Below, piece by piece: positions 1 through 64,000 of a DNA stretch of 64,000 nucleotides. This DNA is from Parcubacteria group bacterium Gr01-1014_20 (GTDB taxonomy: Bacteria > Patescibacteriota > Minisyncoccia > UBA6257 > 2-01-FULL-56-20). The notes under the pieces are model-generated. The model was not told the DNA's origin. It ran no database searches and saw nothing but the letters and a program-made list of their open reading frames with translations. How positions within the stretch are numbered: the stretch's first letter is position 1; every line of letters begins with the position of its first letter. Made by a program: the position numbers and the translations under genes. Location: NCBI GenBank assembly GCA_007376265.1, contig VMFW01000003.1, positions 1,315 to 65,314 of the forward strand, given 5' to 3'.

Positions 1-662
1 TTTCATGAGGATTGTGGTTGGGACATCAGATGGGACGTCGGTTAAACTTCCACCAGCGATAGCCTTCAAGAGGATGGCGGTTGCTGATTCTCGCGATCGC
101 AGCGCTTCTTCCCAGGTTTTGGGACCTTCATCCGAAGACGAAGCCCATTCACGAATGCGCTCGATGGCGATATCCTGAAGAATATCGCTTACTCCGTTTA
201 CCCCACCAGCATTGATGAAGTTTACCAACGGTATTACTCCGTTTACTGGAGTTGGGTCTGCGTCTGGGGTCCAGGTTAGAGCAACCGGGATTTTCACGCG
301 ACCGCGATCGGGAGTGAGGGCTTCGACTTCAGCCAGATCCTGATTCACTTTAGTGATAGGGATCAGGATGTAGTTATAGAGCCAAGGCCGAAACAGATAA
401 ATCCTCCAGCCTTCCTTGTTGATTTCTTCGATTCGCTTGCCCAAGAAGGTGGTTTGAGCAACGTGTGGTGGGTTGGCGGGAATAACTTGAATAGCGTGCA
501 AGATGATTCCTGCGTAGACGATGAGTAGCACCCACGTAGCTCCCGACAGCCCCAAGCCGATCATTCCGGCAATTACCAGAACGACAAGCCCTATTACGCC
601 GAGAATCATGCTCGTTATGAGCATTCTCCCGGATTTCGCGATCAATGTCGCTATGAATCTCA
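1..662 (-). CDS. SPFH/band-7-like membrane protein (start at 662, C-terminus runs off the window)
   Basis: Open frame on the minus strand beginning ATGATG (RC of 657-662). Translation begins MMRFIATLIAKSGRMLITSMILGVIGLVVLVIAG, an N-terminal TM segment followed by an SPFH-like stretch (...PANPPHVAQTTFLGKRIEEINKEGWRIYLFRPW...). It is absent from the ORF track only because it is cut by the window edge. Confidence 0.5.
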
Positions 663-770
663 TCATGACTTCTCCCTTCGTATGACGGTTATTTTTCAGT
701 TGTTAAAGATCGGTTTTGTCAGGGGATAGAAGCCTCCTGATCTTTTGTAATTTTAGCATAAAAGCTTATA

Positions 771-799
771 TTTGTCAAATAGAGGGGTTTAGGGTATAA
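771..799 (+). promoter_or_regulatory. sigma70-like promoter upstream of tRNA-Leu (TTGTCA-17-TATAAT)
   Basis: ttgtca aatagaggggtttaggg tataat lies ~40 nt upstream of the tRNA 5' end. Confidence 0.4.
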
Positions 800-841
800 T
801 AGGCCAGAAACCCTTGATTTATAAGGGTTAAAATAGGCAAG

Positions 842-924
842 GCCGAGGTGGTGAAATGGCAGACACGCCAGCTTTAGGAGCTGGTGCTCGCAAGGGCGTG
901 CGGGTTCAAATCCCGCCCTCGGCA
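842..924 (+). tRNA. tRNA-Leu (anticodon TAG), type II with long variable arm
   Basis: Hand-folded: acceptor GCCGAGG/CCTCGGC; D-arm GGTGAAATGGCAGAC; anticodon stem CCAGC/GCTGG with loop TTTAGGA (anticodon TAG); long variable arm; T-arm GCGGG TTCAAAT CCCGC; discriminator A. Confidence 0.85.
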
Positions 925-951
925 CAAACAGAAAAATCGCGAGTAGTTTTA

Positions 952-1000
952 AAAAACTATCCCATCCTACGATCGTAGGATGGGATAGTTTGACGATTGC
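952..1000. repeat. dif-like site 1: perfect 28-bp palindrome atcccatcctacgatcgtaggatgggat (11-bp arms + cgatcg core) inside a ~45-bp direct repeat
   Basis: Palindrome seen directly at 959-986. It is followed by agtttgacga, which repeat 2 also carries. Confidence 0.7.
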
Positions 1001-1060
1001 TTTGGTTGTTCTAACTGATCTAGATGTCTTTTGCTGGTTTTTCTGTGTGAGTTTGGGTGT

Positions 1061-1654
1061 TTACGTTAGATGTTTTAAACTTCCAGTTTTGCTGATCTGG
1101 AATATCTCGACATAATTTTCGAGTTTAAGTTTAAAAATATCACTCGCTAACTCTTTCGGGATTTTTATTTTTCCTATCCAAACACTTTTTTGAATCATTT
1201 CGAGTCCCAAGTTTTTGAGAACTTCTCGAAGCCAATCCCTGGATCTTCTTTCTTTTTCCGGTATATCAAAAACCACAATGGTGAAAAAAGGTTGACTTTC
1301 TTTTTTGTAGTGCGCACTAGGGATCTTTCTGTTTTTTGAAAGAATATCCCTTAGGTTTGCAAGTTTTGCTTTCCCTTTCGGTGTGATTGCAATAACTTTT
1401 TTTCCATCCTTTTTAGCCTCAAGGATTAGTCCATCTTTTTTGAGTTTGTACAAAATATTATGATAATTTTGAGTCCTTTGTCTTTTCGTTTCTTCTATGG
1501 ATCTTTTGCGTTCATTCTGCCTTAATCGATAACCCATTTCACTATAGGAAGCTCCATAGCCAGAACTCAATATAGCGTTAAAGATATCGAAAGAGGTTTC
1601 GGCAGTTTTAAATATAAACTCGAGAATTTTGACTGTTATTTCTCCTTTTTTCAT
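1061..1654 (-). CDS. hypothetical protein: N-terminal winged-helix-like region plus C-terminal Cas2/VapD-like ferredoxin-fold domain
   Basis: 197-aa ORF. The C-terminus FFTIVVFDIPEKERRSRDWLREVLKNLGLEMIQKSVWIG follows the Cas2 beta1-alpha1-beta2 pattern (hhhYDI..RR..l...L...G.R.Q.SVF). The N-terminus ...YKLKKDGLILEAKKDGKKVIAITPKGKAKL looks like a wHTH wing. The fold assignment comes from motif reading only. Confidence 0.55.
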   Translation of the reverse strand: MKKGEITVKILEFIFKTAETSFDIFNAILSSGYGASYSEMGYRLRQNERKRSIEETKRQRTQNYHNILYKLKKDGLILEAKKDGKKVIAITPKGKAKLANLRDILSKNRKIPSAHYKKESQPFFTIVVFDIPEKERRSRDWLREVLKNLGLEMIQKSVWIGKIKIPKELASDIFKLKLENYVEIFQISKTGSLKHLT

Positions 1655-1703
1655 TACTAATATCCTATCATACGATCGTAGGATAGGATAGTTTAATGAC
1701 GAG
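1655..1703. repeat. dif-like site 2: near-palindrome atcctatcatacgatcgtaggataggat, a direct repeat of site 1
   Basis: Seen at 1662-1689 with the same cgatcg core and the same downstream agttt..gacga. It differs from site 1 at about 3 arm positions. Confidence 0.7.
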
Positions 1704-1705
1704 TG

Positions 1706-2596
1706 TTATTTTCTTCTTCTAGCGTGGAATGTTTCGTGGATTTCTTTGAGTTCACGGTTCGTGATGTGGGTATAGACTTGAGTGGTCGCGATGTTGGCGT
1801 GGCCGAGCATTTCTTGAACGGAACGAAGATCGGCGCCGTTCATAAGCAAATCGGTCGCAAACTGGTGGCGGAGTTGGTGAGGGGAGACGTGACCTAGGAT
1901 GCCAGCCTTTTTGGCGTAGTAGGTGACTAAGCGTTGAACGGCGCGAGGGATGATGCGGCCCAAGATTTTGGGATGATTGCTTTTGGTGAGGCTCACAAAA
2001 AGCGCGGGGTCGGGATCGCCGCGTTTATCGAGGTATTTTTTAATAGCGTCTTTCGCGGACTTGGAAAAGAAGACGACGCGAATTTTTTCGCCCTTGCCAC
2101 GCACTGAGATTTCGCCTCGCTCGAGGTCTAGATAGCGGTCGAGCGCGCAGAGTTCGGAGAGGCGAAGGCCGGTTGAAAAGAAAGTTTCTAAAATAGCTTT
2201 GTCGCGGAGGCCGCGGAGGTTTTTTGGGTCCGGACAGTCGAGCATCCGTTCCAAGTCTTTATACTCTAGAATCTCGATTTGCCGCCTTGAGACTTTGGGA
2301 AGCTCGATTTTGTCGGGCGAGAGGACCTTGTGATCTTTTTTAATGAGGTATTTAAGGAAATTACGGACGGCGATTACGTAGTAGCTCTGGGTGATTTTTT
2401 TGATGTCACGCCTCGCAAGATAGAGGCGGAATTCAGTAACCAGGCGGTCGGTGATTTCTTCGGGAGATTTGATTTTGGAAAAGTTCAAAAACTCCTTCAG
2501 GTAGCGCTCGTAATTCTCGCGGGTTTTGCGTGAGCGGTTCTTTTCGATTTCGAGGTAGTTTAGATAATCCTGAAGGAGGGTTTCGACTCTAGTCAT
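1706..2596 (-). CDS. tyrosine site-specific recombinase, XerC/XerD family
   Basis: 296 aa. The N-terminal core-binding region (LQDYLNYLEIEKNRSRKTRENYERYL) and the C-terminal catalytic region (HQLRHQFATDLLMNGADLRSVQEMLGHANIATTQVYTHI) carry the Xer-type R..H..R..Y signature. Confidence 0.9.
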   Translation of the reverse strand: MTRVETLLQDYLNYLEIEKNRSRKTRENYERYLKEFLNFSKIKSPEEITDRLVTEFRLYLARRDIKKITQSYYVIAVRNFLKYLIKKDHKVLSPDKIELPKVSRRQIEILEYKDLERMLDCPDPKNLRGLRDKAILETFFSTGLRLSELCALDRYLDLERGEISVRGKGEKIRVVFFSKSAKDAIKKYLDKRGDPDPALFVSLTKSNHPKILGRIIPRAVQRLVTYYAKKAGILGHVSPHQLRHQFATDLLMNGADLRSVQEMLGHANIATTQVYTHITNRELKEIHETFHARRRK

Positions 2597-2628
2597 AGTT
2601 CAATTATACACTTTCCTTTTGCGACACT

Positions 2629-2657
2629 TGATGTATTTATGTTTAGCTGATATAATC
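2629..2657 (+). promoter_or_regulatory. sigma70-like promoter (TTGATG-17-TATAAT) for the downstream small ORF
   Basis: ttgatg tatttatgtttagctga tataat. An RBS gaggaggtg sits 3 nt before the ATG at 2694. Confidence 0.4.
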
Positions 2658-2693
2658 TCACTAGAAAAATTAACTTTAACCCGAGGAGGTGCG

Positions 2694-3014
2694 ATGTACG
2701 GGCATAGGAGATCGTCTGATGCTGGAGCCTGGTTCTATCTATTCCTTATGTTTGCCGTGATTGTATTTGTCGTGGTTGGTTTTTTTGGGGGCCTTTTCGT
2801 TGACGAAGCAGTCGCGATCCGGGCCCTCAAGACTAGCGGCTTTTCCAGTATCACAATTCTTGATCGGGACTGGTGCGCGGTTGCTCTGCGTGGCTGTAGT
2901 ACTGGGGATGCCGCGAAGTTTACCGCAAGGGCAGTAAATCCAGTCGGAGACACAGTTGAGGTTTGTGTTTGCGCTGGTTGGCTCTTGAAGGGAGCGACAA
3001 TTAGAACCCAGTAG
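2694..3014 (+). CDS. small hypothetical membrane protein (Cys-containing, one TM segment)
   Basis: ATG at 2694 with a strong SD. Translation MYGHRRSSDAGAWFYLFLMFAVIVFVVVGFFGG... The track ORF starts earlier, at 2619, but has no RBS there. The GC-rich composition could also permit a chance ORF. Confidence 0.4.
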   Translation: MYGHRRSSDAGAWFYLFLMFAVIVFVVVGFFGGLFVDEAVAIRALKTSGFSSITILDRDWCAVALRGCSTGDAAKFTARAVNPVGDTVEVCVCAGWLLKGATIRTQ

Positions 3015-3111
3015 GTCGTTTGAGATCAGTGTGGTACCGTGCTGATCTCTTAATTCATAACGGTACCTTTTTATTTGCTTTTTTGGGGGGTTTAGGTTAC
3101 AATGGCAATTC

Positions 3112-3378
3112 ATGTTAACTAAGCGAGTGAAAGCTAGGGTGGTGGGCGAACACCAAGGGCACGATAAGGACACTGGTTCCGCGTCGGTGCAGGTGGGGGT
3201 TTTGAGCCGACAGATTGACGAGCTAGCGTTACATTTAAAGAAGAATCCGAAAGACAACCATTCGAGGCGAGGTCTTTTAAAGATGGTTTCTAAGAGGAGA
3301 AAGTTTTTGGATTATTTAAAGAAAAAAGAGCCAGAAACTTACGCGAAGGTGGTTAAGAAGCTGGGACTTAAAAAATAA
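3112..3378 (+). CDS. rpsO: 30S ribosomal protein S15
   Basis: ...DTGSASVQVGVLSRQIDELALHLKKNPKDNHSRRGLLKMVSKRRKFLDYLKKKEPETYAKVVKKLGL matches the S15 consensus (TGSPEVQVA..HSRRGLL..RR.LLDYL). The -10-like tacaat lies 8 nt upstream of the ATG. Confidence 0.9.
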   Translation: MLTKRVKARVVGEHQGHDKDTGSASVQVGVLSRQIDELALHLKKNPKDNHSRRGLLKMVSKRRKFLDYLKKKEPETYAKVVKKLGLKK

Positions 3379-3454
3379 ATTTGCTACGGAATCCGAATTT
3401 TGTACCCATTCTACGCTCCCTCATGAGCTTGGAAGGGTAAAACCTTCGTATTCT

Positions 3455-3991
3455 GTGGCTACACAATTAATGAAACAGGGAGTAACTTACGCGAATCAGA
3501 GAGTTGGGATTTTTGTAGACGTTCAGAACCTATATCATTCCTCAAAAAACCTTTATCACGGCCGGGTGAATTATCCGGAGATGATGAAGTATTTAGTGGG
3601 CGGCAGACAGCTTATTCGAGCGATGGCTTACGTCGTCAAAAGCGAAACCGCGCAAGGCGAGGCGGCTTTTTTTGACGCGCTTGAGAAATCTGGTTTGGAG
3701 CTTCGCTCAAAGGACTTGCAGATTTACGCGGACGGTCTTAAGAAAGCGGATTGGGACGTGGGGATGGCGGTAGACGCGATTCGGATGTCGTCCTTTTTGG
3801 ATGTGGTGATTTTGGTGACCGGAGATGGAGATTTCATGCCGCTTGTTGACTATATGAAGTGGGGGGTGGGCAGGTTGGTTGAGGTGGCGGCTTTTAAACG
3901 TAGCGCTTCGGCAAAAATTCAGGAGGCGGCGGATAAGTTTACAAACCTGGAGGACATTCCGAGGATAATACTTCGAAGTACTAATCGCTAA
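3455..3991 (+). CDS. NYN/LabA-like PIN-fold nuclease domain protein
   Basis: VGIFVDVQNLYHS ... WDVGMAVDAIRMS ... DVVILVTGDGDFMPLV is the typical NYN (DUF88) motif order. The gene sits between rpsO and pnp. Confidence 0.65.
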   Translation: MATQLMKQGVTYANQRVGIFVDVQNLYHSSKNLYHGRVNYPEMMKYLVGGRQLIRAMAYVVKSETAQGEAAFFDALEKSGLELRSKDLQIYADGLKKADWDVGMAVDAIRMSSFLDVVILVTGDGDFMPLVDYMKWGVGRLVEVAAFKRSASAKIQEAADKFTNLEDIPRIILRSTNR

Positions 3992-4099
3992 TATATATAA
4001 ATAATAACGGAGATAAAACTTAGAGTAATCCCTCGTCGTCAAGATTCCTCGGGACGATTGATTTTCTAAATTCATTCTTCATTAAGAAAATATAATCGC

Positions 4100-6205
4100 A
4101 TGAAAAGAAAAGAATTTAAAACAGAAATAGGTGGGAAAACATTAACTTTGGAGGTGTCGGAGCTCGCGCCGCAAACGAACGCGGCGGTTTTGGCTAAATA
4201 CGGCGAGACAATCGCGCTTGTGACGGTGGTGATGTCTAAGAATGAATCAAGCGTGGATTACCTGCCGCTCAAGGTTGATTATGAAGAGAAGTTTTACGCG
4301 GCGGGAAAGATTATCGGTTCCAGGTTCATCCGTCGGGAGAGCAGGCCGTCGGAGGACGCGATTCTTTCGGGGCGGTTAGTGGATCGAACTTTAAGGCCTC
4401 TTTTTGATAATAGAATTAGACGAGAGATTCAAGTGGTGGTGACAATTTTATCTTACGATGAGGAAAATGATCCGGATTTTGTGGGCTTGATCGGAGCTTC
4501 GACGGCGCTCGCCATATCGGACGTGCCGTGGGACGGCCCGGTGGGCGGTGTCCGAGTGGCTAAGATTGGAGACAAGTTGGTAGTTAGTCCAGACAATTCT
4601 CTGATGCGAGGAGATGATTTTGTTTTTGAAACTTTTGTTTCTGGAGTTTCGGACAGAATCAACATGGTGGAGCTTGGAGGCAAGGAGGTAAGCGAAGCGG
4701 AAGTGGTGGAGGCGTTTAACTTGGCTCAGAAGGAGATCAACAAATTGGTTGATTTTCAAAAGTCAGTGATATCCGAGATTGGAAAGAAGAAAACGGAGCT
4801 TTTATTAGCCGAGATTGATCCGCAGGTTCGGGCCGAGGCGTCTAAGTTTTTATCCGATAAGCTCGAAGGAGCAGTTTATGTTAAAGACAAAGCTACCTAC
4901 TACGAAGGCTTGGCTAAATTAGGGAAGGAGCTTGTGGCCCACTTGGTTGAAATTTTTCCTGATCACGATAAATCAAGATTATCAAAGGATGCTCATTTTT
5001 TGTTTGATGAGGCGGTTGACCAACTCGTTCACAAAAATATTTTGGAGAAAGATAAGCGGCCGGACGGCCGAGCGTTGGATGAGGTTCGGGAGCTTCAGGG
5101 TGAGGTGGGGCTTTTCAAACGAACGCATGGCTCGGCGCTTTTTATGCGAGGAAATACGCATGCGCTAGCGGTTACGACCCTGGGTGCGCCTGGCGCGGAG
5201 CAGATCATTGAGACGATGGAGACGAATATGAAACGAAGATTTTTACTGCATTACAACTTTCCGCCGTATTCGGTGGGCGAGGTGGGGTCATTTAGGGGGC
5301 CGGGTCGCCGAGAAATTGGTCACGGAGCTTTGGCAGAGAAAGCCTTGAAGCATCTTATTCCATCTAAAGAAGCGTTTCCATATACGATTCGGGTGGTTTC
5401 AGAGATTATGTCTTCGAATGGTTCTTCTTCGATGGCCACGGTTTGTGCCAGCACACTTTCAATGATGGATGCCGGTGTGCCGATAAAAAGCCTAGCGGCC
5501 GGAACAGCGATGGGACTCATGTCGGACGAAAAAGGGAATTTTAAGGTTCTAACTGACATCCAAGGACCAGAGGATCACCATGGGGATATGGATTTTAAAG
5601 CGGCGGGGACAACGAATGGAGTGACTGCGATTCAAATGGACGTTAAGGTTTCAGGTGTGCCAATCGAAGTGCTGGTCAAAACTTTGGCCCAAGCGAAAGA
5701 AGCCCGACTACATATTTTGAAGTTTATGGGCGGCGTGATTGAAAAGCCGAGAGAGAAGGTTTCGGCATTTGCGCCGGCAATTTCGCATTTCATGATTAAT
5801 CCAGAAAAGATTGGAGTGGTGATTGGACCCGGCGGGAAGATGATTAACGGCTTGATTAAAAAGTACGAGCTTTCTGGAATTGATATTGACGAAGATGGGA
5901 CGGTGTTTGTTTCGGGGACGGATCACGCCAAGATGGAGCAGGCGGTCGCGGACATCAAAGCTTTAACCAGAGAGTTTGCTATCGGGGAAATTGTTGAGGG
6001 TAAGATTCTCAAGCTTTTGGATTTTGGCGCCATTCTTGACTTAGGTGGCGGAAAGGACGGGATGATTCATATTTCCGAATTTAAAAATGGTTTTGTAAAA
6101 GACATCAATGAGGTGGTTAAGCTGGGAGATTTTGTGCGGGCTAAAATTGTTAAGGTTGAAGACGGAAGGATTGGGCTTTCGGTCAAACAACTTCCGGGTT
6201 CGTAA
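4100..6205 (+). CDS. pnp: polyribonucleotide nucleotidyltransferase (PNPase)
   Basis: 701 aa with two RNase PH domains (FMRGNTHALAVTTLG; GPGRREIGHGALAEKAL), a KH domain (GVVIGPGGKMINGL) and an S1 domain (GEIVEGKILKLLDFGAIL). Confidence 0.95.
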   Translation: MKRKEFKTEIGGKTLTLEVSELAPQTNAAVLAKYGETIALVTVVMSKNESSVDYLPLKVDYEEKFYAAGKIIGSRFIRRESRPSEDAILSGRLVDRTLRPLFDNRIRREIQVVVTILSYDEENDPDFVGLIGASTALAISDVPWDGPVGGVRVAKIGDKLVVSPDNSLMRGDDFVFETFVSGVSDRINMVELGGKEVSEAEVVEAFNLAQKEINKLVDFQKSVISEIGKKKTELLLAEIDPQVRAEASKFLSDKLEGAVYVKDKATYYEGLAKLGKELVAHLVEIFPDHDKSRLSKDAHFLFDEAVDQLVHKNILEKDKRPDGRALDEVRELQGEVGLFKRTHGSALFMRGNTHALAVTTLGAPGAEQIIETMETNMKRRFLLHYNFPPYSVGEVGSFRGPGRREIGHGALAEKALKHLIPSKEAFPYTIRVVSEIMSSNGSSSMATVCASTLSMMDAGVPIKSLAAGTAMGLMSDEKGNFKVLTDIQGPEDHHGDMDFKAAGTTNGVTAIQMDVKVSGVPIEVLVKTLAQAKEARLHILKFMGGVIEKPREKVSAFAPAISHFMINPEKIGVVIGPGGKMINGLIKKYELSGIDIDEDGTVFVSGTDHAKMEQAVADIKALTREFAIGEIVEGKILKLLDFGAILDLGGGKDGMIHISEFKNGFVKDINEVVKLGDFVRAKIVKVEDGRIGLSVKQLPGS

Positions 6206-6230
6206 GTCATGAATCATGGAACACGAATCT

Positions 6231-6264
6231 TTCCTCCGGAAGAGGATCCGCCTTCGGCGGAGAA
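6231..6264. repeat. GGATCC-centred palindromic intergenic element, copy 1 (ttcctccggaagaggatccgccttcggcggag), preceded by an atcatg-type repeat
   Basis: Seen directly, just downstream of the pnp stop. Confidence 0.8.
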
Positions 6265-6292
6265 TCATGAAACATAAATCTGGGATTGGTAG

Positions 6293-6325
6293 TACTAAGG
6301 AGGAGTTCTAGTGGAGCTCCTTTTT
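6293..6325 (+). terminator. hairpin + T-run after pnp
   Basis: aaggaggagttctagtggagctcc then tttttt. Confidence 0.4.
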
Positions 6326-6362
6326 TGTTCTGGATTCAATCGTAGCCTGCTATAATTCAATC

Positions 6363-7340
6363 ATGGCCGATTATTTTGATCAGCAAGATCGTGGGGGTGT
6401 GAATTACGTGCCGCCGCCACCTAACGACGTGAGTATTCGGACGATGGAGTCCGATATTCGCTCGATGGCGCTTTCGGGCGGAAGTTTTGTGAGACCAGAT
6501 CAAGTTCCGATGTCTCAAAAGAACCAAGAGAAAACCCAAATTCCCTCTCCTTCGTCTGATTACACTCAGGGTCCAAGCGGTAAAAAATCAAAGGGTTTTT
6601 TGCCTTTAGTGGTTTTAGTTCTGATTATGCTTTTGGGAGCGCTTGGATATTTCTTATACCCTTTGTTTACCAAAAACTCCGGAACTCCACCCGCGAGTGA
6701 CGAGGAGGTTGGTTCAACCCCAAGTTTGCCAGAGGTATCGGGGGGCGCCATTTCTCCAAAATTTAATCACGAGTCTTTTTTTAGGAAGAGCGGGGACAGC
6801 GTGATTGATATGAACATAAAGTTTGCGGCCACCGAGATTACGGATTTGGAGAACTATGACCAAAAGGTGAATCGATTATTAACTCAAGTCCAGGAGGCCG
6901 AGGCTTTAGTTGAGTTTATCGCGAGGCGCGAGGGTGGCCAGCATCTCGCGCTTTCGGAGTTTTTTGAATACAGCAGCAACCAGGTTCTTACTTCTGAATT
7001 TATGGAACAGAACTTTAATCGGGACTTTACTTTTTTTACCTATAAAAACAAAGACGGTTTTTGGCCTGGACTGGTTATTCAACTTAATAAAGGAAAAAAC
7101 TGGGTGGTGGTTAAGCCAGAAGTTTCAAAGATGGAGAGGTCGGAGGATTTGAACGACTTTTTTATAACTTCTCCGGGGGATAGGGTGGGGGACTTTAAGG
7201 ATGTTTTGATTAGTGGTCAGGCGGCCAGGATTTTAAAATACTCGAAACCATCGGCAAATTTGGCTTATGGGTGGTTTCACGATTATCTAGTGATTAGCAC
7301 TTCGGACGAAGGATTGAGGATGGCCATTGAGAGGCTATAA
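6363..7340 (+). CDS. hypothetical membrane-anchored protein
   Basis: 325-aa ORF with one TM segment (LPLVVLVLIMLLGALGYFLYPLF) and no motif I recognise. Confidence 0.5.
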   Translation: MADYFDQQDRGGVNYVPPPPNDVSIRTMESDIRSMALSGGSFVRPDQVPMSQKNQEKTQIPSPSSDYTQGPSGKKSKGFLPLVVLVLIMLLGALGYFLYPLFTKNSGTPPASDEEVGSTPSLPEVSGGAISPKFNHESFFRKSGDSVIDMNIKFAATEITDLENYDQKVNRLLTQVQEAEALVEFIARREGGQHLALSEFFEYSSNQVLTSEFMEQNFNRDFTFFTYKNKDGFWPGLVIQLNKGKNWVVVKPEVSKMERSEDLNDFFITSPGDRVGDFKDVLISGQAARILKYSKPSANLAYGWFHDYLVISTSDEGLRMAIERL

Positions 7341-7442
7341 ATCCTGAATCCTGAATCATGAATCGTTAGACAGAAGGCATACGGGACACAAACGAAACAG
7401 AGTCGAAGTAGATTTAATTGGCTGACTAGCGGGAGGGTTGAT

Positions 7443-8465
7443 TTACTCTGGTGAGCTGTCAGTTTTTGGGTTTTTAAGAATTTTTTTCTTGATTTCACCC
7501 AGAAGTTTTTTGTCTTCTTTTAATTTCTCGCGGATGTTGTCGAAGCCAGTACCCAGGCGCTCACCTTCGAAGCTGTAGCTAGCGCCGGACTTAGTGACCA
7601 CGCCGGCTTTGAGGCCCGCGTTTAGGACATCGGCTTCGTAGGAGATGCCTTCTCCGTACATGATGTCGAACTCGGCTTGCTTGAAGGGAGCGGCCACTTT
7701 GTTTTTTACAACTTTAGCCTTAACTCGGGAGCCCACAATCTCCTCTCCCTTTTTAACTTGAGCGACGCGGCGAACGTCGATGCGGACCGAGGCGTAGAAT
7801 TTTAAAGCCCGGCCGCCGGGAGTAGTTTCGGGGTTGCCGAACATGATGCCGATTTTCATGCGGAGCTGGTTGATAAAAATTATAAGGGTGTTGGACTTAG
7901 CCGAGATGGCGGTAAGTTTTCGAAGAGCTTGAGACATCATACGGGCTTGAAGACCGATGAATTGAGCACCCATCTCACCTTCGATTTCGGCGCGAGGGGT
8001 TAGGGCGGCGACGGAGTCAACTACGATGACCGAGATCATGTTTGATCTGACTAAGGATTCAAGGATGTTGAGCGCTTCCTCGCCGTTGTCGGGCTGGGAG
8101 ATTAAAAGGTCGTTGATTTTAACGCCGAGTTTTTTGGCGTATTCGGGATCGAGGGCGTGTTCGGCATCGATGTAGGCGGTCTTGCCTCCTTGTTTTTGAG
8201 CTTGCGCAACGACATTTAGGGCGAGAGTGGTTTTGCCACTTGACTCTGGTCCAAAGATTTCTACAATCCGGCCCCGCGGGAGGCCGCCGACACCTAGGGC
8301 TAGGTCGAGAGAGAAGGAGCCGGTGGGGATTGAGGCGATATCAACTTTATGAGTTTCGCCGAGCGTCATGATGGCGCCTTCGCCAAACTTGCTGCGTAGA
8401 TTTGCAAGGAGGTCTTGAAGCTCGCTCTTCTCCGGTTTTTCTTCTTTGGTTCTTTTAGGGGTCAT
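7443..8465 (-). CDS. recA: recombinase RecA
   Basis: [19 protein letters not shown] (Walker A), IDAEHALDP and loop L1/L2 regions; 340 aa. Confidence 0.95.
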
Positions 8466-8559
8466 GGTGGTATTATTTTAGAGAAACTAGAAGTTTTTAA
8501 CAAGTTAATAGATGGACTCACAGCCACTAACGAAATTTGAAGGGAGGGGGGGTGAGAGA

Positions 8560-8868
8560 ATGAAAGAGTTTGGAGATCCTCGAAAGCTCCCTAGGGGCGG
8601 AGATGCCGATGGAACCTGCCTGAGGGTTGGCGCTGGTGCGGATGGCACGTAGTCAACCACTGTGATGGGTAACTCTGATTTTATCGGGTTGCCTCAACCT
8701 CAAACCAGGAGAGTTTTTATGTGTTATCCCAACGGGTTTTCGTTCTTCAGCTAACACCGATGCCGGAAAAGTTAGCGTTGTGGGGTCGGCGCCCGCAGAA
8801 GGACACCCGCCGAAGACGCGGGAAGATTTACCTAGAGCCGTTACGTAGGACGTAACGGCTCTTTTTAT
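8560..8868 (+). ncRNA. candidate structured RNA of unknown family, GC-rich, ending in an intrinsic terminator
   Basis: About 300 nt with clearly higher GC than its surroundings between two minus-strand genes. It ends with gagccgttacg-tagg-acgtaacggctc followed by tttttatt at 8836-8868. Only short spurious ORFs are present. I could not match RNase P, tmRNA, SRP or 6S motifs. Confidence 0.3.
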
Positions 8869-8892
8869 TATCGATTTCAAAGAAGGCCGAAA

Positions 8893-9609
8893 CTAAGGAT
8901 TGACTGATTCGGTCGAGGTGGCAGGGTTTTCCGTTTCGGTTTCCGGTTTATTTTGGTCTTCGCCGTCTACTTTGGGTTGGGGTTCGTAGGAGACTTGGCG
9001 GATCGTTTTTGTCTCAAGGCCGAGGAATTTTTTACCCTTGATCTCGATGACATTTAGACCCGGACCCAAGACGATTTTTTTGAACCAAAGACCCTCATCG
9101 TTCACTGGGATTTCTTCGGTGGAGCCGCCAACATTAATGGTGACTTTATCGCCCCCCCTTAACTCACCCCTAAAGGTAATTTCGCTAGAGCTTGAGGTGG
9201 TTAGGTTTTCTTCGGGGTAGTAAATAGTGAGACTGGGCTTGCCAAGGATTTTGGAGAACCTTAATCCGAAGTAGGCGGCTATGACGACGACGACGATCAC
9301 AATAACCCAGATTCTTTTAGGAGAAGATTTACCCATGAATCGATTTTCGGGAAGCCTATCTTTAGCGCCGGAACTTGATATTTCTGATCCTTCTTTGAAA
9401 AGTTTCCAGAGTTCTTCACCGCTCACGTTTAGAATTTGACCCAGTTTAATAAAGTATCCACGCAGATATGGAGCGGGAGGGAGATTAGAATGGTTGCCAG
9501 TGATTATATTTTCGAGGTGCCTTTCGGCAACCCCGCTTAATTCGGAGAGCTTTTTTATATCCAGGCCACTTTCTTTGATTTTTGATGAAAGGAGTTCTTG
9601 GAATTCCAT
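8893..9609 (-). CDS. rodZ: RodZ-like cytoskeleton protein (N-terminal XRE-type HTH, TM segment, C-terminal beta domain)
   Basis: N-terminal HTH (LDIKKLSELSGVAERHLENIITGN), then a TM segment (IWVIVIVVVVIAAYFGL), then a C-terminal domain resembling the RodZ C-terminal beta domain (DUF4115). Confidence 0.55.
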   Translation of the reverse strand: MEFQELLSSKIKESGLDIKKLSELSGVAERHLENIITGNHSNLPPAPYLRGYFIKLGQILNVSGEELWKLFKEGSEISSSGAKDRLPENRFMGKSSPKRIWVIVIVVVVIAAYFGLRFSKILGKPSLTIYYPEENLTTSSSSEITFRGELRGGDKVTINVGGSTEEIPVNDEGLWFKKIVLGPGLNVIEIKGKKFLGLETKTIRQVSYEPQPKVDGEDQNKPETETENPATSTESVNP

Positions 9610-9615
9610 ATTTTT

Positions 9616-11715
9616 TTATGTGCCCTTATCGGACGTATCAAATCCGTCCTTAAAGCTTTCGCCAAAAACCTCTCTTGGCTTGGCGCCCTCGCCGGGCCCG
9701 ATTAAGCCGTTCTCTTCCATGAGATCGAGGAGGCGTGCGGCGCGAGCATAGCCGACTTTCAGTCGACGTTGAAGGAGGGAGGCGGAGGCTTTCCCTGCTT
9801 CCCGGACAACGTCTACAGCTTCAAGGTACAGTTCATCGTCATCGCCCGCGTTTGGGTTGTAACCGTCGAGGACGTCGCGATTTCCGCTAAGCGAATTTGT
9901 TTCAAGATTGATTTCCTCATCGGATTCATCAGGTTGGTTGTTGGCTTTGATGAAATCGACAACTTTATGAGCCTCCTCTTCGGAGATATAGCCGCCCTGG
10001 ATACGTTTGGGTTTTGAGAATTCAGAGGAGAGAAATAGAAGATCGCCGCCACCAAGAAGTTTTTCAGCGCCAGAGGTGTCGAGGATGGTGCGGGAGTCAA
10101 TTTGGCTCGCGACCTGAAGGGCGATGCGGCTTGTGATGTTGGCTTTGATGAGGCCGGTGATAACTTCAACCGATGGTCTTTGGGTTGAGAGAAGCAGGTG
10201 GATGCCGGTAGCGCGGGCCATTTGGGCGAGCCTCACTATAGAACCCTCAATTTCACGGCCGTAGGAAGTCATTAGGTCGGCCAGCTCGTCAACGACGATC
10301 AAGAGATACGGTATGGCTTCCTCTTTGTTGTTTTCATTGTAGCCCTTGATGTCTTTTCGGCCGGCGTGAAGGAGTAGGTCGTAGCGGCGATCCATTTCGC
10401 TAATAGCCCATCTTAGAACGCCGATGGCTTTTTTGTTTTCGGTGATAACCGGAGTAGCGAGATGGGGAAGGCCCTCGTAGAGAGATAGCTCAACTCGCTT
10501 GGGATCAATCAAGATCATTTTTAGAGTAGCGGGGGAATTTTTGTAGAGGAGAGAGAGGATGATGGAATGAATCATAATGGACTTTCCGGAGCCGGTGGCG
10601 CCAGCGACTAGAAGGTGAGGCATTTTGTCGATTGACGCAAACATTGGTTCGCCACTCACATTTCGGCCGAGGGCAAAGCCTAAGGGGCCGGACTCGTTAA
10701 ATTCGGGATAGATGATCAAACTGCCTAAGCGAACCAGGGCGGCGGCTTTGTTCGGCACTTCGATGCCAACTAAAGACTTACCAGGGATGGGAGCTTCTAT
10801 TCTTATGGGGTGAGTGGCTAGGGCTAGGCTTAGGTCTTGGTTTAGGGCCGTAATTCTTGAAAGCTTTATGCCTTCGGCGGGCTTTAGAGTGTAGCGGGTG
10901 ACTTTAGGGCCAACGTTGATTTCACCCATTTCGACTTGAATGCCGAAGGATTCGAGAGTTCTTTTGATGATGTTCGCGTTAGCCCGAAGGTCGCCGGTGG
11001 TCGGTTTTTCGGTGGTTGATTTTAGAAGTTCGAGGGGAGGGGCGATGTAGTTTTTGATTGTTTTCGGGGTGGTTCTTTTGGCGGGAGGTTTACTGAAAAT
11101 CGCAAGGGGATTCAGAGTTCTTTCCTTTTGATTTTCCGGCGCGTCTTCTTTCTCGTCCTCCTCGTTTTCTTCTTCTACTTCTTCCTCCGGCTCTTCTTCG
11201 TCCTCTTCCTCAACTTCTGTATCTTTGGTTTTTCGTTCGGGGAATTTGATTCGGATTGGGAGATTGAGGGTAACCAAGATGGCGACAACCAAGATGCTCA
11301 CGTTTATGACGGAGGCGGCGATTGTGCCAAAAGGATGTTTTAGCGCTCCGAGGACGAACCCTAGCCAACCGCCGCGCCCAGGTTGAAAAATCTCAACTAA
11401 TCCGAGAGAAGAAAGAATTAAAAGTCCGGCGCCGACGAAGGTGAGCCAGGCAAACTTGTTGCGACCAGAGAGAATAAAAACTCCGGCGGTCAAGATTAAA
11501 CTTGCCGGCAGGAGAAAATAGCCCCAGCCGAAGAGAGTCTCAAAAATTTTAAAGATAAAGTCACCAGCGCCGCCGGCCAGATGAAATCCAGATAAAATAA
11601 GAATAAGGGCAATGGCTAGGGAGCAGATACCCCAAATGCTGCGTTTGGTGTCTGGATGGAGCCAGTCCGGGCCTCGCTCTTCGTCTTCTTTTTCGTTTCG
11701 TTTCTTTTTCGCCAC
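9616..11715 (-). CDS. ftsK: DNA translocase FtsK/SpoIIIE with C-terminal gamma (winged-helix) domain
   Basis: N-terminal TM segments, an acidic linker (EEEDEEEPEEEVEEENEEDEKED), the ATPase core (LLVAGATGSGKS ... LLIVVDELADLM) and the gamma domain (LYLEAVDVVREAGKASASLLQRRLKVGYARAARLLDLMEENGLIG). Confidence 0.95.
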   Translation of the reverse strand: MAKKKRNEKEDEERGPDWLHPDTKRSIWGICSLAIALILILSGFHLAGGAGDFIFKIFETLFGWGYFLLPASLILTAGVFILSGRNKFAWLTFVGAGLLILSSLGLVEIFQPGRGGWLGFVLGALKHPFGTIAASVINVSILVVAILVTLNLPIRIKFPERKTKDTEVEEEDEEEPEEEVEEENEEDEKEDAPENQKERTLNPLAIFSKPPAKRTTPKTIKNYIAPPLELLKSTTEKPTTGDLRANANIIKRTLESFGIQVEMGEINVGPKVTRYTLKPAEGIKLSRITALNQDLSLALATHPIRIEAPIPGKSLVGIEVPNKAAALVRLGSLIIYPEFNESGPLGFALGRNVSGEPMFASIDKMPHLLVAGATGSGKSIMIHSIILSLLYKNSPATLKMILIDPKRVELSLYEGLPHLATPVITENKKAIGVLRWAISEMDRRYDLLLHAGRKDIKGYNENNKEEAIPYLLIVVDELADLMTSYGREIEGSIVRLAQMARATGIHLLLSTQRPSVEVITGLIKANITSRIALQVASQIDSRTILDTSGAEKLLGGGDLLFLSSEFSKPKRIQGGYISEEEAHKVVDFIKANNQPDESDEEINLETNSLSGNRDVLDGYNPNAGDDDELYLEAVDVVREAGKASASLLQRRLKVGYARAARLLDLMEENGLIGPGEGAKPREVFGESFKDGFDTSDKGT

Positions 11716-11783
11716 GGGTTTATGCTCTATATTTTCTTACATTTATTGAAAAAAAACAAACCTTATCTTATAATCCAATAATT

Positions 11784-13982
11784 ATGGATTTTCGGGATAT
11801 TACTGAAAGAGAAAAATATCTTGAGGCGTTGAAGGGAGAATATTACCGAACTGTTCAAGATGTCACGCCAGATTGGATAAAGGATAGCCCGGTTTTCGAT
11901 TTGAGTAACGAAGGTGAGATCGAGTTGGTTTTAACCAAGGATTTTGTTCAAAAATACGGACTAGAGTCGTGGCTAGCTAATTATAAGAAAGAGGCACAGC
12001 ATTCGACTGGCGGTATAAGAGGGCCGCAAAATATTTTGTATCCGTGGGATTCAAGATTTCCGATTAATCAGATTGGAGTTGTTCTAGCAACACTCGGAAA
12101 AAGCTTAGTTTTGAGAGATAGAATTTCTGGAAGGGACATTCATAAGGCGGTTTCCGGAGAAGTTCGTTACAACACGAAGCAATACGTAGAACTTATATCT
12201 CGAGTGCATGCTGCTTGTGGAATCTATACTCACCAAACACTAAACAACGATCCAGTGGCGATTTGGTTGGCATCCTTTTTTATTTTTATGAAAGATTGTG
12301 ACGGGGGAGAATTTGTTACATCAAGTCACGCGATCAGTAGTAAAATTGCCACTAAGGATTTGGATGATCAGGGTAGTCAGTTTTTGCCGGAGATGTCTAT
12401 GGCTTTCATTGCAAAGATTGAAGAGATTATAAAAATCGCGAAGGAATCTCCTGGTGGCTATAGGATTACTCTGGCTCCCAAAAAAAACGATTTTATTATT
12501 CAAGATTTCGAAGCTAATAAACTTTATGCGAATTACTTAAGAGGAGGTGTTGCCACAAAAGAAAACGTTGAATTGATAAGAACAGCAGCCGAGCAAGGAA
12601 TGAGATTGATGATGGAGACAGTCGGGGGATCGATGTATCGAACCATGAAACCACTTCTTGAGGAGTTTGGGGTTTTTGAGGTTTTTGATTGGAATAATAA
12701 AGAAGAAGATCCATTTTTTCACGGGGTGGGTAAGACTAGGAAGCTCAATCCAAAGACTAATCAGGAAGAGTTTTTTGACTTATCATGCGATGCGTCGTTG
12801 CCAGACGTCGAGAATACTATGTTTTATGAATACTTCTTGAAAGATAAGCCTGTTGGTTATGTGCTTTTTATCACTGATCCAGATGGGGATCGCTTAGTGA
12901 TTGGGCAAGTTGAGCCGATAGCCCATAAACAAAGATTAGATAATCTTGGGGTTCACTCGATAAAAGTTGGCGAAGAGAAAATTGTTTCTTTCTATCACCC
13001 GACCTTTTCTTTTCTGATGGTGATGGATTTTTATATGAAACAGATGAAAAAGGCTGGGCTTTGGGATAAACATCCTCGCTTTATGGTTATTACTACTCCC
13101 TGTTCCCGAGCTTGGGATGAGTGGGCTATGGCAAATGGAGTATCGATTATTACAACGCCAGTGGGTTTTAAGGAGATTGCAACGGCCATTAAAAAAATTG
13201 AAAAGAAGCTTTTCTTGAATCCCAGTGAAGCTGTGACGATAACAGATATTTGGGGGAAAGATATTGGTTTAGGGGTTGACCCTCGCCTGGCTTTTGCCGG
13301 AGAAGAAAGCGGAGGGATGATAATTGGCCCCGAGGAAATCATAAAAAGTGAAAAAGGCAGGAGAGCTTTGGTTATGCGAGAAAAAAGTGCGGGCGAGGCT
13401 TCTATGATTACGGCTGCTCTCGCGGCACATCTTTTCTTGGAAAAAAAATCAATGCTTCAGTATTTAGAGGAAGTATTTCGTGAGTCCAATATAGTTCATC
13501 GCTACTATGAAAGAGTTGACATTACTTATTACAACGAAAGTGAGCCGAACCCTGAACAGTTGTTAAAAGCTAAAACTGAAGGGGAGGTGAAACGTGATAA
13601 AATTGACCTTTATTATTTGGGGATCGTCATGGCCTTAAGGGAGAGTTTAGTTAACATAGATGACGCAAGAAAAATTTTAAATGAGGCAATCCCTCAATTG
13701 GATTTTTCGGATATGGAAGATGTGTGTTTTACTGGCGATGCAACATATTTCAAATTCAAGAATATGTTTGTCCAGGTTAGAAAATCTGGAACTGATGCAA
13801 AACTTAGGGGCTATAGTAACGGCGATGATAGGAGTAAGTGTCTTAAATACTTGGATGCTCTGGTTCATTATTCGGGGGAGATCACACCTTTATATGGCAG
13901 CAAGATCCCAGCTACTTTTCGAGAGACTATTTACGACAAAACTAAAATGATATACGAGAATTACCTTTACTCTGGTTTGTGA
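11784..13982 (+). CDS. alpha-D-phosphohexomutase superfamily protein (phosphoglucomutase/phosphomannomutase-like), unusually long at 732 aa
   Basis: Has the catalytic Ser loop GGEFVTSSHAIS (cf. TASHNP), the metal loop ITDPDGDRLVIG (DxDxDR) and the sugar loop FAGEESGGMII (GEESGG). Long insertions relative to the canonical ~460-560-aa enzymes. Confidence 0.65.
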   Translation: MDFRDITEREKYLEALKGEYYRTVQDVTPDWIKDSPVFDLSNEGEIELVLTKDFVQKYGLESWLANYKKEAQHSTGGIRGPQNILYPWDSRFPINQIGVVLATLGKSLVLRDRISGRDIHKAVSGEVRYNTKQYVELISRVHAACGIYTHQTLNNDPVAIWLASFFIFMKDCDGGEFVTSSHAISSKIATKDLDDQGSQFLPEMSMAFIAKIEEIIKIAKESPGGYRITLAPKKNDFIIQDFEANKLYANYLRGGVATKENVELIRTAAEQGMRLMMETVGGSMYRTMKPLLEEFGVFEVFDWNNKEEDPFFHGVGKTRKLNPKTNQEEFFDLSCDASLPDVENTMFYEYFLKDKPVGYVLFITDPDGDRLVIGQVEPIAHKQRLDNLGVHSIKVGEEKIVSFYHPTFSFLMVMDFYMKQMKKAGLWDKHPRFMVITTPCSRAWDEWAMANGVSIITTPVGFKEIATAIKKIEKKLFLNPSEAVTITDIWGKDIGLGVDPRLAFAGEESGGMIIGPEEIIKSEKGRRALVMREKSAGEASMITAALAAHLFLEKKSMLQYLEEVFRESNIVHRYYERVDITYYNESEPNPEQLLKAKTEGEVKRDKIDLYYLGIVMALRESLVNIDDARKILNEAIPQLDFSDMEDVCFTGDATYFKFKNMFVQVRKSGTDAKLRGYSNGDDRSKCLKYLDALVHYSGEITPLYGSKIPATFRETIYDKTKMIYENYLYSGL

Positions 13983-14023
13983 GGTCGGGATAGTATTAGG
14001 TAGGTTTGTTCATATCTTGTGAA

Positions 14024-14052
14024 TTGACTAGCCATACCAGCGGCGGTAGATT
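14024..14052 (+). promoter_or_regulatory. sigma70-like promoter TTGACT-17-TAGATT
   Basis: ttgact agccataccagcggcgg tagatt, ~60 nt upstream of a strong RBS/ATG. Confidence 0.4.
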
Positions 14053-14115
14053 GAAAATAGGAACTTAAAGTTCAATAAAGTTAACCCTCAAGCCAGTTAA
14101 AGGAGGTGAGACGGG

Positions 14116-14367
14116 ATGAGTTTCCTTGGTAGGCAGTTGCTTTTGGAGACCCTGACCCACTTTGGGGTGATGGTCTGGCAACGGAAGGTAAAGCCGGAAG
14201 ACGTGGCAGAGGTAGTTGAGGCGCTTTCTCGCAACAAGGCCGTTATTCTTAGGGGAATGACGGATGTGGCTAGTAAGCGTAAGACAACTTCAGACGTGGT
14301 TGAAAGCCTAACTAGGAGGGTCCAAAACAGTGATTCCGACATGCTCCCTCGCCGCATGGCGAATTAG
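14116..14367 (+). CDS. small hypothetical protein (83 aa)
   Basis: Very strong SD (aaaggaggtga, 7 nt before the ATG), an upstream promoter and a hairpin + T-run after the stop. The region is GC-rich and the opposite strand is also open (86 aa), so a structured RNA cannot be excluded. Confidence 0.45.
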   Translation: MSFLGRQLLLETLTHFGVMVWQRKVKPEDVAEVVEALSRNKAVILRGMTDVASKRKTTSDVVESLTRRVQNSDSDMLPRRMAN

Positions 14368-14477
14368 TGCCAGTTAAAAAGGGACTTCAAGAATATCTTG
14401 GGGCCCTTTTTATTTTTCTTGTTCACTTGCGCTCAAGCGTGCCTTCGATTGACCCTCCCCTTGGCTCGTGGTAGGCT

Positions 14478-14972
14478 GTGTTGGAAATTATGAATCAAGT
14501 TTTGTTTAACAGCTCTTACGGATTGAAGCTTGATGTGCCTCAGGTGATCAAGGAGGTGATTGGGTTTATGAACCTGGATCCAAAGAGGAAATACAAGATA
14601 ACGATTGGGACCGATTCGGAACAACTGTCTTCAAATAAGGCAGATTTTGTGACGGCGATAGTGGTGCATCGAGTGGGAAACGGCGGACGATATTTTTGGA
14701 GGCGACAGGAATTTGGAAGATTTCATAACCTAAGGGATCGAATTATAAAGGAAGTAATGGTTTCTCTCGAGATGGCTAAGGATGTCCTCTCCTTGCTTAA
14801 GGAGCACAAAGAAATCGATTTCGATTTTGAGATTCACGCTGATATCGGAGAAAATGGTGAAACTAAAACGATGATTCAGGAAGTGGTGGGAATAATTCGG
14901 GCCTATAACTTTGAGCCGAAAACAAAACCAGGAAGTTACGCGGCCTCAAACGTTGCGGATAGGCATGTTTAA
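14478..14972 (+). CDS. YkuK/DUF458-like RNase H-fold protein
   Basis: KITIGTDSE ... FVTAIVVHRVGNGGRYF ... FEIHADIG resembles the YkuK family (predicted RNase H-like nuclease). Confidence 0.5.
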   Translation: MLEIMNQVLFNSSYGLKLDVPQVIKEVIGFMNLDPKRKYKITIGTDSEQLSSNKADFVTAIVVHRVGNGGRYFWRRQEFGRFHNLRDRIIKEVMVSLEMAKDVLSLLKEHKEIDFDFEIHADIGENGETKTMIQEVVGIIRAYNFEPKTKPGSYAASNVADRHV

Positions 14973-15055
14973 AAATCTTCTGGCAAAACATCGCCTCTAT
15001 TTTTAGTTGAATTTTTGATCCCACCGCCAACCCGAATGTTTTGCCAGAAGATTTT
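14966..15055. repeat. perfect 20-bp inverted repeat (aaaatcttctggcaaaacat / atgttttgccagaagatttt) around a ~50-nt loop
   Basis: Seen directly. It lies between the YkuK-like stop and the exonuclease start. Confidence 0.8.
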
Positions 15056-15071
15056 TGAACCACAGTTTTAA

Positions 15072-15659
15072 TTGAATATGGATACGATAGTTTTTGATAT
15101 CGAAACAAAGAACTTTTTTACCGACCCGGAGGTGGGTTGGAATAATTACGAGGCGCTCAAAATTTCGGTGGTGGGCGTCTATTCTTACGCTCAAGATAAA
15201 TATTTAGTTTTTGATGAAAATGAAATTGAAAAACTAGGGGAACTGCTTCGGGGCGCAGAAAGGTTAGTGGGATTTTCCATGAACCGATACGATGTGCCGG
15301 TTTTGCAGGCGCATTTTCTGGCTTTGCCAGTGACTCGGGATATAGATTTATGGAAGATGGAGCGGTCGGATTTGCTTGATGAAATCGAAATGGGCACAGG
15401 CAAGCGAATCAGTCTAAGTCGTTTGGCGGAAGTAAATTTAGGAGAGGCGAAAAAGAGCAGTGGGGCGGAGGCCATTGTCATGTATAAAGAGGGAAGGATC
15501 GAGGACCTTAAAAGATACTGTCTTGAAGACGTGCGAATTACAAAGGAACTTTATGACTTGTATAGGAAACAGGGATATCTCATGGTGCCAGACAGAGATA
15601 CGGGTGAGCTTTCACGCGTTGGTTATAGTTTGAGCGATAACCAGGGGAGTTTGTTTTAG
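15072..15659 (+). CDS. DEDD-type 3'-5' exonuclease (RNase H-like, PolB-exonuclease-like / YprB-like)
   Basis: IVFDIETKNFF (Exo I, DxE) ... GFSMNRYDVPVL (Exo II) ... YCLEDVRITKELYD (Exo III, Y..D). Confidence 0.6.
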   Translation: MNMDTIVFDIETKNFFTDPEVGWNNYEALKISVVGVYSYAQDKYLVFDENEIEKLGELLRGAERLVGFSMNRYDVPVLQAHFLALPVTRDIDLWKMERSDLLDEIEMGTGKRISLSRLAEVNLGEAKKSSGAEAIVMYKEGRIEDLKRYCLEDVRITKELYDLYRKQGYLMVPDRDTGELSRVGYSLSDNQGSLF

Positions 15660-15806
15660 TTCAGTAATTTACCTCTCGACGAAAGAGTGGGGAGGGGTCT
15701 GCCGTTTAGCTTGGGTAGACTAAAGAAGAAAAGAGAGATTGACAGGATGCTGGAGATTTTTAAAAATGTTATTGGACGATAAAATAAAAAATGGCTTACA
15801 AATGTA

Positions 15807-17099
15807 ATGACCGATAACAAATCAAGGAAAAAGTTTTTAGTTTTAGGAGTGGCGCTCGCGGTTTTGGTTTTACTTTGGGTATTAGTGACGCCGCCCGCGG
15901 CAAGAGCAGATTTCTTCACCGATTTTTGGAACAGCCTAAAAAAACCCTTCTCTTCGGAAGAAGTTCCAGGGGCGGGAGAGGTGAAAACTCCTAGTGAGGT
16001 TTCTAAGAAAGATGTGCCGCTTTATAAGCCGGCACTCGATTACGAGCAGGCGGTAGTGGGGGCGGTTAAGAAAGCGTCACCGGCGGTGGTTTCGATTACG
16101 ATCTCTAAATTAGTGCCGATTCTCGAGAATTGTCGACTGAATCCCTTCGGAGACTTGCCCCCAGAATTTCGTCAGTTTTTTGGCGGTGATGATTTTTTTG
16201 AATTTAGCCAACCCTGTGATAATGGGCGAAAGGAGCTCAAAGAGGTGGGTGGAGGGAGCGGTTTTGTCGTTTCCCAGAATGGTCTGATTTTAACCAATAA
16301 ACACGTGGTTTCAGATAAAACGGCCTCTTATACGGTGATTATGAATGATGGCAAGAAGTATGACGCGAAGGTTTTAGCCAGGGATCCGTCTCAAGACTTG
16401 GCGATAGTGAAAGTAGAAGCTACGGGTTTGCCAGTCGTAGATTTGGGAGATTCAGACACGATTCAGCTTGGTCAATCGGCGATTGCGATTGGCAATGCTT
16501 TGGGTGAGTTTGGCAACACGGTTTCGGTGGGAGTGATTTCGGGTTTGGGTAGAAATGTGACGGCCTCTGGGGGTGATCTGGTGGAGAGTATTAGCGGGGT
16601 GATTCAAACAGACGCGGCCATTAACCCCGGTAATTCTGGTGGACCGCTTTTGAATCTCAAGGGCCAGGTGATTGGGATAAATACCGCCATTGTTTCAGGG
16701 GCGCAGAATATTGGGTTTGCGATTCCGATTAACCGAGCGAAGCGGGATATTAACTCGGTTAAGGCGAGCGGAGAAATTCGAGTACCGTACATTGGAGTTC
16801 GCTACATCGTAGTTACGCCGGATGTGGCTAAAAAACAAAAACTACCCGTTGATTACGGGGTGTTGGTTCGGGGGAGTGATGCGGGTCCGGCGGTGCAACC
16901 GGATTCCCCAGCGGCAAAGACGGGGATTTTGGCGGAAGACATAATTCTAGCGGTTAATAACAAAAAAATAGACGCGGAGAATTCTTTATCCGATTTAATT
17001 TCTAAGTTTAATGTCGGAGAGGTGGTGACGCTCAAAATTAATCGGGGCGGCAAGGAAATATCTCTTACGGTTACTCTCGGCAATAGGCCGCAGAGTTAA
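15807..17099 (+). CDS. htrA: HtrA/DegP-family serine protease with C-terminal PDZ domain
   Basis: Signal/TM segment; trypsin-like catalytic triad context (TNKHVV, DLAIVKV, GNSGGPLLN); PDZ domain (GVLVRGSDAGPAVQPDSPAAKTGILAEDIILAVNNKKI). Confidence 0.9.
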   Translation: MTDNKSRKKFLVLGVALAVLVLLWVLVTPPAARADFFTDFWNSLKKPFSSEEVPGAGEVKTPSEVSKKDVPLYKPALDYEQAVVGAVKKASPAVVSITISKLVPILENCRLNPFGDLPPEFRQFFGGDDFFEFSQPCDNGRKELKEVGGGSGFVVSQNGLILTNKHVVSDKTASYTVIMNDGKKYDAKVLARDPSQDLAIVKVEATGLPVVDLGDSDTIQLGQSAIAIGNALGEFGNTVSVGVISGLGRNVTASGGDLVESISGVIQTDAAINPGNSGGPLLNLKGQVIGINTAIVSGAQNIGFAIPINRAKRDINSVKASGEIRVPYIGVRYIVVTPDVAKKQKLPVDYGVLVRGSDAGPAVQPDSPAAKTGILAEDIILAVNNKKIDAENSLSDLISKFNVGEVVTLKINRGGKEISLTVTLGNRPQS

Positions 17100-17239
17100 T
17101 TTTTTCTAGCCCATTACCCTTTGCGTCGACGAGTCGTCTAGGGCGACATCAAGCCTATCGCCACTCCGAAAGTTTCCTCAAAGTAGGCCGGGAAAATTGA
17201 AAATTTTTTCGATGAATGGTAAAGTATAATTGAATTTGT

Positions 17240-19812
17240 ATGCCAAATTTTCATCGTTTTACTATTAAAGCCCAGGAAGCGCTTCAGAGCGCACAGGAAT
17301 TAGCGGCCAAAAAAAGTCATGGCGAGCTTAAGGCTTTGCATCTTCTCTCGATGTTGATCGAGGATCATCAGTCGCTAGTTCAGCCGGTTTTGGTGCGTTC
17401 TGGAATTAATATCGAGAAACTTCACGAGCAAATTGAAATTGAACTTTCGCGAGTTCCGAAATTGGTTAGCGGCTCAAACGTTAGCCAGCTTTATCTTTCT
17501 CAAGAGCTCATGACAATTCTTGATCAGGCGGCCAAGATCGCGGCGCAACAAAAAGATGAATTTATATCTTGCGAACATTTACTAATCGCGATTTTGGATA
17601 TTGCTTCCGGAGCGCAGGGGGTTTTGCAACAGTTTGGTTTGAGACGGGATGTGGCTCTTAAGATCTTGAATCAACTTCGAGGATCGGTCCGGATTACGGA
17701 TGAAACCCCCGAAACAAAATTTCAAGTACTCGAGAAGTATGGAATTAATGTGACTGAAAGAGCTAAGGCGGGGGAGTTGGACCCGGTGATTGGACGGGAT
17801 GAGGAGCTCCGGAGACTGATTCAGGTTTTGAGCCGGAGGACTAAGAACAATCCAGTTTTGATTGGAGAGCCGGGGGTGGGTAAAACCGCTATCGTGGAGG
17901 GTTTGGCTCAGAAAATTATCAGCGGGAACGTGCCCGAACCGCTCAAAGGCAAGCAGATTATCATGCTTGATTTGGGCGCATTAATTGCCGGGACAAAATT
18001 TAGGGGCGAGTTTGAAGATCGGCTAAAGGCCTTTATAAAGGAAGTTAAAAACGAAGCCGGGAGGATCATTCTTTTTATCGATGAGATTCATACGATTGTG
18101 GGGGCTGGGGCGGCCGAGGGGGCGATAGATGCGTCAAACTTATTGAAACCGGCGCTCGCTAGGGGGGAATTGCACGCGGTGGGCGCTACCACCATCCGAG
18201 AGTATCAGCGTTACATTGAGAAAGATCCGGCGCTTGAGAGGAGGTTTCAACCGATTATGGTGGATGAGCCATCTATAGAAGACAGCATCGCTATTCTTCG
18301 GGGGCTTAAGGAGAAGTATGAAATTCATCATGGGCTTCGGATTAGTGATGAAGCCATTGTGGAGGCGGTTAATTTGTCAGCGAGGTATATTACCGATCGA
18401 TTTTTGCCGGACAAGGCAGTGGATTTAATCGATGAGGCGTCGGCGGCGAGGAGGCTTGAGAGTGAGAGTTTGCCGAAAGAGATTGACCGAGTGAGGCAGC
18501 AGATCACTAAGTTTGAAGTTGAAAGGCAGGCCTTGCTTAAGGAGGGAGAGAAGGGGGGCGTAAGACTTAAGGAGATAGAGAGAGAGCTTCGAAAGTTAAA
18601 GCTTGAAAATGACGAGCTTTCGGCTAAGTGGCAGGCGGAAAAAATTGTCTTTGAAACCCTCCACGCCATTAGACAGAAAATTGACAATCTTAAGCGAGAG
18701 GCGGAAGTGTCAGAGCGAGATGGGAATCTGGAGCGCGTGGCGCAAATTATTTATGGCGAACTACCTCAGGCTCAGAAGGAGTTTGATGACTTTGAAAAGA
18801 AGCAGATTGGCAAAAAAGGAAAAAAAGCTAAGCAAGGGACTCGAAAGGTTGGAACGGAGGAAAGATTCCTAAAGGAGACGGTAGATAAAGAAGACATTGC
18901 GGCGGTAGTTTCGAGCTGGACCGGCATTCCTTTAAGGCGGTTTCGAACGCTCTGCGGAGATCGAGAGCAGGGCTTTCGGATGAAAGTCGCCCACTTGGCT
19001 CGTTTATGTTTTTGGGACCGACAGGAGTGGGAAAGACGGAGCTTGCCCGGGCGCTCGCGGAGTTTATGTTTAATGATGAAAAAGCCATGTTGCGTTTTGA
19101 CATGTCGGAATATATGGAACGCCACGCCACAGCGAGGCTAATCGGTTCGCCACCGGGTTATGTGGGCTATGAGGAGGGGGGGCAGTTAACCGAGGCGCTT
19201 CGCCACCGGCCGTACAGTATTATCCTTTTCGACGAAATAGAAAAGGCGCATCCGGAGGTTTTTAACTTGCTCCTGCAGATTTTGGATGACGGGAGGCTCA
19301 CTGACAGCAAGGGGAAACAGGTCAATTTCCGGAATTCTATCATCGTGATGACCTCGAATGCCGGAAGTCAGTACTTTAAGGAAATCTCGAACCTTGGGTT
19401 TGGATCGGATGATAAGGAAGCGAAGGAGGTGAGGGCTCACGACGATTATAGGGAGAGGGTGATGGAGTCTTTGCGGGAAAGTTTTCGGCCGGAGTTTTTG
19501 AACCGGGTGGATGAGATTATTGTTTTTAAACCTCTCAAGCTAACGGACATCGAGAGAATTGTTGACATTCAACTTCAAGCAATCGAGAAGAGATTATCAG
19601 CACATAAAATCCAGATTGCCATTGACGCCTCGGCTCGAGGGCACCTGGCGAAGGAGGGTTTTAGTCCAGAGTTTGGAGCGCGGCCGTTGAAACGGTTGAT
19701 TCAGAAGTTGATTTTGGATAGGCTTGCGGACCAGATCATTCGAGGGGAATTAAAGGATGGTGGAAAAGTTAAAGTTAATTTTAAGGCAAACTCATTGGTC
19801 TTTAGTCGTTAA
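17240..19812 (+). pseudogene. clpB: clpB chaperone disrupted by an ~80-nt internal deletion/frameshift (fragments 17240-19141 and 19006-19812)
   Basis: Frame A reads canonical ClpB through ...VSSWTGIPLRR (to ~18940). Frame B reads canonical NBD2 from AVSNALRRSRAGLSDESRPLGSFMFLGPTGVGKTELA (from ~18937). The ~28 residues that normally separate these motifs (MMESEREKLL...GQ.EAV) are missing, and the two halves are out of frame. Confidence 0.7.
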
Positions 19813-20473
19813 GACCCTGGTTTTTGGTTTAGCCTGGCTTTTTTTGCCTTACTGGTTGTTTTTTGTTTTAGCCATATATTTTTACTTTGTGCCGCTTTTT
19901 AAACCCCTACCTCTCTTATTTCCATTTTTCCTAACCCTCATCTTAGGTTATGCTATTCCGCAGAATTTTTTTATGGCGGTATTTCTGGCCTCGATTTTCT
20001 ATTTGACCTTAGGGATTAAAGACCTGATTTTTGTCGAAAGGAAAGATGCTTACGAGACTCTAGTGTTGCTTTTGGTCTTCATCATGCTTTTTAAGTTTGT
20101 TAACGGTTTTTTGGGATGGGCTGACTGGTATTTACCAGTTTTTTTACTACTAGTTTCTATGGCTTTGTATTGGCTCTTTTCTGGTTTTTACAAATACAGC
20201 CGCCCAGAAAACGCCCGAGTTGACGGGGTAAGGGATTTTTTAAGTTTGGGTCTCTTCGCTTTTTTTGAGTTTCAGGTGGTGCTCGTAACTTTACTTTTAC
20301 CGATTAGTTATTTTTATAAGATTTCCCTGGTTTTCCTGACAGCGATGCTTATGTCGAGGTTGGTTTTAATTAATCTTTCCGGAGAGGTGAAGGGGAGGCA
20401 ATGGCTTTTGTATTTCTCGATTCTTTTTGTGTTTCTTGTGTTTATTTTCACGAGTAGCCAATGGGATCTTTAG
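19757..20473 (+). CDS. hypothetical polytopic membrane protein
   Basis: 238 aa, 6-7 hydrophobic segments, overlapping the clpB 3' end. Confidence 0.5.
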   Translation: MVEKLKLILRQTHWSLVVKTLVFGLAWLFLPYWLFFVLAIYFYFVPLFKPLPLLFPFFLTLILGYAIPQNFFMAVFLASIFYLTLGIKDLIFVERKDAYETLVLLLVFIMLFKFVNGFLGWADWYLPVFLLLVSMALYWLFSGFYKYSRPENARVDGVRDFLSLGLFAFFEFQVVLVTLLLPISYFYKISLVFLTAMLMSRLVLINLSGEVKGRQWLLYFSILFVFLVFIFTSSQWDL

Positions 20474-20533
20474 TGATAGAAAACAGAAAGTAGAAAATAG
20501 AGGACAAGACAAGGGGGAGGGGGTGTGAAACAT

Positions 20534-20625
20534 TCCGCCGGAGGCGGATCCGCCTTCCACCAGAGGTGGACTGCCCTTCGGCCAGTGGGCGGAGAATCAT
20601 GGAGCATGGATCATGGATCATGGGT
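20534..20625. repeat. GGATCC palindromic element, copy 2 (tccgccggaggcggatccgccttcc) plus ccaccagaggtgg palindrome plus atcatgg tandem repeat
   Basis: Seen directly, downstream of the membrane protein stop. Confidence 0.8.
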
Positions 20626-20690
20626 TGGGGAATAATGTGGGGATGGAAAGTCCTTGGGTTTTGCGATAAAATTTTCTGTAATCCTATTCT

Positions 20691-21488
20691 ATGAGAGTTA
20701 GAAAGCTTATTTTGCCGGTCGCCGGGGCGGGGAAGCGGTTACGTCCTCTTACCTTACGAAAGCCGAAGGCACTTGTGCCGCTCAACGGTGGACCGCTTTT
20801 AGAGTACGTCCTTTACGAGGCTCAAGCCAGTGGGATTCGAGATGTGGTTTTAGTGATTAGTCCCCAGCATTTAGGCCAGTTTAGAAAATACATCAAAGAG
20901 CACAGGGGCAAGTTTCCGGATACGAGGTTCCATATTCGGTTTCAGGATCGACCGGTGGGAAATGGTCACGCGGTGGTTCAGGCGGCAGACGTTATCGGAA
21001 ATGAGCCTTTTGCAGTTCGATTTTGTGATGATTTGATAGTGAGCGATCCGCCGGTCTTGGTCTCGCTTATTAATATTTACGATAGATATAAATCCTCGGT
21101 TTTACTCCTCGAGCGGGTACCAAAGCAGAGGGTTTCTAGGTACGGAGTAGTTGGGGTTCGGAAGGTGGCAAAAACTTACGCAAGTTTGCCCAAAGGCAAT
21201 ATTTTTAGAGTTTTTGACATCATTGAAAAACCCAAGTTGAGCGTTGCTCCGTCTAACCTCACGATTGTGGGTGGGTACGTGTTGGGACCGACGATCATGA
21301 GAAATTTGATTAAAATTGTGAATTCATTGCCGGTCGCCGGGACAGATGCTTTGCCGATTGCACTCGCGCTCCAGGTAGAGCTGATCGTGAAAGGCAAGGT
21401 TTACGGCTGGGAGTTTACCGGACGACGACTTGATTGCGGCACATTAGATAGTCTAAAAGAGGCAGAGAAATTTCTTCAGAACAGGTAG
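20691..21488 (+). CDS. sugar-phosphate nucleotidyltransferase (UTP--glucose-1-phosphate uridylyltransferase GalU-like)
   Basis: KLILPVAGAGKRLRPLTLRKPKALVPLNGGPLLEYVL is the N-terminal nucleotide-binding signature of GalU/RmlA-type enzymes. Confidence 0.65.
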   Translation: MRVRKLILPVAGAGKRLRPLTLRKPKALVPLNGGPLLEYVLYEAQASGIRDVVLVISPQHLGQFRKYIKEHRGKFPDTRFHIRFQDRPVGNGHAVVQAADVIGNEPFAVRFCDDLIVSDPPVLVSLINIYDRYKSSVLLLERVPKQRVSRYGVVGVRKVAKTYASLPKGNIFRVFDIIEKPKLSVAPSNLTIVGGYVLGPTIMRNLIKIVNSLPVAGTDALPIALALQVELIVKGKVYGWEFTGRRLDCGTLDSLKEAEKFLQNR

Positions 21489-21524
21489 GGCGTAAGCTTT
21501 GCGCCTTTTGGTTTTGACTCGAGT

Positions 21525-22310
21525 TTGCAAAATTGCCGAATTGTTTCTATACTGCCACTTGTGGATAATTTAAATCAGGCAGTAAGAATCAAGGCTTTTC
21601 ATATTAGCTATGCTCTAATGAGGCTCTCGCGGAGTATGCCCGGGGCTTTTTCGACTTATTTGGAGAGCTATTCTTTAGAGCTAATGGATACGGTGGTGTC
21701 GGGTGATTTTTCAGAGGCGAAATCGGTTCTAACATCTCTTGATTACACCCTAAGGTTGGCCAATGAGGTTGGGGCTTTGAGTCAAAGGAACTTTGATATT
21801 ATTCAGCGTGAAACCTATGCCCTAACAACTAGTTTTGGTGATTTGGGTAATTCGGCAACGTCGTCTGATGTAGATTTGGATGAGATTTTTAAGTCAGGTG
21901 AAGTCGTCGATTTTTTTGGGGGCGATGTTTCTGACCCAGAGGATATGTCAGCGGTTGATTATCAGGATGCCTTTGTATCTCCGCCAATCGATTTGCAACC
22001 TGAGGCTCATGTAGCTCACGAGGCGCATAAAATTGATTCGGCAATCGCCTCTGAACCCATTGATCAAAGAACAAAAGCTAATCCGGAAATTCGGCAATCG
22101 GCAATTCTTGATCGGATTCGGCAACGAGGTTATTGCCGGTTAAGAGACATAGAGGAGGCTTTTGTAGATACAAGTGAAAGGACATTGCGATATGATCTCC
22201 AACGCTTAATTGAACAAGATCTGGTTGAAAGAATCGGCAGTGGCGGTCCGGCTAGTTTTTATAGAGTTAAACGACCTCTTGGCGAGGTTAATGAAATACG
22301 GGAGGTGTAA
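21525..22310 (+). CDS. hypothetical protein with C-terminal DeoR-like winged-helix DNA-binding domain
   Basis: C-terminus AILDRIRQRGYCRLRDIEEAFVDTSERTLRYDLQRLIEQDLVERIG. The N-terminal helical domain is uncharacterised, and the true start may be internal. Confidence 0.45.
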   Translation: MQNCRIVSILPLVDNLNQAVRIKAFHISYALMRLSRSMPGAFSTYLESYSLELMDTVVSGDFSEAKSVLTSLDYTLRLANEVGALSQRNFDIIQRETYALTTSFGDLGNSATSSDVDLDEIFKSGEVVDFFGGDVSDPEDMSAVDYQDAFVSPPIDLQPEAHVAHEAHKIDSAIASEPIDQRTKANPEIRQSAILDRIRQRGYCRLRDIEEAFVDTSERTLRYDLQRLIEQDLVERIGSGGPASFYRVKRPLGEVNEIREV

Positions 22311-22507
22311 CCATTGGTCTCACCTTTCGTTCTAATGACTGATCCAGCCCGTTTTTGTGGTTTTCCACATAGGCATTCTTCATTGGCTGGGGTAGGATTG
22401 ATAGGTTAGGTTTTAAGGTTCAGGTCGCGCTTTTGCGCGACTCGTCTGCTAGCAGGGGACGAGTGAGGCTGAATTCTAAAAAACTTAGGTTTCAGAGTTT
22501 CAGGTTT

Positions 22508-22541
22508 TTCCTCCGGAGGAGGATCCGCCTCTGGCGGAAGG
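22508..22541. repeat. GGATCC palindromic element, copy 3 (ttcctccggaggaggatccgcctctggcggaagg)
   Basis: Seen directly. Confidence 0.8.
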
Positions 22542-22646
22542 TTGAGGGCGTTTTTGCCCGGTTTTCTTTGGTGGTTCTTAATTTAGTAAGCCAAAGATCA
22601 CTGAAAACTTGGAGCACTAATAAACTTGGGTGTATTAGAAATTTAG

Positions 22647-22673
22647 TCTCGCCAGAACGGCGAGGTTTTTTTA
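22647..22673 (+). terminator. intrinsic terminator-like hairpin ctcgcc-agaac-ggcgag + tttttttatt
   Basis: Seen directly. It lies ~190 nt upstream of the large surface-protein gene. Confidence 0.45.
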
Positions 22674-22867
22674 TTTAGATTTTAAAGGGTCGTGAACCTA
22701 CGCTTGCTCCGCAACTAATCCTCACTTAGATTAGCGGTGGGTCGAAATGCGAGGAGAACGACTTTCCCGAGAAAAACTTAAAAAGGTCGAGATTTAAGTT
22801 TAAATTCAGAAATTTATCTGGTCGATAAATTTAGTTAAAAATACAAGTCGATTAAAAAATTAGTTAA

Positions 22868-25800
22868 ATGAGTAAAATTAGTAAGTTTTCTACAGTAACG
22901 CTAGCGGTAGCCACAGGTGTGTGGCTCTCTGGTGTTGCTATGTTTGTTCCGGTTGCTCAAGCTCAAGGCTTAGATCTTCAAGCGCAGATTAATCTTCTCT
23001 TGGAGCAAGTTAAAGCCCTACAGCTTCAGTTGGCTGCTCAAGGCGGTTCTCCAGCACCGGTTGCCACAACGTTTACCCGAGACCTCACCTTGGGTTCGAC
23101 TGGCGACGATGTTAAGGCCCTCCAACAGTGGCTAAACAGTAGCGGTTTTCCAGTGTCCGCTTCGGGCGCTGGTGCGCCTGGAAGTGAAACGACCTATTTT
23201 GGAGCTAGAACGCAAGCAGCTTTGGCTAAATATCAAGCCGCCAAAGGGATCACCCCATCGGTGGGTTATTTTGGTCCAAAGACTCGAGCGTTTGTAAATT
23301 CCATTGGCGTGGTTACTCCTCCAATTGGCCAACCCCCAGTTATTCCGGGGACGGGATTGGTGATAACTTTGGCTTCGGACAGTCCGAGTGGTGTTTCTCT
23401 CCCGAAAGGAGCGACAGGCGTTTCTTTCTTGAAGTTTAACGTCAGCGGTAGCGGCACTTTGGATTCTCTTACATTCAAGAGGGTCGGAGTGGGTGCAACA
23501 GGCGATTTTGCGTCTGCTGGTGTTTACCTATACGAGGGGGCAACGAGGCTCACGAACGGCAAGTCAGTTAACTCAACAACCCATGAGGTTACTTTTGTTA
23601 ACCTAGCTTTAGCGGTTTCGGGTTCTCGAACCTTTACGTTGGTGGCAGACTTATCGGGTGGAGCGACGACTGGCAATAGAGATGGCTTCACGCTCGTCGG
23701 CTCAACCGGTACGCCAACTCCTTCCGGAGTTGTTACTGGTAGTGAAATGGCGATTGCTGGCCAAGCGGCTGGCGGTCTTACAGTAAACGATCAGAATTCG
23801 CCGGCTAATCCAAAGATTGGCCAGAAAGAAGCCCCGTTAGTCGAAGTCCTTATCACTGCAAGTTCGACAGAAGATATTTGGGTTGACCGAATCTCTTTCA
23901 CCGAGGGTGGGACTATCACTAACACGAATCTCTCGAATTTCGTATTGAAACAGAATGGTGTGACTGTGGCGACTGCCGCATCAATCGGAGCGAAAGATCT
24001 TGTAACCCTTATTTTCAACTCGCCTTTCAAGATTGAGAAGGGTCAAAACAGAGCCTTTGTTCTTCACGGTGATATTGCTGGTTCAACCAGGGCAGACGAT
24101 ACCATCATCTTTTACCTGGACAGCAAAGCTGATGTGTTGGCAAGGGGTGCTACCTACGGGTACCCAGTGTTGCCGGACATTACCGGTATAGACACGACTG
24201 GTGAAAGTACCTCGCTCACAGTTCAGGGAGGTGACATTACCGTTTCGTTCAACGGTCCGATCGTTGGCAATATTCCGCTCCGTGGTCAAGATCAAACTAT
24301 TTTTGACTTCACCATAGCGTCAGCCAACAACATCGAAATCAAGAACTTGAGACTTAATGCTTCGACTACCAACTTGGTATCGGGCATGGGTTTCAACGAC
24401 TTCAAGCTTTGGGATACCACTAACAACAGCGTGATCTCAAGCGCAACCGATATCACTACTTCTACGAATGTTACCGTGACCGATGTTATTAATTTCTCGG
24501 CTGGTCAGTCGAAGAGGTTTAAGGTGACGGTAGATGTTGATGCCGACAATGGCACAACCAGCACCATTCAGGCGGCCATTTTAGCTTGGCAGTCGGGTGA
24601 CATCCGCAACTTGGATAACAATACGAACGCAGCGACGAGCACGATTGTCCCAAGTGGTCAGATTACCGGCAATACCCAGACTACGATTGCCCCTGGCCTT
24701 GAAGTTCAGTTGTCTGGTGCTCCCGCATCTGACTCCTTCGTGAAGGGGGCGACTAACGTGCCTTTTGTTGGTTTCAGTCTTAGGGCGACGAATGATGATA
24801 TAAAGATCACTTCGCTTAAGATTAGCGCTTCAACGACTGGCGCGACTAGTTCGATTACAACCATCACCTCTGATCTTCAGAGCCTGGCGCTTTATGATGG
24901 CGCAACCAAGATCTCTGATTCGAAGAGTTTGACGGGTTCAGCATTGCCGGGAACTGCGACGTTCTCTAACCTAAACTACACCATTAAGAAGGGTGAGACT
25001 AAGACCTTTACGGTCAAAGGAAATATCTCCGCGGCGGCTACCGCTCAAGCGGTTCACTTTGTCTATCTTGCCGCAACCACGGATATTTCCGCGATTGACT
25101 CACAGTCTAACTCTGTAACCATAACTGGTAGCACGGCTAACTCCGGAGCGACCGCAGCGGTTACAACCTTGGCTTCTGGTGATGTGACGGTGGCTATGGC
25201 AACTCAAGATGGCGAATCTAAAGCCAGGCTGGTAATTGCTGGTGCGACCGAAGTTTTGGGTAAATTTAGGTTTACCTCGGCCAATGAGGCTATGACAGTT
25301 AATAAACTTAGCATCTTGGTGACACCGACTGCGGACAGCGCAACGGCTACGTCCACGGCTGTGAGCGACGAAGTTTCGGTTGTTAAGCTTTATGATGGAG
25401 CAACCGGGGCGGCGATTGGTAACTCAAGTGGTTACTCAATCATTGGTTCAGGCGCTTCCTCTGGTATCGCTTTGGTTGATAACCTAGGATGGGCTCTCGG
25501 TAAAAACGAAGAGAGGATCCTGGTGGTCAAAGGAGTAGTTTCCGGAATTGACATTAACTCCGATAACGGGGCTGATTCCGGCGCTTCGCTTTACACGGCT
25601 GTTATGGCCAGCGGTTTTGAGGCAGTTGGTTCAACCGCGCTTGATACAACGATCACGGCGGCCACCAGCACTCAAAAGATCGTTGTTCGTGGCAGACCAA
25701 CAGTGACTTGGGAGGCACCTCCTTCGACTTTGATGTCGACCAATCCGGTGGTAGCTCGATTCCGAGTAGCGGCCGGAGCGACTCCGGTGGCGTTTAAGAC

Positions 25801-26296
25801 TTTCAGCTTGAAGGTTGAGCCGACTGGCGCTACGATGACAGCAGTAACGACTTCTAACGTGACGGTTTACAACAACACGAAAGATGCGTCGGCTGCTCTT
25901 ACCCTCGCAACAGTTGTGAGCGGTAGTGGCACGGCTTCAACTGGTACAGCGGCTATACTCGGAGGCGCTACTGGTTACGTGACTGTAACTTTGGGCGCGG
26001 CCGAAGAAATCGGCATTAACAGCTCGAACGTCTTTGACGTGAGACTCACGTTTAACACTCTTTCGGCTTCTCCGAACGCAAAGGTAGCTGTTTCGCTTAG
26101 CGTTCCTGAAACGACAGCAGCTGGCAATAATGCCTCGATCACGACTGTTTTGGGCGCGACTACAGCTCCAGATGGCAATCCAGCCTTTGCCTGGTCTGAC
26201 TTCGCTGACATTAGTCATAGCGAATCGACCACGGACTGGCATAGTGGATTCCTCACTGAACTCCCAGTCTCTTCCGTGTGGCAGCTTACGAACTAG
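22868..26296 (+). CDS. large secreted/cell-surface protein: signal peptide, peptidoglycan-binding-like domain, then ~1000 aa of Thr/Ser/Gly/Ala-rich beta-repeat modules
   Basis: Signal peptide MSKISKFSTVTLAVATGVWLSGVAMFVPVAQAQG; PG_binding_1-like stretch (LGSTGDDVKALQQWLNSSGF ... RTQAALAKYQAAKGI); recurring modules (VYLYEGATRLTNGKS, LALYDGATKISDSKS, VKLYDGATGAAIGNS). Confidence 0.8.
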   Translation: MSKISKFSTVTLAVATGVWLSGVAMFVPVAQAQGLDLQAQINLLLEQVKALQLQLAAQGGSPAPVATTFTRDLTLGSTGDDVKALQQWLNSSGFPVSASGAGAPGSETTYFGARTQAALAKYQAAKGITPSVGYFGPKTRAFVNSIGVVTPPIGQPPVIPGTGLVITLASDSPSGVSLPKGATGVSFLKFNVSGSGTLDSLTFKRVGVGATGDFASAGVYLYEGATRLTNGKSVNSTTHEVTFVNLALAVSGSRTFTLVADLSGGATTGNRDGFTLVGSTGTPTPSGVVTGSEMAIAGQAAGGLTVNDQNSPANPKIGQKEAPLVEVLITASSTEDIWVDRISFTEGGTITNTNLSNFVLKQNGVTVATAASIGAKDLVTLIFNSPFKIEKGQNRAFVLHGDIAGSTRADDTIIFYLDSKADVLARGATYGYPVLPDITGIDTTGESTSLTVQGGDITVSFNGPIVGNIPLRGQDQTIFDFTIASANNIEIKNLRLNASTTNLVSGMGFNDFKLWDTTNNSVISSATDITTSTNVTVTDVINFSAGQSKRFKVTVDVDADNGTTSTIQAAILAWQSGDIRNLDNNTNAATSTIVPSGQITGNTQTTIAPGLEVQLSGAPASDSFVKGATNVPFVGFSLRATNDDIKITSLKISASTTGATSSITTITSDLQSLALYDGATKISDSKSLTGSALPGTATFSNLNYTIKKGETKTFTVKGNISAAATAQAVHFVYLAATTDISAIDSQSNSVTITGSTANSGATAAVTTLASGDVTVAMATQDGESKARLVIAGATEVLGKFRFTSANEAMTVNKLSILVTPTADSATATSTAVSDEVSVVKLYDGATGAAIGNSSGYSIIGSGASSGIALVDNLGWALGKNEERILVVKGVVSGIDINSDNGADSGASLYTAVMASGFEAVGSTALDTTITAATSTQKIVVRGRPTVTWEAPPSTLMSTNPVVARFRVAAGATPVAFKTFSLKVEPTGATMTAVTTSNVTVYNNTKDASAALTLATVVSGSGTASTGTAAILGGATGYVTVTLGAAEEIGINSSNVFDVRLTFNTLSASPNAKVAVSLSVPETTAAGNNASITTVLGATTAPDGNPAFAWSDFADISHSESTTDWHSGFLTELPVSSVWQLTN

Positions 26297-26325
26297 AGTT
26301 TTTCCTTGTGAAACTCAAGACAAAA

Positions 26326-26350
26326 AGGGCCCCTTCGGGGGCTCTTTTTG
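26326..26350 (+). terminator. intrinsic terminator (gcccc-ttcg-ggggc + ttttt)
   Basis: aaaagggccccttcgggggctcttttt immediately after the stop of the surface-protein gene. Confidence 0.6.
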
Positions 26351-26397
26351 GTTGAGCTTGCGTTAGATTAACTAGGATAGATTCGCTATAATCAAAA

Positions 26398-28707
26398 ATG
26401 ATTTTGAGTATGAACTCACATTTGGCGTTTATAAAGTACATTCTATTTTCGACGGCTCTCTCGCCGCTGGTCGTGTTTTCAGTCCTCCCCTTCCCTTATA
26501 ACTCGAGCAAGGTAATTTTTTTGAACGCGGTAATAGAAGTGGCTTTGGCGGCTTTTATCCTCTACGGCTTTTTTAATAAGTGGAATTTGAGGAGTTTAAT
26601 ATCCGGCGCTGGTTTTAATTTTTTGAAAACCTTAAAGCACCCACTTTTTGTGGCGGTTTTGGTTTTGTTTTCGTCGATTACGATTAGCACCTTCTTTGCT
26701 TACAACCAATTCAAAGCATTTTGGAGCATGCCAGAGAGGGGAGACGGATTTTACAGCCTTTCGCACTATTTGATTTTTTTCGTTTTGACGACTTTGCTTT
26801 TCTTGAGAGATGACTGGCAAAAGTTTTTCAAAGTTTCGGTCGTAGTGGCAGCGATTGTGATTTTTTTCGCTTGGATGCAATTTTTCGGATCGGAAATATT
26901 TCCATTTTTTTTAAAAGCTAGTACAAGACCCGGCTCTTCCTTTGATAATCCGGCTTATTTGGCGAGCTACCTTGTTTTTATTTTGGCGATAGCAACGATG
27001 ACCGCGTTCTGGGCGAGGCGGGGAAGTTTTTGGCGATTTTTTGGGATGACGGTGGCGACCCTTTCACTTATAACAATTTTCGTAGCTAATGTGAGGGGAG
27101 TCATTTTGGGCGTCGTTTCGGGTTTAGTGTTTTTTGTTCTGGCTTTTTGTTTTAAGAATCGATCGGCGAAGCTTAAGAGGGTCGGAATTATTATCCTGGC
27201 CTCGATTTTACTTTTTACTTTTATTTTTGTTGCCAGCAGAAAAGCTGTTATATGGCAATCGATACCCGGACTGGATAGATTGGCTACAGTGAGTTTAGAT
27301 GATTCCTCGGCCAAGACTCGCTTGATCGCTTTGGGTTCGAGCTTTGCCGCGTTTAAGGAGAGGCCGATTTTGGGATGGGGTTTAGAGAACTATAATGTTG
27401 CCTATAACAAGCACTATAACCCAACTTATGCTCAATATGAGGAAACGTGGTTTGATAGAGCCCATAATAAGTTGGCTGAAATGGCAGTGACTCAAGGAGC
27501 GTTCGGCGTTCTAGCTTATCTTATGGTTTTTTTTACCGTATTTTTTGTGATTTTTAGAAAAGTCGCCGCAGATCGTGATGGAGCTCAAAAGGGCCTGATG
27601 AGTCAGGACAAACGTGGAGATAGTGGGGGTCTGGCACTTTTGGTTTTGGCAGCTACAACTCTAGCTCACTTTGTTCAAAACATTTTTCTCTTTGATACAC
27701 CCGTTGGCCACCTAATGTTTTTTAGCACCGTTGGCTTTATTTTGTTTTTAACAAAGGACCGTGATTTCGAGAATCGAAACCTTGATTTGTCCCCCCCAAA
27801 CCCTCCCTGGTTTCACGCCTTGAATGTTCTCGGGATTTTAATTGTTTTGATTATCTTTTTTAATTTATATTTCTACGCTTTCGTGCCTTATCGACAGGCG
27901 CTTGCTTTTCGCGGAGCGTTAGCGACTAAGTCTAGCGAAGAAATAGCTTTGAAGTCCAAGAGCTTTCTGGAGCCATATAACTATTTTCAGAGCGCCATAC
28001 GATTTCAATTTCTTGAGGCAGTCGTGGCAAGCGATTTACGAAAGCCAGAGTCGAAACCTGTGGCCGATAAAGCGGTTCAGGCGATGGAAGATCTGATCGA
28101 GAAAGAGCCCAGTTATGATCCCAGATATTATATTTTTTTGGGGGAAGCCTACAATATAAAGGGAAAGGATGATCCGGTTTTTTTAAAAAAGTCAGAATTT
28201 TATCTTCGGGAGGCTCTGAAGTTGGCCCCTAGACGTCAGGACATTTATTATTTGCTGGCCTATTCTTTAGCTGGCCAAGGCCGATCTGACGAGGCGGTCG
28301 GTTTGATGAGGGGAGTGGTGGCTTTGAGTCCTAACGTGGCTAGGGCTCATTATAATTTAGGACTAGAGCTGGCAATTCACGGTCAAGATAATTGGGAGGA
28401 GGTTGAGGTGGAGTTTGGCAAGGCGCTGGATATTGGTTTTGTAAATCACATGGCGTTGGATATTGGCACGGTAAGTCAGGGATGGATAGGTGTTGATTAC
28501 TACAATATGGAGATAATTTATAAGCAGATGCTTTCGGTTTACGTACCGGCTAGGGATAAGGTGAGAGTGGTTCGAATCGCCGAACGGCTGAAGCAGATTA
28601 ATTCGGATCCCGTCATACTGTCGGATCTGGATTCAGTTAAAAGATTGGCCGAAGATGGGGCGTGGGATGTTCTTATAAAGTCACTAATAGAGCCGCTGGA
28701 CAACTAG
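26398..28707 (+). CDS. polytopic membrane protein, O-antigen ligase/polymerase (Wzy_C)-like, with C-terminal TPR repeats
   Basis: About 12 TM segments in the first 480 aa. C-terminal TPR-like repeats (EAYNIKGKDDPVFLKKSEFYLREALKLAPRRQDIYYLLAYSLAGQGRSDEAVGLMRGVVALSPNVARAHYNLG). Confidence 0.5.
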   Translation: MILSMNSHLAFIKYILFSTALSPLVVFSVLPFPYNSSKVIFLNAVIEVALAAFILYGFFNKWNLRSLISGAGFNFLKTLKHPLFVAVLVLFSSITISTFFAYNQFKAFWSMPERGDGFYSLSHYLIFFVLTTLLFLRDDWQKFFKVSVVVAAIVIFFAWMQFFGSEIFPFFLKASTRPGSSFDNPAYLASYLVFILAIATMTAFWARRGSFWRFFGMTVATLSLITIFVANVRGVILGVVSGLVFFVLAFCFKNRSAKLKRVGIIILASILLFTFIFVASRKAVIWQSIPGLDRLATVSLDDSSAKTRLIALGSSFAAFKERPILGWGLENYNVAYNKHYNPTYAQYEETWFDRAHNKLAEMAVTQGAFGVLAYLMVFFTVFFVIFRKVAADRDGAQKGLMSQDKRGDSGGLALLVLAATTLAHFVQNIFLFDTPVGHLMFFSTVGFILFLTKDRDFENRNLDLSPPNPPWFHALNVLGILIVLIIFFNLYFYAFVPYRQALAFRGALATKSSEEIALKSKSFLEPYNYFQSAIRFQFLEAVVASDLRKPESKPVADKAVQAMEDLIEKEPSYDPRYYIFLGEAYNIKGKDDPVFLKKSEFYLREALKLAPRRQDIYYLLAYSLAGQGRSDEAVGLMRGVVALSPNVARAHYNLGLELAIHGQDNWEEVEVEFGKALDIGFVNHMALDIGTVSQGWIGVDYYNMEIIYKQMLSVYVPARDKVRVVRIAERLKQINSDPVILSDLDSVKRLAEDGAWDVLIKSLIEPLDN

Positions 28708-28825
28708 ATTCTGGCTGGTTTGGCTTTGGTTTTTGTGGTAAAATGGGTGGGCCGTCTGAGCGGCTTTTTATGTGGGGCAGCTCTTACGAACACTTAGATT
28801 TTAGTTGGTTTAGGGGCTTAACTTT

Positions 28826-30892
28826 ATGGCAAAAGATAAAAAAGAAGATAAAAAGTTAGAGGCAAAAGAAACGGATAACAATAAGGTGACCAAAAACTCC
28901 TATAGCGCGGAGGATATTTACGTTTTAGAGGGCCTGGAACCGGTTAGAAAGCGACCGGGAATGTATATCGGTTCGACCGGAGTGGACGGACTTCACCATC
29001 TGATCTGGGAGGTGGTGGATAATTCTATCGACGAGGCGATGGCGGGTTTTGCTAAAAATGTGACGGTTGAGCTTTTGCCCGGAAATAAGGTGAGCGTGAC
29101 TGATGACGGCAGAGGGATTCCCGTTGAAACTCACAAACAGACTAAGAAATCTGCTCTCGAGACAGTGATGACCACGCTTCACGCCGGAGGAAAGTTTGGC
29201 GGAGAATCGTATAAGGTTTCGGGTGGTTTGCACGGCGTGGGCGTGTCGGTTGTAAACGCCCTTTCGGAATGGTTGAAGGCCGAAGTTTGTCGAGAGGGGG
29301 CTTTGTATTCCCAGGAATACGAGCGAGGAGAACCGAAGGGGAAAGTGAAAAAGGTGGGGGTGTGTAAGCAGACAGGCACGAAGGTGACTTTTTCGCCAGA
29401 TCCGAAGATTTTTTTGACTTTGGAATTTAATCCTAAAAAGATTGCGGAACATTTGAGACAGCAGACTTATTTAACCAAGGGCGTGCGGGTTAATTTCTTG
29501 GATCGCCGAGAAAAAGTTCCTCAGCTTCACGGTTTTTACTTTGACGGCGGCTTGAAGTCGTTTGTGAATCATTTGATTCGCAACGAAAAATCACTTCAGG
29601 AAGAAATTTTTTATGTAAGTAAGGATCAGGAGGGAATGAACGTGGAGGTGGCGTTTACTTTTATTGATGATATGGAGGTTAAGGAGCTTAGTTTTGCCAA
29701 CAATATTTATACGCCTGACGGTGGGATGCACCTGACCGGATTTCGTTCGGCTCTGACGCGGTCTTTAAACGCGCATGCTCGAGGCGAGAGTTATCTGAAA
29801 GAAAAGGATGAGAATTTGACGAGTGATGATGTGCGGGAGGGGTTGGTGGTGGTAGTTTCAGTGAAACTTAGGGAGCCGCAGTTTGAGGGCCAGACAAAAG
29901 CAAGGCTTGGAAACCCTGAGGCGAGAACGGCGGTTGAGGCGGTCGTGAACGAATCGCTCAAGGAATTTTTAGAGAAACGACCGGCTGAAGCCAGGCGAAT
30001 TATTGAGAAGGTACTCTTGGCGGCGAAGGCGAGAAAGGCGGCGAAGGCGGCGCGGGATACGGTTTTAAGAAAAGGGGTGCTTGACGGTCTCACTCTGCCT
30101 GGCAAGCTTTCCGATTGCAGTTCGAGAAAGCCGGAAGAGTCGGAGCTATTTCTCGTTGAGGGGGATAGCGCCGGTGGGAGCGCTAAGTCGGGACGAGACA
30201 GACGCACCCAGGCGATTTTGCCACTCAAAGGAAAGATTTTGAATGTGGAGAAAACCAGACTGGATAAGATGCTTTCGAATCAAGAGATCCGGTCGCTTGT
30301 GATGGCGATTGGAACGGCAATTGCCGAGGAGTTTGATATTTCAAAAATAAGATACCACAAAGTGATTATTATGACGGACGCGGACGTGGACGGCGCTCAC
30401 ATCCGGACGCTCCTACTCACTTTGTTTTACCGGTATTTCAAAGAAGTGGTAAGTTCGGGCTATCTTTACATTGCCCAACCGCCACTCTATCGAGTTCAAA
30501 GTGGTAAGGAGGTGAGGTATGCCTATTCGGATCAGGAAAAAGAGAAAATCGTGGCTGAAATTCAGAAAAATAAAGCTATGAAATCTACCAAGAAAGAGAC
30601 TAAAGACGATAAAGAAGAGGATGGACAAGCGACCGGGGAGGCTAGCTTGGAGGTTCAAGGGGGCGGGGTGAAGGGAGTTGGAATTCAAAGGTATAAGGGG
30701 TTAGGAGAGATGAATCCGGAGCAACTTTGGGAAACAACTATGAATCCGGAGAATCGAACTTTACGGCAGGTGGAAATTGATGACGCCGAAGAGGCCGATC
30801 GTCTTTTTGATATTTTGATGGGAGATGAGGTTCAGCCGCGGCGTAAGTTTATCGAGCTTCACGCGCTCTCGGTTAAGAATCTTGACGTTTAA
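28826..30892 (+). CDS. gyrB: type IIA topoisomerase ATPase subunit B (GyrB/ParE family)
   Basis: GHKL ATPase (GLHHLIWEVVDNSIDEAMAG), TOPRIM (ELFLVEGDSAGGSAK), C-terminal tail (QRYKGLGEMNPEQLWETTMNP); 688 aa. A GyrB versus ParE call is not possible from sequence alone. Confidence 0.85.
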   Translation: MAKDKKEDKKLEAKETDNNKVTKNSYSAEDIYVLEGLEPVRKRPGMYIGSTGVDGLHHLIWEVVDNSIDEAMAGFAKNVTVELLPGNKVSVTDDGRGIPVETHKQTKKSALETVMTTLHAGGKFGGESYKVSGGLHGVGVSVVNALSEWLKAEVCREGALYSQEYERGEPKGKVKKVGVCKQTGTKVTFSPDPKIFLTLEFNPKKIAEHLRQQTYLTKGVRVNFLDRREKVPQLHGFYFDGGLKSFVNHLIRNEKSLQEEIFYVSKDQEGMNVEVAFTFIDDMEVKELSFANNIYTPDGGMHLTGFRSALTRSLNAHARGESYLKEKDENLTSDDVREGLVVVVSVKLREPQFEGQTKARLGNPEARTAVEAVVNESLKEFLEKRPAEARRIIEKVLLAAKARKAAKAARDTVLRKGVLDGLTLPGKLSDCSSRKPEESELFLVEGDSAGGSAKSGRDRRTQAILPLKGKILNVEKTRLDKMLSNQEIRSLVMAIGTAIAEEFDISKIRYHKVIIMTDADVDGAHIRTLLLTLFYRYFKEVVSSGYLYIAQPPLYRVQSGKEVRYAYSDQEKEKIVAEIQKNKAMKSTKKETKDDKEEDGQATGEASLEVQGGGVKGVGIQRYKGLGEMNPEQLWETTMNPENRTLRQVEIDDAEEADRLFDILMGDEVQPRRKFIELHALSVKNLDV

Positions 30893-30938
30893 CAACTTTT
30901 GTATTAGGATACTCTTTCAGGTTAAACTTTTAAAGAAA

Positions 30939-31130
30939 ATGTTCCAAAAATTAATAGTATTTTTTCAGGAAGCTCGGGTAGAGCTAAAACATATAAACTG
31001 GCCCACCAGGAAAGAGGCGGTTAGGCTAACCACGGTCGTCATCGGGATTTCTTTGGGACTGGCGTTTTTTTTGGGTGTTTTTGACACTTTTTTTGCGTAC
31101 TTATTAAAGGCGTTTGTGTTAGGCTCGTAA
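30939..31130 (+). CDS. secE: preprotein translocase subunit SecE
   Basis: MFQKLIVFFQEARVELKHINWPTRKEAVRLTTVVIGISLGLAFFLGVFD, immediately upstream of nusG. Confidence 0.8.
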   Translation: MFQKLIVFFQEARVELKHINWPTRKEAVRLTTVVIGISLGLAFFLGVFDTFFAYLLKAFVLGS

Positions 31131-31136
31131 ATATTT

Positions 31137-31691
31137 ATGACAACCCACCAACAAGAAGAAACTGGAGTCCGACAATGGTTTGCGGTTCACACCTATTCCG
31201 GATACGAAGAGGCGGTGGCTCGGTATTTGAAACAGCGCGTGGAAATGCTCGGAATGGAGGATAGGATTTTTAAGGTCATTGTTCCGACGGAGAAAAAAGT
31301 GAAGGTTAAGAGCGGGAAGCGACAAACGATTGAGGAAAAGATTTACCCCGGCTACGTTTTGATTGAGATGATTTTGAATGGTGAGTCTTGGTATGTGGTG
31401 AGAAACACTCCCCGGGTAACTGGGTTTGTCGGGCCGGACAGTACCAAGCCCACTCCGCTTTCGAAGGAGGAGGTAGATTCACTTTTGGTGAGGATGGGGA
31501 GCGATGAGAGCAAATTCAATATTGATTTTAGAGTTGGAGATTTGGTCAAGATTACAGACGGGCCGTTTAAGGATTATGACGGTAAAGTGGCCGAGGTTGA
31601 CGAGGAGCGTGGGCATGTTAAAGTGATGGTTCCAATTTTTGGTCGGGATACGGCGGTTGAGCTCGACTCGCTTCAGGTTAAGAAGATATAA
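31137..31691 (+). CDS. nusG: transcription termination/antitermination factor NusG
   Basis: NGN domain (QWFAVHTYSGYEEAV) and KOW motif (FRVGDLVKITDGPFKDYDGKVAEVD). Confidence 0.9.
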   Translation: MTTHQQEETGVRQWFAVHTYSGYEEAVARYLKQRVEMLGMEDRIFKVIVPTEKKVKVKSGKRQTIEEKIYPGYVLIEMILNGESWYVVRNTPRVTGFVGPDSTKPTPLSKEEVDSLLVRMGSDESKFNIDFRVGDLVKITDGPFKDYDGKVAEVDEERGHVKVMVPIFGRDTAVELDSLQVKKI

Positions 31692-31762
31692 CATATTACT
31701 AATTACTAATGTTTTGCGAATATACTAATAAGTTTAAGTTTGGGAAATAACTAAATCGAAAC

Positions 31763-31963
31763 ATGACACAGTGCTTTTTTTGTTCTCAAAACCTAAGACA
31801 GATAGACTATAAGGAAGTTGAACTTCTCCGGAGGTTTGTTTCGGGTCAAGCTAAAATTATTGACCCCCAGCATACCGGGGTTTGCGCTAAGCACCAGAGA
31901 ATTTTAGCTCAAGCGATAAAACGAGCCAGGTTTATGGCTCTCCTGCCTTTCGTTGGACGGTAA
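31763..31963 (+). CDS. rpsR: 30S ribosomal protein S18
   Basis: CFFCSQNLRQIDYKEVELLRRFVSGQAKIIDPQHTGVCAKHQRILAQAIKRARFMALLPF matches the S18 consensus. Confidence 0.9.
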   Translation: MTQCFFCSQNLRQIDYKEVELLRRFVSGQAKIIDPQHTGVCAKHQRILAQAIKRARFMALLPFVGR

Positions 31964-31990
31964 TTTCCGGTAAAATTATCTAAAATAGCA

Positions 31991-32527
31991 ATGAGTGGTT
32001 TTGATGAGAGGTTTTTCCAGGCGATTTTTCAGTTTGCGCAGAAAAGTTTTTTTCTCGATACAGTCGGAATTTTTTTGGCGGACGGGGTTTTGTATGTCTT
32101 GATTTTTTTCTCTATTATTTTTGTTTTGCTCCAGAAGAACTGGCAGAAGAGGATTTTCCTGTTTTTGGAGCTGACGCTAGCTTGTCTTTTGGCTCGGGGA
32201 GTAGTAGTTGAGTTCATAAAATTCTTTTATCACAAACTGAGGCCTTTTGAGTTTTATGGATTTGAACCTTTAATCTCGGCTTCGGGACGCGCTTTCCCGT
32301 CCGGACATGTCACCACTCTTTTTGCGATTACGATTATTGTTTTTTTATTTAATCGAAGTTGGGGTGGGTGGTTTTTGGCTTTCGCGATTATTAGTAGTAT
32401 CGCCAGAATTTTTGTTGGGGTGCATTGGCCGTTTGATATTTTAGGAGGTGTAGTTCTTGGAACGGGAACGGCCTTCCTAGTTCACTTTTTGCTCAAGGGC
32501 GAGAGGGTTCGAATTTGGCCGCCTTAA
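31991..32527 (+). CDS. PAP2-family membrane phosphatase (undecaprenyl-diphosphate / phosphatidylglycerophosphate phosphatase-like)
   Basis: PAP2 motifs KLRPFEF (KxxxxxxRP), FPSGH and RIFVGVHWPFDILGG (SRxxxxxHxxxD-like). Confidence 0.7.
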   Translation: MSGFDERFFQAIFQFAQKSFFLDTVGIFLADGVLYVLIFFSIIFVLLQKNWQKRIFLFLELTLACLLARGVVVEFIKFFYHKLRPFEFYGFEPLISASGRAFPSGHVTTLFAITIIVFLFNRSWGGWFLAFAIISSIARIFVGVHWPFDILGGVVLGTGTAFLVHFLLKGERVRIWPP

Positions 32528-32597
32528 GATGTGAGGAGCAGCGACTATTCGGGTTAGCATTTTTGGCGTTTCTTGAAGGTGTGTTCAGCGTCTCCTA

Positions 32598-32632
32598 TCC
32601 CTCGATCGTCTATAAATAAAAATCCCCGCTTT
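32598..32632 (-). terminator. intrinsic terminator for the minus-strand acyltransferase gene
   Basis: Minus strand reads ccccgtctaaagcgggg followed by atttttattt. Confidence 0.5.
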
Positions 32633-33392
32633 AGACGGGGATGGGGTTCTTTGTGCTTGAGTGGAGGTTAGAGGCTAGAGAGCTTATTTTTTCAACAATT
32701 AGTTCAGAGATTCTATCGTTTGGATTGGGGTTTCCCTCATCTTCCAGGATGTTTTCGAAGTTGATAGGCTCACCAAAGGCTACTGTAATTTTCCTTCCAA
32801 ACCATGGAAAGCGGGGGAGGTAGCTTGATAGCTTTGGTTTTAGGCCTGGGCCACCTCCGAAAAGTTTTTCAGTGCCCTCGAGATAGATTGGCACCACAAC
32901 TGGTCGAGGGTTGCTTTTGCTGATTATAAAAGAAGCGCCCCCTTTGGCTTCCGCGATGTCGAAACTTCTCGTGGCTTGATAGAAGATGCAGACGTTGCCT
33001 CTTTTAAGGAGAGAGATGACGGAGAAAAGAAATCCGCGGCTGAATTTCTTTCTTTCGACGGGGATTGTTCGGCAGAGTTTCAGAATAAAACCAACGATCC
33101 AGCTCTTGAAGAAGTTCTCCTTGGCTGCCAGGTTATACGGAGCTTGACTGGGATAGATCAGAATTTCTGGAAAGTAACCAGCGACACCGATGATCAACGA
33201 GTCGTGGAGGCTACGATGGTTTGAGACGAGGAGAATGTTCTGACTCTGGCGGGGGATGTTTTTTCGGCCGACGATTTTCGTGCGGTTCAGGAGTCGGAAG
33301 TATAGAAAAGATAAGAGACTGGCAATTGATAAAACCAGGTATGACAACCAAACTTCAAATTTTTTAAGATGCTCTCCATCTCGGTTTGACAT
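32631..33392 (-). CDS. lysophospholipid acyltransferase (PlsC/LPLAT family)
   Basis: N-terminal TM segment; VSNHRSLHDSLI (HX4D motif) and PIYLEGTEK (EGT motif). Confidence 0.65.
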   Translation of the reverse strand: MSNRDGEHLKKFEVWLSYLVLSIASLLSFLYFRLLNRTKIVGRKNIPRQSQNILLVSNHRSLHDSLIIGVAGYFPEILIYPSQAPYNLAAKENFFKSWIVGFILKLCRTIPVERKKFSRGFLFSVISLLKRGNVCIFYQATRSFDIAEAKGGASFIISKSNPRPVVVPIYLEGTEKLFGGGPGLKPKLSSYLPRFPWFGRKITVAFGEPINFENILEDEGNPNPNDRISELIVEKISSLASNLHSSTKNPIPV

Positions 33393-33523
33393 TTACCCCC
33401 TCCGTTCGGCTTGGGTACTCGCGGCCATTTTAGAGGAAATTTTTCAGTTTGACAACAGGTCTGGCCAGCTATATGCTCATACCGGTTTCTTAAAAAATCA
33501 AAGAGAATGGAGGTGGTGCTAAC

Positions 33524-34243
33524 GTGGGATACCTTACGGTTGTTCTTGCAATGTTCGGAGTGGGTTTCTTCGCGTGGTGGTTTTGGGGTAACAGCTCGTT
33601 TATTTTTATCAGACGAAGACTCGAGGCTTTTAGGGATTTGCCAGGCGTCGAGCTTTTTGAAGAAAGTTATTTTCATGGCTGGCCCCTTAAGACGAGAATC
33701 GTTCTCCGACCAGGGAGCCAGCCTCTTTTGGCGAGTTCCCCCAAAGTTGAAGCGGTGAAGATTCCCGAAGTTGTTTTGCCAGATATTTTTGATCAGCAGA
33801 TAGTTTTGAAGTTGCCACGTTGGCCCGAATCTGAATTCAGGATGCCCCGCTATCTCCCGATGGTGTTTTTGGGGAAAGAGGGAGTATACGAGCTCATCCC
33901 GATTACGACGGAAGTGGCTGGATATCTTCGATTTGCTACTACCGAGACTGGGGAAGATTTGGGTGGTGCTTCAGATCAAAAAAGATCAAAGTGGAGATCG
34001 CAAAGGCCACTTCAAATTGGAGACTACATAGTTCAGAAAAGTCTTGCCGCTATCGTTGTGGAACACAGATTTACCCGCGAGAAGTTTGGTTACCATGTGA
34101 CCGTTCCCAGTAACGGCTACATACTTAGCTTCCAGGTTTTAAACGGTAGCAGGGTAGAAAAGGGAGATGTGATTCTTTTTTTGGCGGCTAGCACTAGTTT
34201 TATCTTGCCAAAGAAGAAAGGGTCTGAAGTTAAACCCGTCTAA
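33524..34243 (+). CDS. hypothetical membrane-anchored protein
   Basis: 239-aa ORF (GTG start per the track), N-terminal TM segment, hairpin + T-run after the stop. Confidence 0.45.
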   Translation: MGYLTVVLAMFGVGFFAWWFWGNSSFIFIRRRLEAFRDLPGVELFEESYFHGWPLKTRIVLRPGSQPLLASSPKVEAVKIPEVVLPDIFDQQIVLKLPRWPESEFRMPRYLPMVFLGKEGVYELIPITTEVAGYLRFATTETGEDLGGASDQKRSKWRSQRPLQIGDYIVQKSLAAIVVEHRFTREKFGYHVTVPSNGYILSFQVLNGSRVEKGDVILFLAASTSFILPKKKGSEVKPV

Positions 34244-34470
34244 GTTCTAAATGAATGAGGGCGGGTTTTTTGTTGTCCGTCACTTTTCCTTTCTGGTGCC
34301 CGGGGCGGGAATCTCACTACTCGCCCTTCGGGCTGCGTTTTCAAAACCCTCGGTTTTGAATAATTTCCGACACGGAGGGAACCCGGTGGCTCTCCCTCCG
34401 ACCCACCCTTCGTTCGACTCAAAACACATAAACAAAAAAACTCAACGAAAGTTGGGTGTTTTTGTTTATG

Positions 34471-34551
34471 TGCCCGGGGAGAGAGTCGAACTCTCACGAG
34501 TTTCCTCACACGATTTTGAGTCGTGCGCGTCTGCCATTCCGCCACCCGGGC
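34471..34551 (-). tRNA. tRNA-Leu (anticodon CAA), type II
   Basis: RC reads GCCCGGG TG GCGGAATGGCAGACGC GCACGACTCAAAATCGTGT + long variable arm + GAGAGTTCGACTCTCTC CCCGGGC A. Anticodon loop CTCAAAA. Confidence 0.8.
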
Positions 34552-34625
34552 GATGAATTTGTAAGAGAATCTTAATGGATTTCGTTGCCAAAATCAACGA
34601 AAAGCCTTAGAATTCGAGGATATTT

Positions 34626-35453
34626 ATGGCGCGAGTGATTTCGATTTGCAATCAAAAAGGCGGAGTGGGTAAGACGACCACGTCGGTTAATTTGGGCGCT
34701 TACTTGGCGGCTTTGGGCAGGAGGGTGCTCTTGGTGGATTTTGATCCCCAGGCGAACGCGAGTTCGGCTTTAGGCCTGAATCCCGCCGCGACCGACTTAA
34801 GTATTTACCACGGCATTATTAATGCGGCGCCGCCCGAACACATCGTGAGGCCAACGATGCTTTTTAATTTTCACTTTACACCGGCGGCGCCCCATTTGGC
34901 GGGAGCTTTGGTGGAGTTTGTAAATTTGCCAGAACGGGAATATTTTTTGAGGAAGTTTTTGAACCGGATTCGGCATGAGTACGATTATGTTTTGATTGAT
35001 CTCCCTCCTTCGCTTAGCCTACTTACGGTAAATGGACTGGTTGCCTCTGATGAGGTGTTGATTCCGGTTCAAGCCGAATATTATAGCTTAGAGGGTTTAG
35101 GGCAGTTGCTCGAAACCGTTGAGCTTATCCGGGTTAATTTGCGGCACAGCTTGTCGGTGGCTGGGGCGCTTGTCACGATGTACAACAAGAATGAAAAGTT
35201 GAGCCGGGAGGTGTCGAAGAATTTACGCCGGAACTTTCCTTATTTGGTTTTTAAAACAGAGATACCAAGGTCGGTAGCGCTTGCCGAAGCACCCAGTTTT
35301 TCAAAACCCATCATACTTTACAAGCCGGATTCAATTGGGGCGATTGCTTACAAGAACCTAGCGGAAGAGCTTATTGCTCAGGAACAGTCTTTTGATCGGG
35401 TGCCCGAACATGGTTTAATAAGTAAGGATTTTGGCAATTTCAATGTAATCTAG
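34626..35453 (+). CDS. parA: chromosome partitioning ATPase ParA/Soj
   Basis: Deviant Walker A ICNQKGGVGKTTTSVNLGAYLA; 275 aa. Confidence 0.9.
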   Translation: MARVISICNQKGGVGKTTTSVNLGAYLAALGRRVLLVDFDPQANASSALGLNPAATDLSIYHGIINAAPPEHIVRPTMLFNFHFTPAAPHLAGALVEFVNLPEREYFLRKFLNRIRHEYDYVLIDLPPSLSLLTVNGLVASDEVLIPVQAEYYSLEGLGQLLETVELIRVNLRHSLSVAGALVTMYNKNEKLSREVSKNLRRNFPYLVFKTEIPRSVALAEAPSFSKPIILYKPDSIGAIAYKNLAEELIAQEQSFDRVPEHGLISKDFGNFNVI

Positions 35454-35499
35454 CGACCAATTACTAACTAGGTACGAATTAGAAAGTAATAAATAAAAA

Positions 35500-36531
35500 A
35501 TGCTTGGTAAAGGATTGGAATCTTTAATACCACCCAACCAGAGAAATGGGGGGAGCGATGATCAAGCGCCGGGTGTTCCACCGGTAGATAATTCTGGTCG
35601 CCCAGTTCTCGGTGGGACTAACTTTGGCGGGGAAACTAATCCGAGCGGCTTGGGCTTTTCGAAACCTTTAAGTTCTAAAGACGGTGAAGAAAAAACCTCG
35701 GCGAAAAGATCTGGAACGGCGATTTTTCAGATCGAAATTGAAAAGATAAAACCTAACCCCCATCAGCCTCGCAAAGATTTTGACGAGGCGGCTTTAAGGG
35801 ATTTGGCGGCTTCGATAAGAGAGGTGGGAATTTTGCAACCATTAGTGGTTACGAAAGTCGAAAAGGAAACTCCGACGGGAACCGATGTCGAGTATGTTTT
35901 GATTGCTGGAGAGAGGCGGCTTTTGGCGTCGAAGTTGTTGGGTTTGGAACGCGTGCCGGCAATTGTGAGGCGGGTTGATTTTGAACGTGAGAGGTTGACG
36001 ATGGCGATTGTCGAAAACCTGCAAAGAGAAGATTTGAACCCGGTTGAAACTGCTCGAGCTTTCTCTCGGCTTCAGGATGAATTTGGACTGACACAGAGGG
36101 AGATTGCAACCCGACTAGGTAAGAGTCGGGAGGCGATAGCAAATAGTGTGCGTTTGCTTGATCTGCCGGTTTATATTCAAGCGGCTTTATCGAAGGGGGA
36201 GATCACTGAAACGCACGGCCGGTTGCTCTTGGCTGTTTCTGATCCGGCGGCGCAAAAAAAACTGTTTGACGATCTTTTACTGAATCGTCTAACAACTAGG
36301 GAGCTTAAGGAGCGGGTAAAACCACGAATTGTTCACGGGGCCAGCACCCTCCAGGGCGCAGCTGGTCTGCCTCCAGAGATGAAAATTATGCAAGAAGAGC
36401 TCACCTCTAAGCTTGGAGCGCCGGTTACGATCGAGACGAAGAATCCTTCCGGTAGCGGTAAGATTACAATCACTTTTTTTTCTGAAGAAGAATTAAAGGG
36501 AATTGTAAGTAAGCTTGACGGTTCGAATTAG
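35500..36531 (+). CDS. parB: chromosome partitioning protein ParB/Spo0J
   Basis: ParB box (GERRLLASKLLGLERVPAIVRRVD) and HTH (GLTQREIATRLGKSREAIANSVRLL). Low-complexity N-terminal extension. Confidence 0.9.
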   Translation: MLGKGLESLIPPNQRNGGSDDQAPGVPPVDNSGRPVLGGTNFGGETNPSGLGFSKPLSSKDGEEKTSAKRSGTAIFQIEIEKIKPNPHQPRKDFDEAALRDLAASIREVGILQPLVVTKVEKETPTGTDVEYVLIAGERRLLASKLLGLERVPAIVRRVDFERERLTMAIVENLQREDLNPVETARAFSRLQDEFGLTQREIATRLGKSREAIANSVRLLDLPVYIQAALSKGEITETHGRLLLAVSDPAAQKKLFDDLLLNRLTTRELKERVKPRIVHGASTLQGAAGLPPEMKIMQEELTSKLGAPVTIETKNPSGSGKITITFFSEEELKGIVSKLDGSN

Positions 36532-37997
36532 AAGAATCGAGAGATTAGGTTTTTGTCCTTACTTTTCAGGGTATTTCGGATATTTTCTTTGGCGTTCGGG
36601 GTTTTAACAAAAGCGAGCCACTCAGCTTCGGGTTTCCGGCCTTTTTGAGTGGCAATTTTAACCACGTCGCCGGAGGCGAGCTCGACGTTCAGGGCTTTAG
36701 CTTGACCGTTAATTTTGGCCTTGGTGCAGCTATTGCCGACTTCGGTGTGGATTTTGTAGGCAAAATCGACGGGAGTGGATCCTTTGGGTAGATCGATGAC
36801 GTCTCCCTTGGGAGTGATGACGAAGATGCGATCGTTGAAGAAATCAAATTTCATGGTCTTGATGAAATCGTCACGGCTAGAAATGGGGTTGCCTCTAAAT
36901 TCTTGCCATCGACGAAGCTGTTTCACAAGAAGCACATCTTTCAAGATTTTCTTTAAAGACTTTTTTTCACCATCTTCTTTTCCCGACCGGGTTTTTTCAT
37001 AGAGCCAATGGGAAGCAATACCGTTCTCGTTTTCGTCGTGAATTTTTTTGGTTCGGATTTGGATTTCTAGGTATTTGTTTTCCGGGCCCAAAACAGTCGT
37101 GTGAAGACTGCGATAACTATTGGATTTGGGATTGGCGATATAATCTTTGATCCGGCCGGGGAGGGGTGACCACAGGGAGTGGACGACGCCTAAGACTTCG
37201 TAGCAGTCTTCAATTTCTGGCACTACAACCCGCATAGCTACCAAGTCATAGATCTTGTCGAGGTCCATTTCGTGATTCAAGAGTTTGAAGTAAAGGCTAG
37301 AATAGCGTTTGGCGCGGTAGTCGATGCTTGAAGACTTGATGCCGTTTTTTATTAGGGCTTCGGTGAGGATGGGTTCGACTTGCTTTAGATATTTTTCCCT
37401 GTCTTCGTAACGATCTTGGACAGTTTTTGAAAGCCAAGCATATTTTTCTGGATAGAGATGGGGAAAGCTTAGGTCCTTTAGTTCACCGCTTAAATTTTGC
37501 ATGCCTAGAAGTGAGGCGAGGGGAGCGTAAATTTCGTCGGTTTCTTGGGCGATGATTTTTCTTTTTTCGGCCGGTAGGACGCTCAAGGTTTTCACGTTGT
37601 GAAGACGATTGGCGAGTTTCACAAAAACGATTCTTAGGTCTTGGCTCATGGCCAAGATCATCTTCCTTAAGTTTTCAATTTTGGCTTCGGTGCCACGGTA
37701 CTTTATTAACCCTAGTTTGTTGACTCCGTCGACAAGGAAAGCCACCTCGTCGCCAAATTGAGTTTTTATTTCGGCTAGTCGAACTTTCGTTAATTTCAGA
37801 ACGTCGTGGAGAAGCCCCGCGGCTACGGTTTCTTCATCTAGGTGCCAGTGTTCGAGTACCTCGGCTGTTTCAAGGAGGTGGCTTAAATACGGCTCTCCGG
37901 TTTCTCGGCGTTGACCTTGGTGAGCATTTTCGGCGAAGCGATAGGCTCGGCCGATGAGGCTTTCCGGGTTTCTTAGGGCGAGTTCAAGAACAGGCAT
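36528..37997 (-). CDS. rel: bifunctional (p)ppGpp synthetase/hydrolase, RelA/SpoT family
   Basis: HD hydrolase domain (HLLETAEVL ... LLHDVLK), synthetase domain (DLVAMRVVVPEIEDCYEVLGVVHSLW ... RSLHTTVLGPENKYLEIQIRT) and TGS domain. 489 aa, so no ACT domain. Confidence 0.9.
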   Translation of the reverse strand: MPVLELALRNPESLIGRAYRFAENAHQGQRRETGEPYLSHLLETAEVLEHWHLDEETVAAGLLHDVLKLTKVRLAEIKTQFGDEVAFLVDGVNKLGLIKYRGTEAKIENLRKMILAMSQDLRIVFVKLANRLHNVKTLSVLPAEKRKIIAQETDEIYAPLASLLGMQNLSGELKDLSFPHLYPEKYAWLSKTVQDRYEDREKYLKQVEPILTEALIKNGIKSSSIDYRAKRYSSLYFKLLNHEMDLDKIYDLVAMRVVVPEIEDCYEVLGVVHSLWSPLPGRIKDYIANPKSNSYRSLHTTVLGPENKYLEIQIRTKKIHDENENGIASHWLYEKTRSGKEDGEKKSLKKILKDVLLVKQLRRWQEFRGNPISSRDDFIKTMKFDFFNDRIFVITPKGDVIDLPKGSTPVDFAYKIHTEVGNSCTKAKINGQAKALNVELASGDVVKIATQKGRKPEAEWLAFVKTPNAKENIRNTLKSKDKNLISRFF

Positions 37998-38064
37998 ACT
38001 GACAGTATATGGAGGTGATCCCCAAGGATCAAGACCTTTTGGGTTGGGCTTTTTTAAGGGTTAA

Positions 38065-40152
38065 CTAGCCCTCATCTTCGGGGGAATTAGAGATTTCATC
38101 GTCTTTGTCTGTGGTTTCGGGATTTTCTGGCGACTCTTCTTTCTTTTGTTCGGGATTATCTTTTTTTTCGGTTGGGTTTGTCCAGGAGGCATAGTCGCAG
38201 TCGGGATATCGGCTGCAGCCCCAGAAAATTTTACCTCTGGCTCGGCCCCGTTTATTGACCCGACGCTCGATGACGTCGCCCTCGGCGCACTTAGGGCATT
38301 TCATCCCAACTAATTTTGGACTTTCTTTCGTGGCCTTGGCGTTTTTGCATTCTGGAAATCCAGAACAGGCCATGAATTTTCCGAATCGGCCGAACTTGAT
38401 AACCATTGGCTTTCCGCATTTTTCGCAGACTTCGTCGGTTGTTTCTTCGGCGGGTTTGAATTTAGCAACTTCTTCGTATTTTTTTTCGAGATTTTTGGCA
38501 AAAGGATCATAAAATTCTCTGATGGTTTCTTGCCAGACTTTTCCACCCTCCGCGATTTCATCGAGCTCATTTTCCATCTTGGCAGTAAAATCGATATCGA
38601 CAATCTCTGGGAAATTTTCGGTTAAAACTTTGTTGACTAAGTTGCCAACTTCTGTTGGCTGAAATCGTCCTTGAATTTTTTCAACATAATTTCTGTCTTG
38701 GATCACCGAAATGGTTGGCGCGTAAGTTGAGGGTCGTCCGATACCGTACTTTTCCAGAGTTTTGATGAGACTCGCCTCGTTGTAACGGGGGGGTGGTTCG
38801 GTAAAGTGTTGGATGGGGTTTACGGAAATTAATTTTAGATTTTCGCCGTTTTTTACTTCAGGCAGCTCTTTATCCTCAAGTTTGGCCGGCCAGACTTTGA
38901 GGAATCCGTCAAATTTAACGACACTCCCGTTTGATTGGAGGGTGTATTTTTTGTTTGTGGTTTCGGCCAAGACTTCAATTTTTGTGGCGTCGACTTTGGC
39001 GGCTGGCATTTGAGAAGCTACAAAGCGCCGCCAGATAAGATCGTAGGTTTTTTGCTCGTCCTTTTCGAGAGATCCTTTTGAGGCTCCAAATTCCGATGGC
39101 GAAAAACTTACATGCGTTGGTCGGATGGCTTCATGAGCTTCTTGGGCGAGCTTGGATTTACTCTTATAGCTTTTAGGGCCCTCGGTATATTTTTGGCCGA
39201 AATTTTCTGCGAGCCATGTCGCAGTCGCATCCTGCGACTCTTTAGAAAGATTAGTCGAGTCGGTGCGCATGTAGGTGATGTGACCCTTTTCGTAGAGCGA
39301 TTGGGCCAAGAACATGGTTTTTTTGGCTGAGAATCCGTAGAAGCGCGAAGAGGTTTGCTGGAGGGTGCTTGTGGTAAAAGGGGCTAGAGGATTTTTGTTG
39401 CTTTCGGTTTTTTCAACATTTGTGACTTCGTAGTTTGATTTCTCAAGATCGGATTTGATGTTTTCAGCATCGGTTTGGTTTTTGATGCCGAGTTTTTGAA
39501 CAGTTTCCCCGCCGATTTTTACGAGGTTACTTTCAAGCAGTTGTTTGTTTTTGGTTTCCAGATTGACGGTGACGGTCCAGTATTCGTCGGGTTTAAACTC
39601 CTTTATTTCCGCCTCTCGTTCAGCGATTAGTTTAAGAGCTACTGATTGGACCCTTCCGGCCGAAAGACCTCGCGCGATCTTTTTCCAGAGAAAAGGAGAG
39701 AGTTTGTAGCCAACTAGGCGATCGAGAACCCTCCTCGCTTGTTGGGCATTAATGAGGTTTAAGTCGATGCTTCTTGGGTTTTTGACGGCATTCAAGATGG
39801 CGCTTTTTGTTATTTCGTGGAAGACAATTCTTTTAATGGATTCTTTGGCTCTGCCTTCAAGTTTTAGGGCGTGAATCAGGTGCCAAGCAATAGCTTCCCC
39901 TTCACGGTCTTCGTCAGTGGCTAGGATGATTTCCTTGGCTTTTTCGGCTAGTTTTCTAAGGGCGGTAACGTGTTTCTGGTTTTTTCTTGGGATGATGTAT
40001 TGGGGCTCAAAGTTATTTTCGGGATCGATGCCAAGCTTGCTTTTGGGAAGATCGCGAACATGACCAAAAGAAGACTCGACTTTGTAGTTCGAGCCTAGAA
40101 ACTTACTGATGGTTTTGGCTTTGGTGGGGGATTCGACAATAACTAGATTCAT
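38065..40152 (-). CDS. topA: DNA topoisomerase I
   Basis: TOPRIM N-terminus (LVIVESPTKAKTISKFLG), catalytic Tyr region (ITYMRTDST) and C-terminal Zn-ribbon repeats (CEKCGKPM ... CPKCAEGD). Confidence 0.95.
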   Translation of the reverse strand: MNLVIVESPTKAKTISKFLGSNYKVESSFGHVRDLPKSKLGIDPENNFEPQYIIPRKNQKHVTALRKLAEKAKEIILATDEDREGEAIAWHLIHALKLEGRAKESIKRIVFHEITKSAILNAVKNPRSIDLNLINAQQARRVLDRLVGYKLSPFLWKKIARGLSAGRVQSVALKLIAEREAEIKEFKPDEYWTVTVNLETKNKQLLESNLVKIGGETVQKLGIKNQTDAENIKSDLEKSNYEVTNVEKTESNKNPLAPFTTSTLQQTSSRFYGFSAKKTMFLAQSLYEKGHITYMRTDSTNLSKESQDATATWLAENFGQKYTEGPKSYKSKSKLAQEAHEAIRPTHVSFSPSEFGASKGSLEKDEQKTYDLIWRRFVASQMPAAKVDATKIEVLAETTNKKYTLQSNGSVVKFDGFLKVWPAKLEDKELPEVKNGENLKLISVNPIQHFTEPPPRYNEASLIKTLEKYGIGRPSTYAPTISVIQDRNYVEKIQGRFQPTEVGNLVNKVLTENFPEIVDIDFTAKMENELDEIAEGGKVWQETIREFYDPFAKNLEKKYEEVAKFKPAEETTDEVCEKCGKPMVIKFGRFGKFMACSGFPECKNAKATKESPKLVGMKCPKCAEGDVIERRVNKRGRARGKIFWGCSRYPDCDYASWTNPTEKKDNPEQKKEESPENPETTDKDDEISNSPEDEG

Positions 40153-40259
40153 CCCGTTAGAAAATTAAACCTTGCATTGGTTTGACAAACCGACGCCATT
40201 TTTCGCGCTAATAGGTTTTTAATGAGTAAGTTTTTCTCTAGCTTTCTAACGGGATTCAT

Positions 40260-41315
40260 TTACGAGCTATAAATAGTGTAACCTAGATCGGTTTCTTTAA
40301 TAAACTTTTTTATTAATAGTAGGCTCACGAGCTGGTTGGTAGTTTTGGCATTAAGATTAGTGAGTTCGATGATCTTGTCAATAGTGAGGGTTCCGCCACT
40401 CGCTTGAATGGCGCTTACAATTCGCATCTCTTCGTCGGATAAAAGTGAGAGTTCGCTCGAGGTTTTGGTTGGATTGTACTTTCCGATGAGGTCCTCGATT
40501 ATTTCCTCGGGACGGGTGACTAGAATGGCACCATCGCGGATGAGAGCGTGGGAACCTCGATAGTTGGGGTGGTTGATTGATCCTGGAATAACGTATACGG
40601 TTCGGCCAGCTTCGGCGGCAAATTTGGCCGTGACTAGTGAGCCCGATTTTTCCGGAGCCTCGATAACAAGGGTGGCATCTGCGAGGCCGCTCACGATTCG
40701 GTTTCTTTCTAAAAAGCGATAGGGAAGAGCTGGGGCGCCGACTGGATATTCTGAGATAACGAAACCTCCGGCTTCGATGATTTTTTTTGCCACTTTTTCG
40801 TTTAGTTTTGGGTAAATTGTGTCGAGACCAGTAGCTACAACGGCGATGGTTTGACCCCTCGCCTCAATGGTGCCTAGATGGGCTTCGGTGTCGATGCCGA
40901 TCGCAAGGCCGCTTACGATTTGGATTTTGAGGGTGGCTAGATTTAGTGAAAAATTTCTGGCTATCTCTCGCCCGTTTTCAGTGGCTTTTCGAGTGCCGAC
41001 GATGGCAACCGACCCACTCTTTGGGATCGCCACCTTTTCTTTTCCCAACACATAAATTCCGAAAGGCGGGGATTGGGTTTCCCTGAGCAGAAACGGATAT
41101 TCTGGCTCACTTTCTAGGACCAGTTCGATTTTGTGTCTCTCTAGTTTTTCCCACTCTCTCCTTGGGTCAATTTTGGATTCAAATAGGGTGTTAGTTTTTT
41201 GCCAGGCATTTTCCCAGGATTGGTGTTTTTTGAGTAGGGACGAAAGTTTGGCGTAATTGCTATCGCTCGCGATGTTTAGGGCGTTGTAGAAGATTTTTTC
41301 ATTCATCCATTTCAA
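40260..41315 (-). CDS. dprA: DNA processing protein DprA (Smf)
   Basis: Rossmann-like core (VAIVGTRKATENGREIARNFS ... VSGLAIGIDTEAH ... LVIEAPEKSGSLVTAKFAAEAGRTVYVIPGS). Confidence 0.9.
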   Translation of the reverse strand: MKWMNEKIFYNALNIASDSNYAKLSSLLKKHQSWENAWQKTNTLFESKIDPRREWEKLERHKIELVLESEPEYPFLLRETQSPPFGIYVLGKEKVAIPKSGSVAIVGTRKATENGREIARNFSLNLATLKIQIVSGLAIGIDTEAHLGTIEARGQTIAVVATGLDTIYPKLNEKVAKKIIEAGGFVISEYPVGAPALPYRFLERNRIVSGLADATLVIEAPEKSGSLVTAKFAAEAGRTVYVIPGSINHPNYRGSHALIRDGAILVTRPEEIIEDLIGKYNPTKTSSELSLLSDEEMRIVSAIQASGGTLTIDKIIELTNLNAKTTNQLVSLLLIKKFIKETDLGYTIYSS

Positions 41316-41366
41316 GAATAGTTTAATCGTAACCCATCGGCAAGGTGTGTTATAATTCTCTGGGTA

Positions 41367-41888
41367 ATGGGTAAAAAGTTAAAGATCAGTCTGATTGCCA
41401 TTGGAGTGAGCCTCGCTCTGTTTGCGGTCGTTTTTTTCTGGTTTGATAGTCAGATCCGCGAGCTTGCTACTGTCATAATTCATAAGAGGGGGATAATTAG
41501 CCAGCAGTCTACGCTGAATGAAGTTCTGGCGGCCCTAAAGACAGATTTACCTTTGGCTAAGAGTTACGAAAGTGCAATTGATACGCTTGTGCCACCCAAG
41601 GACCAGCTTTTCTTTGGTTTGCCGAGTTGGATGGACAGCCAGGAGCGGCTTTACGGCGTGAGTGCCAGCTTGAGTTTTGAGGGGAAAGAGGTTGAAGCGA
41701 CAGAAGATACTTTGGGTCGGGTTGGTTTTTTAATGAATGTGACGGGACCACTTGAAAGCGCCTTAACATTTCTTAGGGAAATCGAAACCAGGTCGCCTAG
41801 GTTTTTGATGAGTTTTGATTCCGTGGAGATAGCTAAGACAGACGAAAGTTATAAACTCGCGGTTAGTGGCTACGCTTTTTTTAAGTAA
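41367..41888 (+). CDS. hypothetical membrane-anchored protein, possibly PilO-like pilus assembly component
   Basis: N-terminal TM segment, then periplasmic/extracellular domain. Location is between dprA and the pilus genes. The homology call is weak. Confidence 0.35.
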   Translation: MGKKLKISLIAIGVSLALFAVVFFWFDSQIRELATVIIHKRGIISQQSTLNEVLAALKTDLPLAKSYESAIDTLVPPKDQLFFGLPSWMDSQERLYGVSASLSFEGKEVEATEDTLGRVGFLMNVTGPLESALTFLREIETRSPRFLMSFDSVEIAKTDESYKLAVSGYAFFK

Positions 41889-41895
41889 ATTTTAA

Positions 41896-42102
41896 ATGAA
41901 ACGGTTTTTTAATATTCACTACGAGAAATTCTTGCTCTCCACCTCTTTCCTGTTTTTGGGGCTGGTTCTCGTGTTTTTTATTTGGGGCGCGCGAAGCTTG
42001 ATTGTGTCAATTGGCCAGGCGCTAAATTTTCAGAACACCAATCAGCAAGATGTTAAATTTGATGTAGAGGGCGCGAAACGTCTGAATCTGGTTTCGAATT
42101 AG
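41896..42102 (+). CDS. small hypothetical membrane protein
   Basis: 68 aa, one TM segment. It directly follows the previous gene. Confidence 0.3.
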   Translation: MKRFFNIHYEKFLLSTSFLFLGLVLVFFIWGARSLIVSIGQALNFQNTNQQDVKFDVEGAKRLNLVSN

Positions 42103-42228
42103 AAATTTGATTTTTTGGTCTTTTTGGTTTTAAATGTTTTTGTCGGTAGACAATGGTTTGGCAATGAGGGGTAGGGGTTTGTGGGTTTAGTAGGCGGAGT
42201 GTTCGCTTAGCCTTTGTAGGGTGTAGAT

Positions 42229-42300
42229 GCGCGGTTAGCTCAGTGGTAGAGCGCTTCGTTGACATCGAAGAGGTCAGAAGTCCGATCCTTCTACCGCGCA
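42229..42300 (+). tRNA. tRNA-Val (anticodon GAC)
   Basis: GCGCGGT TAGCTCAGTGGTAGAGCG CTTCG TTGACAT CGAAG AGGTC AGAAG TCCGATC CTTCT ACCGCGC A. Confidence 0.8.
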
Positions 42301-42371
42301 CAGGGGTGAGAGGGGTAGCTTGGAGTTATAGACGAAAGCGTCAGAGTGGTATCACAATACTAAAATTTGGG

Positions 42372-42470
42372 TGACTAGTTCAACTCCGACGCTCAATGAG
42401 AATGAGGTCGGAGTTCCGACTGAAACGTCGGAATGGTAGAACGCTGTCCCTTGATCAAGCAAGCTTGATC
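42372..42470 (+). pseudogene. tRNA-Ile 5'-half pseudo-copy with a ~45-nt insertion in the D-loop
   Basis: GGGTGACTAGTTCAAC [TCCGACGCTCAATGAGAATGAGGTCGGAGTTCCGACTGAAACGTCGG] AATGGTAGAACGCTGTCCC then TTGATCAAGCAAGCTTGATCC. The flanks match the first ~35 nt of the downstream tRNA-Ile. No anticodon or T-arm, and no acceptor 3' strand. Confidence 0.5.
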
Positions 42471-42505
42471 CAAAGAGAGCGTGCTCGTTAAAAATGAAAA
42501 TGTAT

Positions 42506-42577
42506 GGGTGGCTAGTTCAGTGGTAGAACGCTGTCCTGATAAGACAGAGGTCATAGGTTCGATTCCTATGCCACCCA
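42506..42577 (+). tRNA. tRNA-Ile (anticodon GAT)
   Basis: GGGTGGC TAGTTCAGTGGTAGAACG CTGTC CTGATAA GACAG AGGTC ATAGG TTCGATT CCTAT GCCACCC A. Confidence 0.85.
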
Positions 42578-42602
42578 CAACCTAAAAAATGAATTCTGGA
42601 AC

Positions 42603-43382
42603 ATGAAGCATGAAATTGATGAAAAGACTCAAATTGTGGCGCCTAGGGTGGTTTACGAAGAGCGAGATTTTCTGGTTATAAATAAGCCGTCCGGCTTGCT
42701 TGTTCACAAGACAACCAAATCTTCGAGCGAGGCGACGTTGGTTGATTGGCTCCTTATGAACTATCCCGAAGTCAGAAATGTCGGTGATAACAAAGAGTTT
42801 CGCCCAGGGATTGTTCATCGATTAGACAAAGCAACTTCGGGAGTAATGATCGTTCCCCGAAACCAGGAATATTTTGAGTATATAAAAAATCTTTTTAGGG
42901 AGAAGGGGGTAAAGAAGACTTACTTAGCGCTCGTTTACGGAAAGCCGAAAGATAAAATAGGGGTGATCGATAAGCCGATAGGTTTGAAGCCGGGGTCTAT
43001 AAAGAGAACTGTTTTTGGTGGGAAGATGAAAAAAGAAGCGGTGACGGAATACAAACTTGTATCATGTATCATGTATCATGTATCAAACGAAAAGAAAAAA
43101 GAAAAACCCACACAAGAAATCTCTCTTTTGGAAGTAACGCCGAAGACGGGGAGGACGCATCAGATTCGGGTACATTTGGCGAGTGTCGGATGTCCGGTTT
43201 TGAACGATTCAATTTATGCTCCGAAGAGAGAAAAAGTCGGGACGGGAAGGTTGATGCTCCACGCGCTCACGATTGAGTTTATCCAAAAGAACGGAAGGGG
43301 AATGAGGTTTGAGGCTGATCCGCCGAAAGAGTTTGGAGAAATAATTAGGGGGCTAGAGAGTGGTAGAAGCCATAAAGGCTAA
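42603..43382 (+). CDS. RluA-family pseudouridine synthase
   Basis: FLVINKPSGLLVHKT ... GIVHRLDKATSGVMIV (catalytic Asp motif) ... KTYLALVYG. Contains a 7-nt tandem repeat (gtatcat, ~3.6 copies) in frame at 43064-43090. Confidence 0.8.
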   Translation: MKHEIDEKTQIVAPRVVYEERDFLVINKPSGLLVHKTTKSSSEATLVDWLLMNYPEVRNVGDNKEFRPGIVHRLDKATSGVMIVPRNQEYFEYIKNLFREKGVKKTYLALVYGKPKDKIGVIDKPIGLKPGSIKRTVFGGKMKKEAVTEYKLVSCIMYHVSNEKKKEKPTQEISLLEVTPKTGRTHQIRVHLASVGCPVLNDSIYAPKREKVGTGRLMLHALTIEFIQKNGRGMRFEADPPKEFGEIIRGLESGRSHKG

Positions 43383-43481
43383 AATCGAAATTGAGAGTTA
43401 TCCACAGTGGGGCAACTTAACAGAAGTGGACGTGATATAATTAGTTTAATCTTTCGAAAAGGTCGAATTTAAAGAAAAAAT

Positions 43482-44150
43482 TTGATGCAAAGTAAACAAG
43501 TAAAGGGTTTTACCCTGATCGAGCTTTTGATTGTTATCGGTATCATCGCGATTCTGGCCACGGTTGTGATTTTGACTTTAAATCCGGCCGAGCTTTTAAG
43601 GCAAGCACGGGACTCTACTAGGGCGTCAGACTTCTCGACTCTTAAGAGCGCTATTTCGCTTTACGCGGCGGATGTGAGTAATCCAGCCTTTGGAACTAGC
43701 AGTAGAATTGCAGGTCCTGGTGGCTGGTGTTATATCTCTGTCACTAGCGCTCAGGCCAGTCAGGCCAGTTGGGCTACTTCGACGACCAGCTGTAATGGTC
43801 GGGCTTCTTCTACTCTGATTTTAGTGGTTGCCAGCACAACCGAAGGCGCTAAGAGGGGTGTGGATGGTACGGGTTGGATCCCAGTCAACTTTAATACTAT
43901 AAGCTCGGGTGCGCCTCTTTCGGCCTTACCAGTTGACCCAGTGACTCCGAATACTGGTGGTGCTACTGCTGGACAGACAAGCGATGACCGCTATTACGTC
44001 TATCTAACCGATGGAGTCGGGGGATTTGAAGTTAACGCGGTTTTGGAGAGTCTTAAGTATGCCAGTAGCTCTGAAAATGACGGTGGGTCGCACAATGCCC
44101 CGCCATACCTGCTCTACGAGGTCGGAACCGATCCTGGTTTAGACTTATAG
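43482..44150 (+). CDS. type IV pilin (prepilin with class III signal), likely major pilin
   Basis: MMQSKQVKGFTLIELLIVIGIIAILATVVIL has the G/FTLIE cleavage motif with Glu+5. Ser/Thr/Gly-rich C-terminal region. Strong extended -10 promoter (tgatataat) upstream. Confidence 0.85.
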   Translation: MMQSKQVKGFTLIELLIVIGIIAILATVVILTLNPAELLRQARDSTRASDFSTLKSAISLYAADVSNPAFGTSSRIAGPGGWCYISVTSAQASQASWATSTTSCNGRASSTLILVVASTTEGAKRGVDGTGWIPVNFNTISSGAPLSALPVDPVTPNTGGATAGQTSDDRYYVYLTDGVGGFEVNAVLESLKYASSSENDGGSHNAPPYLLYEVGTDPGLDL

Positions 44151-44163
44151 CTTAGTTAGTCAT

Positions 44164-44826
44164 ATGCCAATAACAGATAAGTTTGCTCTTATCGTTTTGG
44201 TTGTAACATTGGGGGCGCAGATTCTATATCGGCGCTCCCTTTGCGTTTCGGAGGGGTGGGTAAAAAAGTTATTTGCCAAGTTTTTGTTTTCTACGGTAAT
44301 AAAGTTTTTGTGGATTGCGAGTTTCGTTTTTATCACTTCCGTTTTGACTTATTGGAGTTGGTTGCAGTATGAGGTTTGGCAGGTGAACCCAATCATGAAG
44401 TATGCCCTGCCACCCCACCAGGGTTTATATTACTTTTTTTCGTACATGGGGGTGAGATTTTTGGGGCCGTGGATCCTGGCTTTTCTGGCAGCACTACTTG
44501 TGAGTCGGCTGGCGAAGAAACTGAACAAGAGGTTTGAAGATAGGTTTTTTGAAAATGAAGAGATTGAGCTCATGACTCTCGGGATATTTTTAACGGGGTA
44601 CCCCGGTTTTTTTGTTTACTGGTTTTTAATCTTGGGCGTTGGTTCTCTTGCGTCCGTGGTTTACACTCTTTTTTCGAAAGGAAGAATGCCTTTTTACTAT
44701 CTTTGGATACCGCTCGCCCTATCTGCTATCATTATTGAGAACTGGCTGATTCCGAAGTTGGGTTTGGCTGATATTTTAGGCGCGTTTTCACTGGGGGATT
44801 TTGTGAAAGATTTTTTTGGTTTTTAA
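44164..44826 (+). CDS. polytopic membrane protein; possible prepilin peptidase-like, by position only
   Basis: 220 aa with ~6 TM segments, directly between the pilin and pilB. No CxxC zinc domain, and I could not confirm the A24 catalytic aspartates. Confidence 0.3.
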   Translation: MPITDKFALIVLVVTLGAQILYRRSLCVSEGWVKKLFAKFLFSTVIKFLWIASFVFITSVLTYWSWLQYEVWQVNPIMKYALPPHQGLYYFFSYMGVRFLGPWILAFLAALLVSRLAKKLNKRFEDRFFENEEIELMTLGIFLTGYPGFFVYWFLILGVGSLASVVYTLFSKGRMPFYYLWIPLALSAIIIENWLIPKLGLADILGAFSLGDFVKDFFGF

Positions 44827-44876
44827 CCGTTTTAGGGATTACTAATTTAGGTACGAATATATACCAATTTACTTGG

Positions 44877-46592
44877 ATGAAATTACCGATTCCGGCGGAA
44901 CAACTCGAGAAGCGTTTGATTCAGGAGGGTCTTGTCACCCATGAGGCTTTTTCGGAGATCGTGGATGAATCGGGGCGAAAGAATCAGGACGTGATTGATC
45001 TTTTGATATCAAGAGGAATGGTTGAGGGGCGCTATTTGCATAATATCCTGGCGTCGCTTTTGGGCGTGCCGCTCGCATCATTTGAGACCCGCCAGTTCGA
45101 CAAAGAGTTGGTCAAGACTTTGCCTGAAGAAGTGGCCAGAAAGAGAGAGGTGATTATTTTCTCGAAGGAAGAGGATGGGTCTTTAAATGTGGCGATGGCT
45201 GATCCGAGTGACTTGGATACGGTTAAGTACCTCTCTCAATTTTTTGGAGCCAAGATCAATTCCTTTTTAGCCACTGGTTCGGATTTAAATAAGGGTTTTT
45301 CGGTTTATGGCCGACAGTCGGCCCAGGATTTTAAAAAATTAATTGAGGACAATATTCAGGAGTCGCTTCGGGGGCAGGCGAAGACAATTGAGGAGGCGGC
45401 GGCGCTTCTGCCGATTGTTTCGATCGTTGACAACCTGCTTTCTTACGCCATTTCGTCTCGGACGTCGGATATTCACATTGAGGTTTTGGAAGACGTAACA
45501 ATGGTGAGATACCGAATTGACGGAATTCTTTTTGAAATCATGAGAATTCCTAAAGCTATTCATAATGCGATTATCGCCAGAATCAAGATTTTATCCGGCC
45601 TTAAGATTGACGAGCATTATAAACCCCAGGATGGTCGGTTTCACTATCAGATTGTCAATCAGACTGTGGACGTGCGTGTTTCGATTCTACCCACTTTTTA
45701 TGGCGAGAAGGTGGTGATGCGTTTGCTCGAGGCTTCCCAAAAGCCGCTTTCACTTGAGGAACTTGGAATGTTGCCGGATACAGCCAGGATTGTTTCTGAA
45801 AATCTGAAAAAGGCTTACGGGATGGTTCTTTCGTGCGGACCAACCGGATCGGGTAAAACCACCACCCTCTACGCACTGATGGATATTTTGAATAAACCGA
45901 ATGTAAACATTGTGACGGTCGAGGATCCAATCGAATACAACATGCGCTACGTGAATCAGACACAGATGAACCCGCAAGCCGGTATTACATTTGCCTCGGG
46001 ACTCCGCGCGATTTTGAGGCAGGATCCGAACATCATTATGGTGGGTGAGATTCGGGACGCAGAAACCGCTGGAATCGCAGTGCAAGCGGCCTTAACCGGA
46101 CACTTACTCTTATCTTCGCTTCATACAAACGACGCCCCGACCGTTATCCCGAGATTGTTTGACCTAGAAGTGCCGCCATTTTTAGTGGTTTCAGTTTTGA
46201 ACATTATCGTCGCTCAACGGTTGGTGCGAAAAATTTGTCAGACGTGCATTTCATCCTATGAGATAACTCCTGAGATCAGTCGAGTTGTTCAAGAACAGTT
46301 GAAAGAGCTTGCGATTGACGCTGATAAGGTTAAACCACCAAAGAATTTTTATAAAGGAAAAGGTTGTGTGAGTTGCAGTGGGACTGGATACCGGGGGCGG
46401 TTAGGTATCTTTGAGGTTCTGGACGTGAATGAAAAGGTAAAATCTATAATCTTGGGCACCGATTTTACCTTAGAAAAACTGAGGCTAGCTTCGAGGGTAG
46501 CGGGTATGAGGACAATGTTTGAGGATGGATTACAGAAGGTTGAGCTCGCAATGACGACGGTTGATGAGATTTTGAGAGTAATCAGGGAGTAG
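44877..46592 (+). CDS. pilB: type IV pilus assembly ATPase PilB (GspE family)
   Basis: N-terminal GSPII domain; Walker A LSCGPTGSGKTTTLYA; Asp box and His box region; C-terminal tetracysteine motif (CQTC ... CVSCSGTG). Confidence 0.95.
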   Translation: MKLPIPAEQLEKRLIQEGLVTHEAFSEIVDESGRKNQDVIDLLISRGMVEGRYLHNILASLLGVPLASFETRQFDKELVKTLPEEVARKREVIIFSKEEDGSLNVAMADPSDLDTVKYLSQFFGAKINSFLATGSDLNKGFSVYGRQSAQDFKKLIEDNIQESLRGQAKTIEEAAALLPIVSIVDNLLSYAISSRTSDIHIEVLEDVTMVRYRIDGILFEIMRIPKAIHNAIIARIKILSGLKIDEHYKPQDGRFHYQIVNQTVDVRVSILPTFYGEKVVMRLLEASQKPLSLEELGMLPDTARIVSENLKKAYGMVLSCGPTGSGKTTTLYALMDILNKPNVNIVTVEDPIEYNMRYVNQTQMNPQAGITFASGLRAILRQDPNIIMVGEIRDAETAGIAVQAALTGHLLLSSLHTNDAPTVIPRLFDLEVPPFLVVSVLNIIVAQRLVRKICQTCISSYEITPEISRVVQEQLKELAIDADKVKPPKNFYKGKGCVSCSGTGYRGRLGIFEVLDVNEKVKSIILGTDFTLEKLRLASRVAGMRTMFEDGLQKVELAMTTVDEILRVIRE

Positions 46593-46597
46593 GCAAC

Positions 46598-46735
46598 GCT
46601 GGTTCATTGCTTTTCAGAACCGCGGTTGTCCGATTCCAGCGATCGGACCCCGCTGCCGCTCACTCCGACGGCCCTTCAGGACCAAGCCCGTCGGAGCTCC
46701 GAGAGCTTCCGAAAAGCAATGAACCAGCTTTTTGT
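46598..46735 (+). repeat. 18-bp perfect inverted repeat (gctggttcattgcttttc / gaaaagcaatgaaccagc) enclosing a ~95-nt GC-rich multi-hairpin core, followed by a T-run
   Basis: Seen directly in the pilB-pilC spacer. Inner palindromes gtccgat..atcggac and ccgacgg..ccgtcgg. Confidence 0.75.
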
Positions 46736-47976
46736 TTGGGGGTGAGTGTTTTATAATATTAGGGAACATGCTTTTTCATTATTTGGCAGCGGATAAAGAG
46801 GGGAAGATTACAGAGGGGGATCTTGAAGTAGATGATTTTAATCAGGCTTTGCAGTTTTTAGCCGGGCGGGAGCTAAGGCCAATTTCGGTTAAACCCCTTA
46901 AGGGGGGCGAGGGTATTTCTTCACGGAGGATTTTTGGCACCATCAATCTGACCGATAAGATTTTTTTGTGTCGTTATTTGGCGCTCATGCTTCGGGTGGG
47001 GACGGATCTCTTGTCGGCCGTGAATATTCTGATTTCGGATTTTGATAAGCCAGCGATGAAAGAGTTTTTGATGGAGGTGCGCGATAATATCGGTCGGGGC
47101 CAACCACTTTATTCGGTCTTTGCAAAATATCCAAAAATTTTCTCGGCGGTTTTTGTAAATTTGGTTAAAGCGGCGGAGGCCTCTGGCAACCTTCAGGAAA
47201 CATTCGAAAGCTTGGCGGTCTCACTTTCTAAGGAGGCTGCATTGCGGAGCACGATTAAAGCGGCCTTGGTTTATCCGCTTGTGTTGCTTTTCACTTCCTT
47301 AGGAATTTTTCTTTTTTTAGTCACGTTCGCCTTACCTAAAATCGCTAAAGTTTTTCAAGAAAGTGGAATTCAGGCCCCGCTTTTTTCGCGAGTGGTTTTT
47401 GCGATTGGCCTTTTCATAAACGAGCACGCCTTCACTTTTATCGGGGGAATTGTGCTGGCTATTTTGCTTGGGGGTTACTTCTTTGGGATGAATATTATCG
47501 GTCGGCGACTAGCTCGGAGTTTTTTTGGGAAGCTACCAATTATTAAAAAAGTTTTTCACGAGCTGGCAATCCAGAGATTTGCTTCGACAACAAGCTCCTT
47601 GCTCAAGGCTGGTTTACCCATTGTTCAGACTTTGAATATCGCCGCCGATACCGTGAATGTCGAGGAATTTCGCCATGCCCTAAAAAGGGTTAGCGAGGAG
47701 GGATTAACGAAGGGACTTACAGTCGGTGACGCTTTTAAGCGCGAGATTATTTTTCCAAGGCTCGTGACAAACTTAATTGCGATTTCTGAAAAGGCCGGAC
47801 ACTTAGAGGATGTGTTGCAGACCCTCTCTGAGTTTTATTCGGCGAGGGTGGAGGCGGCCATAAAGTCACTGGTTTCATTTCTTGAGCCGGTGCTCCTTCT
47901 AACCATGGGTCTTTTGGTAGGTTTGGTGGCTATTTCGATCATTATTCCTATCTATCAACTTACTTCGCAGTTCTAA
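46732..47976 (+). CDS. pilC: type IV pilus inner-membrane platform protein PilC (GspF family)
   Basis: Two GspF repeats, e.g. IFLCRYLALMLRVGTDLLSAVNILI and LVTNLIAISEKAGHLEDVLQ. The true start is probably the ATG at ~46765 (MLFHYLAADKEG). Confidence 0.9.
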   Translation: MFGGECFIILGNMLFHYLAADKEGKITEGDLEVDDFNQALQFLAGRELRPISVKPLKGGEGISSRRIFGTINLTDKIFLCRYLALMLRVGTDLLSAVNILISDFDKPAMKEFLMEVRDNIGRGQPLYSVFAKYPKIFSAVFVNLVKAAEASGNLQETFESLAVSLSKEAALRSTIKAALVYPLVLLFTSLGIFLFLVTFALPKIAKVFQESGIQAPLFSRVVFAIGLFINEHAFTFIGGIVLAILLGGYFFGMNIIGRRLARSFFGKLPIIKKVFHELAIQRFASTTSSLLKAGLPIVQTLNIAADTVNVEEFRHALKRVSEEGLTKGLTVGDAFKREIIFPRLVTNLIAISEKAGHLEDVLQTLSEFYSARVEAAIKSLVSFLEPVLLLTMGLLVGLVAISIIIPIYQLTSQF

Positions 47977-48050
47977 ATCATGAAACATGAAGCATAAGAA
48001 ATACAATGGAAACGTGTTAGATCGATTACAATAGTAAAATGATTCAAGAT

Positions 48051-48083
48051 TTCCTCCATAGGAGGATCCGCCTCTGGCGGATG
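48051..48083. repeat. GGATCC palindromic element, copy 4 (ttcctccataggaggatccgcctctggcggatg), preceded by atcatgaaacatgaag
   Basis: Seen directly. It overlaps the 5' end of the track ORF 48039. Confidence 0.8.
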
Positions 48084-48644
48084 AGCTCCAATATTCATGG
48101 CCGAGGGGGGTTTACGATGATCGAGAGTCTGATCGTGGTGGCGCTTATTTTGTTTTTTGGGACAATCGCGCTCTTAAATCTTGGGCCCCGGAAAAATACT
48201 AAAGAATTTGCATCGACGGTAGAAAAGATTGTGCATATATTTGAGATGACGAGGAATAAAGCGGTAAACTTCGAAGGAGGGGACAGGTGGCTCGTGGCAC
48301 TCAGGTCTTCCGCTTGCCCCACTACTTACGGGCCGTTGCCTGCCGAAACGGCAGGACTAGCCATCTATTTTTCCTCTGCTCCTAATAGCAACGGTGTTTT
48401 TGATAGTTTTTACGCGTTGCCGGTGAGCGTGGCTTATGACGAAAGTGTGACTTTTTGGTCAATTTCATGTCCCACTGCCAAGCACATATATTTTGCCGGA
48501 CTGACGGGTCAGCCTTCCGAATCCAACTATATGCCATATCTCAAGATTTATATGATTTCTGATCCGCGGGTTTCTTCGACGATATCCGTATCAACATCAA
48601 CGGGACTCGTCAGTTACACGACGTCGTCGCTGTGGAGTTTTTAA
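48081..48644 (+). CDS. type IV pilin-like protein (minor pilin / pseudopilin)
   Basis: RGGFTMIESLIVVALILFFGTIALL: a class III signal with Glu+5. The start is chosen at ATG 48081 (MSSNIHGRGG/FTMIESL); 48117 is an alternative. Confidence 0.8.
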   Translation: MSSNIHGRGGFTMIESLIVVALILFFGTIALLNLGPRKNTKEFASTVEKIVHIFEMTRNKAVNFEGGDRWLVALRSSACPTTYGPLPAETAGLAIYFSSAPNSNGVFDSFYALPVSVAYDESVTFWSISCPTAKHIYFAGLTGQPSESNYMPYLKIYMISDPRVSSTISVSTSTGLVSYTTSSLWSF

Positions 48645-48653
48645 CCTACAAAG

Positions 48654-49307
48654 ATGTTTTTTAATCAGGCGAAGAAATTTAGAAATGGGCAGTCGCTCAT
48701 CGAGATACTAGTCGCGATTGCGGTTGGAGTGGTGATGCTTGGGGTGGCGATATCAATTATTGCCCCCGTTCTTAAGGCTAACACTCGCACTAACGAAGCG
48801 AAGGTGGCGGCGGCTTTGGGTCGGGAACTCTTGGAGAATACTCGGGTTTTTGTTGAGCGAGACTGGAATAATTTAGCGGTACTTTCCACGAGCTCGCTTT
48901 ACTCTTACCATTTGACTACCAGCACGGCCGCACCGGATTTTCCATTCCGTAAAATCGATGGAGTAGAGTCGATTGTAATTAGCAGCACGACCTACTTGAG
49001 ACACTTTAATGTCGATGACGTTTGTAGGAGTGGTAACGGAATTATTCAAGCTGATCCAGGACAATGTATTTATGTCGATCCGAGTACTAAAAAGGTGTCG
49101 GTAGTTTATGGGTGGCTGGGGGGATCGACTAGTTCGTTTTCGACTTATTTTACCAGGTTTAAAAATAGATCGATGAGTCAAAGTGATTGGTCTGGCGGAG
49201 ACTCTTTCTGGGGTCCGACCACTACCACCACGACCAGGTTTGTAACTTCCACTAACACAACCAGCACAAACGGTATAATTAGAATCGAGGAGGTTATTTC
49301 TGGCTAA
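48654..49307 (+). CDS. type IV pilin-like protein (minor pilin)
   Basis: KKFRNGQSLIEILVAIAVGVVMLGVAISII: a class III signal with Glu+5. Confidence 0.75.
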   Translation: MFFNQAKKFRNGQSLIEILVAIAVGVVMLGVAISIIAPVLKANTRTNEAKVAAALGRELLENTRVFVERDWNNLAVLSTSSLYSYHLTTSTAAPDFPFRKIDGVESIVISSTTYLRHFNVDDVCRSGNGIIQADPGQCIYVDPSTKKVSVVYGWLGGSTSSFSTYFTRFKNRSMSQSDWSGGDSFWGPTTTTTTRFVTSTNTTSTNGIIRIEEVISG

Positions 49308-49313
49308 GTTTTT

Positions 49314-50306
49314 ATGAAAAACAGATCTACCATTTTTTGGGTTTTAATCGGGACAGCGGTTTTTCTCTCGGCCGGATTTTATTTTTTGCAGGTAGCGGAG
49401 AGGGTTGGAGCGGTCACTAATATTCATTCCACCTCGACTGATCACTGGGGCTGGAACGACCTGATGGGTTGGCAGGATTTTTATAGCAAAGGCAATGTGT
49501 TTGTGAAGCCGCTTAAGGTGGTGGGGGTAGTGAGTTCGACTATCGGGGACGTTGTGTTGCACTGTGAGAGCGATCCGGTGAGCGGTTGTAGCGGGCCGGC
49601 TGGAAATTGGGGGGTGTTAAATGCCGGGGGCCAGCTTTCGGGCTGGGCCTGGAATGATGTGGTGGGTTGGATTAGTTTTTGCGGGAAACCAGGTGGTGTA
49701 GGGGGCTGTTTTCCGAGTCTTACAACTTACGGGGTGACAGTCAGTAATTTGATTACCGGCAGCGATGAACCACCAAGTGATTTTTCTGGTTGGGCTTGGA
49801 ATGCTTCCGTGGGTTGGTTTAACTTTAACTGTTCTAATTTAGCGCCAACCGAACCGGCCTGGTGTGATATTTCGAGTTCGACTTCTTATGCCGCCGGGTA
49901 TAAGGTCAGAACCGATTGGTCGGCTACTTCGACTTACGGCAGTCTTTACTCAGCGGTGTTTGATGCTGGCTCCAATTTTCCGGTCGATTATAACTCGGTG
50001 GCTTGGGTGGGCACCAAACCGGCAGGGACGGATGTTTTTTTTCAGCTCGCAGTTCGGAACGATTGTAGTGGCGGACTTCCTACTTGCGCTGATGATACTT
50101 GGAATTTCACTGGCCCCGGGGGATCGACCTCAACTTTTTACCTCACTAATGTATATGGTTTTCAGAAGGGGATTTATTATGCTACCTTCGGTCGGGATTT
50201 TATCAATGCGGGGAGATATTTTAGGTATCGAATAAGGCTCAAGTCGGATTCGGCCCGGACGGAAACCCCCTCGGTCTACAAGGTTAACATTGATTGGACC
50301 TACTAG
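49314..50306 (+). CDS. hypothetical secreted/anchored protein with three Trp-rich repeats (GWxWNxxxGWxxF), embedded in the pilus gene cluster
   Basis: N-terminal TM/signal segment (IFWVLIGTAVFLSAGFYFL). Repeats HWGWNDLMGWQDF, GWAWNDVVGWISF and GWAWNASVGWFNF. I recognise no family. Confidence 0.55.
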   Translation: MKNRSTIFWVLIGTAVFLSAGFYFLQVAERVGAVTNIHSTSTDHWGWNDLMGWQDFYSKGNVFVKPLKVVGVVSSTIGDVVLHCESDPVSGCSGPAGNWGVLNAGGQLSGWAWNDVVGWISFCGKPGGVGGCFPSLTTYGVTVSNLITGSDEPPSDFSGWAWNASVGWFNFNCSNLAPTEPAWCDISSSTSYAAGYKVRTDWSATSTYGSLYSAVFDAGSNFPVDYNSVAWVGTKPAGTDVFFQLAVRNDCSGGLPTCADDTWNFTGPGGSTSTFYLTNVYGFQKGIYYATFGRDFINAGRYFRYRIRLKSDSARTETPSVYKVNIDWTY

Positions 50307-50338
50307 GAGGAGAAGGCGGATCCTCCTCCGGAGGAAGG
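50305..50338. repeat. GGATCC palindromic element, copy 5, inverted orientation (ggaggagaaggcggatcctcctccggaggaagg)
   Basis: Seen directly, overlapping the stop codon of the Trp-repeat gene. Confidence 0.8.
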
Positions 50339-50439
50339 TTTTCCTCTTTCGCTTAAAGCTTCGGATGGACGCGGTAGGTGATGGGCTCCATGGTTTTGAG
50401 TGAGGGTTATTTAATAGGAAAATAAGTTATAATGAGCTT

Positions 50440-50949
50440 ATGGGAAAGTTTCTAGAGTCATACGTTCGTAGTAAATATTTTACCCGTGGTCAGGCGGCTT
50501 TGTCTTTGGTTTTTTTGGTTGGGGGGACAGTGGTGCTTATTGGAACCACGTTAACTTTTCTCGTGATCAGTTTTATCAATACGACTTTTGGCTATCAGGC
50601 GGCTAACAGGGCGCTTGGGGTGGCTTTTGCGGGGGCAAACGACGGCTTGTGGAAGCTTTCGAAAAATAGAGATTTTGGCGGCTCTTATTATAATCAATCG
50701 CTTTGTGATTACTCTCTTCCGATCGGAAGTGACCAAGCGCACGTGATTATCACTCGGAAGGACGGCTCTTGCGGATCCCCCAGACCTACGAACCCAAACG
50801 AAGCTTGGATATACTCCGAGGCGAGTTATTTGGGGAGAGTTCGGAGGATTAATATGGTGGTCTCGATCGACCCAATCTCGGGGAGGGTGGTGGTAACTTC
50901 TATGGTACAGTCGGTGGTGGTTACGACGGGTAATGGTGCCGACAACTGA
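50440..50949 (+). CDS. pilin-like / pseudopilin-like protein with non-canonical prepilin signal
   Basis: KYFTRGQAALSLVFLVGGTVVLIGTTLTFLV: a G-Q/A cleavage-like motif followed by a hydrophobic helix, but no Glu+5. Confidence 0.4.
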   Translation: MGKFLESYVRSKYFTRGQAALSLVFLVGGTVVLIGTTLTFLVISFINTTFGYQAANRALGVAFAGANDGLWKLSKNRDFGGSYYNQSLCDYSLPIGSDQAHVIITRKDGSCGSPRPTNPNEAWIYSEASYLGRVRRINMVVSIDPISGRVVVTSMVQSVVVTTGNGADN

Positions 50950-50962
50950 TTGTGAAGAAAAA

Positions 50963-52486
50963 ATGAGTTATTTTTCCTTTTATTTAAATAGCCTGATTAA
51001 GTTTCTCAAGGCGCAGGTTATTTCGGGCGGGTTGGAGATTTCTGACCTAGAACTACGGTTTGCTTATTTTGACGGAAGACGATGGCAGATGGTGGGGCTT
51101 AAGCTTCCGGCGGGGGTGGTTCAAGGCGGCAAAATTTTGGACAGCGCGCAGTTAGTCCAGGTGCTTAAACGTTTGAAGCTTGAAGTGTTTAGGGGGAAGA
51201 GTAAAAAAAATCGGGTGCCGGTGGTTTTGTCTTTAAGTTCGATCGGAGTTTACACGCAGGTTTTTAGCCTACCGACGTTAAAGGGAGCAACCCTCGAAGA
51301 GGCAATCGAGCTTAACGTGAGGATGGCTTCACCAATGGATCAGGCAATGGTTTACTCGGGATACCAGGTGATTGGTGAAGACAAAGAAAAGGGTAAGGTG
51401 GATGTTTTAGCGGCCTTTATCGCTAGAGAAATTGTTGATGGATTTCAGAGGGCCTTAACTGAGGCCGGGTTTTTGGTGATAGCCGTTGAATCAAGATCGA
51501 TGTCTTTGATAAGACTCATGCGCCAGCAAGGGATAGGGATTAGCCGACATGATTCCTACGCGGTAGTGGTTTTGGATAACGAAAATTTGGATTTTGTAAT
51601 TTTAAGGGGTGGTCAGTTCTATTTTGAGTATATAAGTTCTTGGGCAGAACTTAAGGGTGGGGGTCGGGAGATTTCGCTCACCGATTTTAGATCGACAATT
51701 ACTAGAAATTTGAGACAAGTTATTAATTACTATAACCAGCATTGGCCGGAAAAGATTCAAGAGGTAATTTTGGTGGCAGTGGGGTTGCAAGATGAGGTAA
51801 AGAAAATAGTGGCGGATAATTTTTCTCTGGAGGTTAAGGACCTTCAATTAAGGTTTGATCAGCCGATCTCAGCTGAGTGGTTTTCTGCGCTTGGCGGAGG
51901 ACTTAGATCGACTATGTCTAGGGGCGGGGATGAGGATTTGAGTTTACTCGGCGTGAGCGCTCGAGACGAATACCGTCAAGAAAGAATTGAAAGTTTTTTC
52001 GGTTTTTGGCGGGTGGCGATCCCGGTATTTTTAAGTTTACTTCTCGTGTTTTTCTTGAGCGGCTTTGTATTTTTGAGAGAAATGGACAAGTCTTTGACTC
52101 GAGAAGTCGGGGGGGTTGAGGGAGACGCTAGAATTAAGGAATTGGACGACCTAAGGGTTCAAGCGGAAGAATTTAACCGCGATATTGCTATGATCGCCTC
52201 AATCAGAAAAGTGGATCGCGCAAAGCTGTCGCCCCTAGAGAAGCTCAACAGTTTGGTTTCTAAGAATAGTTTAACGTTTACACGATTCGCGTTTAGAGAT
52301 TTCAATGTGTCTCTGATTTTTTATGGAGAGGCTAGGAGTAGAGATAATGTTATTAATTTTATTGAAGACGTAAAGAAAGACAGGCAGTTTAGCGACGTTA
52401 GGTTTTCTTTGACCGACATAAAGGAGACTGCTCAGGGTTTCTCTTTTTCGATAATCTTCTCGATAGCGGCTTCTATGCTTGAGTAG
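50963..52486 (+). CDS. pilM: PilM-like actin-fold protein fused to a PilN-like TM + coiled-coil domain
   Basis: N-terminal ~350 aa resemble PilM/FtsA-like ATPase fold proteins. Then a TM segment (RVAIPVFLSLLLVFFLSGFVFL) and a C-terminal PilN-like region. Start taken at ATG 50963 (MSYFSFYL). Confidence 0.55.
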   Translation: MSYFSFYLNSLIKFLKAQVISGGLEISDLELRFAYFDGRRWQMVGLKLPAGVVQGGKILDSAQLVQVLKRLKLEVFRGKSKKNRVPVVLSLSSIGVYTQVFSLPTLKGATLEEAIELNVRMASPMDQAMVYSGYQVIGEDKEKGKVDVLAAFIAREIVDGFQRALTEAGFLVIAVESRSMSLIRLMRQQGIGISRHDSYAVVVLDNENLDFVILRGGQFYFEYISSWAELKGGGREISLTDFRSTITRNLRQVINYYNQHWPEKIQEVILVAVGLQDEVKKIVADNFSLEVKDLQLRFDQPISAEWFSALGGGLRSTMSRGGDEDLSLLGVSARDEYRQERIESFFGFWRVAIPVFLSLLLVFFLSGFVFLREMDKSLTREVGGVEGDARIKELDDLRVQAEEFNRDIAMIASIRKVDRAKLSPLEKLNSLVSKNSLTFTRFAFRDFNVSLIFYGEARSRDNVINFIEDVKKDRQFSDVRFSLTDIKETAQGFSFSIIFSIAASMLE

Positions 52487-52968
52487 ATTTTTTTCTTCTC
52501 TGTCGGGGGAATATTTTTTAAGACAAACTTTTCGGCTTTTAGGCGTTTCGAGCCTTTTTTTTGTTTGGGTCGAATGCCAATTCGAAGACGCCAGAACCGC
52601 TTTGTTTTTAGGTTTTTAATTACGGACTCAACTCCTTTGTGGCCGGCGCTCGTTTTGTCGAACGATAATTTCCAGCTGCCGATTTCAATGTCACTGTCAT
52701 CGTGAACGACAATGAGATTGTCTGGTAAGAAGTTGAGCTTTTTTAAGGCCTTTTTTATGGCTAGACCGGACTCATTCATGTAGAGCTCGAGCTTTAAAAC
52801 GGTTAGGTTTATAGCGTTAGGGAGTTTGAGAGTCTTTGGGATTCCGCCTTCAGTTTTCGAGGTGTCTAGTTTTTGAGTCAAAAGGTCAATGAAAGCGCGT
52901 CCGACGTTGTGATAGGTGTTCTCATATTTCTTGTCTGGATTACCTAGGCCGACGATAAGTTTGTTCAT
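52432..52968 (-). CDS. pth: peptidyl-tRNA hydrolase
   Basis: MNKLIVGLGNPDKKYENTYHNVGRAFIDLL is the canonical Pth N-terminus. The track ORF extends 13 codons further upstream. Confidence 0.9.
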   Translation of the reverse strand: MNKLIVGLGNPDKKYENTYHNVGRAFIDLLTQKLDTSKTEGGIPKTLKLPNAINLTVLKLELYMNESGLAIKKALKKLNFLPDNLIVVHDDSDIEIGSWKLSFDKTSAGHKGVESVIKNLKTKRFWRLRIGIRPKQKKGSKRLKAEKFVLKNIPPTEKKKIYSSIEAAIEKIIEKEKP

Positions 52969-53029
52969 TCCTTGATTATAGCTTGTTTTTATTATAGAAT
53001 AACCCAAACAGAATCAAAATCTTACGCAA

Positions 53030-53581
53030 ATGAAGAGATTTCTCTATTCTTTCTTGGAAGTGGTGGAAGTGGCTTTGATCGCCGTTATATCAGTTTTTTT
53101 GGTGCGGACTTTTTTGGTTCAGCCGTTTTTGGTAAGCGGGGAGAGTATGGCCCCTAACTTTTCTAATGGAGACTATCTTCTGGTTGACGAGCTTACTTAC
53201 TACTTTCGAACACCGGGGCGAGGAGAAGTGGCTGTTTTTAGGTATCCGAGTGGCAATGGAAGCACGTATTTCATTAAGAGAGTAATTGGTTTGCCGGGGG
53301 AAAAGGTTAAAATCAGCGATGGGAAGGTTTACATATTTAATCAGGACAACCCCCAAGGTTTTTTACTCGAGGAAGATTATTTGTCTCCGAGGGCGGTTAC
53401 AACTGGAGACGCTGAATTCAAAATTGATGGCGAGAACTATTTTGTGTTGGGCGATAACCGGTCTTATAGCTTTGATTCTAGGAGTTGGGGTCTTTTAAAT
53501 AAAAAAGAGATTGTTGGTTTGGCTAGGCTTCGACTTTGGCCACTCGCTCACATGAAAGCTTTTGCCGCCCCCCAGTACTAG
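53030..53581 (+). CDS. lepB: signal peptidase I
   Basis: VSGESMAPNF (catalytic Ser), IKRVIGLPGEKV (Lys box), YFVLGDNRSYSFDSRSWG (box E). Confidence 0.9.
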   Translation: MKRFLYSFLEVVEVALIAVISVFLVRTFLVQPFLVSGESMAPNFSNGDYLLVDELTYYFRTPGRGEVAVFRYPSGNGSTYFIKRVIGLPGEKVKISDGKVYIFNQDNPQGFLLEEDYLSPRAVTTGDAEFKIDGENYFVLGDNRSYSFDSRSWGLLNKKEIVGLARLRLWPLAHMKAFAAPQY

Positions 53582-53602
53582 CCTTGAATAACTTTATTTT
53601 AA

Positions 53603-54943
53603 ATGCCCAAAAAAACAATAGTTAAAAGAGGAGGTAAGTTAAGAAATCAAGAAAAAGTTTTTACTGGACCAGCTCACGTTTCAGACATTTTACCCGTAGA
53701 TTGGCCGTGGTTTGATCGAGTAAGAACCGTGACCGAAGACCTCGCTAATTTTTACGGATTCAGAGTGGTGAAGACGCCAGTCCTAGAGAGGGCTGACTTT
53801 TTTTCGACCGTGTATGACCAAGATCCGTCTTTTTTTGAGCAGCAATCTTTAACTTTGAAAGCAAAGGGTTCGGGGCAGTTGGTCTTGCGAATGGACGGGA
53901 TGCCAGCCGTTCTTAGATCTTATTTCGAGCACGGACTTGGGAAAATGCTTCAGCCCCAAAAACTTTTTTATGAGGGCGAGATTTACAGGCAGTCGGAGAT
54001 TTTGCCGGGGAAAAGGATGCTTCACCAGTATGGGTTCGAGATAGTGGGCGGTAGCAATGATCCCCTTTACGACGCCCAGATAATTTTGGTGATGGAGAGA
54101 CTTCTTAAGTCGTTCAGGATAAAGGGTTTCACCCTATCAGTTAATTCTATGGGGTGTCGAAATTGCCACCAGGCTTATAAAAAACAGTTGCAGGCCTACT
54201 ATCGAAACCATGAAAAAGAAATTTGTGATAGTTGCTCTACGGACCTTCAGAAAAATCCCTTATTGCTTATGGCTTGTCAGAAGGAGGAGTGTGAGGGATT
54301 AAAGGAGAAAGCGCCCAGTTTTCTCGATAAGATCTGCAGTTCTTGCAGTCGAAATTTCAGAGCGGTGCTCGAATATCTCGATGAGCTTGAAATTCCATAT
54401 GTCCTCGACAATCGCGTGATCAACGCTTGGGATTTTTATAATCAAATTCTATTCGAGTTTTCTCTGGAGAGCGAGAAGGGAAAACCATTGGTGCTCGCGC
54501 GAGGCGGGCGACACGATTTTTTGAGTGAGATAATCGGGGGCAAGGTAACACCAGCCGTGGGCGGGTCGATTTTCGCAGAAGCGATCATCGAGGCCATGAA
54601 AGCTCAGGATGTTAAGTTGCCGGCCAAGAATCAAAAAGGGGTTTTTATTGTTCACGTGGGCGAGCTGGCAAAAAAGAAGTCTTTAAGGGTTGTTGAAGAG
54701 CTTAGGCAGGGTGGCATTTCCGTTACCGAGGCGTTAGGCCGAGAATCGATTAAATCCCAGCTTAAAATGGCGGCTCGCCTAGGGGCACAGCTAGCGCTGC
54801 TTTTTGGACAGAAAGAGGTTTATGAGGAGAGTATAATTCTTCGAGATCTCAGGACCGGCTTGCAAGAGACCGTTATTTTGTCTAAGATAGTGTCCGAGAT
54901 TCAGAGGCGACTAAAGGAGAAATTCCCAGTAGTGGAAGGTTAA
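53603..54943 (+). CDS. hisS: histidine--tRNA ligase
   Basis: Class II motifs: LRMDGMPAVLRSYFEH (cf. LRPEGTA.V.R), YEGEIYRQSEILPGKRMLHQYGFEIVG (motif 2 region), and a C-terminal anticodon-binding domain. Confidence 0.8.
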   Translation: MPKKTIVKRGGKLRNQEKVFTGPAHVSDILPVDWPWFDRVRTVTEDLANFYGFRVVKTPVLERADFFSTVYDQDPSFFEQQSLTLKAKGSGQLVLRMDGMPAVLRSYFEHGLGKMLQPQKLFYEGEIYRQSEILPGKRMLHQYGFEIVGGSNDPLYDAQIILVMERLLKSFRIKGFTLSVNSMGCRNCHQAYKKQLQAYYRNHEKEICDSCSTDLQKNPLLLMACQKEECEGLKEKAPSFLDKICSSCSRNFRAVLEYLDELEIPYVLDNRVINAWDFYNQILFEFSLESEKGKPLVLARGGRHDFLSEIIGGKVTPAVGGSIFAEAIIEAMKAQDVKLPAKNQKGVFIVHVGELAKKKSLRVVEELRQGGISVTEALGRESIKSQLKMAARLGAQLALLFGQKEVYEESIILRDLRTGLQETVILSKIVSEIQRRLKEKFPVVEG

Positions 54944-54947
54944 ATAA

Positions 54948-55376
54948 ATGGATTGTTTGTTTTGTAAAATTGCTACTTTAGAGATTGAGGCTAAAATTTT
55001 AGCTAAAAATGATGACGCGGTGGCGGTTTTAGACATTAACCCTAGGGCACCTGGACACACCATGGTTCTCCCCAGAGTTCATGCCGATTCCATTTTAGAC
55101 CTGCCGGATTCAAAGCTAGGATCGATTTTCGGGTTAGTAAAAGTAATGACTGACGTTTTAAATAAAGTTTTTAGTCCGGACGGGTTTACAATCGGAATTA
55201 ATCATGGGAGAGCAGCGGGTCAAGCGGTTGATCACTTGCATATCCATATTATACCCAGATGGAGAGGCGATGGGGGGAGTTCGATTCACGGCGTGGTAAA
55301 TAATCCACCCCACGATTCACTGGATGAGGTCGAGCGGAGAATTAAAAATTTTTTGGGAGATACAATGGTTAAATAA
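54948..55376 (+). CDS. HIT-family (histidine triad) hydrolase
   Basis: CLFCKI ... VDHLHIHIIPR (HxHxHxx motif). Confidence 0.9.
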   Translation: MDCLFCKIATLEIEAKILAKNDDAVAVLDINPRAPGHTMVLPRVHADSILDLPDSKLGSIFGLVKVMTDVLNKVFSPDGFTIGINHGRAAGQAVDHLHIHIIPRWRGDGGSSIHGVVNNPPHDSLDEVERRIKNFLGDTMVK

Positions 55377-55377
55377 A

Positions 55378-55590
55378 ATGGTTAAAGTATTAAAAAAAGA
55401 AGGAGAAGCTCCAAGCGCGTTACTTTTTAGATTCACAAAGAAAATAAAGCAGAGTGGAGTTCTTAAAGAATCTAGGAAACGGCGTTTTACGAGCAGAAAG
55501 CCCAACAAGAGAAAGGCCAGACTCTTGGCTAGTCACCGAGCAACTAGACGGAGCCAGATCGAAAGGTTGAGAAAGTTGGGTTTATCCTAG
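55378..55590 (+). CDS. rpsU: 30S ribosomal protein S21
   Basis: MVKVLKKEGEAPSALLFRFTKKIKQSGVLKESRKRRFTSRKPNKRKARLLA matches the S21 consensus (FKR.CEK.GVL.E.RRR.FYEKP..RK). The track ORF extends upstream into the HIT gene. Confidence 0.85.
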   Translation: MVKVLKKEGEAPSALLFRFTKKIKQSGVLKESRKRRFTSRKPNKRKARLLASHRATRRSQIERLRKLGLS

Positions 55591-55595
55591 GACTT

Positions 55596-56045
55596 ATGAG
55601 TCTCATCGAGCAAATCAATCTTGAATTTAAGGAGGCGTTTAAATCCAGGAAGGAGATAAAGGTGAACGTTTTAAGGTTTCTGAACGCTCAACTTCACAAC
55701 CGTCGCATTGAAAAAAGATCAAAAGGGGGTGATGTAGAGTTAAGTGATGACGAGGTTTTGGATGTTTTGGGGAAAGAGGTTAAAAAGCGAAAGGAAGCAA
55801 TCGAGCTTTTTAAAAAGAGTGGTAGAGGAGACTTAGTAAAGAAAGAAGAAGAGGAGCTGGTTTTTCTTGAAATCTATTTGCCAAAACAGGTGAGTCGGAA
55901 GGAGATTGAGGAAAAGGTTGAAGCTATTTTGGCCGGAGGCGGGGGCGACTTTGTTTCGACAATGAAAACTCTGATGGCTGAGTTTAAGGGTAGGATTGAC
56001 GGGAAGATCGCCACGGAGATTATCAAGAACAAACTAGGCCAGTAA
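55596..56045 (+). CDS. GatB/YqeY-domain protein
   Basis: MSLIEQINLEFKEAFKSRKEIKVNVLRFL ... position downstream of rpsU is typical for yqeY. Confidence 0.75.
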   Translation: MSLIEQINLEFKEAFKSRKEIKVNVLRFLNAQLHNRRIEKRSKGGDVELSDDEVLDVLGKEVKKRKEAIELFKKSGRGDLVKKEEEELVFLEIYLPKQVSRKEIEEKVEAILAGGGGDFVSTMKTLMAEFKGRIDGKIATEIIKNKLGQ

Positions 56046-56046
56046 T

Positions 56047-56490
56047 ATGCAAAACAGGGTTTTCGTAACTGTTTTGGATGCTAAGTTTCGGAAGCTTGAA
56101 GGTGAGACACGTTTCGTTTCTCTGAAGGTTTTAGAAATTTTAAAAAGAAAGAAAATTTTTCTAGAGGTTTACTTAGTCAGCGAGGATTCAATCCGGAGGC
56201 TGAACCGAGACTACCGAGGTTCCGACAAACCGACCAACGTCTTGAGTTTCGGGGAGGTTTCGAAGTCCGTTTTTAAAGAGCCTGAGAACGACTTAGGGAA
56301 AGGTTTTCGGGGGATCGGGGAGATCTACTTGTGCCCGAGCTACATTGCCAGGTTCAAAGAGGACTTTCGTCTGATGCTCACGCATGGCCTTTTGCATCTT
56401 TTGGGCTATGACCACGAGCGGAGGAGTGATAGAATAAGAATGCAAAATTTGGAAAAGCGAATATGTCGAAAAATTTTATCGTTGGTTTAG
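56047..56490 (+). CDS. ybeY: rRNA maturation endoribonuclease YbeY
   Basis: HGLLHLLGYDHE zinc-binding H3xH5xH motif; 147 aa. Confidence 0.9.
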   Translation: MQNRVFVTVLDAKFRKLEGETRFVSLKVLEILKRKKIFLEVYLVSEDSIRRLNRDYRGSDKPTNVLSFGEVSKSVFKEPENDLGKGFRGIGEIYLCPSYIARFKEDFRLMLTHGLLHLLGYDHERRSDRIRMQNLEKRICRKILSLV

Positions 56491-57695
56491 ATATTGGAAC
56501 GGCTAAGATAAAGGCGGCTGTTTTGGACGGCAGTGGTAAGAAGCCTGTGGTAAGGGCGCTTTTTAAAGAGCAATCGGGGGGTCTTAAGAAGGGAGCTATT
56601 TTTGATGTTACCGAGGCGGCCCAGTCGATAGGAAGGGTTTTGTCGGAGATAAGGCGGATATCTAAGAATGCCACCCGAAATATTTATGTGAATATTGGAA
56701 CACCCCAAGTTAAATCTCAAACTTCGAGAGGGGTGGTGGCGGTTTCGCGGGCTGATAACGAAATTTATAAAGACGATGTTGATCGAGTGGTTCGAGCCAG
56801 TCAGGCGGTGAATTTGGGTCAGAACCGCATGATAATTCATACTTTGACTAGAGATTTCGTGATTGATGGGGTGGGAGATATTTTTGACCCACTTGGGATG
56901 AGCGGAAGCCGGCTTGAGGTTAACAGCCTTGTGGTAGATGCGTTTAGTCCCCACGTGAAAAGTTTAGTTAAGGTGATAGAGTTAACCGGCGGAGATGTGG
57001 GAGGGCTGGTTTTTTCACCGCTTGCGGCGAGTCGGGCGGTTTTAACTAAAGATCAGAAAGATTTAGGGATTGTGATGGTGGATATTGGATTTGGAACAAC
57101 TGGTTTAAGCGTTTATGAGGACGGGAGACTCATAACAGTTTCTAAGTTTCCGGTTGGAGCGGGAAATATTTCTAATGATTTGGCGGTGGGATTGAAGATT
57201 CCGATTCTTGCGGCTGAAAACCTAAAATTGAACTACGGCCACGCCTTCTCAAAGAGTGTTGGGGCACGGGAGACGATTGAACTCGCGAAGCTTTCTCCGG
57301 AGTCAAGAGGAGCTGTTTCACGAAGATTTGTGGCCGATATTATCGAGGCGAGGCTATCTGAGATATTTGAGTTTGTTAATAATGAGTTGAAGTTAATTGG
57401 GCGAGCAGGAAAACTGGTGGGTGGGGTGGTTTTTGTTGGTGGGGGGGCTAAGTTGCCGGGGCTCACCGAACTTGCTAAGCAGGAGCTTAAGCTTTTTAGT
57501 CAGGTGGGTTTTTCGGTGAATCATGATTGGTTGGAATTACCGCCGGAATGTTCCGAGGCTATGGAGGACCCGGAGTTTTCGGGGGCAGTGGGACTGGCGC
57601 TTTGGGGAGCTGATCAAGAGGGTTGGTTGCCAAAGGGAGAAGCTTCTGGTATCTTGGGAAGAATAAAGAAGTTTATCGGGAGTTTTAACCCATAA
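56463..57695 (+). CDS. ftsA: cell division protein FtsA
   Basis: Actin-like ATPase (FIVGLDIGTAKIKAAV ... VDIGFGTTGLSVYEDG); 410 aa; overlaps ybeY by 28 nt. Confidence 0.9.
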   Translation: MSKNFIVGLDIGTAKIKAAVLDGSGKKPVVRALFKEQSGGLKKGAIFDVTEAAQSIGRVLSEIRRISKNATRNIYVNIGTPQVKSQTSRGVVAVSRADNEIYKDDVDRVVRASQAVNLGQNRMIIHTLTRDFVIDGVGDIFDPLGMSGSRLEVNSLVVDAFSPHVKSLVKVIELTGGDVGGLVFSPLAASRAVLTKDQKDLGIVMVDIGFGTTGLSVYEDGRLITVSKFPVGAGNISNDLAVGLKIPILAAENLKLNYGHAFSKSVGARETIELAKLSPESRGAVSRRFVADIIEARLSEIFEFVNNELKLIGRAGKLVGGVVFVGGGAKLPGLTELAKQELKLFSQVGFSVNHDWLELPPECSEAMEDPEFSGAVGLALWGADQEGWLPKGEASGILGRIKKFIGSFNP

Positions 57696-57699
57696 TTCA

Positions 57700-58932
57700 A
57701 TGGCTAAAAAAGAGAAAAAAGAGAAGATGCAGTCACCCCTATCGGGCATTAAAGTGGTGGGAGTTGGTGGGGCTGGGGGTAACATGGTGACCAGGATGGG
57801 CAAGGATTTTGTGAGGGGGGTAGATTTTATCGCGATAAATACTGACCACCAGGATTTGGATCATTCTGAGGCCAAGAGGAAAATTTATATTGGTCGTAAT
57901 CTGACTCGGGGGTTAGGTACGGGCATGAGTCCGGAGTTGGGCCGGCAGGCGGCAGAAGAAAACCGGTCGGAGATAGCTGAGGCGCTTAGTGGGGCCGACA
58001 TTATTTTTATAGCGGCTGGTTTTGGGGGTGGAACAGGAACGGGGGCTTCTCCGGTAGTAGCCGAGGTGGCAAAGCAATCTGGGGCTTTGACCCTGGCTTT
58101 TGTGGCGAAACCATTTGCTTTTGAAGGGACCCAGCGGGATAAGGTGGCTATCGAGGGACTAGCGAGACTTAGAGATAAGGTGGACGCACTGGTTGTGGTA
58201 GCAAACGATAGAGTTTTCACGATTATCAGTAAAGATACAACTATCAATAAAGCTTTTGAGGTGATTGACGAGGTTTTAAAGAACGCTCTTCGGGGAATAG
58301 TGGAGCTGATTGTTACGCCTGGGATTATTAACGTAGATTTTGCCGATGTAAAAAGCATTATTCAGGATGCCGGGTCGGCTATAATTGGATCTGGCTTAGC
58401 AACTGGTCAAGATAGGGCGATTGCGGCAGTAAATCAAGCTTTAAACTCGCCACTATTGGACGTGAGCGCGGAAGGGGCCAAAGGAGTGCTTCTAGGCATT
58501 TCTGGTGGGAGAGACCTCAAGATGACGGAAATTAATGAGGCGGCCAAAGTAGTGGCCCAAACGGCTGATCCTGGGGCTCGGATAATTTTTGGGGCTTACT
58601 ACGACAGGAGGCTTAAACCCAACCAGATCAAGGTTACTTTGATAGCCACCGGGTTTAACAGCGTTCAGCCGGTTAATTCTTTGTTTGTAAACGAATTTGA
58701 GGCTAAAAAGCCAGAATTTTTAAACGGATTTAAATCAGACGCCACTCAAGACCAAAAATTTAAACCCCTCAAAGATGTTGGGGTGGGGAGACCGGTTGAG
58801 CCACAGCCGAAACCAGGAGCGATATTAGCCAAGGCCTCGATTGAGAAAATAAATTTAGCGGAAGAGAAAAAGAAGGAACGAGAAAGCGATATTTGGGATA
58901 TCCCGACTTTTTTGAGGAAAAGAAAAAAATAA
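57700..58932 (+). CDS. ftsZ: cell division protein FtsZ
   Basis: GIKVVGVGGAGGNMV and the tubulin signature GGGTGTGASPVVAE. Confidence 0.95.
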   Translation: MAKKEKKEKMQSPLSGIKVVGVGGAGGNMVTRMGKDFVRGVDFIAINTDHQDLDHSEAKRKIYIGRNLTRGLGTGMSPELGRQAAEENRSEIAEALSGADIIFIAAGFGGGTGTGASPVVAEVAKQSGALTLAFVAKPFAFEGTQRDKVAIEGLARLRDKVDALVVVANDRVFTIISKDTTINKAFEVIDEVLKNALRGIVELIVTPGIINVDFADVKSIIQDAGSAIIGSGLATGQDRAIAAVNQALNSPLLDVSAEGAKGVLLGISGGRDLKMTEINEAAKVVAQTADPGARIIFGAYYDRRLKPNQIKVTLIATGFNSVQPVNSLFVNEFEAKKPEFLNGFKSDATQDQKFKPLKDVGVGRPVEPQPKPGAILAKASIEKINLAEEKKKERESDIWDIPTFLRKRKK

Positions 58933-58954
58933 CTTCTCCATGGAAGTTATTTTT

Positions 58955-60037
58955 TTATTCGATTTCTTCAAGTTCGCGGGGTTTCTCGAGAGTGAGAGGT
59001 TCAGTGCCGACAGCGGTGCCGGTGATTTTTAGCACATCTTTGTCAATTTTGGTGAATTCTCTATAAGCGTTGTTATACGAGCCAACTGTGAGGGTAATGT
59101 TTTTGCCAACTCTAATGAAGTGATCGTCGTATGTTTTAAGATGTCTTCGCAGGTTTTCTACATGCTTTATAATCTCTTTGGTCTGTTCGGATATTTTTTG
59201 ATTACGTAATCCCTGAAGAACTGTTTGAAGATATGCTAAGAATGAGGTTGGAGAGACGATAATGACTTTTTTTTCTCCCGCATAGGCTATTAAATTGCGT
59301 GTATCATCCGTTATTGCACCGACTTTGTTGATTAATAGGTCGTAGTATACGGCCTCGGAAGGAATAAACATGAAGGCGAAATCCATAGTGTCTTCCTCTG
59401 GTTTTACGTATTTTGATGTTTCGTCGATGCGCAACTTTAAGTCAGCTATAAAAGCTGACTCGTATTTTTTTCGTTCGGGCGTTCCGATGGCAGATTCTAG
59501 GATTCTATTATAGTTTTCTAGGCTAAACTTAGAATCTATTGGAACAATTCTCTTGTCTACGAAAACTACAGCATCTACAATGACTCCATCTGAAAAAGCA
59601 TATTGCATTTGGTAGGATCCTGGTGGTAGGACGTTCTTTAAAACCGTTTCCAGGTAGTATTCTCCTAGAATTCCTCTCTGTTTTGGATTTTTTAGGATAT
59701 CCTGAAGGTTTTTTAGTTGGTCAGCAAAACTTACAACTTGCTTGTTTGTTTCATCTAGGCGAGTCAGTTTTTCGGTGATTTCCCCAATAATTTTAGCGTT
59801 TTGGCCAAACTGAGTTTGGAACGTGCGGGTAGACTCTGCTAGTTTTGAATCCATAGTTCGATTTAGGTCTATTATGTGGCTTTGAACAGTTCTATTGTTC
59901 TCTTTGATTTGGTCTATTAGTAGTGCGAGTGACTTATCCTCGGCCTTGTCAGTCTTTTGAGATTTTATGAGTTGCCAAATAAGGCCGAAGCCAATTATCA
60001 AGATTAGACCAATAGCTACCAAGAAGATAATTTCCAT
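58955..60037 (-). CDS. rmuC: DNA recombination protein RmuC
   Basis: N-terminal TM segment, long coiled-coil, C-terminal nuclease-like domain with VPIDSKFSLENY (cf. RmuC IDAKFPLE). Confidence 0.7.
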   Translation of the reverse strand: MEIIFLVAIGLILIIGFGLIWQLIKSQKTDKAEDKSLALLIDQIKENNRTVQSHIIDLNRTMDSKLAESTRTFQTQFGQNAKIIGEITEKLTRLDETNKQVVSFADQLKNLQDILKNPKQRGILGEYYLETVLKNVLPPGSYQMQYAFSDGVIVDAVVFVDKRIVPIDSKFSLENYNRILESAIGTPERKKYESAFIADLKLRIDETSKYVKPEEDTMDFAFMFIPSEAVYYDLLINKVGAITDDTRNLIAYAGEKKVIIVSPTSFLAYLQTVLQGLRNQKISEQTKEIIKHVENLRRHLKTYDDHFIRVGKNITLTVGSYNNAYREFTKIDKDVLKITGTAVGTEPLTLEKPRELEEIE

Positions 60038-60109
60038 CCTTTTATTACTATAATTTTAGCTTTTTGGGAACGAAAAGAAAAACCTAGCTTGAGTTGTTTT
60101 TTTTTCCTC

Positions 60110-60490
60110 TTATCGGACAGTGATTACCGCTTGATGGCTTGGATCTAGCTCGTCGTGATATTTCCATACGCCCGGTTCGGTGAAGGTGAAGTTCCAGGAT
60201 TCGCCAGTTTGAAATTCTTTTCCTGGATCAAAATTTAAATAAGCACTGGAGGTTGGGTGGGGGTCTGATATGGGCCACATGTTAGATTTCCCTAGGTTTT
60301 TAAATGTAATCGTATCTCCCGTTTTTATGAAGGCTTCTTTTGGTATGTAGCCGTTTACCCCGTAAATAATTTCTTTGGTTTTTGTAACGGGGATTGGGGT
60401 CCTTGAATTCTGGATTTTTGAAAACAGGATAATGACAATTATTATGAGTGTCGATACGACAATTATCAGCCAAGTGCGTTTTTTGTTCAC
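60110..60490 (-). CDS. hypothetical membrane-anchored protein with cupredoxin-like beta-sandwich features (no Cu ligands evident)
   Basis: N-terminal TM segment, then a GDTITFKN ... beta-rich domain. No Cys. Confidence 0.3.
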   Translation of the reverse strand: MNKKRTWLIIVVSTLIIIVIILFSKIQNSRTPIPVTKTKEIIYGVNGYIPKEAFIKTGDTITFKNLGKSNMWPISDPHPTSSAYLNFDPGKEFQTGESWNFTFTEPGVWKYHDELDPSHQAVITVR

Positions 60491-60532
60491 GGTTTAGATT
60501 TTCTATTGATTGCAACGGTGTGGTTTCGGTTT

Positions 60533-61138
60533 TTAGTTAGTACCACCTCCATGAGGTGCGCTTGGAGTCGAAGTGGGACTGGGTTGAGTTGAGGTGGGTT
60601 TTGGCGGGGAGGGTGGTTTTTGGACTGGGACGACTTGAGTCGCAGAAGGGTTGGGTTCTGCTGTTGGAGTAGAGCTGCTGGGGCTGGTCGTGGTGACGCT
60701 CAGGTTTTTTAGAATTTCTTGATCAAGATTGGGAGGAGGGGTTTTGGGGGTGAAGGTTTCTGGATAGGCGTTTTTTAGGTAGATTCTTGCTCCCACGCTG
60801 ATCGCGACGATGGTGGGGATTAGGATTAGAGGCAGGTAGCTTTTTTTTGGTAGGTTTACCGGCAGTTTTTTAGGCCCCTCTTTCTTGAGTGGCTCATACT
60901 GCTCTATCGTTTCTTTGAGGTGAGCGAAGCGTAGCTGGCTGACTGGGGTTTTGACGTCGTAGTCTGGGGTTTTCTTACTTTCTTCTTTTGGGGTAGCGGT
61001 TTTAACCGCCGTCAGGGTGTCAGAAATATCAACTTCCTTCCAGCCAACCGAAGCTAAATCGGTCTTAATGATTTCTTCCGACTTTCCGTTCTGGAGATTT
61101 TTGCGGATGAAATCTTCTATTTCTTTGATAACTGGCAT
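60533..61138 (-). CDS. hypothetical membrane protein with Pro/Ser/Thr-rich C-terminal tail
   Basis: 201 aa; TM segment (LPLILIPTIVAISVGARIYL); C-terminal PSPPKPTSTQPSPTSTPSAP. Confidence 0.4.
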   Translation of the reverse strand: MPVIKEIEDFIRKNLQNGKSEEIIKTDLASVGWKEVDISDTLTAVKTATPKEESKKTPDYDVKTPVSQLRFAHLKETIEQYEPLKKEGPKKLPVNLPKKSYLPLILIPTIVAISVGARIYLKNAYPETFTPKTPPPNLDQEILKNLSVTTTSPSSSTPTAEPNPSATQVVPVQKPPSPPKPTSTQPSPTSTPSAPHGGGTN

Positions 61139-61215
61139 TAACTTGGCGTATTTTTGTAAGACAGCTTGGTCGGGACTGCTTAATTTTAACAGAACAAGCG
61201 GACGAGCAAAATAGC

Positions 61216-61653
61216 TTAAGAAGCGACTAGGCCTCCTCGATCGGCAAAGTAGGTTTCGATGTTTAAATTTTTGTCTAAGTTGGCCTTAAGTAGCAGGCGA
61301 GCTTTTTGAAATTCTGTTTTATGAAAAACACTCTCTTCGTTTTCGGTCTCGAATTTTTTCCCATAAGCGCCACAGTTAGCGTGATTTACGAGGATGATGT
61401 TTGGGGCGTGGTGGAGCTCGATCAGTTTTTTGATCTGACCAAAAGCAAATGAATTTTCGGGTTTTATGGCATCGGCTAAGTCTTTGGAGCCACCGGCGAT
61501 TTTTACTAGATCGACGTGTTTAAATTGCTTGAGTTTTATGAAATCACTTAAGAGGCTTGAAAACCTATCGTCGACGCACCAGAGGATGACCGCGTCAGCC
61601 TGATAGTGAGCCATATCGATTTCGCTTTTTATTAGTCTGTTTTCGTTTGTCAT
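61216..61653 (-). CDS. hypothetical protein with beta-carbonic-anhydrase-like zinc-ligand motifs (CxDxR ... HxxC)
   Basis: WCVDDRF and VNHANCGAYG ~75 residues apart. 145 aa, shorter than canonical beta-CAs. Confidence 0.35.
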   Translation of the reverse strand: MTNENRLIKSEIDMAHYQADAVILWCVDDRFSSLLSDFIKLKQFKHVDLVKIAGGSKDLADAIKPENSFAFGQIKKLIELHHAPNIILVNHANCGAYGKKFETENEESVFHKTEFQKARLLLKANLDKNLNIETYFADRGGLVAS

Positions 61654-61661
61654 CGTAATTA

Positions 61662-64000
<2,339 letters not shown>

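What the first reader, a model, noticed from the sequence alone, without database searches (positions are those of the whole stretch)
1061..1654. Cargo of the dif-like cassette is a wHTH + Cas2/VapD-like fold protein with no CRISPR context
Seen: the C-terminal stretch FFTIVVFDIPEKERRSRDWLREVLKNLGLEMIQKSVWIG follows the Cas2 beta-alpha-beta signature (hydrophobic strand ending YDI/FDI, an Arg-rich helix, G..Q.SVF/W strand), preceded by a winged-helix-like N-terminus. No CRISPR repeats or other cas genes occur in the 64 kb. Inference: a standalone Cas2-like nuclease or DNA-binding module carried on a Xer-mobilised cassette. It may be a toxin, a regulator, or a factor involved in the cassette's own mobility.
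Basis: inference. Interest (0 to 1): 0.55.

Follow-up and report, generated by a model that had tools for sequence, protein, structure and literature searches.

The report
Palindrome-bracketed mini-PaaX DNA-binding gene
The gene encodes a small DNA-binding protein with a winged helix and a Cas2-type fold, from an uncultured Parcubacteria bacterium; it appears to recognise a long palindrome on each side of its own gene, has nothing to do with CRISPR, and shows no sign of being moved by the neighbouring Xer recombinase.

Summary
ORF 1061-1654 (-) encodes a 197-aa protein with an N-terminal winged helix and a C-terminal Cas2-fold domain (Pfam PaaX_M 1.2e-14; best structural match E. coli PaaX, then Cas2 proteins). 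The 64 kb holds no CRISPR array and no other cas gene.

The "dif/Xer cassette" reading is not supported.
- The two 34-38-bp palindromes (954-991 and 1661-1694) travel with this gene family, not with xer.
- 63 of 81 family loci carry such a palindrome next to the gene, and 37 have one on both sides. Only 18 of 80 have xer within 5 kb.
- 21 Xer loci have xer abutting tRNA-Leu with neither gene nor palindrome.
- The arms are cassette-specific (83% identity within a cassette, 35% between). Only the centre ACGATCGT is shared.

Evidence that the protein binds these palindromes:
- Recognition-helix residues 62/65/66/70 co-vary with arm positions -16 to -11.
- Residues 136/137/140 of the Cas2-like helix co-vary with positions -6 to -4.
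- Promoter -10 boxes sit just downstream of the upstream palindromes.

Best reading: a truncated PaaX-type dimeric DNA-binding protein with operators that bracket its own gene. The unit is gained, lost, inverted and replaced as a block. Its biological role is unknown, and nuclease activity is not excluded because the Cas2 catalytic Asp is invariant.

The parts
1061..1654 (-). Gene for a 197-aa 'mini-PaaX' protein, made of a winged helix-turn-helix and a Cas2-fold (PaaX_M) domain. It lacks the PaaX C-terminal helical domain.
   Evidence: ORF; Pfam and NCBIfam hits; 100% identical to a hypothetical protein of Parcubacteria group bacterium Gr01-1014_20; AF2 model and fold search.
1379..1546 (-). 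Codons for residues 37-92: the helix-turn-helix and its beta-hairpin wing. The recognition helix is about residues 58-74. Residues 62, 65, 66 and 70 co-vary with the outer arm of the palindrome.
   Evidence: Secondary structure of the model; profile hits to SSV1 F-93 and MarR winged helices; covariation.
1064..1300 (-). Codons for residues 119-197: the Cas2-fold domain, by analogy with PaaX the dimerisation domain. D130, P132, E133, R139, W141, R143, S157, G161 and K162 are invariant. Helix residues 136, 137 and 140 co-vary with palindrome positions -6 to -4.
   Evidence: D130 aligns with SSO1404 D10; covariation.
1661..1694 (.). Upstream palindrome: 34 nt, one arm mismatch, centre ACGATCGT. 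It lies between the xer stop codon (1706) and the ATG (1654) and is the proposed operator. Its gene-proximal arm reads TATGAT (-10-like) and contains AGGA 10-13 nt before the ATG.
   Evidence: Across the family, -10 boxes are enriched just downstream of the upstream palindromes.
954..991 (.). Downstream palindrome: a perfect 19+19, centre ACGATCGT, 87% identical to the upstream copy. It is the proposed second binding site. On the sense (minus) strand it folds as a 17-bp hairpin followed by U6 (complement of 951-956), so it can also serve as the gene's terminator.
   Evidence: -28 kcal/mol, z = -8.1.
842..925 (+). tRNA-Leu(tag). This is context, marking one boundary of the roughly 780-bp insertion. 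It is not part of the unit.
   Evidence: In 21 Xer loci this tRNA lies 3-170 nt from the xer stop with nothing between them.
1706..2596 (-). Xer-type tyrosine recombinase gene (296 aa). This is context, marking the other boundary of the insertion. It is conserved whether or not the cassette is present.
   Evidence: XerC/XerD/XerA-type hits.

Best explanation
The gene encodes a truncated PaaX-type, dimeric, sequence-specific DNA-binding protein. Its cognate site is the 32-50-bp palindrome that brackets the gene.

Proposed mechanism (inferred unless marked otherwise):
- The Cas2-fold domain dimerises, as the same domain does in PaaX, and sits over the dyad.
- There its Arg-rich helix (residues 133-149) contacts the family-wide conserved centre ACGATCGT and the adjacent positions -4 to -6.
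- The two winged helices reach outwards, and their recognition helices (residues 58-74) read the cassette-specific outer arms (-11 to -16).
- The upstream copy overlaps or abuts the gene's promoter and would give autorepression.
- The downstream copy is a second binding site. In this window it is also a hairpin plus U6 terminator.

Gene plus sites behave as one evolutionary unit. The unit is present or absent between xer and tRNA-Leu. It occurs in either orientation. It exists as several paralogues per genome, each with a different arm sequence. At a given locus it is replaced by deeply diverged alleles.

It is not a CRISPR component, and it does not depend on the adjacent Xer gene.

Shown: the fold, the site architecture, the presence/absence pattern, the covariation and the promoter placement. 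Inferred: actual binding, repression, and the role of the second site. The biological role is not known; I suspect a specificity or addiction-like conflict module.
For: - Fold and homology: PaaX_M and Cas2 profile hits; PaaX 8a39 is the best structural match. PaaX is an autorepressor with a winged helix and a middle dimerisation domain, and its long palindromic operator is TGATTC-N27-GAATCA (PMC9493321).
- Site architecture: the palindromes have their centre within about 20-190 nt of the start or stop codon (median roughly 50 nt). With at least 14 of 16 arm pairs (null rate 1.2% per 280 nt), they occur on both sides in 37 of 81 loci and on at least one side in 63 of 81.
- Specificity: arms are 83% identical within a cassette and 35% identical between cassettes. 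The centre is ACGATCGT in 60 of 105 palindromes; position -3 is C in 95% of half-sites and -2 is G in 95%.
- Covariation: in 68 sequences below 70% identity, residue 66 pairs with -13 and -14 (z 8.1 and 6.9) and residue 140 with -5 (z 6.6). All three exceed the permutation maxima. Residues 62, 65 and 70 pair with -16 and -12; residues 136 and 137 pair with -4 and -6.
- Chemically sensible pairings: N66 with A, D66 with C, S66 with G ('TGTCC'), R136 with A(-4) and K136 with G(-4).
- Parallel conservation: the C-terminal domain and the DNA centre are both conserved, while the winged helix and the arms both vary.
- Promoter placement: a perfect TATAAT lies 8-50 nt gene-ward of the upstream palindrome centre in 14 of 47 loci, against 2-3 in each of three control directions.
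- DNA-level rather than RNA-level selection: mismatches show no G:U bias (50 against 56 A:C, with 104 other).
- Behaviour as a unit: empty sites, inverted cassettes between the same flanks, and DNA identity that drops only between the palindromes. Synonymous sites are saturated in the cassette gene (pS 0.78) where the adjacent xer has pS 0.44.
Against: - No binding experiment exists.
- The covariation controls do not remove shared ancestry. The permutation null breaks phylogeny, and the gene and its sites are co-inherited.
- 18 of 81 loci show no palindrome at my threshold, and 15 have only the downstream copy, where no promoter can be repressed. Autoregulation therefore cannot be the whole story.
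- In this window only 6 nt separate the upstream palindrome from the ATG, and no canonical promoter was found. The gene may be co-transcribed with xer.
- A regulator whose only detectable sites flank its own gene has no obvious target. The window has 2 sites in 64 kb.
- The invariant D130/E133 at the Cas2 catalytic position is not needed by a pure dimerisation domain.
Confidence: 0.6

Rival explanations
1. A self-contained selfish cassette. The protein is a site-specific nuclease or strand-transferase, with the winged helix targeting it and the Cas2-fold dimer providing a metal site over the dyad. It cuts at the palindrome centres that bound its own gene and so promotes excision, inversion or replacement of the cassette. 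Alternatively it acts as a single-chain toxin/antitoxin-like addiction module.
For: - D130 at the position of the Cas2 catalytic Asp is invariant, as are P132 and E133.
- The unit is bounded on both sides by the same site.
- The unit shows a presence/absence polymorphism with clean empty sites lacking any palindrome.
- Both orientations occur between identical flanks.
- Several paralogues per genome have orthogonal sites.
- Allelic divergence is ancient inside young flanks.
- There is no conserved partner or target gene: 95 of 146 neighbour genes are singletons, and the downstream neighbour is co-directional in 36 loci and convergent in 36.
Against: - Identical proteins always sit in the same context, in 24 contigs each for two populations.
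- No orientation or occupancy polymorphism is seen within a population.
- No target-site duplication and no similarity beyond the palindromes.
- Nearly half of the loci lack one of the two sites.
- No nuclease role is reported for this domain in PaaX, where the review read here calls it a dimerisation motif (PMC9493321).
- The family is absent from IMG/VR viral contigs.
Confidence: 0.17
2. One reading: the palindromes are dif-like sites, and the cassette is inserted or excised by the adjacent Xer recombinase, as in an IMEX or pdif module.
For: - In 18 of 80 family loci, and in 18 of 80 Xer loci, the cassette lies directly downstream of xer.
- A 13+6+13 layout with a 6-bp centre resembles the geometry of a tyrosine-recombinase core site.
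- Inverted cassettes exist.
Against: - 62 of 80 cassettes have no xer nearby.
- There is a second conserved location downstream of gyrB.
- The 21 xer/tRNA-Leu junctions without the gene have no palindrome, so the chromosome has no resident dif-like partner site there.
- The arms are cassette-specific even within one contig, while the Xer proteins are 62-93% identical.
- Two identical perfect palindromes cannot arise by crossover between an element site and a different chromosomal site.
- The arms co-vary with the cassette's own protein.
- Other genes of all kinds fill the same spacer in other lineages.
Confidence: 0.06
3. The palindromes are mainly RNA-level elements: intrinsic terminators or insulating hairpins on either side of a small regulator gene. 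The protein's real targets lie elsewhere.
For: - The window's downstream copy is a -28 kcal/mol hairpin followed by U6 on the sense strand.
- Some loci have AAAA-stem-TTTT forms.
- The upstream neighbour gene is co-directional in 50 of 74 loci, so the upstream copy could terminate it.
- Solo palindromes occur in other intergenic regions.
Against: - Terminators need neither a conserved ACGATCGT centre nor identical sequence on both sides of a gene.
- Most palindromes are TTTAC...GTAAA, that is T-run before and A-run after the stem, which is the wrong polarity on both strands.
- There is no G:U bias among mismatches.
- The arms co-vary with protein residues.
Confidence: 0.1
4. An orphan but genuine CRISPR Cas2, as NCBI annotates many family members, serving an array elsewhere in the genome.
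For: - TIGR01573, PF09827 and PADLOC Cas2 models are matched above their cut-offs.
- Many homologues are named 'CRISPR-associated endonuclease Cas2'.
Against: - The matches cover only about 40 residues of a 197-aa two-domain protein. PaaX_M scores far better.
- There is no array and no other cas gene in the 64 kb.
- No arrays were found in the 100 family loci, and no cas1 appears among the called neighbours.
- The family has 688 clusters at 50% identity, all about 195 aa and all with the same architecture.
Confidence: 0.02

Closest known systems
PaaX, the repressor of phenylacetate catabolism (E. coli W, PDB 8a39; Pfam PF07848 + PF20803 + PF08223)
   Same: It has an N-terminal winged helix followed by the Cas2-like middle domain (PF20803), and it is the best structural match. 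PaaX is a dimeric autorepressor that binds a long palindrome with half-sites about three helical turns apart, TGATTC-N27-GAATCA (PMC9493321). That is the same overall span as the 32-40-bp palindromes here.
   Different: The protein here has no C-terminal helical (inducer-binding) domain. There are no paa genes nearby. The PaaX N-terminal Pfam model is not matched, and TIGR02277 scores 13.6 against a cutoff of 264. The operators sit on both sides of the gene and have a conserved centre that appears to be read by the Cas2-like domain. The family is confined to Patescibacteria and turns over rapidly.
Cas2 (CRISPR adaptation; for example SSO1404 2ivy, SSO8090 3exc)
   Same: It has the same ferredoxin-like fold and motifs: a hydrophobic strand ending in (F/Y)D(I/V), an Arg-rich helix, and Q.SV(F/W). 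D130 aligns with the catalytic Asp.
   Different: Here the domain is fused to a winged helix. There is no cas1 and no array. The sequence is closer to PaaX_M than to Cas2.
Type II toxin-antitoxin modules, including VapD/VapX (VapD is the Cas2-fold toxin)
   Same: Both are small, self-contained, autoregulated through a promoter palindrome, patchy in distribution, multi-paralogue with insulated specificities, and exchanged horizontally without transposition machinery of their own. VapD shares the Cas2 fold (the VapD points are from my own knowledge).
   Different: This is a single gene with no partner. No VapD family hit was found. The second site downstream of the gene is not a toxin-antitoxin feature. 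Toxicity has not been tested.
Xer-dependent elements (IMEX; Acinetobacter pdif modules)
   Same: A short one-gene unit bounded by two similar palindromic sites, here lying next to a xer gene.
   Different: The sites are not conserved between units, are absent from empty loci, are mostly far from xer, and track the cassette's own protein.
IS200/IS605 and REP/RAYT
   Same: A unit of about 0.7 kb in which one small gene is flanked by similar hairpin-forming palindromes that its own product would recognise.
   Different: There is no HUH or catalytic Tyr motif; the invariant residues include no His pair. Identical copies are never seen in different contexts. Palindromes are not dispersed in the 64 kb.

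Membership tests
Cas2 (CRISPR adaptation protein) | Cas2 ferredoxin-like fold with the catalytic Asp at the end of strand 1 | tested here: met
   PF09827 and TIGR01573 are matched above their cut-offs over residues 124-164. Foldseek hits many Cas2 chains. D130 aligns with SSO1404 D10 and is invariant.
Cas2 (CRISPR adaptation protein) | Stand-alone protein of about 90-110 aa encoded next to cas1 and a CRISPR array | tested here: not met
   The protein is a 197-aa two-domain protein. There is no array and no other Cas hit among the 61 window ORFs. No arrays were found in the 100 family loci, and no cas1 among the called neighbours.
PaaX family (phenylacetyl-CoA-responsive repressor) | Central Cas2-like domain PF20803 | tested here: met
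   E 1.2e-14, 54.6 bits against a cutoff of 24, residues 125-190. PaaX 8a39 is the top fold hit.
PaaX family (phenylacetyl-CoA-responsive repressor) | PaaX-type N-terminal winged helix (PF07848) and C-terminal helical effector domain (PF08223); full-length equivalog TIGR02277 | tested here: not met
   Neither Pfam model is matched at E<=1. The protein ends at residue 197, straight after the Cas2-like domain. TIGR02277 scores 13.6 bits against a cutoff of 264.55.
PaaX family (phenylacetyl-CoA-responsive repressor) | Linked to paa catabolic genes | tested here: not met
   The neighbours are xer, tRNA-Leu, rpsO and pnp in the window. Elsewhere they are xer, gyrB, thrS or unrelated genes.
Xer/dif modules (IMEX, pdif) | Flanking sites are copies of a conserved Xer-binding site that also exists without cargo | tested here: not met
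   The arms are 35% identical between cassettes. 21 tight xer/tRNA-Leu junctions, and 15 with other inserts, carry no such palindrome.
Xer/dif modules (IMEX, pdif) | Recombination by Xer at the borders of the central region | not testable with these tools
   This needs biochemistry or read-level junction data. Only the geometry (13+6+13) is compatible.
IS200/IS605 or REP-RAYT | HUH/Y1 transposase, and multiple identical copies in different contexts | tested here: not met
   No transposase family hit. No invariant His-x-His or Tyr in the catalytic domain. Identical proteins are always in one context.
VapD-type toxin (Cas2-fold) of a toxin-antitoxin pair | VapD family sequence match and an adjacent small antitoxin gene | tested here: not met
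   No VapD model appears among the Pfam or NCBIfam hits at E<=1. There is no conserved partner ORF inside the unit, since the palindromes lie close to the ORF ends (palindrome centre a median of about 50 nt from the start or stop codon).
Integron gene cassette | One imperfect attC hairpin per cassette, an array next to intI with its extra domain, and attI | tested here: not met
   The palindromes are perfect and sit on both sides of the gene. The recombinase is of Xer length (296 aa). TIGR02249 scores 115.8 against a cutoff of 265. Ordinary genes fill the same spacer elsewhere.

The most novel reading that the evidence does not exclude
The unit may be a previously unrecognised kind of minimal selfish or 'specificity' cassette. 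In it a Cas2-fold domain does two things not known for that fold. It reads bases next to a palindrome dyad, and it uses the conserved Cas2 Asp/Glu site to nick or cut there. The gene and its two cognate sites could then excise, invert or replace one another between genomes of ultrasmall Patescibacteria. That would give a free-living relative of Cas2 with its own DNA substrate, which bears on where the CRISPR adaptation module came from.
Probability: 0.12. Interest if true: 0.85.

Novelty: new variant of a known kind. Interest (0 to 1): 0.55.

Why it matters
1. Annotation. A family of about 700 clusters at 50% identity in Patescibacteria is widely labelled 'CRISPR-associated endonuclease Cas2'. 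It has no CRISPR context, and this inflates counts of cas genes in a group known to be nearly devoid of CRISPR.

2. Biology. These reduced genomes encode few regulators. A multi-paralogue family of DNA-binding proteins, each apparently with its own long palindrome, is a tractable entry point into their gene control or genome conflicts.

3. Mechanism. The covariation gives a concrete, testable recognition code: residue 66 with arm positions -13/-14, and residues 136/140 with -4/-5. It also suggests that a Cas2-fold domain takes part in base-specific DNA recognition.

4. Evolution. The cassette is an island of saturated divergence bounded by the palindromes inside well-conserved flanks. That points to allele replacement or long-lived polymorphism, as seen for immunity and addiction systems.

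Tried and rejected
- Xer/dif idea: tested by fetching 80 Xer loci and scoring the cassette, palindromes and tRNA in each. Rejected.
- tRNA-targeting integrative element: only tRNA-Leu(tag) in the Xer-linked clade, plus four other tRNAs, lie within 400 nt. Most loci have none. Rejected.
- Recent transposition: look-ups of two abundant identical proteins returned a single context each. No support.
- Target-site duplications or extended terminal repeats: similarity stops at the palindrome edges.
- RNA-hairpin selection: no G:U bias.
- Integron-like platform: the xer/tRNA-Leu spacer holds ordinary membrane-protein and enzyme genes in other lineages.
- Viral origin: no relatives in IMG/VR.
- GIY-YIG guess for the LexA-type neighbour in L006 and L012: not confirmed by Pfam.
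- Literature: searches for PaaX+Cas2, Cas2+Parcubacteria, Cas2-like+winged helix and PaaX-like found no description of this family.
- A strict 16/16 palindrome threshold was abandoned because terminators inflate the null. A threshold of 14/16 was used instead.
Full report
**1. Observation**

Sequence profiles:
- Residues 125-190 match Pfam PF20803, 'PaaX protein central Cas2-like domain' (E 1.2e-14).
- Residues 124-164 match PF09827 CRISPR_Cas2 and NCBIfam TIGR01573, both just above their curated cut-offs.
- The N-terminal half gives only sub-threshold PadR/winged-helix hits.

Structure:
- An AlphaFold2 model built on 30 homologues has mean pLDDT 78, and 88-93 over the C-terminal domain. It shows helices, a beta-hairpin wing (77-90) and then a beta-alpha-beta-beta-alpha-beta domain.
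- Foldseek against the PDB ranks E. coli PaaX (8a39, probability 1.00) first. About thirty Cas2 chains follow, then the PaaX-like structures 3kfw and 3l09.
- A family profile hits the winged-helix proteins SSV1 F-93 and MarR with its N-terminal half and Cas2 SSO8090 with its C-terminal half.
- In a profile of the C-terminal domain alone, D130 aligns with D10 of SSO1404. From my own knowledge, D10 is the catalytic Asp of that Cas2.

CRISPR context:
- The window has no CRISPR array and only four tRNAs by Rfam.
- Among its 61 ORFs, PADLOC Cas models are matched by this protein alone.

So the fold call and the 'no CRISPR context' statement are both confirmed.

**2. The family**

The protein is 100% identical to a hypothetical protein of 'Parcubacteria group bacterium Gr01-1014_20'.

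- An exhaustive profile search finds 688 clusters at 50% identity with E<=1e-30. Among the best 150 hits listed, nearly all are 174-235 aa long and are matched over almost their full length.
- All named sources are Patescibacteria: Wolfe-, Lipton-, Nomura-, Ryan-, Colwell-, Portnoy- and Harrisonbacteria, and Paceibacterota.
- Sources name them 'CRISPR-associated endonuclease Cas2' (NCBI) or 'PaaX' (JGI).
- Several genomes have two or three copies. One 52-kb contig carries three.
- No relatives occur in IMG/VR viral contigs.
- The invariant residues are concentrated in the C-terminal domain: D130, P132, E133, R139, W141, R143, S157, G161 and K162. There is also a near-invariant GYGAS loop at 32-36.

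**3. The palindromes belong to the gene**

In the window, a perfect 19+19 palindrome lies at 954-991 and a copy 87% identical lies at 1661-1694. They bracket the ORF and occur nowhere else in 64 kb.

The same architecture recurs in the 80 genome loci that encode relatives. A 32-52-bp palindrome has its centre about 20-190 nt (median roughly 50 nt) from the start codon, the stop codon, or both.

Counts, requiring at least 14 of 16 arm pairs (seen in 1.2% of control 280-nt windows):

| Palindrome position | Loci (of 81) |
|---|---|
| Both sides | 37 |
| Upstream only | 11 |
| Downstream only | 15 |
| None | 18 |

- The centre is ACGATCGT in 60 of 105 palindromes. Variants are CGGTCG, CGGCCG and GCGATCGC. 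In the half-sites, position -3 is C in 95% and -2 is G in 95%.
- The arms follow only a loose consensus, (T)ACTATCC...
- The two copies around one gene share 83% of arm positions, against 35% between cassettes. This holds for paralogues in one genome and on one contig.
- Similarity between the two copies stops at the palindrome edges. There are no target-site duplications.

**4. Test of the Xer/dif idea**

I fetched 80 loci encoding relatives of the window's Xer protein, at 62-93% identity.

- 18 carry the gene between the xer stop codon and the 3' end of a convergent tRNA-Leu(tag), always with palindromes centred on the conserved CGATCG.
- 21 have the tRNA only 3-170 nt from the xer stop, with neither the gene nor any such palindrome. 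These include L082 and L083, which after L081 are the closest Xer relatives of the window (78% and 76%).
- 15 have unrelated genes in that spacer, again without the palindrome.

Conversely, only 18 of 80 family loci have xer within about 5 kb. A second recurrent location is directly downstream of gyrB (9 loci). Most other neighbours are unique: 95 of the 146 neighbour genes examined have no relative among the others.

In two lineages (L004/L126-131, and L072) the cassette lies inverted between the same xer and tRNA flanks.

So the palindromes are not a resident dif site next to xer. A single conserved Xer protein could not read such varied arms. Crossover between an element site and a different chromosomal site would not leave two identical perfect palindromes.

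**5. Evidence that the protein reads its own palindromes**

For 77 distinct proteins I paired the aligned protein with the consensus half-site of its flanking palindromes. I then computed APC-corrected mutual information.

| Protein residue(s) | Structural element | DNA position(s) |
|---|---|---|
| 66 | helix before the wing (recognition helix of a winged helix) | -13, -14 |
| 62, 65 | same helix | -16 |
| 70 | same helix | -12, -11 |
| 140 | Arg-rich helix of the Cas2-like domain | -5, -6 |
| 136 | same helix | -4 |
| 137 | same helix | -6 |

- Residues 62, 65, 66 and 70 have i, i+3, i+4, i+8 spacing, which puts them on one helical face.
- After thinning to 68 sequences below 70% identity, the first three pairs have z = 8.1, 6.9 and 6.6. 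They exceed the 95th percentile of permutation maxima.
- The region-by-region means show the expected diagonal: recognition helix with outer arm, Cas2 helix with inner positions.
- The contingency tables make chemical sense. N66 goes with A(-14) ('CTAT'). D66 goes with C ('CTCG'). S66 goes with G ('TGTCC'). R136 goes with A(-4) in 50 of 53 cases, and K136 with G(-4) in 9 of 16.
- Some switches occur between genomes whose Xer proteins are 88-92% identical.

Caveat: the gene and its sites are co-inherited, and my null does not preserve phylogeny. This is strong circumstantial evidence, not proof.

Two further points fit the model:
- The conserved half of the protein goes with the conserved centre of the DNA, and the variable half goes with the variable arms.
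- E. coli PaaX is a dimeric autorepressor. Its operator, TGATTC-N27-GAATCA, spans 39 bp, and its middle domain is described as the dimerisation motif (PMC9493321).

**6. Regulatory placement**

- A perfect TATAAT lies 8-50 nt gene-ward of the upstream palindrome centre in 14 of 47 loci. The three control directions give 2-3 each. The upstream site therefore overlaps or abuts the -35/spacer region, as expected for an autorepressor operator.
- In the window itself only 6 nt separate the palindrome from the ATG. Its gene-proximal arm reads TATGAT and AGGA. No canonical promoter was found, so co-transcription with xer is possible.
- The window's downstream copy folds on the sense strand as a 17-bp hairpin followed by U6 (-28 kcal/mol) and can serve as a terminator.
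- Most family palindromes have T-runs before and A-runs after the stem, which is the wrong polarity for terminators.
- Mismatches show no G:U bias: 50 G:T, 56 A:C and 104 other. Selection therefore acts on the duplex, not on an RNA hairpin.

**7. Evolutionary behaviour**

- Against L001 (Xer 93% identical), DNA identity is 85-100% on both flanks but 50-78% between the palindromes.
- Across 34 Xer-adjacent pairs, the two proteins co-diverge (Spearman 0.78). The relation is far from proportional: at 90-93% Xer identity the cassette protein is only 54-66% identical.
- Synonymous differences are saturated in the cassette gene (pS 0.76-0.78) where the adjacent xer has pS 0.44-0.47. The cassette alleles are therefore much older than their flanks. 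This implies replacement by a diverged allele or long-lived polymorphism, not just fast protein evolution.
- Identical proteins from abundant populations always sit in the same context, in 24 contigs each. Orientation is uniform within populations. So there is no sign of ongoing transposition or phase-variable inversion.

**8. Interpretation**

The best-supported mechanism is a truncated PaaX-type dimer. It binds the long palindrome flanking its gene, with the Cas2-fold domain on the dyad and the winged helices on the arms. The upstream site acts as operator and the downstream site as a second binding site and, at least here, a terminator.

Several observations remain unexplained:
- Why a downstream site exists at all; it is the only site in 15 loci.
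- What the protein controls besides itself. Solo palindromes with cassette-like arms occur 1-4 kb away in L006 (upstream of rplJ), L012 and L058.
- Why the Cas2 catalytic Asp and E133 are invariant.
- Why the alleles are so old.

These features, together with the multi-paralogue, patchy, self-contained nature of the unit, are typical of addiction, immunity or other conflict systems. They keep alive a rival in which the protein cuts or nicks at the palindrome centre.

**9. Comparison and novelty**

The domain architecture is a known kind: Pfam's PaaX Cas2-like domain fused to a winged helix. The protein fails membership of PaaX proper. It has no C-terminal effector domain, no paa genes nearby, and an equivalog score far below cutoff. 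It also fails membership of Cas2 proper, being a two-domain protein with no cas1 and no array.

The following features were not found in the literature I could search:
- operators that bracket the protein's own gene;
- a Cas2-fold domain apparently involved in base recognition;
- the cassette-like turnover.

I rate the finding a new variant of a known kind, of moderate interest.

Noticed in passing
L006:5709-6212 (-) and L012:3799-4251 (-): Next to the family gene, the interval between the downstream palindrome and a third palindrome with the same arms holds a 150-167-aa gene. It has a LexA-type winged helix and an unassigned C-terminal half. So the same sites can delimit a second one-gene unit.
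   Followed up: partly
L006:768-807 and 6332-6377; L012:4462-4503; L058:9101-9142; L013:399-436; L049:2175-2212; L004:3895-3934: These are 'solo' long palindromes of the same type (most centred on CGATCG; L058 on TGATCA, L049 on CGGTCG and L004 on GCTATAGC), away from any family gene. The L006, L012 and L058 copies share arms with the local cassette, and the L006 copy lies about 125 nt upstream of rplJ. They could be further binding sites or remnants.
   Followed up: partly
window 842-925 and 1706-2596; loci L081-L160: A convergent xer / tRNA-Leu(tag) pair is conserved across many Parcubacteria. The spacer between them is a variable spot, holding nothing, this cassette, or 0.3-2.8 kb of unrelated genes.
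   Followed up: yes
L025, L028-L030, L032, L037, L048, L050, L074: This clade of the family sits directly downstream of gyrB (59-91 nt in most of these loci), in six of them with thrS convergent downstream. Its palindromes are shorter, with a CGGCCG centre, and are mostly upstream only. The window's own gyrB (28826-30892) is followed by nusG and has no such gene.
   Followed up: partly
L031:917-1232: Six closely spaced palindromes built on GTGTTTCACGTGAAACAC lie within about 300 nt. They look like an array of binding sites for some other factor. A similar TCACGTGA-centred 23-pair palindrome occurs in L140.
   Followed up: no
protein database entries P0008, P0013, P0029, P0037, P0051, P0078, P0079, P0090, P0101, P0105, P0107: Many members of this family are named 'CRISPR-associated endonuclease Cas2' by NCBI, because TIGR01573 is passed over about 40 residues. 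This is probably a systematic mis-annotation in Patescibacteria.
   Followed up: yes
window 3455-3991 (+): A 178-aa NYN/LabA-like nuclease-family protein (PADLOC NYN model, 2.4e-12) lies between rpsO and pnp. Assigning that hit to this ORF is my inference from its sequence. Other PADLOC hits in the window (ShosA, SspH, DpdF and others) look like housekeeping homologues.
   Followed up: no
window 1661-1694 compared with 954-991: The single arm mismatch in the upstream copy turns TAGGAT into TATGAT, a better -10 hexamer, on the gene-proximal side. The arm consensus TAGGATAG also supplies an AGGA Shine-Dalgarno-like motif 10-13 nt before the ATG.
   Followed up: partly

Follow-up and report, generated by a model that had tools for sequence, protein, structure and literature searches.

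A 30-nt double-hairpin element in Patescibacteria, probably mobile and non-autonomous

The mitochondrial double-hairpin elements (a term in current use) of Allomyces and other fungi, together with the GC clusters of yeast, are GC-rich units of about 25-80 nt composed of two adjacent hairpins. They lie in AT-rich spacers, introns, rRNA and protein genes, and show evidence of mobility with no encoded enzyme; some of the GC clusters give rise to a short target duplication. IS200/IS605-derived PATEs and HUH-mobilised hairpin DNA insert beside a short conserved 5' target without duplicating it, their hairpin-defined ends being read in single-stranded DNA. In E. coli, REP/BIME elements bind gyrase and IHF. 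Cyanobacterial STRR are lineage-specific heptanucleotides present as 2-6 tandem units at many intergenic sites. The TAACTGA repeat of the Beggiatoaceae is likewise a lineage-specific heptanucleotide of 2-6 tandem units at many intergenic sites (PMC4679880). REP/BIME elements and REPINs are GC-rich imperfect palindromes of 20-40 bp, present in many copies; most lie downstream of genes, some occasionally within them, and they are thought to form hairpins in DNA and RNA (PMC3733652). The Rickettsia palindromic elements (RPEs) are non-autonomous repeats that lie in frame in unrelated housekeeping genes, adding a tolerated peptide, and also in spacers and RNA genes (PMC10969869).

In the window, the 64,000-nt stretch of Parcubacteria DNA analysed here, the pattern TCCTCCNNAGGAGGATCCGCCNNNGGCGGA was found at three sites with at most three mismatches, compared with 0.00 expected (100 shuffles), and a repeat search (family D2; inverted pairs I2, I3 and I7) added a variant at 20534 and an inverted copy at about 50306-50335. 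All five copies of a first-pass annotation were recovered at its coordinates. The repeat it proposed is real (0.00 expected by chance), in the form of four complete copies and one truncated, inverted copy, with a density of about one per 13 kb:

6232..6261, + strand: copy 1, 30-nt double hairpin, TCCTCC GGA AGAGGA then TCCGCC TTC GGCGGA
20534..20593, + strand: copy 2, 60-nt composite, outer unit TCCGCC GGA GGCGGA then TCCGCC T..TG GGCGGA
20556..20585, + strand: 30-nt unit nested in the loop of hairpin 2 of copy 2, TCCACC AGA GGTGGA then CTGCCC TTC GGCCAG
22509..22538, + strand: copy 3, consensus form, TCCTCC GGA GGAGGA then TCCGCC TCT GGCGGA
48052..48081, + strand: copy 4, TCCTCC ATA GGAGGA then TCCGCC TCT GGCGGA
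50306..50335, - strand: copy 5, truncated and inverted, on the + strand GGAGGA (for TCCGCC) GAA GGCGGA then TCCTCC TCC GGAGGA

The unit is exactly 30 nt, TCCTCC-NRA-GGAGGA/TCCGCC-TYN-GGCGGA (more widely TCCKCC-NRA-GGMGGA/TCCKCC-TYN-GGMGGA), with two abutting 6-bp stems and 3-nt loops, and its minimum-energy fold is the double hairpin on both strands. The DNA folds reach -9.9/-10.0 kcal/mol (z -2.4) for the two abutting hairpins of copy 1 on either strand, -18.8 kcal/mol (z -3.8) for copy 2 and, whichever strand is folded, -11.1 kcal/mol (z -3.1/-3.5) for copy 3. The description of every copy as two intact 6-bp-stem palindromes does not hold: a G>A change leaves copy 1 with a first stem of only 5 bp, copy 2 is composite, and copy 5, without its outer half-stem, has no double-hairpin fold (z -0.9). 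Hairpin 1 of copy 2 is a compensatory T>G/A>C variant, the unit nested in the composite is itself a double 6-3-6 hairpin with one mismatch, and the composite form is also present in L077. A survey of all double 6-3-6 hairpins in 0.85 Mb gave 118 with the TCCTCC/TCCGCC pair and just a handful of any other kind; solitary single hairpins are rare. In 20 variant copies not chosen for pairing, 96% of cells pair, with two-sided changes at 6 of the 12 pairs; none of 500 shuffles reached that level and slid controls paired at 31-58%, showing that stem base pairing is actively maintained by compensatory changes. Three orthologous pairs with flanks 68-70% identical kept 71 of 72 stem bases and 12 of 18 loop bases (p = 2e-10).

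The repeat had been considered genome-specific. However, assemblies titled as many different lineages of the CPR (the ultra-small Patescibacteria), at least 57 of them, contain the 30-mer. A 22-mer derived from it had more than 116 matching stretches, distributed over at least 57 assemblies at several copies each, nearly all of them Patescibacteria. Among the matches listed, 45 of the 57 assemblies were titled as CPR lineages, nine only as 'bacterium' and three as other phyla, and the Patescibacteria matched span many classes. The classification as a REP/MITE-like family stands for the dispersed small palindromes and their association with short tandem arrays, not for genome specificity. The distribution among relatives is patchy, with no copies in 164 kb of their syntenic DNA against 12.8 expected at the density of the window, and the viral contigs of IMG/VR yielded no matches.

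Comparison of empty and filled orthologous sites revealed clean insertions of 30 or 60 nt with no target duplication; parsimony, applied to three lineages only, would polarise these differences as gains and not as precise losses. In the relative L119, where the neighbouring protein is 93% identical, the empty site GAAACGT/GAATCATG corresponds to the 60-nt composite of the window. L123 lacks copies 2 and 3. Among 23 pilC loci, copy 4 is shared only by the closest relative and is absent from the 22 more distant ones. In L049, a truncated tRNA-Ser copy reads CTTG/core/AAATGCGG beside the CTTGAAATGCGG of the intact gene, an exact 30-nt insertion without duplication, and the tRNA remnants of L023, L024, L075 and L082 carry the core at the same 35/36 position. 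Copies usually have T-rich sequence on their 5' side and A-rich sequence on their 3' side (TTK/MAA), with T at -2 in 90% of copies. The element lands in intergenic heptamer arrays, in protein-coding genes and in the loops of other hairpins, the last being those of another element or the anticodon loops of redundant tRNA copies; since insertion sites generally have no hairpin context, targeting of hairpin loops is valid for a minority of copies only. Both orientations occur (47:37 relative to GC skew), and no replication-strand bias of the IS200/IS605 type was found for the element.

The heptamer arrays of ATCATGR type are genuine and enriched (28 matches compared with 6.1 expected), and the array noted within the RluA gene is confirmed as (TGTATCA)x4 at 43058-43085 (TRF). 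Other arrays of the window are as follows:

6206..6284, + strand: ATCATGR-type array split by copy 1, GTCATGA ATCATGG AACACGA ATCTT (core) G AATCATG AAACATA AATCTGG
7338..7367, + strand: array (TGAATCC)n, beginning within the stop codon of ORF 6363-7340, core absent
20596..20623, + strand: array (ATCATGG)x4, immediately 3' of copy 2
22487..22507, + strand: array AGGTTTC AGAGTTTC AGGTTT, immediately 5' of copy 3
42593..42612, + strand: ATCATGR-type array, overlapping with the RluA-family gene start
47974..47999, + strand: array TAAATCA TGAAACA TGAAGCA TAAG, beginning within the pilC stop codon

The ATCATGR arrays are lineage-specific heptamer arrays into which cores were inserted. The (ATCATGG) array of the copy 2 site is present in L119 without any core, the orthologous spacer in L123 also lacks the AGGTTTC array of copy 3, and the array at the pilC stop has four units in the window versus six in L126. 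They resemble STRR and the TAACTGA repeats, but these belong to different phyla and have different repeat units, and an inserted double hairpin has not been described in association with them.

With respect to genes, copy 1 lies mid-array, 26 nt 3' of the PNPase stop, and copy 3 lies 198 nt downstream of a DeoR-like gene. One Logan contig from the same strain terminates within copy 3. Copy 4, 75 nt 3' of the pilC stop, probably lies within the next ORF, 48039-48644, in a prepilin leader, where frame 2 gives FLHRRIRLWR (pseudopilin leader …GRGG/FTMIE); L126, with a PilC 96% identical, has an identical copy at this site and lacks the internal ATG. Copy 5 adjoins ORF 49314-50306 at its natural stop codon; the C-terminus of this ORF is conserved in relatives, which have their own heptamer arrays there. 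The distances from the preceding stop codons are 26, 60, 198, 75 and 0 nt, so that a position within about 60 nt, assigned by the first-pass annotation to four of the five copies, is true for three. Placement directly after stops is not supported as a defining property of the element, as 55-73% of copies elsewhere are intra-ORF and the intergenic ones prefer neither gene ends nor an orientation beyond background.

Within long ORFs of other genomes, 66 of 121 cores were found (at least 55%), in host proteins including PNPase, GyrA, GyrB, DnaK, AlaRS, a class I aaRS, RecG, GlmS, LepA and LigA. Frame 0 is used by 57 of these 66 (86%; 24 forward and 33 reverse), while flank preference alone predicts 39-49% (p = 2e-10). 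Because the TCC/GGA-type codons are mutually reverse-complementary, frame 0 of either strand encodes S[SA]xGGS[AS]xGG, which reads as a harmless, flexible Ser/Gly linker in either orientation. Coding copies were shown to survive almost solely in frame 0, at loop and tail positions in housekeeping proteins. In PNPase and GyrB of relatives, the element is present where the orthologues of the window show a gap; copies do occur in the coding sequence of relatives, but as an inserted nucleotide element rather than as ancestral coding sequence.

Compared with RPEs, which are about 100-150 bp long, confined to one genus and divided into several families each with its own peptide, the element has 30 nt, a single superphylum-wide consensus and a codon-palindromic design that gives the same Ser/Gly linker in both orientations; the two have no sequence similarity. 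REPs have a GTAG or CGTC tag that stays unpaired, typically form inverted pairs, and are largely extragenic and species- or family-specific, whereas the element is tagless with TTK and MAA flanks, joins two different hairpins in tandem and is elsewhere mostly intragenic. REPINs are mobilised by RAYT tyrosine transposases; a tblastn search for Y1/RAYT proteins in 0.9 Mb of flanks, a small sample with approximate query sequences, returned no match. The mitochondrial double-hairpin elements and GC clusters share with the element short, dispersed, GC-rich double hairpins and the lack of an enzyme of their own, but the former are organellar with unrelated sequences, and we know of no coding copies among them that act as frame-symmetrical Ser/Gly linkers. 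The missing target duplication and the T at -2 recall PATEs and HUH-mobilised DNA, which differ in being at least 100 nt long, biased to the lagging strand and accompanied by TnpA, none of which was found here (for TnpA-type proteins, in the same small sample).

We consider that the copies represent a Patescibacteria-wide, non-autonomous and structure-dependent mobile element, with a probability of roughly 60%. An alternative hypothesis is that they are a host-functional structural signal, a DNA or RNA binding or processing site used by a conserved protein of CPR, such as a factor of the nucleoid, of recombination or of RNA stability or a topoisomerase, with selection keeping the site and copies spreading only incidentally. 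Stems nearly identical at about 70% flank identity while loops drift, the identical consensus in many CPR classes, the compensatory changes and the precedent of protein binding by REP/BIME speak for this reading; we nevertheless judge it unlikely, as the distribution is patchy, presence differs between close genomes, copies lie inside essential genes, in tRNA remnants and in one another with no rule of position or orientation relative to genes, and a required site is not expected in protein loops. A quite improbable reading, an RNA element of 3' UTRs whose hairpin pair stabilises or terminates transcripts after stops, would suit copies 1, 2 and 5 at 0-60 nt past stop codons, the weak T-run after the remaining hairpin of copy 5, and the over-representation of copies outside ORFs (45% in about 17% of the sequence). 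The RNA folds are stable (-15 to -18 kcal/mol), but their z scores are weak (-1.3 to -2.9) and no Rfam family matches the copies. Moreover, a U-tract is lacking in four of the five, copy 3 is followed by separate terminator-like hairpins, and intergenic copies run against transcription (11) at least as often as with it (6). The 3'-end role first suggested also leaves in-frame coding copies and tRNA-remnant copies unexplained, and the copies were rejected as terminators.

Competence machinery (type IV pili and ComEC) is near-universal in CPR, and a DNA uptake signal kept and spread by biased uptake plus recombination, like the USS/DUS of Pasteurellaceae and Neisseriaceae, would account for conservation at orthologous sites above neutral expectation, for both orientations in spacers and in tolerated frames of genes, which USS in coding regions likewise favour, and for the absence from viral contigs. 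Known uptake sequences, however, occur about once per kb, far more densely than here, and many relatives have none; the copies are clean 30-nt insertions rather than accumulated point mutations, and a duplex-binding receptor would not impose selection on intrastrand pairing. We therefore regard an uptake signal as very improbable. That there is no element at all, only chance Gly/Ser low-complexity coding, a GGATCC restriction-modification motif or an assembly or library artefact, is scarcely credible: the peptide is of low complexity, GGATCC is the BamHI site and contigs tend to break at the element, yet the same nucleotides recur in non-coding DNA and tRNA remnants, in records from many independent projects and assemblers almost only of CPR, and at orthologous positions of different genomes. 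Counts, non-coding copies and orthology already refute this reading. The restriction-modification link once proposed is not supported either, since GGATCC (16 sites in the window versus 15.8 expected) and GATC are neither enriched nor avoided; GGATCC is merely the junction of the two hairpins.

According to the mobile-element explanation, the unit enters DNA as an exact 30-nt block without target-site duplication. Its hairpins would form in single-stranded or extruded DNA. Three features suggest this: both strands have two-fold symmetry, orientation is not biased with respect to transcription, and the R-N-A triloops, with C·G as closing pair, resemble very stable DNA mini-hairpins. They may be recognised by a putative trans-acting activity, for which a hairpin-specific HUH/Y1-type enzyme or copy-choice/template-switch at stalled forks are candidates, and recognition together with gene conversion or inter-lineage transfer might keep the stems constant. 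The window copies are best explained as passengers in spacers and in one cleaved signal-peptide leader, with effects on mRNA 3' ends secondary. On the best reading, the element groups with the REP, RPE and mitochondrial double-hairpin kind, and has the appearance of miniature selfish DNA of a kind not described before. One consensus over whole CPR classes is nevertheless hard to explain by selfish spread alone, and orthologous copies that keep invariant stems over deep divergence, unlike a decaying selfish insert, suggest a function at host level or a conserved reader.

The repeat is a 30-nt unit of two abutting hairpins with 6-bp stems and 3-nt loops (hairpins 1 and 2), and its consensus over 121-135 instances, among the matches listed from a scan of public genomes, is TCCTCC-NRA-GGAGGA/TCCGCC-TYN-GGCGGA. 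In these listed matches, loop 1 was GGA in 45 copies, GAA in 40, AGA in 19 and AAA in 8, and loop 2 was TCC in 54, TTC in 21, TCT in 17 and TTT in 10. As the loops are of the forms NRA and TYN, the element and its reverse complement have one form, with 2-fold symmetry broken by nothing but a T/G difference between the two stems. A search of the window with the degenerate 30-mer TCCTCCNNAGGAGGATCCGCCNNNGGCGGA, allowing up to three mismatches, returned positions 6232, 22509 and 48052, against an expectation of 0.00 from 100 dinucleotide-preserving shuffles; repeat grouping added a variant at 20532 and an inverted copy near 50312 (inverted pairs I2, I3 and I7). The sequence reported in the first-pass annotation was present at all five of its sites, and its description needed correction in four details, namely the structure of copies 1, 2 and 5 and the distances to stop codons. 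The copies are as follows:

Copy 1, 6232-6261: one stem mismatch; in the pnp 3' region, amid a run of at least seven heptamer units; 26 nt from the preceding stop codon.
Copy 2, 20534-20593: a 60-nt composite, with a second unit of the same architecture in the 3-nt loop of hairpin 2; 60 nt from the preceding stop codon.
Nested unit in copy 2, 20556-20585: TCCACC-AGA-GGTGGA/CTGCCC-TTC-GGCCAG.
Copy 3, 22509-22538: in a spacer; 198 nt from the preceding stop codon.
Copy 4, 48052-48081: within ORF 48039-48644; 75 nt from the preceding stop codon.
Copy 5, 50306-50335, inverted: outer half-stem missing, double hairpin no longer folding; 0 nt from the preceding stop codon.

One unit is thus nested within another in copy 2, of which hairpin 1 (TCCGCC/GGCGGA) is itself a compensated variant. 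All five copies are located outside the large genes of the window. Copy 5 abuts the natural stop codon of ORF 49314-50306; relatives have the same end (...NW(S/T)(P/Y), then stop), followed there by heptamer arrays of their own.

The pairing was examined in a non-circular set of 20 distinct sequences, which lie within a Hamming distance of 3 from the degenerate consensus and do not match the search pattern. In these variants 96% of the cells were paired, and 6 of the 12 stem pairs showed changes on both sides, with the compensated stems CCCTCC/GGAGGG, TCCACC/GGTGGA, TCTGCC/GGCAGA, CCCGCC/GGCGGG and TCGGCC/GGCCGA. The observed values were reached by none of 500 shuffles, and slid controls paired at 31-58%; pairing is under selection. 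On folding as DNA, copies 1-4 form two hairpins on either strand (-9.9 to -11.1 kcal/mol, z -2.4 to -3.6) and the copy-2 composite reaches -18.8 kcal/mol (z -3.8), while RNA folding, suggested at first pass, yielded weaker z-scores than DNA folding. Among all abutting 6-3-6 hairpin pairs with at most one mismatch in 0.85 Mb, 118 were the TCCTCC/TCCGCC pair and a handful were others. A split autonomous element, with hairpins 1 and 2 around a cargo, was rejected, as solitary hairpins are rare and flank no gene.

The stems are also maintained over evolutionary distance. Over 170-300 nt, the flanks of three orthologous copy pairs from different assemblies share 68-70% identity; the stems of these pairs agree at 71 of 72 bases and the loops at only 12 of 18, and the chance of such stem conservation at flank-like divergence is approximately 2e-10. 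Protein-level selection cannot explain this constancy, because 8 of the 12 third positions of the stem codons are four-fold degenerate. A compensated variant, CCCTCC/GGAGGG, is common to the orthologous second copies in loci L037 and L050.

The Patescibacteria, or CPR, account for much of bacterial diversity; their genomes are tiny, and hardly any of them have been cultivated. The pattern TCCTCCNNARGAGGATCCGCCT, with 20 specified bases and approximately one chance match estimated from the collection size, was scanned over one genome per GTDB species, and it matched at least 116 stretches in at least 57 assemblies. Among the matches listed, 45 of the 57 assemblies carry CPR-lineage titles (Kaiser-, Lipton-, Harrison-, Jorgensen-, Nomura-, Uhr-, Magasanik-, Doudna-, Levy- and Saccharibacteria, as well as Parcubacteria, Paceibacteria, Minisyncoccia and Patescibacteria), nine are titled just 'bacterium', and three are Nocardiopsis, a Brocadiia MAG and a Cloacimonadota MAG; many of the listed assemblies contributed several loci. 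The Nocardiopsis match (L063) lies inside a (TCCGCC)n coding repeat and is probably due to chance, and the complete cores in the Brocadiia (L065) and Cloacimonadota (L071) MAGs could be mis-binned CPR contigs or genuine. The repeat had been considered genome-specific, a view that is not borne out by its presence in at least 57 assemblies, mostly CPR. A phage origin was rejected, as none of 2.9 million viral contigs (IMG/VR) matched the scan pattern. No description of the element was found among 8 million papers and preprints searchable in full text, including a lookup by the sequence itself; this CPR-wide double-hairpin element is previously undescribed. A 30-nt sequence common to many CPR classes and near-absent elsewhere offers a simple binning marker. 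In addition, independent assemblies break or gap near copy 3: a Logan contig (L118) ends at window position 22534, L119 has a run of N at 5660-5759, and L120-L122 end at or near the site. As these include both the strain and a 93%-identical relative, the element seems to fragment short-read assemblies and to account for some of their contig breaks.

Comparison with relatives provided filled and empty sites. The order of genes at the copy-2 locus (ClpB, a 238-aa ORF, a nucleotidyltransferase and a DeoR-like gene) is conserved in relatives. In L119, with a transferase 93% identical, this site has the array and no core (...ATCATGAAACGT/GAATCATGAAGC...), and the window reads ...GTGAAACAT-60 nt-GAATCATGGAGC...; both array and core are missing from the spacer of L123 (85% identical), which is 49 nt long, and the spacer of L124 (66% identical) is 10 nt. 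At the copy-3 site, L123 has AAAAAAGTTGCAGTTGAGCCC and the window AAAAAACTT-AGGTTTCAGAGTTTCAGGTTT-core-AGGTTGAGGGC. Judging from these alignments, copies 2 and 3 would be either recent spacer gains or precise losses in the relatives. Copy 4 is present in one relative with 96% PilC identity (L126), identical down to its ATA loop, and absent from 22 more distant pilC loci. In 164 kb of syntenic DNA from relatives, no copy was found, with 12.8 expected at the density of the window. Presence thus differs between close relatives, and the distribution is patchy.

Further junctions come from tRNA remnants. In L049, a truncated tRNA-Ser(UGA) copy (nt 1-45) reads ...CTTG-core-AAATGCGG, and the adjoining intact gene reads ...CTTGAAATGCGG; the insertion here measures exactly 30 nt and has left no duplication. 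Similarity between the intact and truncated copies extends into the 17 nt ahead of them, which points to a tandem DNA duplication that would have been followed by insertion and decay. As in L049, truncated tRNA copies beside intact tRNA genes hold the core exactly between anticodon nucleotides 35 and 36 in L023/L024 (Gln-like), L075 (Glu-like) and L082 (Ser-like), and L106 carries the fragment ACTTG-core-AAATGCGGT just downstream of tRNA-Ser. Three filled/empty comparisons in all gave exact insertions of 30 or 60 nt with no target duplication.

Concentrating on the copies in genes, 66 of 121 among the matches listed fall within open frames that run 600 nt or more from stop to stop, and a more liberal gene call raises this to 88 of 121. 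The ORF copies survive almost only in a benign frame, with 57 of the 66 listed in frame 0 (TCC TCC... as codons); 24 of these are forward and 33 reverse, and the element occurs in either orientation. As TCC/GGA and GCC/GGC are mutual reverse complements, either orientation encodes S[SA]xGGS[AS]xGG, usually with a hydrophobic residue before it and Lys after it; this palindrome at the codon level thus gives a benign Ser/Gly linker both ways. Target preference alone was rejected as the source of the frame bias, since frame 0 was expected in 39-49% of copies from the flank preference and observed in 86% (p = 2e-10). This excess indicates that the coding copies are translated and that the peptide is under selection. 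The in-frame insertions affect unrelated genes, including PNPase, GyrB, AlaRS, the C-terminal tail of DnaK, GyrA (two positions), two class I aminoacyl-tRNA synthetases, RecG, GlmS, LepA and LigA, and flanking sequence suggests that the L7/L12 hinge is also a host site. For example, the PNPase of a relative (63% identical) has ...GLMM-SSEGGSASGG-KVKYKVLTD where that of the window has ...GLM-SDEKGNFKVLTD, and a relative's GyrB has GSAKGGSSSGG where the window GyrB has a gap.

Copy 4 is a rare exception to the frame-0 rule. The protein of its ORF begins MIQD-FLHRRIRLWR-MSSNIHGRGG/FTMIESLIVVALI, a prepilin-type leader with an N-methylation motif (Pfam N_methyl, E = 0.003, below threshold). The leader of an element-free relative reads MISE-MRNSRREG/FTLIE, and L126 keeps the upstream ATG and has ACA in place of the internal ATG of the window at 48081. 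On these grounds, the copy-4 core is probably translated in frame 2, giving a cleavable leader its basic stretch. With its GGAGGA arm, the element also resembles a Shine-Dalgarno sequence: AGGAGG precedes ATG 48081 of the window by 15 nt, with hairpin 2 between them (48060-48083), and in L009 (6102) and L022 (1521) 11 nt separate the end of an element from a downstream start codon on the other strand. Some copies might thus provide or hide ribosome-binding sites.

The first-pass annotation placed the repeat right after gene stops, and this does not hold for the family: among the matches listed, 66-88 of the 121 copies are within ORFs and the intergenic ones follow the background. Copies outside ORFs are nevertheless enriched, amounting to 45% of those listed in approximately 17% of the sequence. 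The intergenic spacers of the listed copies match the background mix (17 co-directional, 3 convergent and 2 divergent), with 6 copies oriented with transcription and 11 against. Relative to GC skew, 47 of the listed copies are on the G-rich and 37 on the C-rich strand (p = 0.33); no replication-strand or transcription-strand bias was found. The flanks of the 121 listed copies have T at -2 in 90% and at -3 in 65%, T, G or C at -1, and A at +1, +2 and +3 in 55-64%, giving a left-flank logo of (C/A/T)TT(T/G/C) and a right-flank logo of (A/G/C)AA, alike in coding and non-coding copies. A covarying closing stem was rejected, as no covariation at ±1 to ±12 exceeded the base preferences. General targeting of hairpin loops was likewise rejected (stems of at least 4 bp at 15.8% of sites vs 13-17% in controls), and there is a small enriched tail with stems of at least 7 bp at 5 of 120 sites.

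The short tandem arrays near the copies are real: the two-unit ATCATGR pattern has 28 matches in the window vs 6.1 expected, all on the plus strand, and several of these arrays begin in or right after stop codons. With Tandem Repeats Finder, 191 of approximately 300 arrays of at least 2.8 copies in the CPR loci L001-L116 and the window have period 7, and 88 of the period-7 arrays fall outside long open frames, which leave 17% of the sequence. The unit is lineage-specific, with ATCATGR in the window, L119, L126, L145 and L077, and GTTAGGN, AGAATCC, GTAGGTA, AAAATTG and AACTTTA in other lineages. Such units recur at many unrelated intergenic sites, often from the stop codon on, and the orthologous spacer after the homologue of ORF 49314 has different arrays in different relatives; the array after pilC has four units in the window and six in L126. 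The cores sit between units, and imperfect direct repeats therefore surround many intergenic copies (e.g., AATCATGGAACACGAATCT/AATCATGAAACATAAATCT at copy 1); these repeats are no target duplication. Arrays of period 5-9 lie within 60 nt of 16 cores, with 7 expected at random positions, an excess that may come largely from intergenic location. A role of the arrays as three-frame stop traps was rejected (stop codons are no commoner in the units than in shuffled ones, 155 vs 151.6). Arrays also occur in coding sequence: the RluA-family gene at 42603-43382 has (TGTATCA)x4 followed by (AAAAGAA)x2.4 at 43058-43106, inside the pseudouridine synthase domain and translated as ...VSCIMYHVSNEKKKEK..., and its first codons (MKHE) are built from an ATCATGR-type array (42593-42612). 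MKH... mini-ORFs are also found after copy 1 and after pilC. These CPR arrays resemble the STRR repeats of cyanobacteria. They also resemble the TAACTGA repeats carried by Beggiatoaceae (PMC4679880).

The window has a G+C content of 46% and a strongly positive GC skew over its whole length, and it encodes a type IV pilus operon, PNPase, RecA, FtsK, GyrB and an XerD-like recombinase. Metagenomes of Hainich groundwater supplied its closest relatives, which NCBI lists as 'Patescibacteria group bacterium'. The ENA contig ERZ27284378:k139_471004 (L117) is identical to the window save for one 81-nt deletion. This deletion is in ClpB, where the window at 18934-18940 lacks the 81 nt of L117 1163-1243 (encoding ...KRMLETESEKLIRIEEVLGERVIGQEEAI...) between the short direct repeats AAGCGG and AAGGCGG; the gene is therefore split into the overlapping ORFs 17240-19141 and 19006-19812, and it is a single gene in L117 (886 aa) and L119 (883 aa). 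Two near-perfect palindromes of 34-39 nt (TATCCCATCCTACGATCGTAGGATGGGATAGTTT, 87-91% alike) at 954-996 and 1661-1699 flank an ORF of 197 aa on the minus strand (1061-1654), PadR/PaaX-like and with a Cas2-like domain in its middle, whose neighbours are a tRNA-Leu (842-925) and an XerD-like tyrosine recombinase (1706-2596); the palindromes could be operators for this regulator or else bound a small cassette. Copy 3 is preceded by a block ...GGTTCAG-(hairpin)-GAGTGAGGCTGAAT... (window 22420-22480; L123 2130-2210; L124 5830-5900), which between the DeoR-like gene and a gene for a 1142-aa peptidoglycan-binding protein is kept down to 66% protein identity and may be a small structured RNA or leader; it has no Rfam match at E<=1. 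Two further long inverted repeats in spacers are unrelated in sequence to the double hairpin: one separates ORFs 14478-14972 and 15072-15659 (14967-15060; 25-nt arms with 96% complementarity and 44 nt between them), and one fills the pilB-pilC spacer (46595-46731; 25-nt arms, 92%, 87 nt between them).

Among known systems, the element is similar to REPs as a small GC-rich palindrome family, and it matches these 20-40 bp imperfect palindromes in size (30 nt) and in being repeated, with 5 copies in the 64-kb window and multiple loci per assembly in at least 57 assemblies. However, one end of a REP carries an unpaired tag, GTAG or CGTC (PMC3733652), which is absent from the flank logo of the 121 listed copies, and REPs are mainly extragenic and downstream of genes, whereas 66-88 of those copies are inside ORFs. 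A MITE, with terminal inverted repeats, a target-site duplication and a length of ~50-500 bp, is a poor match for a 30-nt element without duplication. Rickettsia palindromic elements are in-frame insertions in housekeeping genes (PMC10969869), a habit that the element shares with hosts such as PNPase, GyrA/B, DnaK, AlaRS and LigA; they are ~100-150 bp long in Rickettsia, while the element is 30 nt, patescibacterial and of unrelated sequence. With IS200/IS605-type elements (PATE) it shares the lack of target duplication and hairpin-defined ends, but not their lagging-strand orientation bias (47 vs 37 among the matches listed, p = 0.33). The TIGR-Tas arrays of CPR, tandem box C/D guide arrays beside a Tas gene (PMC12045711), were rejected as not comparable. 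The closest resemblance is to mitochondrial double-hairpin elements and GC clusters, which likewise have two adjacent short GC-rich hairpins, occur in spacers and genes and encode no protein; this is an analogy only, and common descent is not implied. Taken together, the element belongs to none of these families, having no GTAG/CGTC tag, no terminal inverted repeats or target-site duplication, a different size and host range and an unrelated sequence; distinctive are its minimal size, its codon-level palindrome with the same linker either way, and one consensus across the superphylum.

Our data fit mobile DNA of a non-autonomous kind, in which the pair of hairpins acts as the functional unit. 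Its structure would be read at the DNA level, considering its 2-fold symmetry, the lack of a transcription-strand rule and its R-N-A triloops closed by C·G, a type that makes unusually stable DNA mini-hairpins. A hairpin-specific activity might copy the element; alternatively, it might spread by template switching at stalled forks, with the TT/AA flanks serving as microhomology. REPs go with a RAYT (Y1 transposase) gene, and IS200/IS605-type elements with a cognate TnpA (Y1 HUH). A tblastn search with approximate query sequences gave no Y1/RAYT transposase match at E<0.1 in 0.9 Mb (window with flanks and 8-kb genome pieces). The first-pass annotation was essentially right in its observation and in the kind of family (REP/MITE-like), and wrong in scope and emphasis.

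Several other explanations were considered. The idea of a 3'-UTR element or terminator, derived from copies near gene ends, is most improbable, as copies 1-4 lack a T-run and no orientation rule exists; an intrinsic terminator was rejected, with only the copy-5 remnant hairpin scoring as terminator-like, and a separate terminator-like hairpin follows copy 3. A link to restriction-modification, earlier thought conceivable from the GGATCC core, was rejected on counts near expectation (GGATCC, 16 vs 15.8; GATC, 263 vs 245); GGATCC arises at the junction because ...GGA of hairpin 1 meets TCC... of hairpin 2. A known RNA family was also rejected, since Rfam at gathering threshold returned four tRNAs only for the whole window, and chance-level matches only at E<=1 around copies 2 and 3. 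Pairing of the element with the 3' end of 16S rRNA and a CsrA reading of its GGA loop were considered and set aside. DNA uptake sequences occur at ~1 per kb in all genomes of a clade and arise by point mutation. An uptake-signal reading is very hard to sustain here, with a density of 1 per 13 kb in the window, none in 164 kb of relatives and copies that arise as insertions. A host function for the element is rather unlikely and is kept alive by the stem invariance; above all it is this invariance that goes unexplained if the copies are purely 'dead selfish inserts'.

Beyond a mobile hairpin pair, we tentatively propose, with a probability of roughly 0.3, that the element is a superphylum-wide 'codon-palindromic' cassette that is more than selfish DNA: a conserved hairpin-specific machinery of Patescibacteria would copy it to new sites and keep its stems constant, the cassette would repeatedly have introduced Ser/Gly linkers into essential proteins (PNPase, gyrase, DnaK, aminoacyl-tRNA synthetases and L7/L12), and the lineage-specific heptamer arrays would be products or landing pads of the same process. 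The element provides a natural experiment in selfish DNA living inside essential genes, and it poses the question of what holds 24 stem bases invariant across deep divergence, the answer to which implies an undiscovered hairpin-reading activity in CPR. If the cassette reading is true, the element would mark CPR genomes and at the same time drive the evolution of their proteins.
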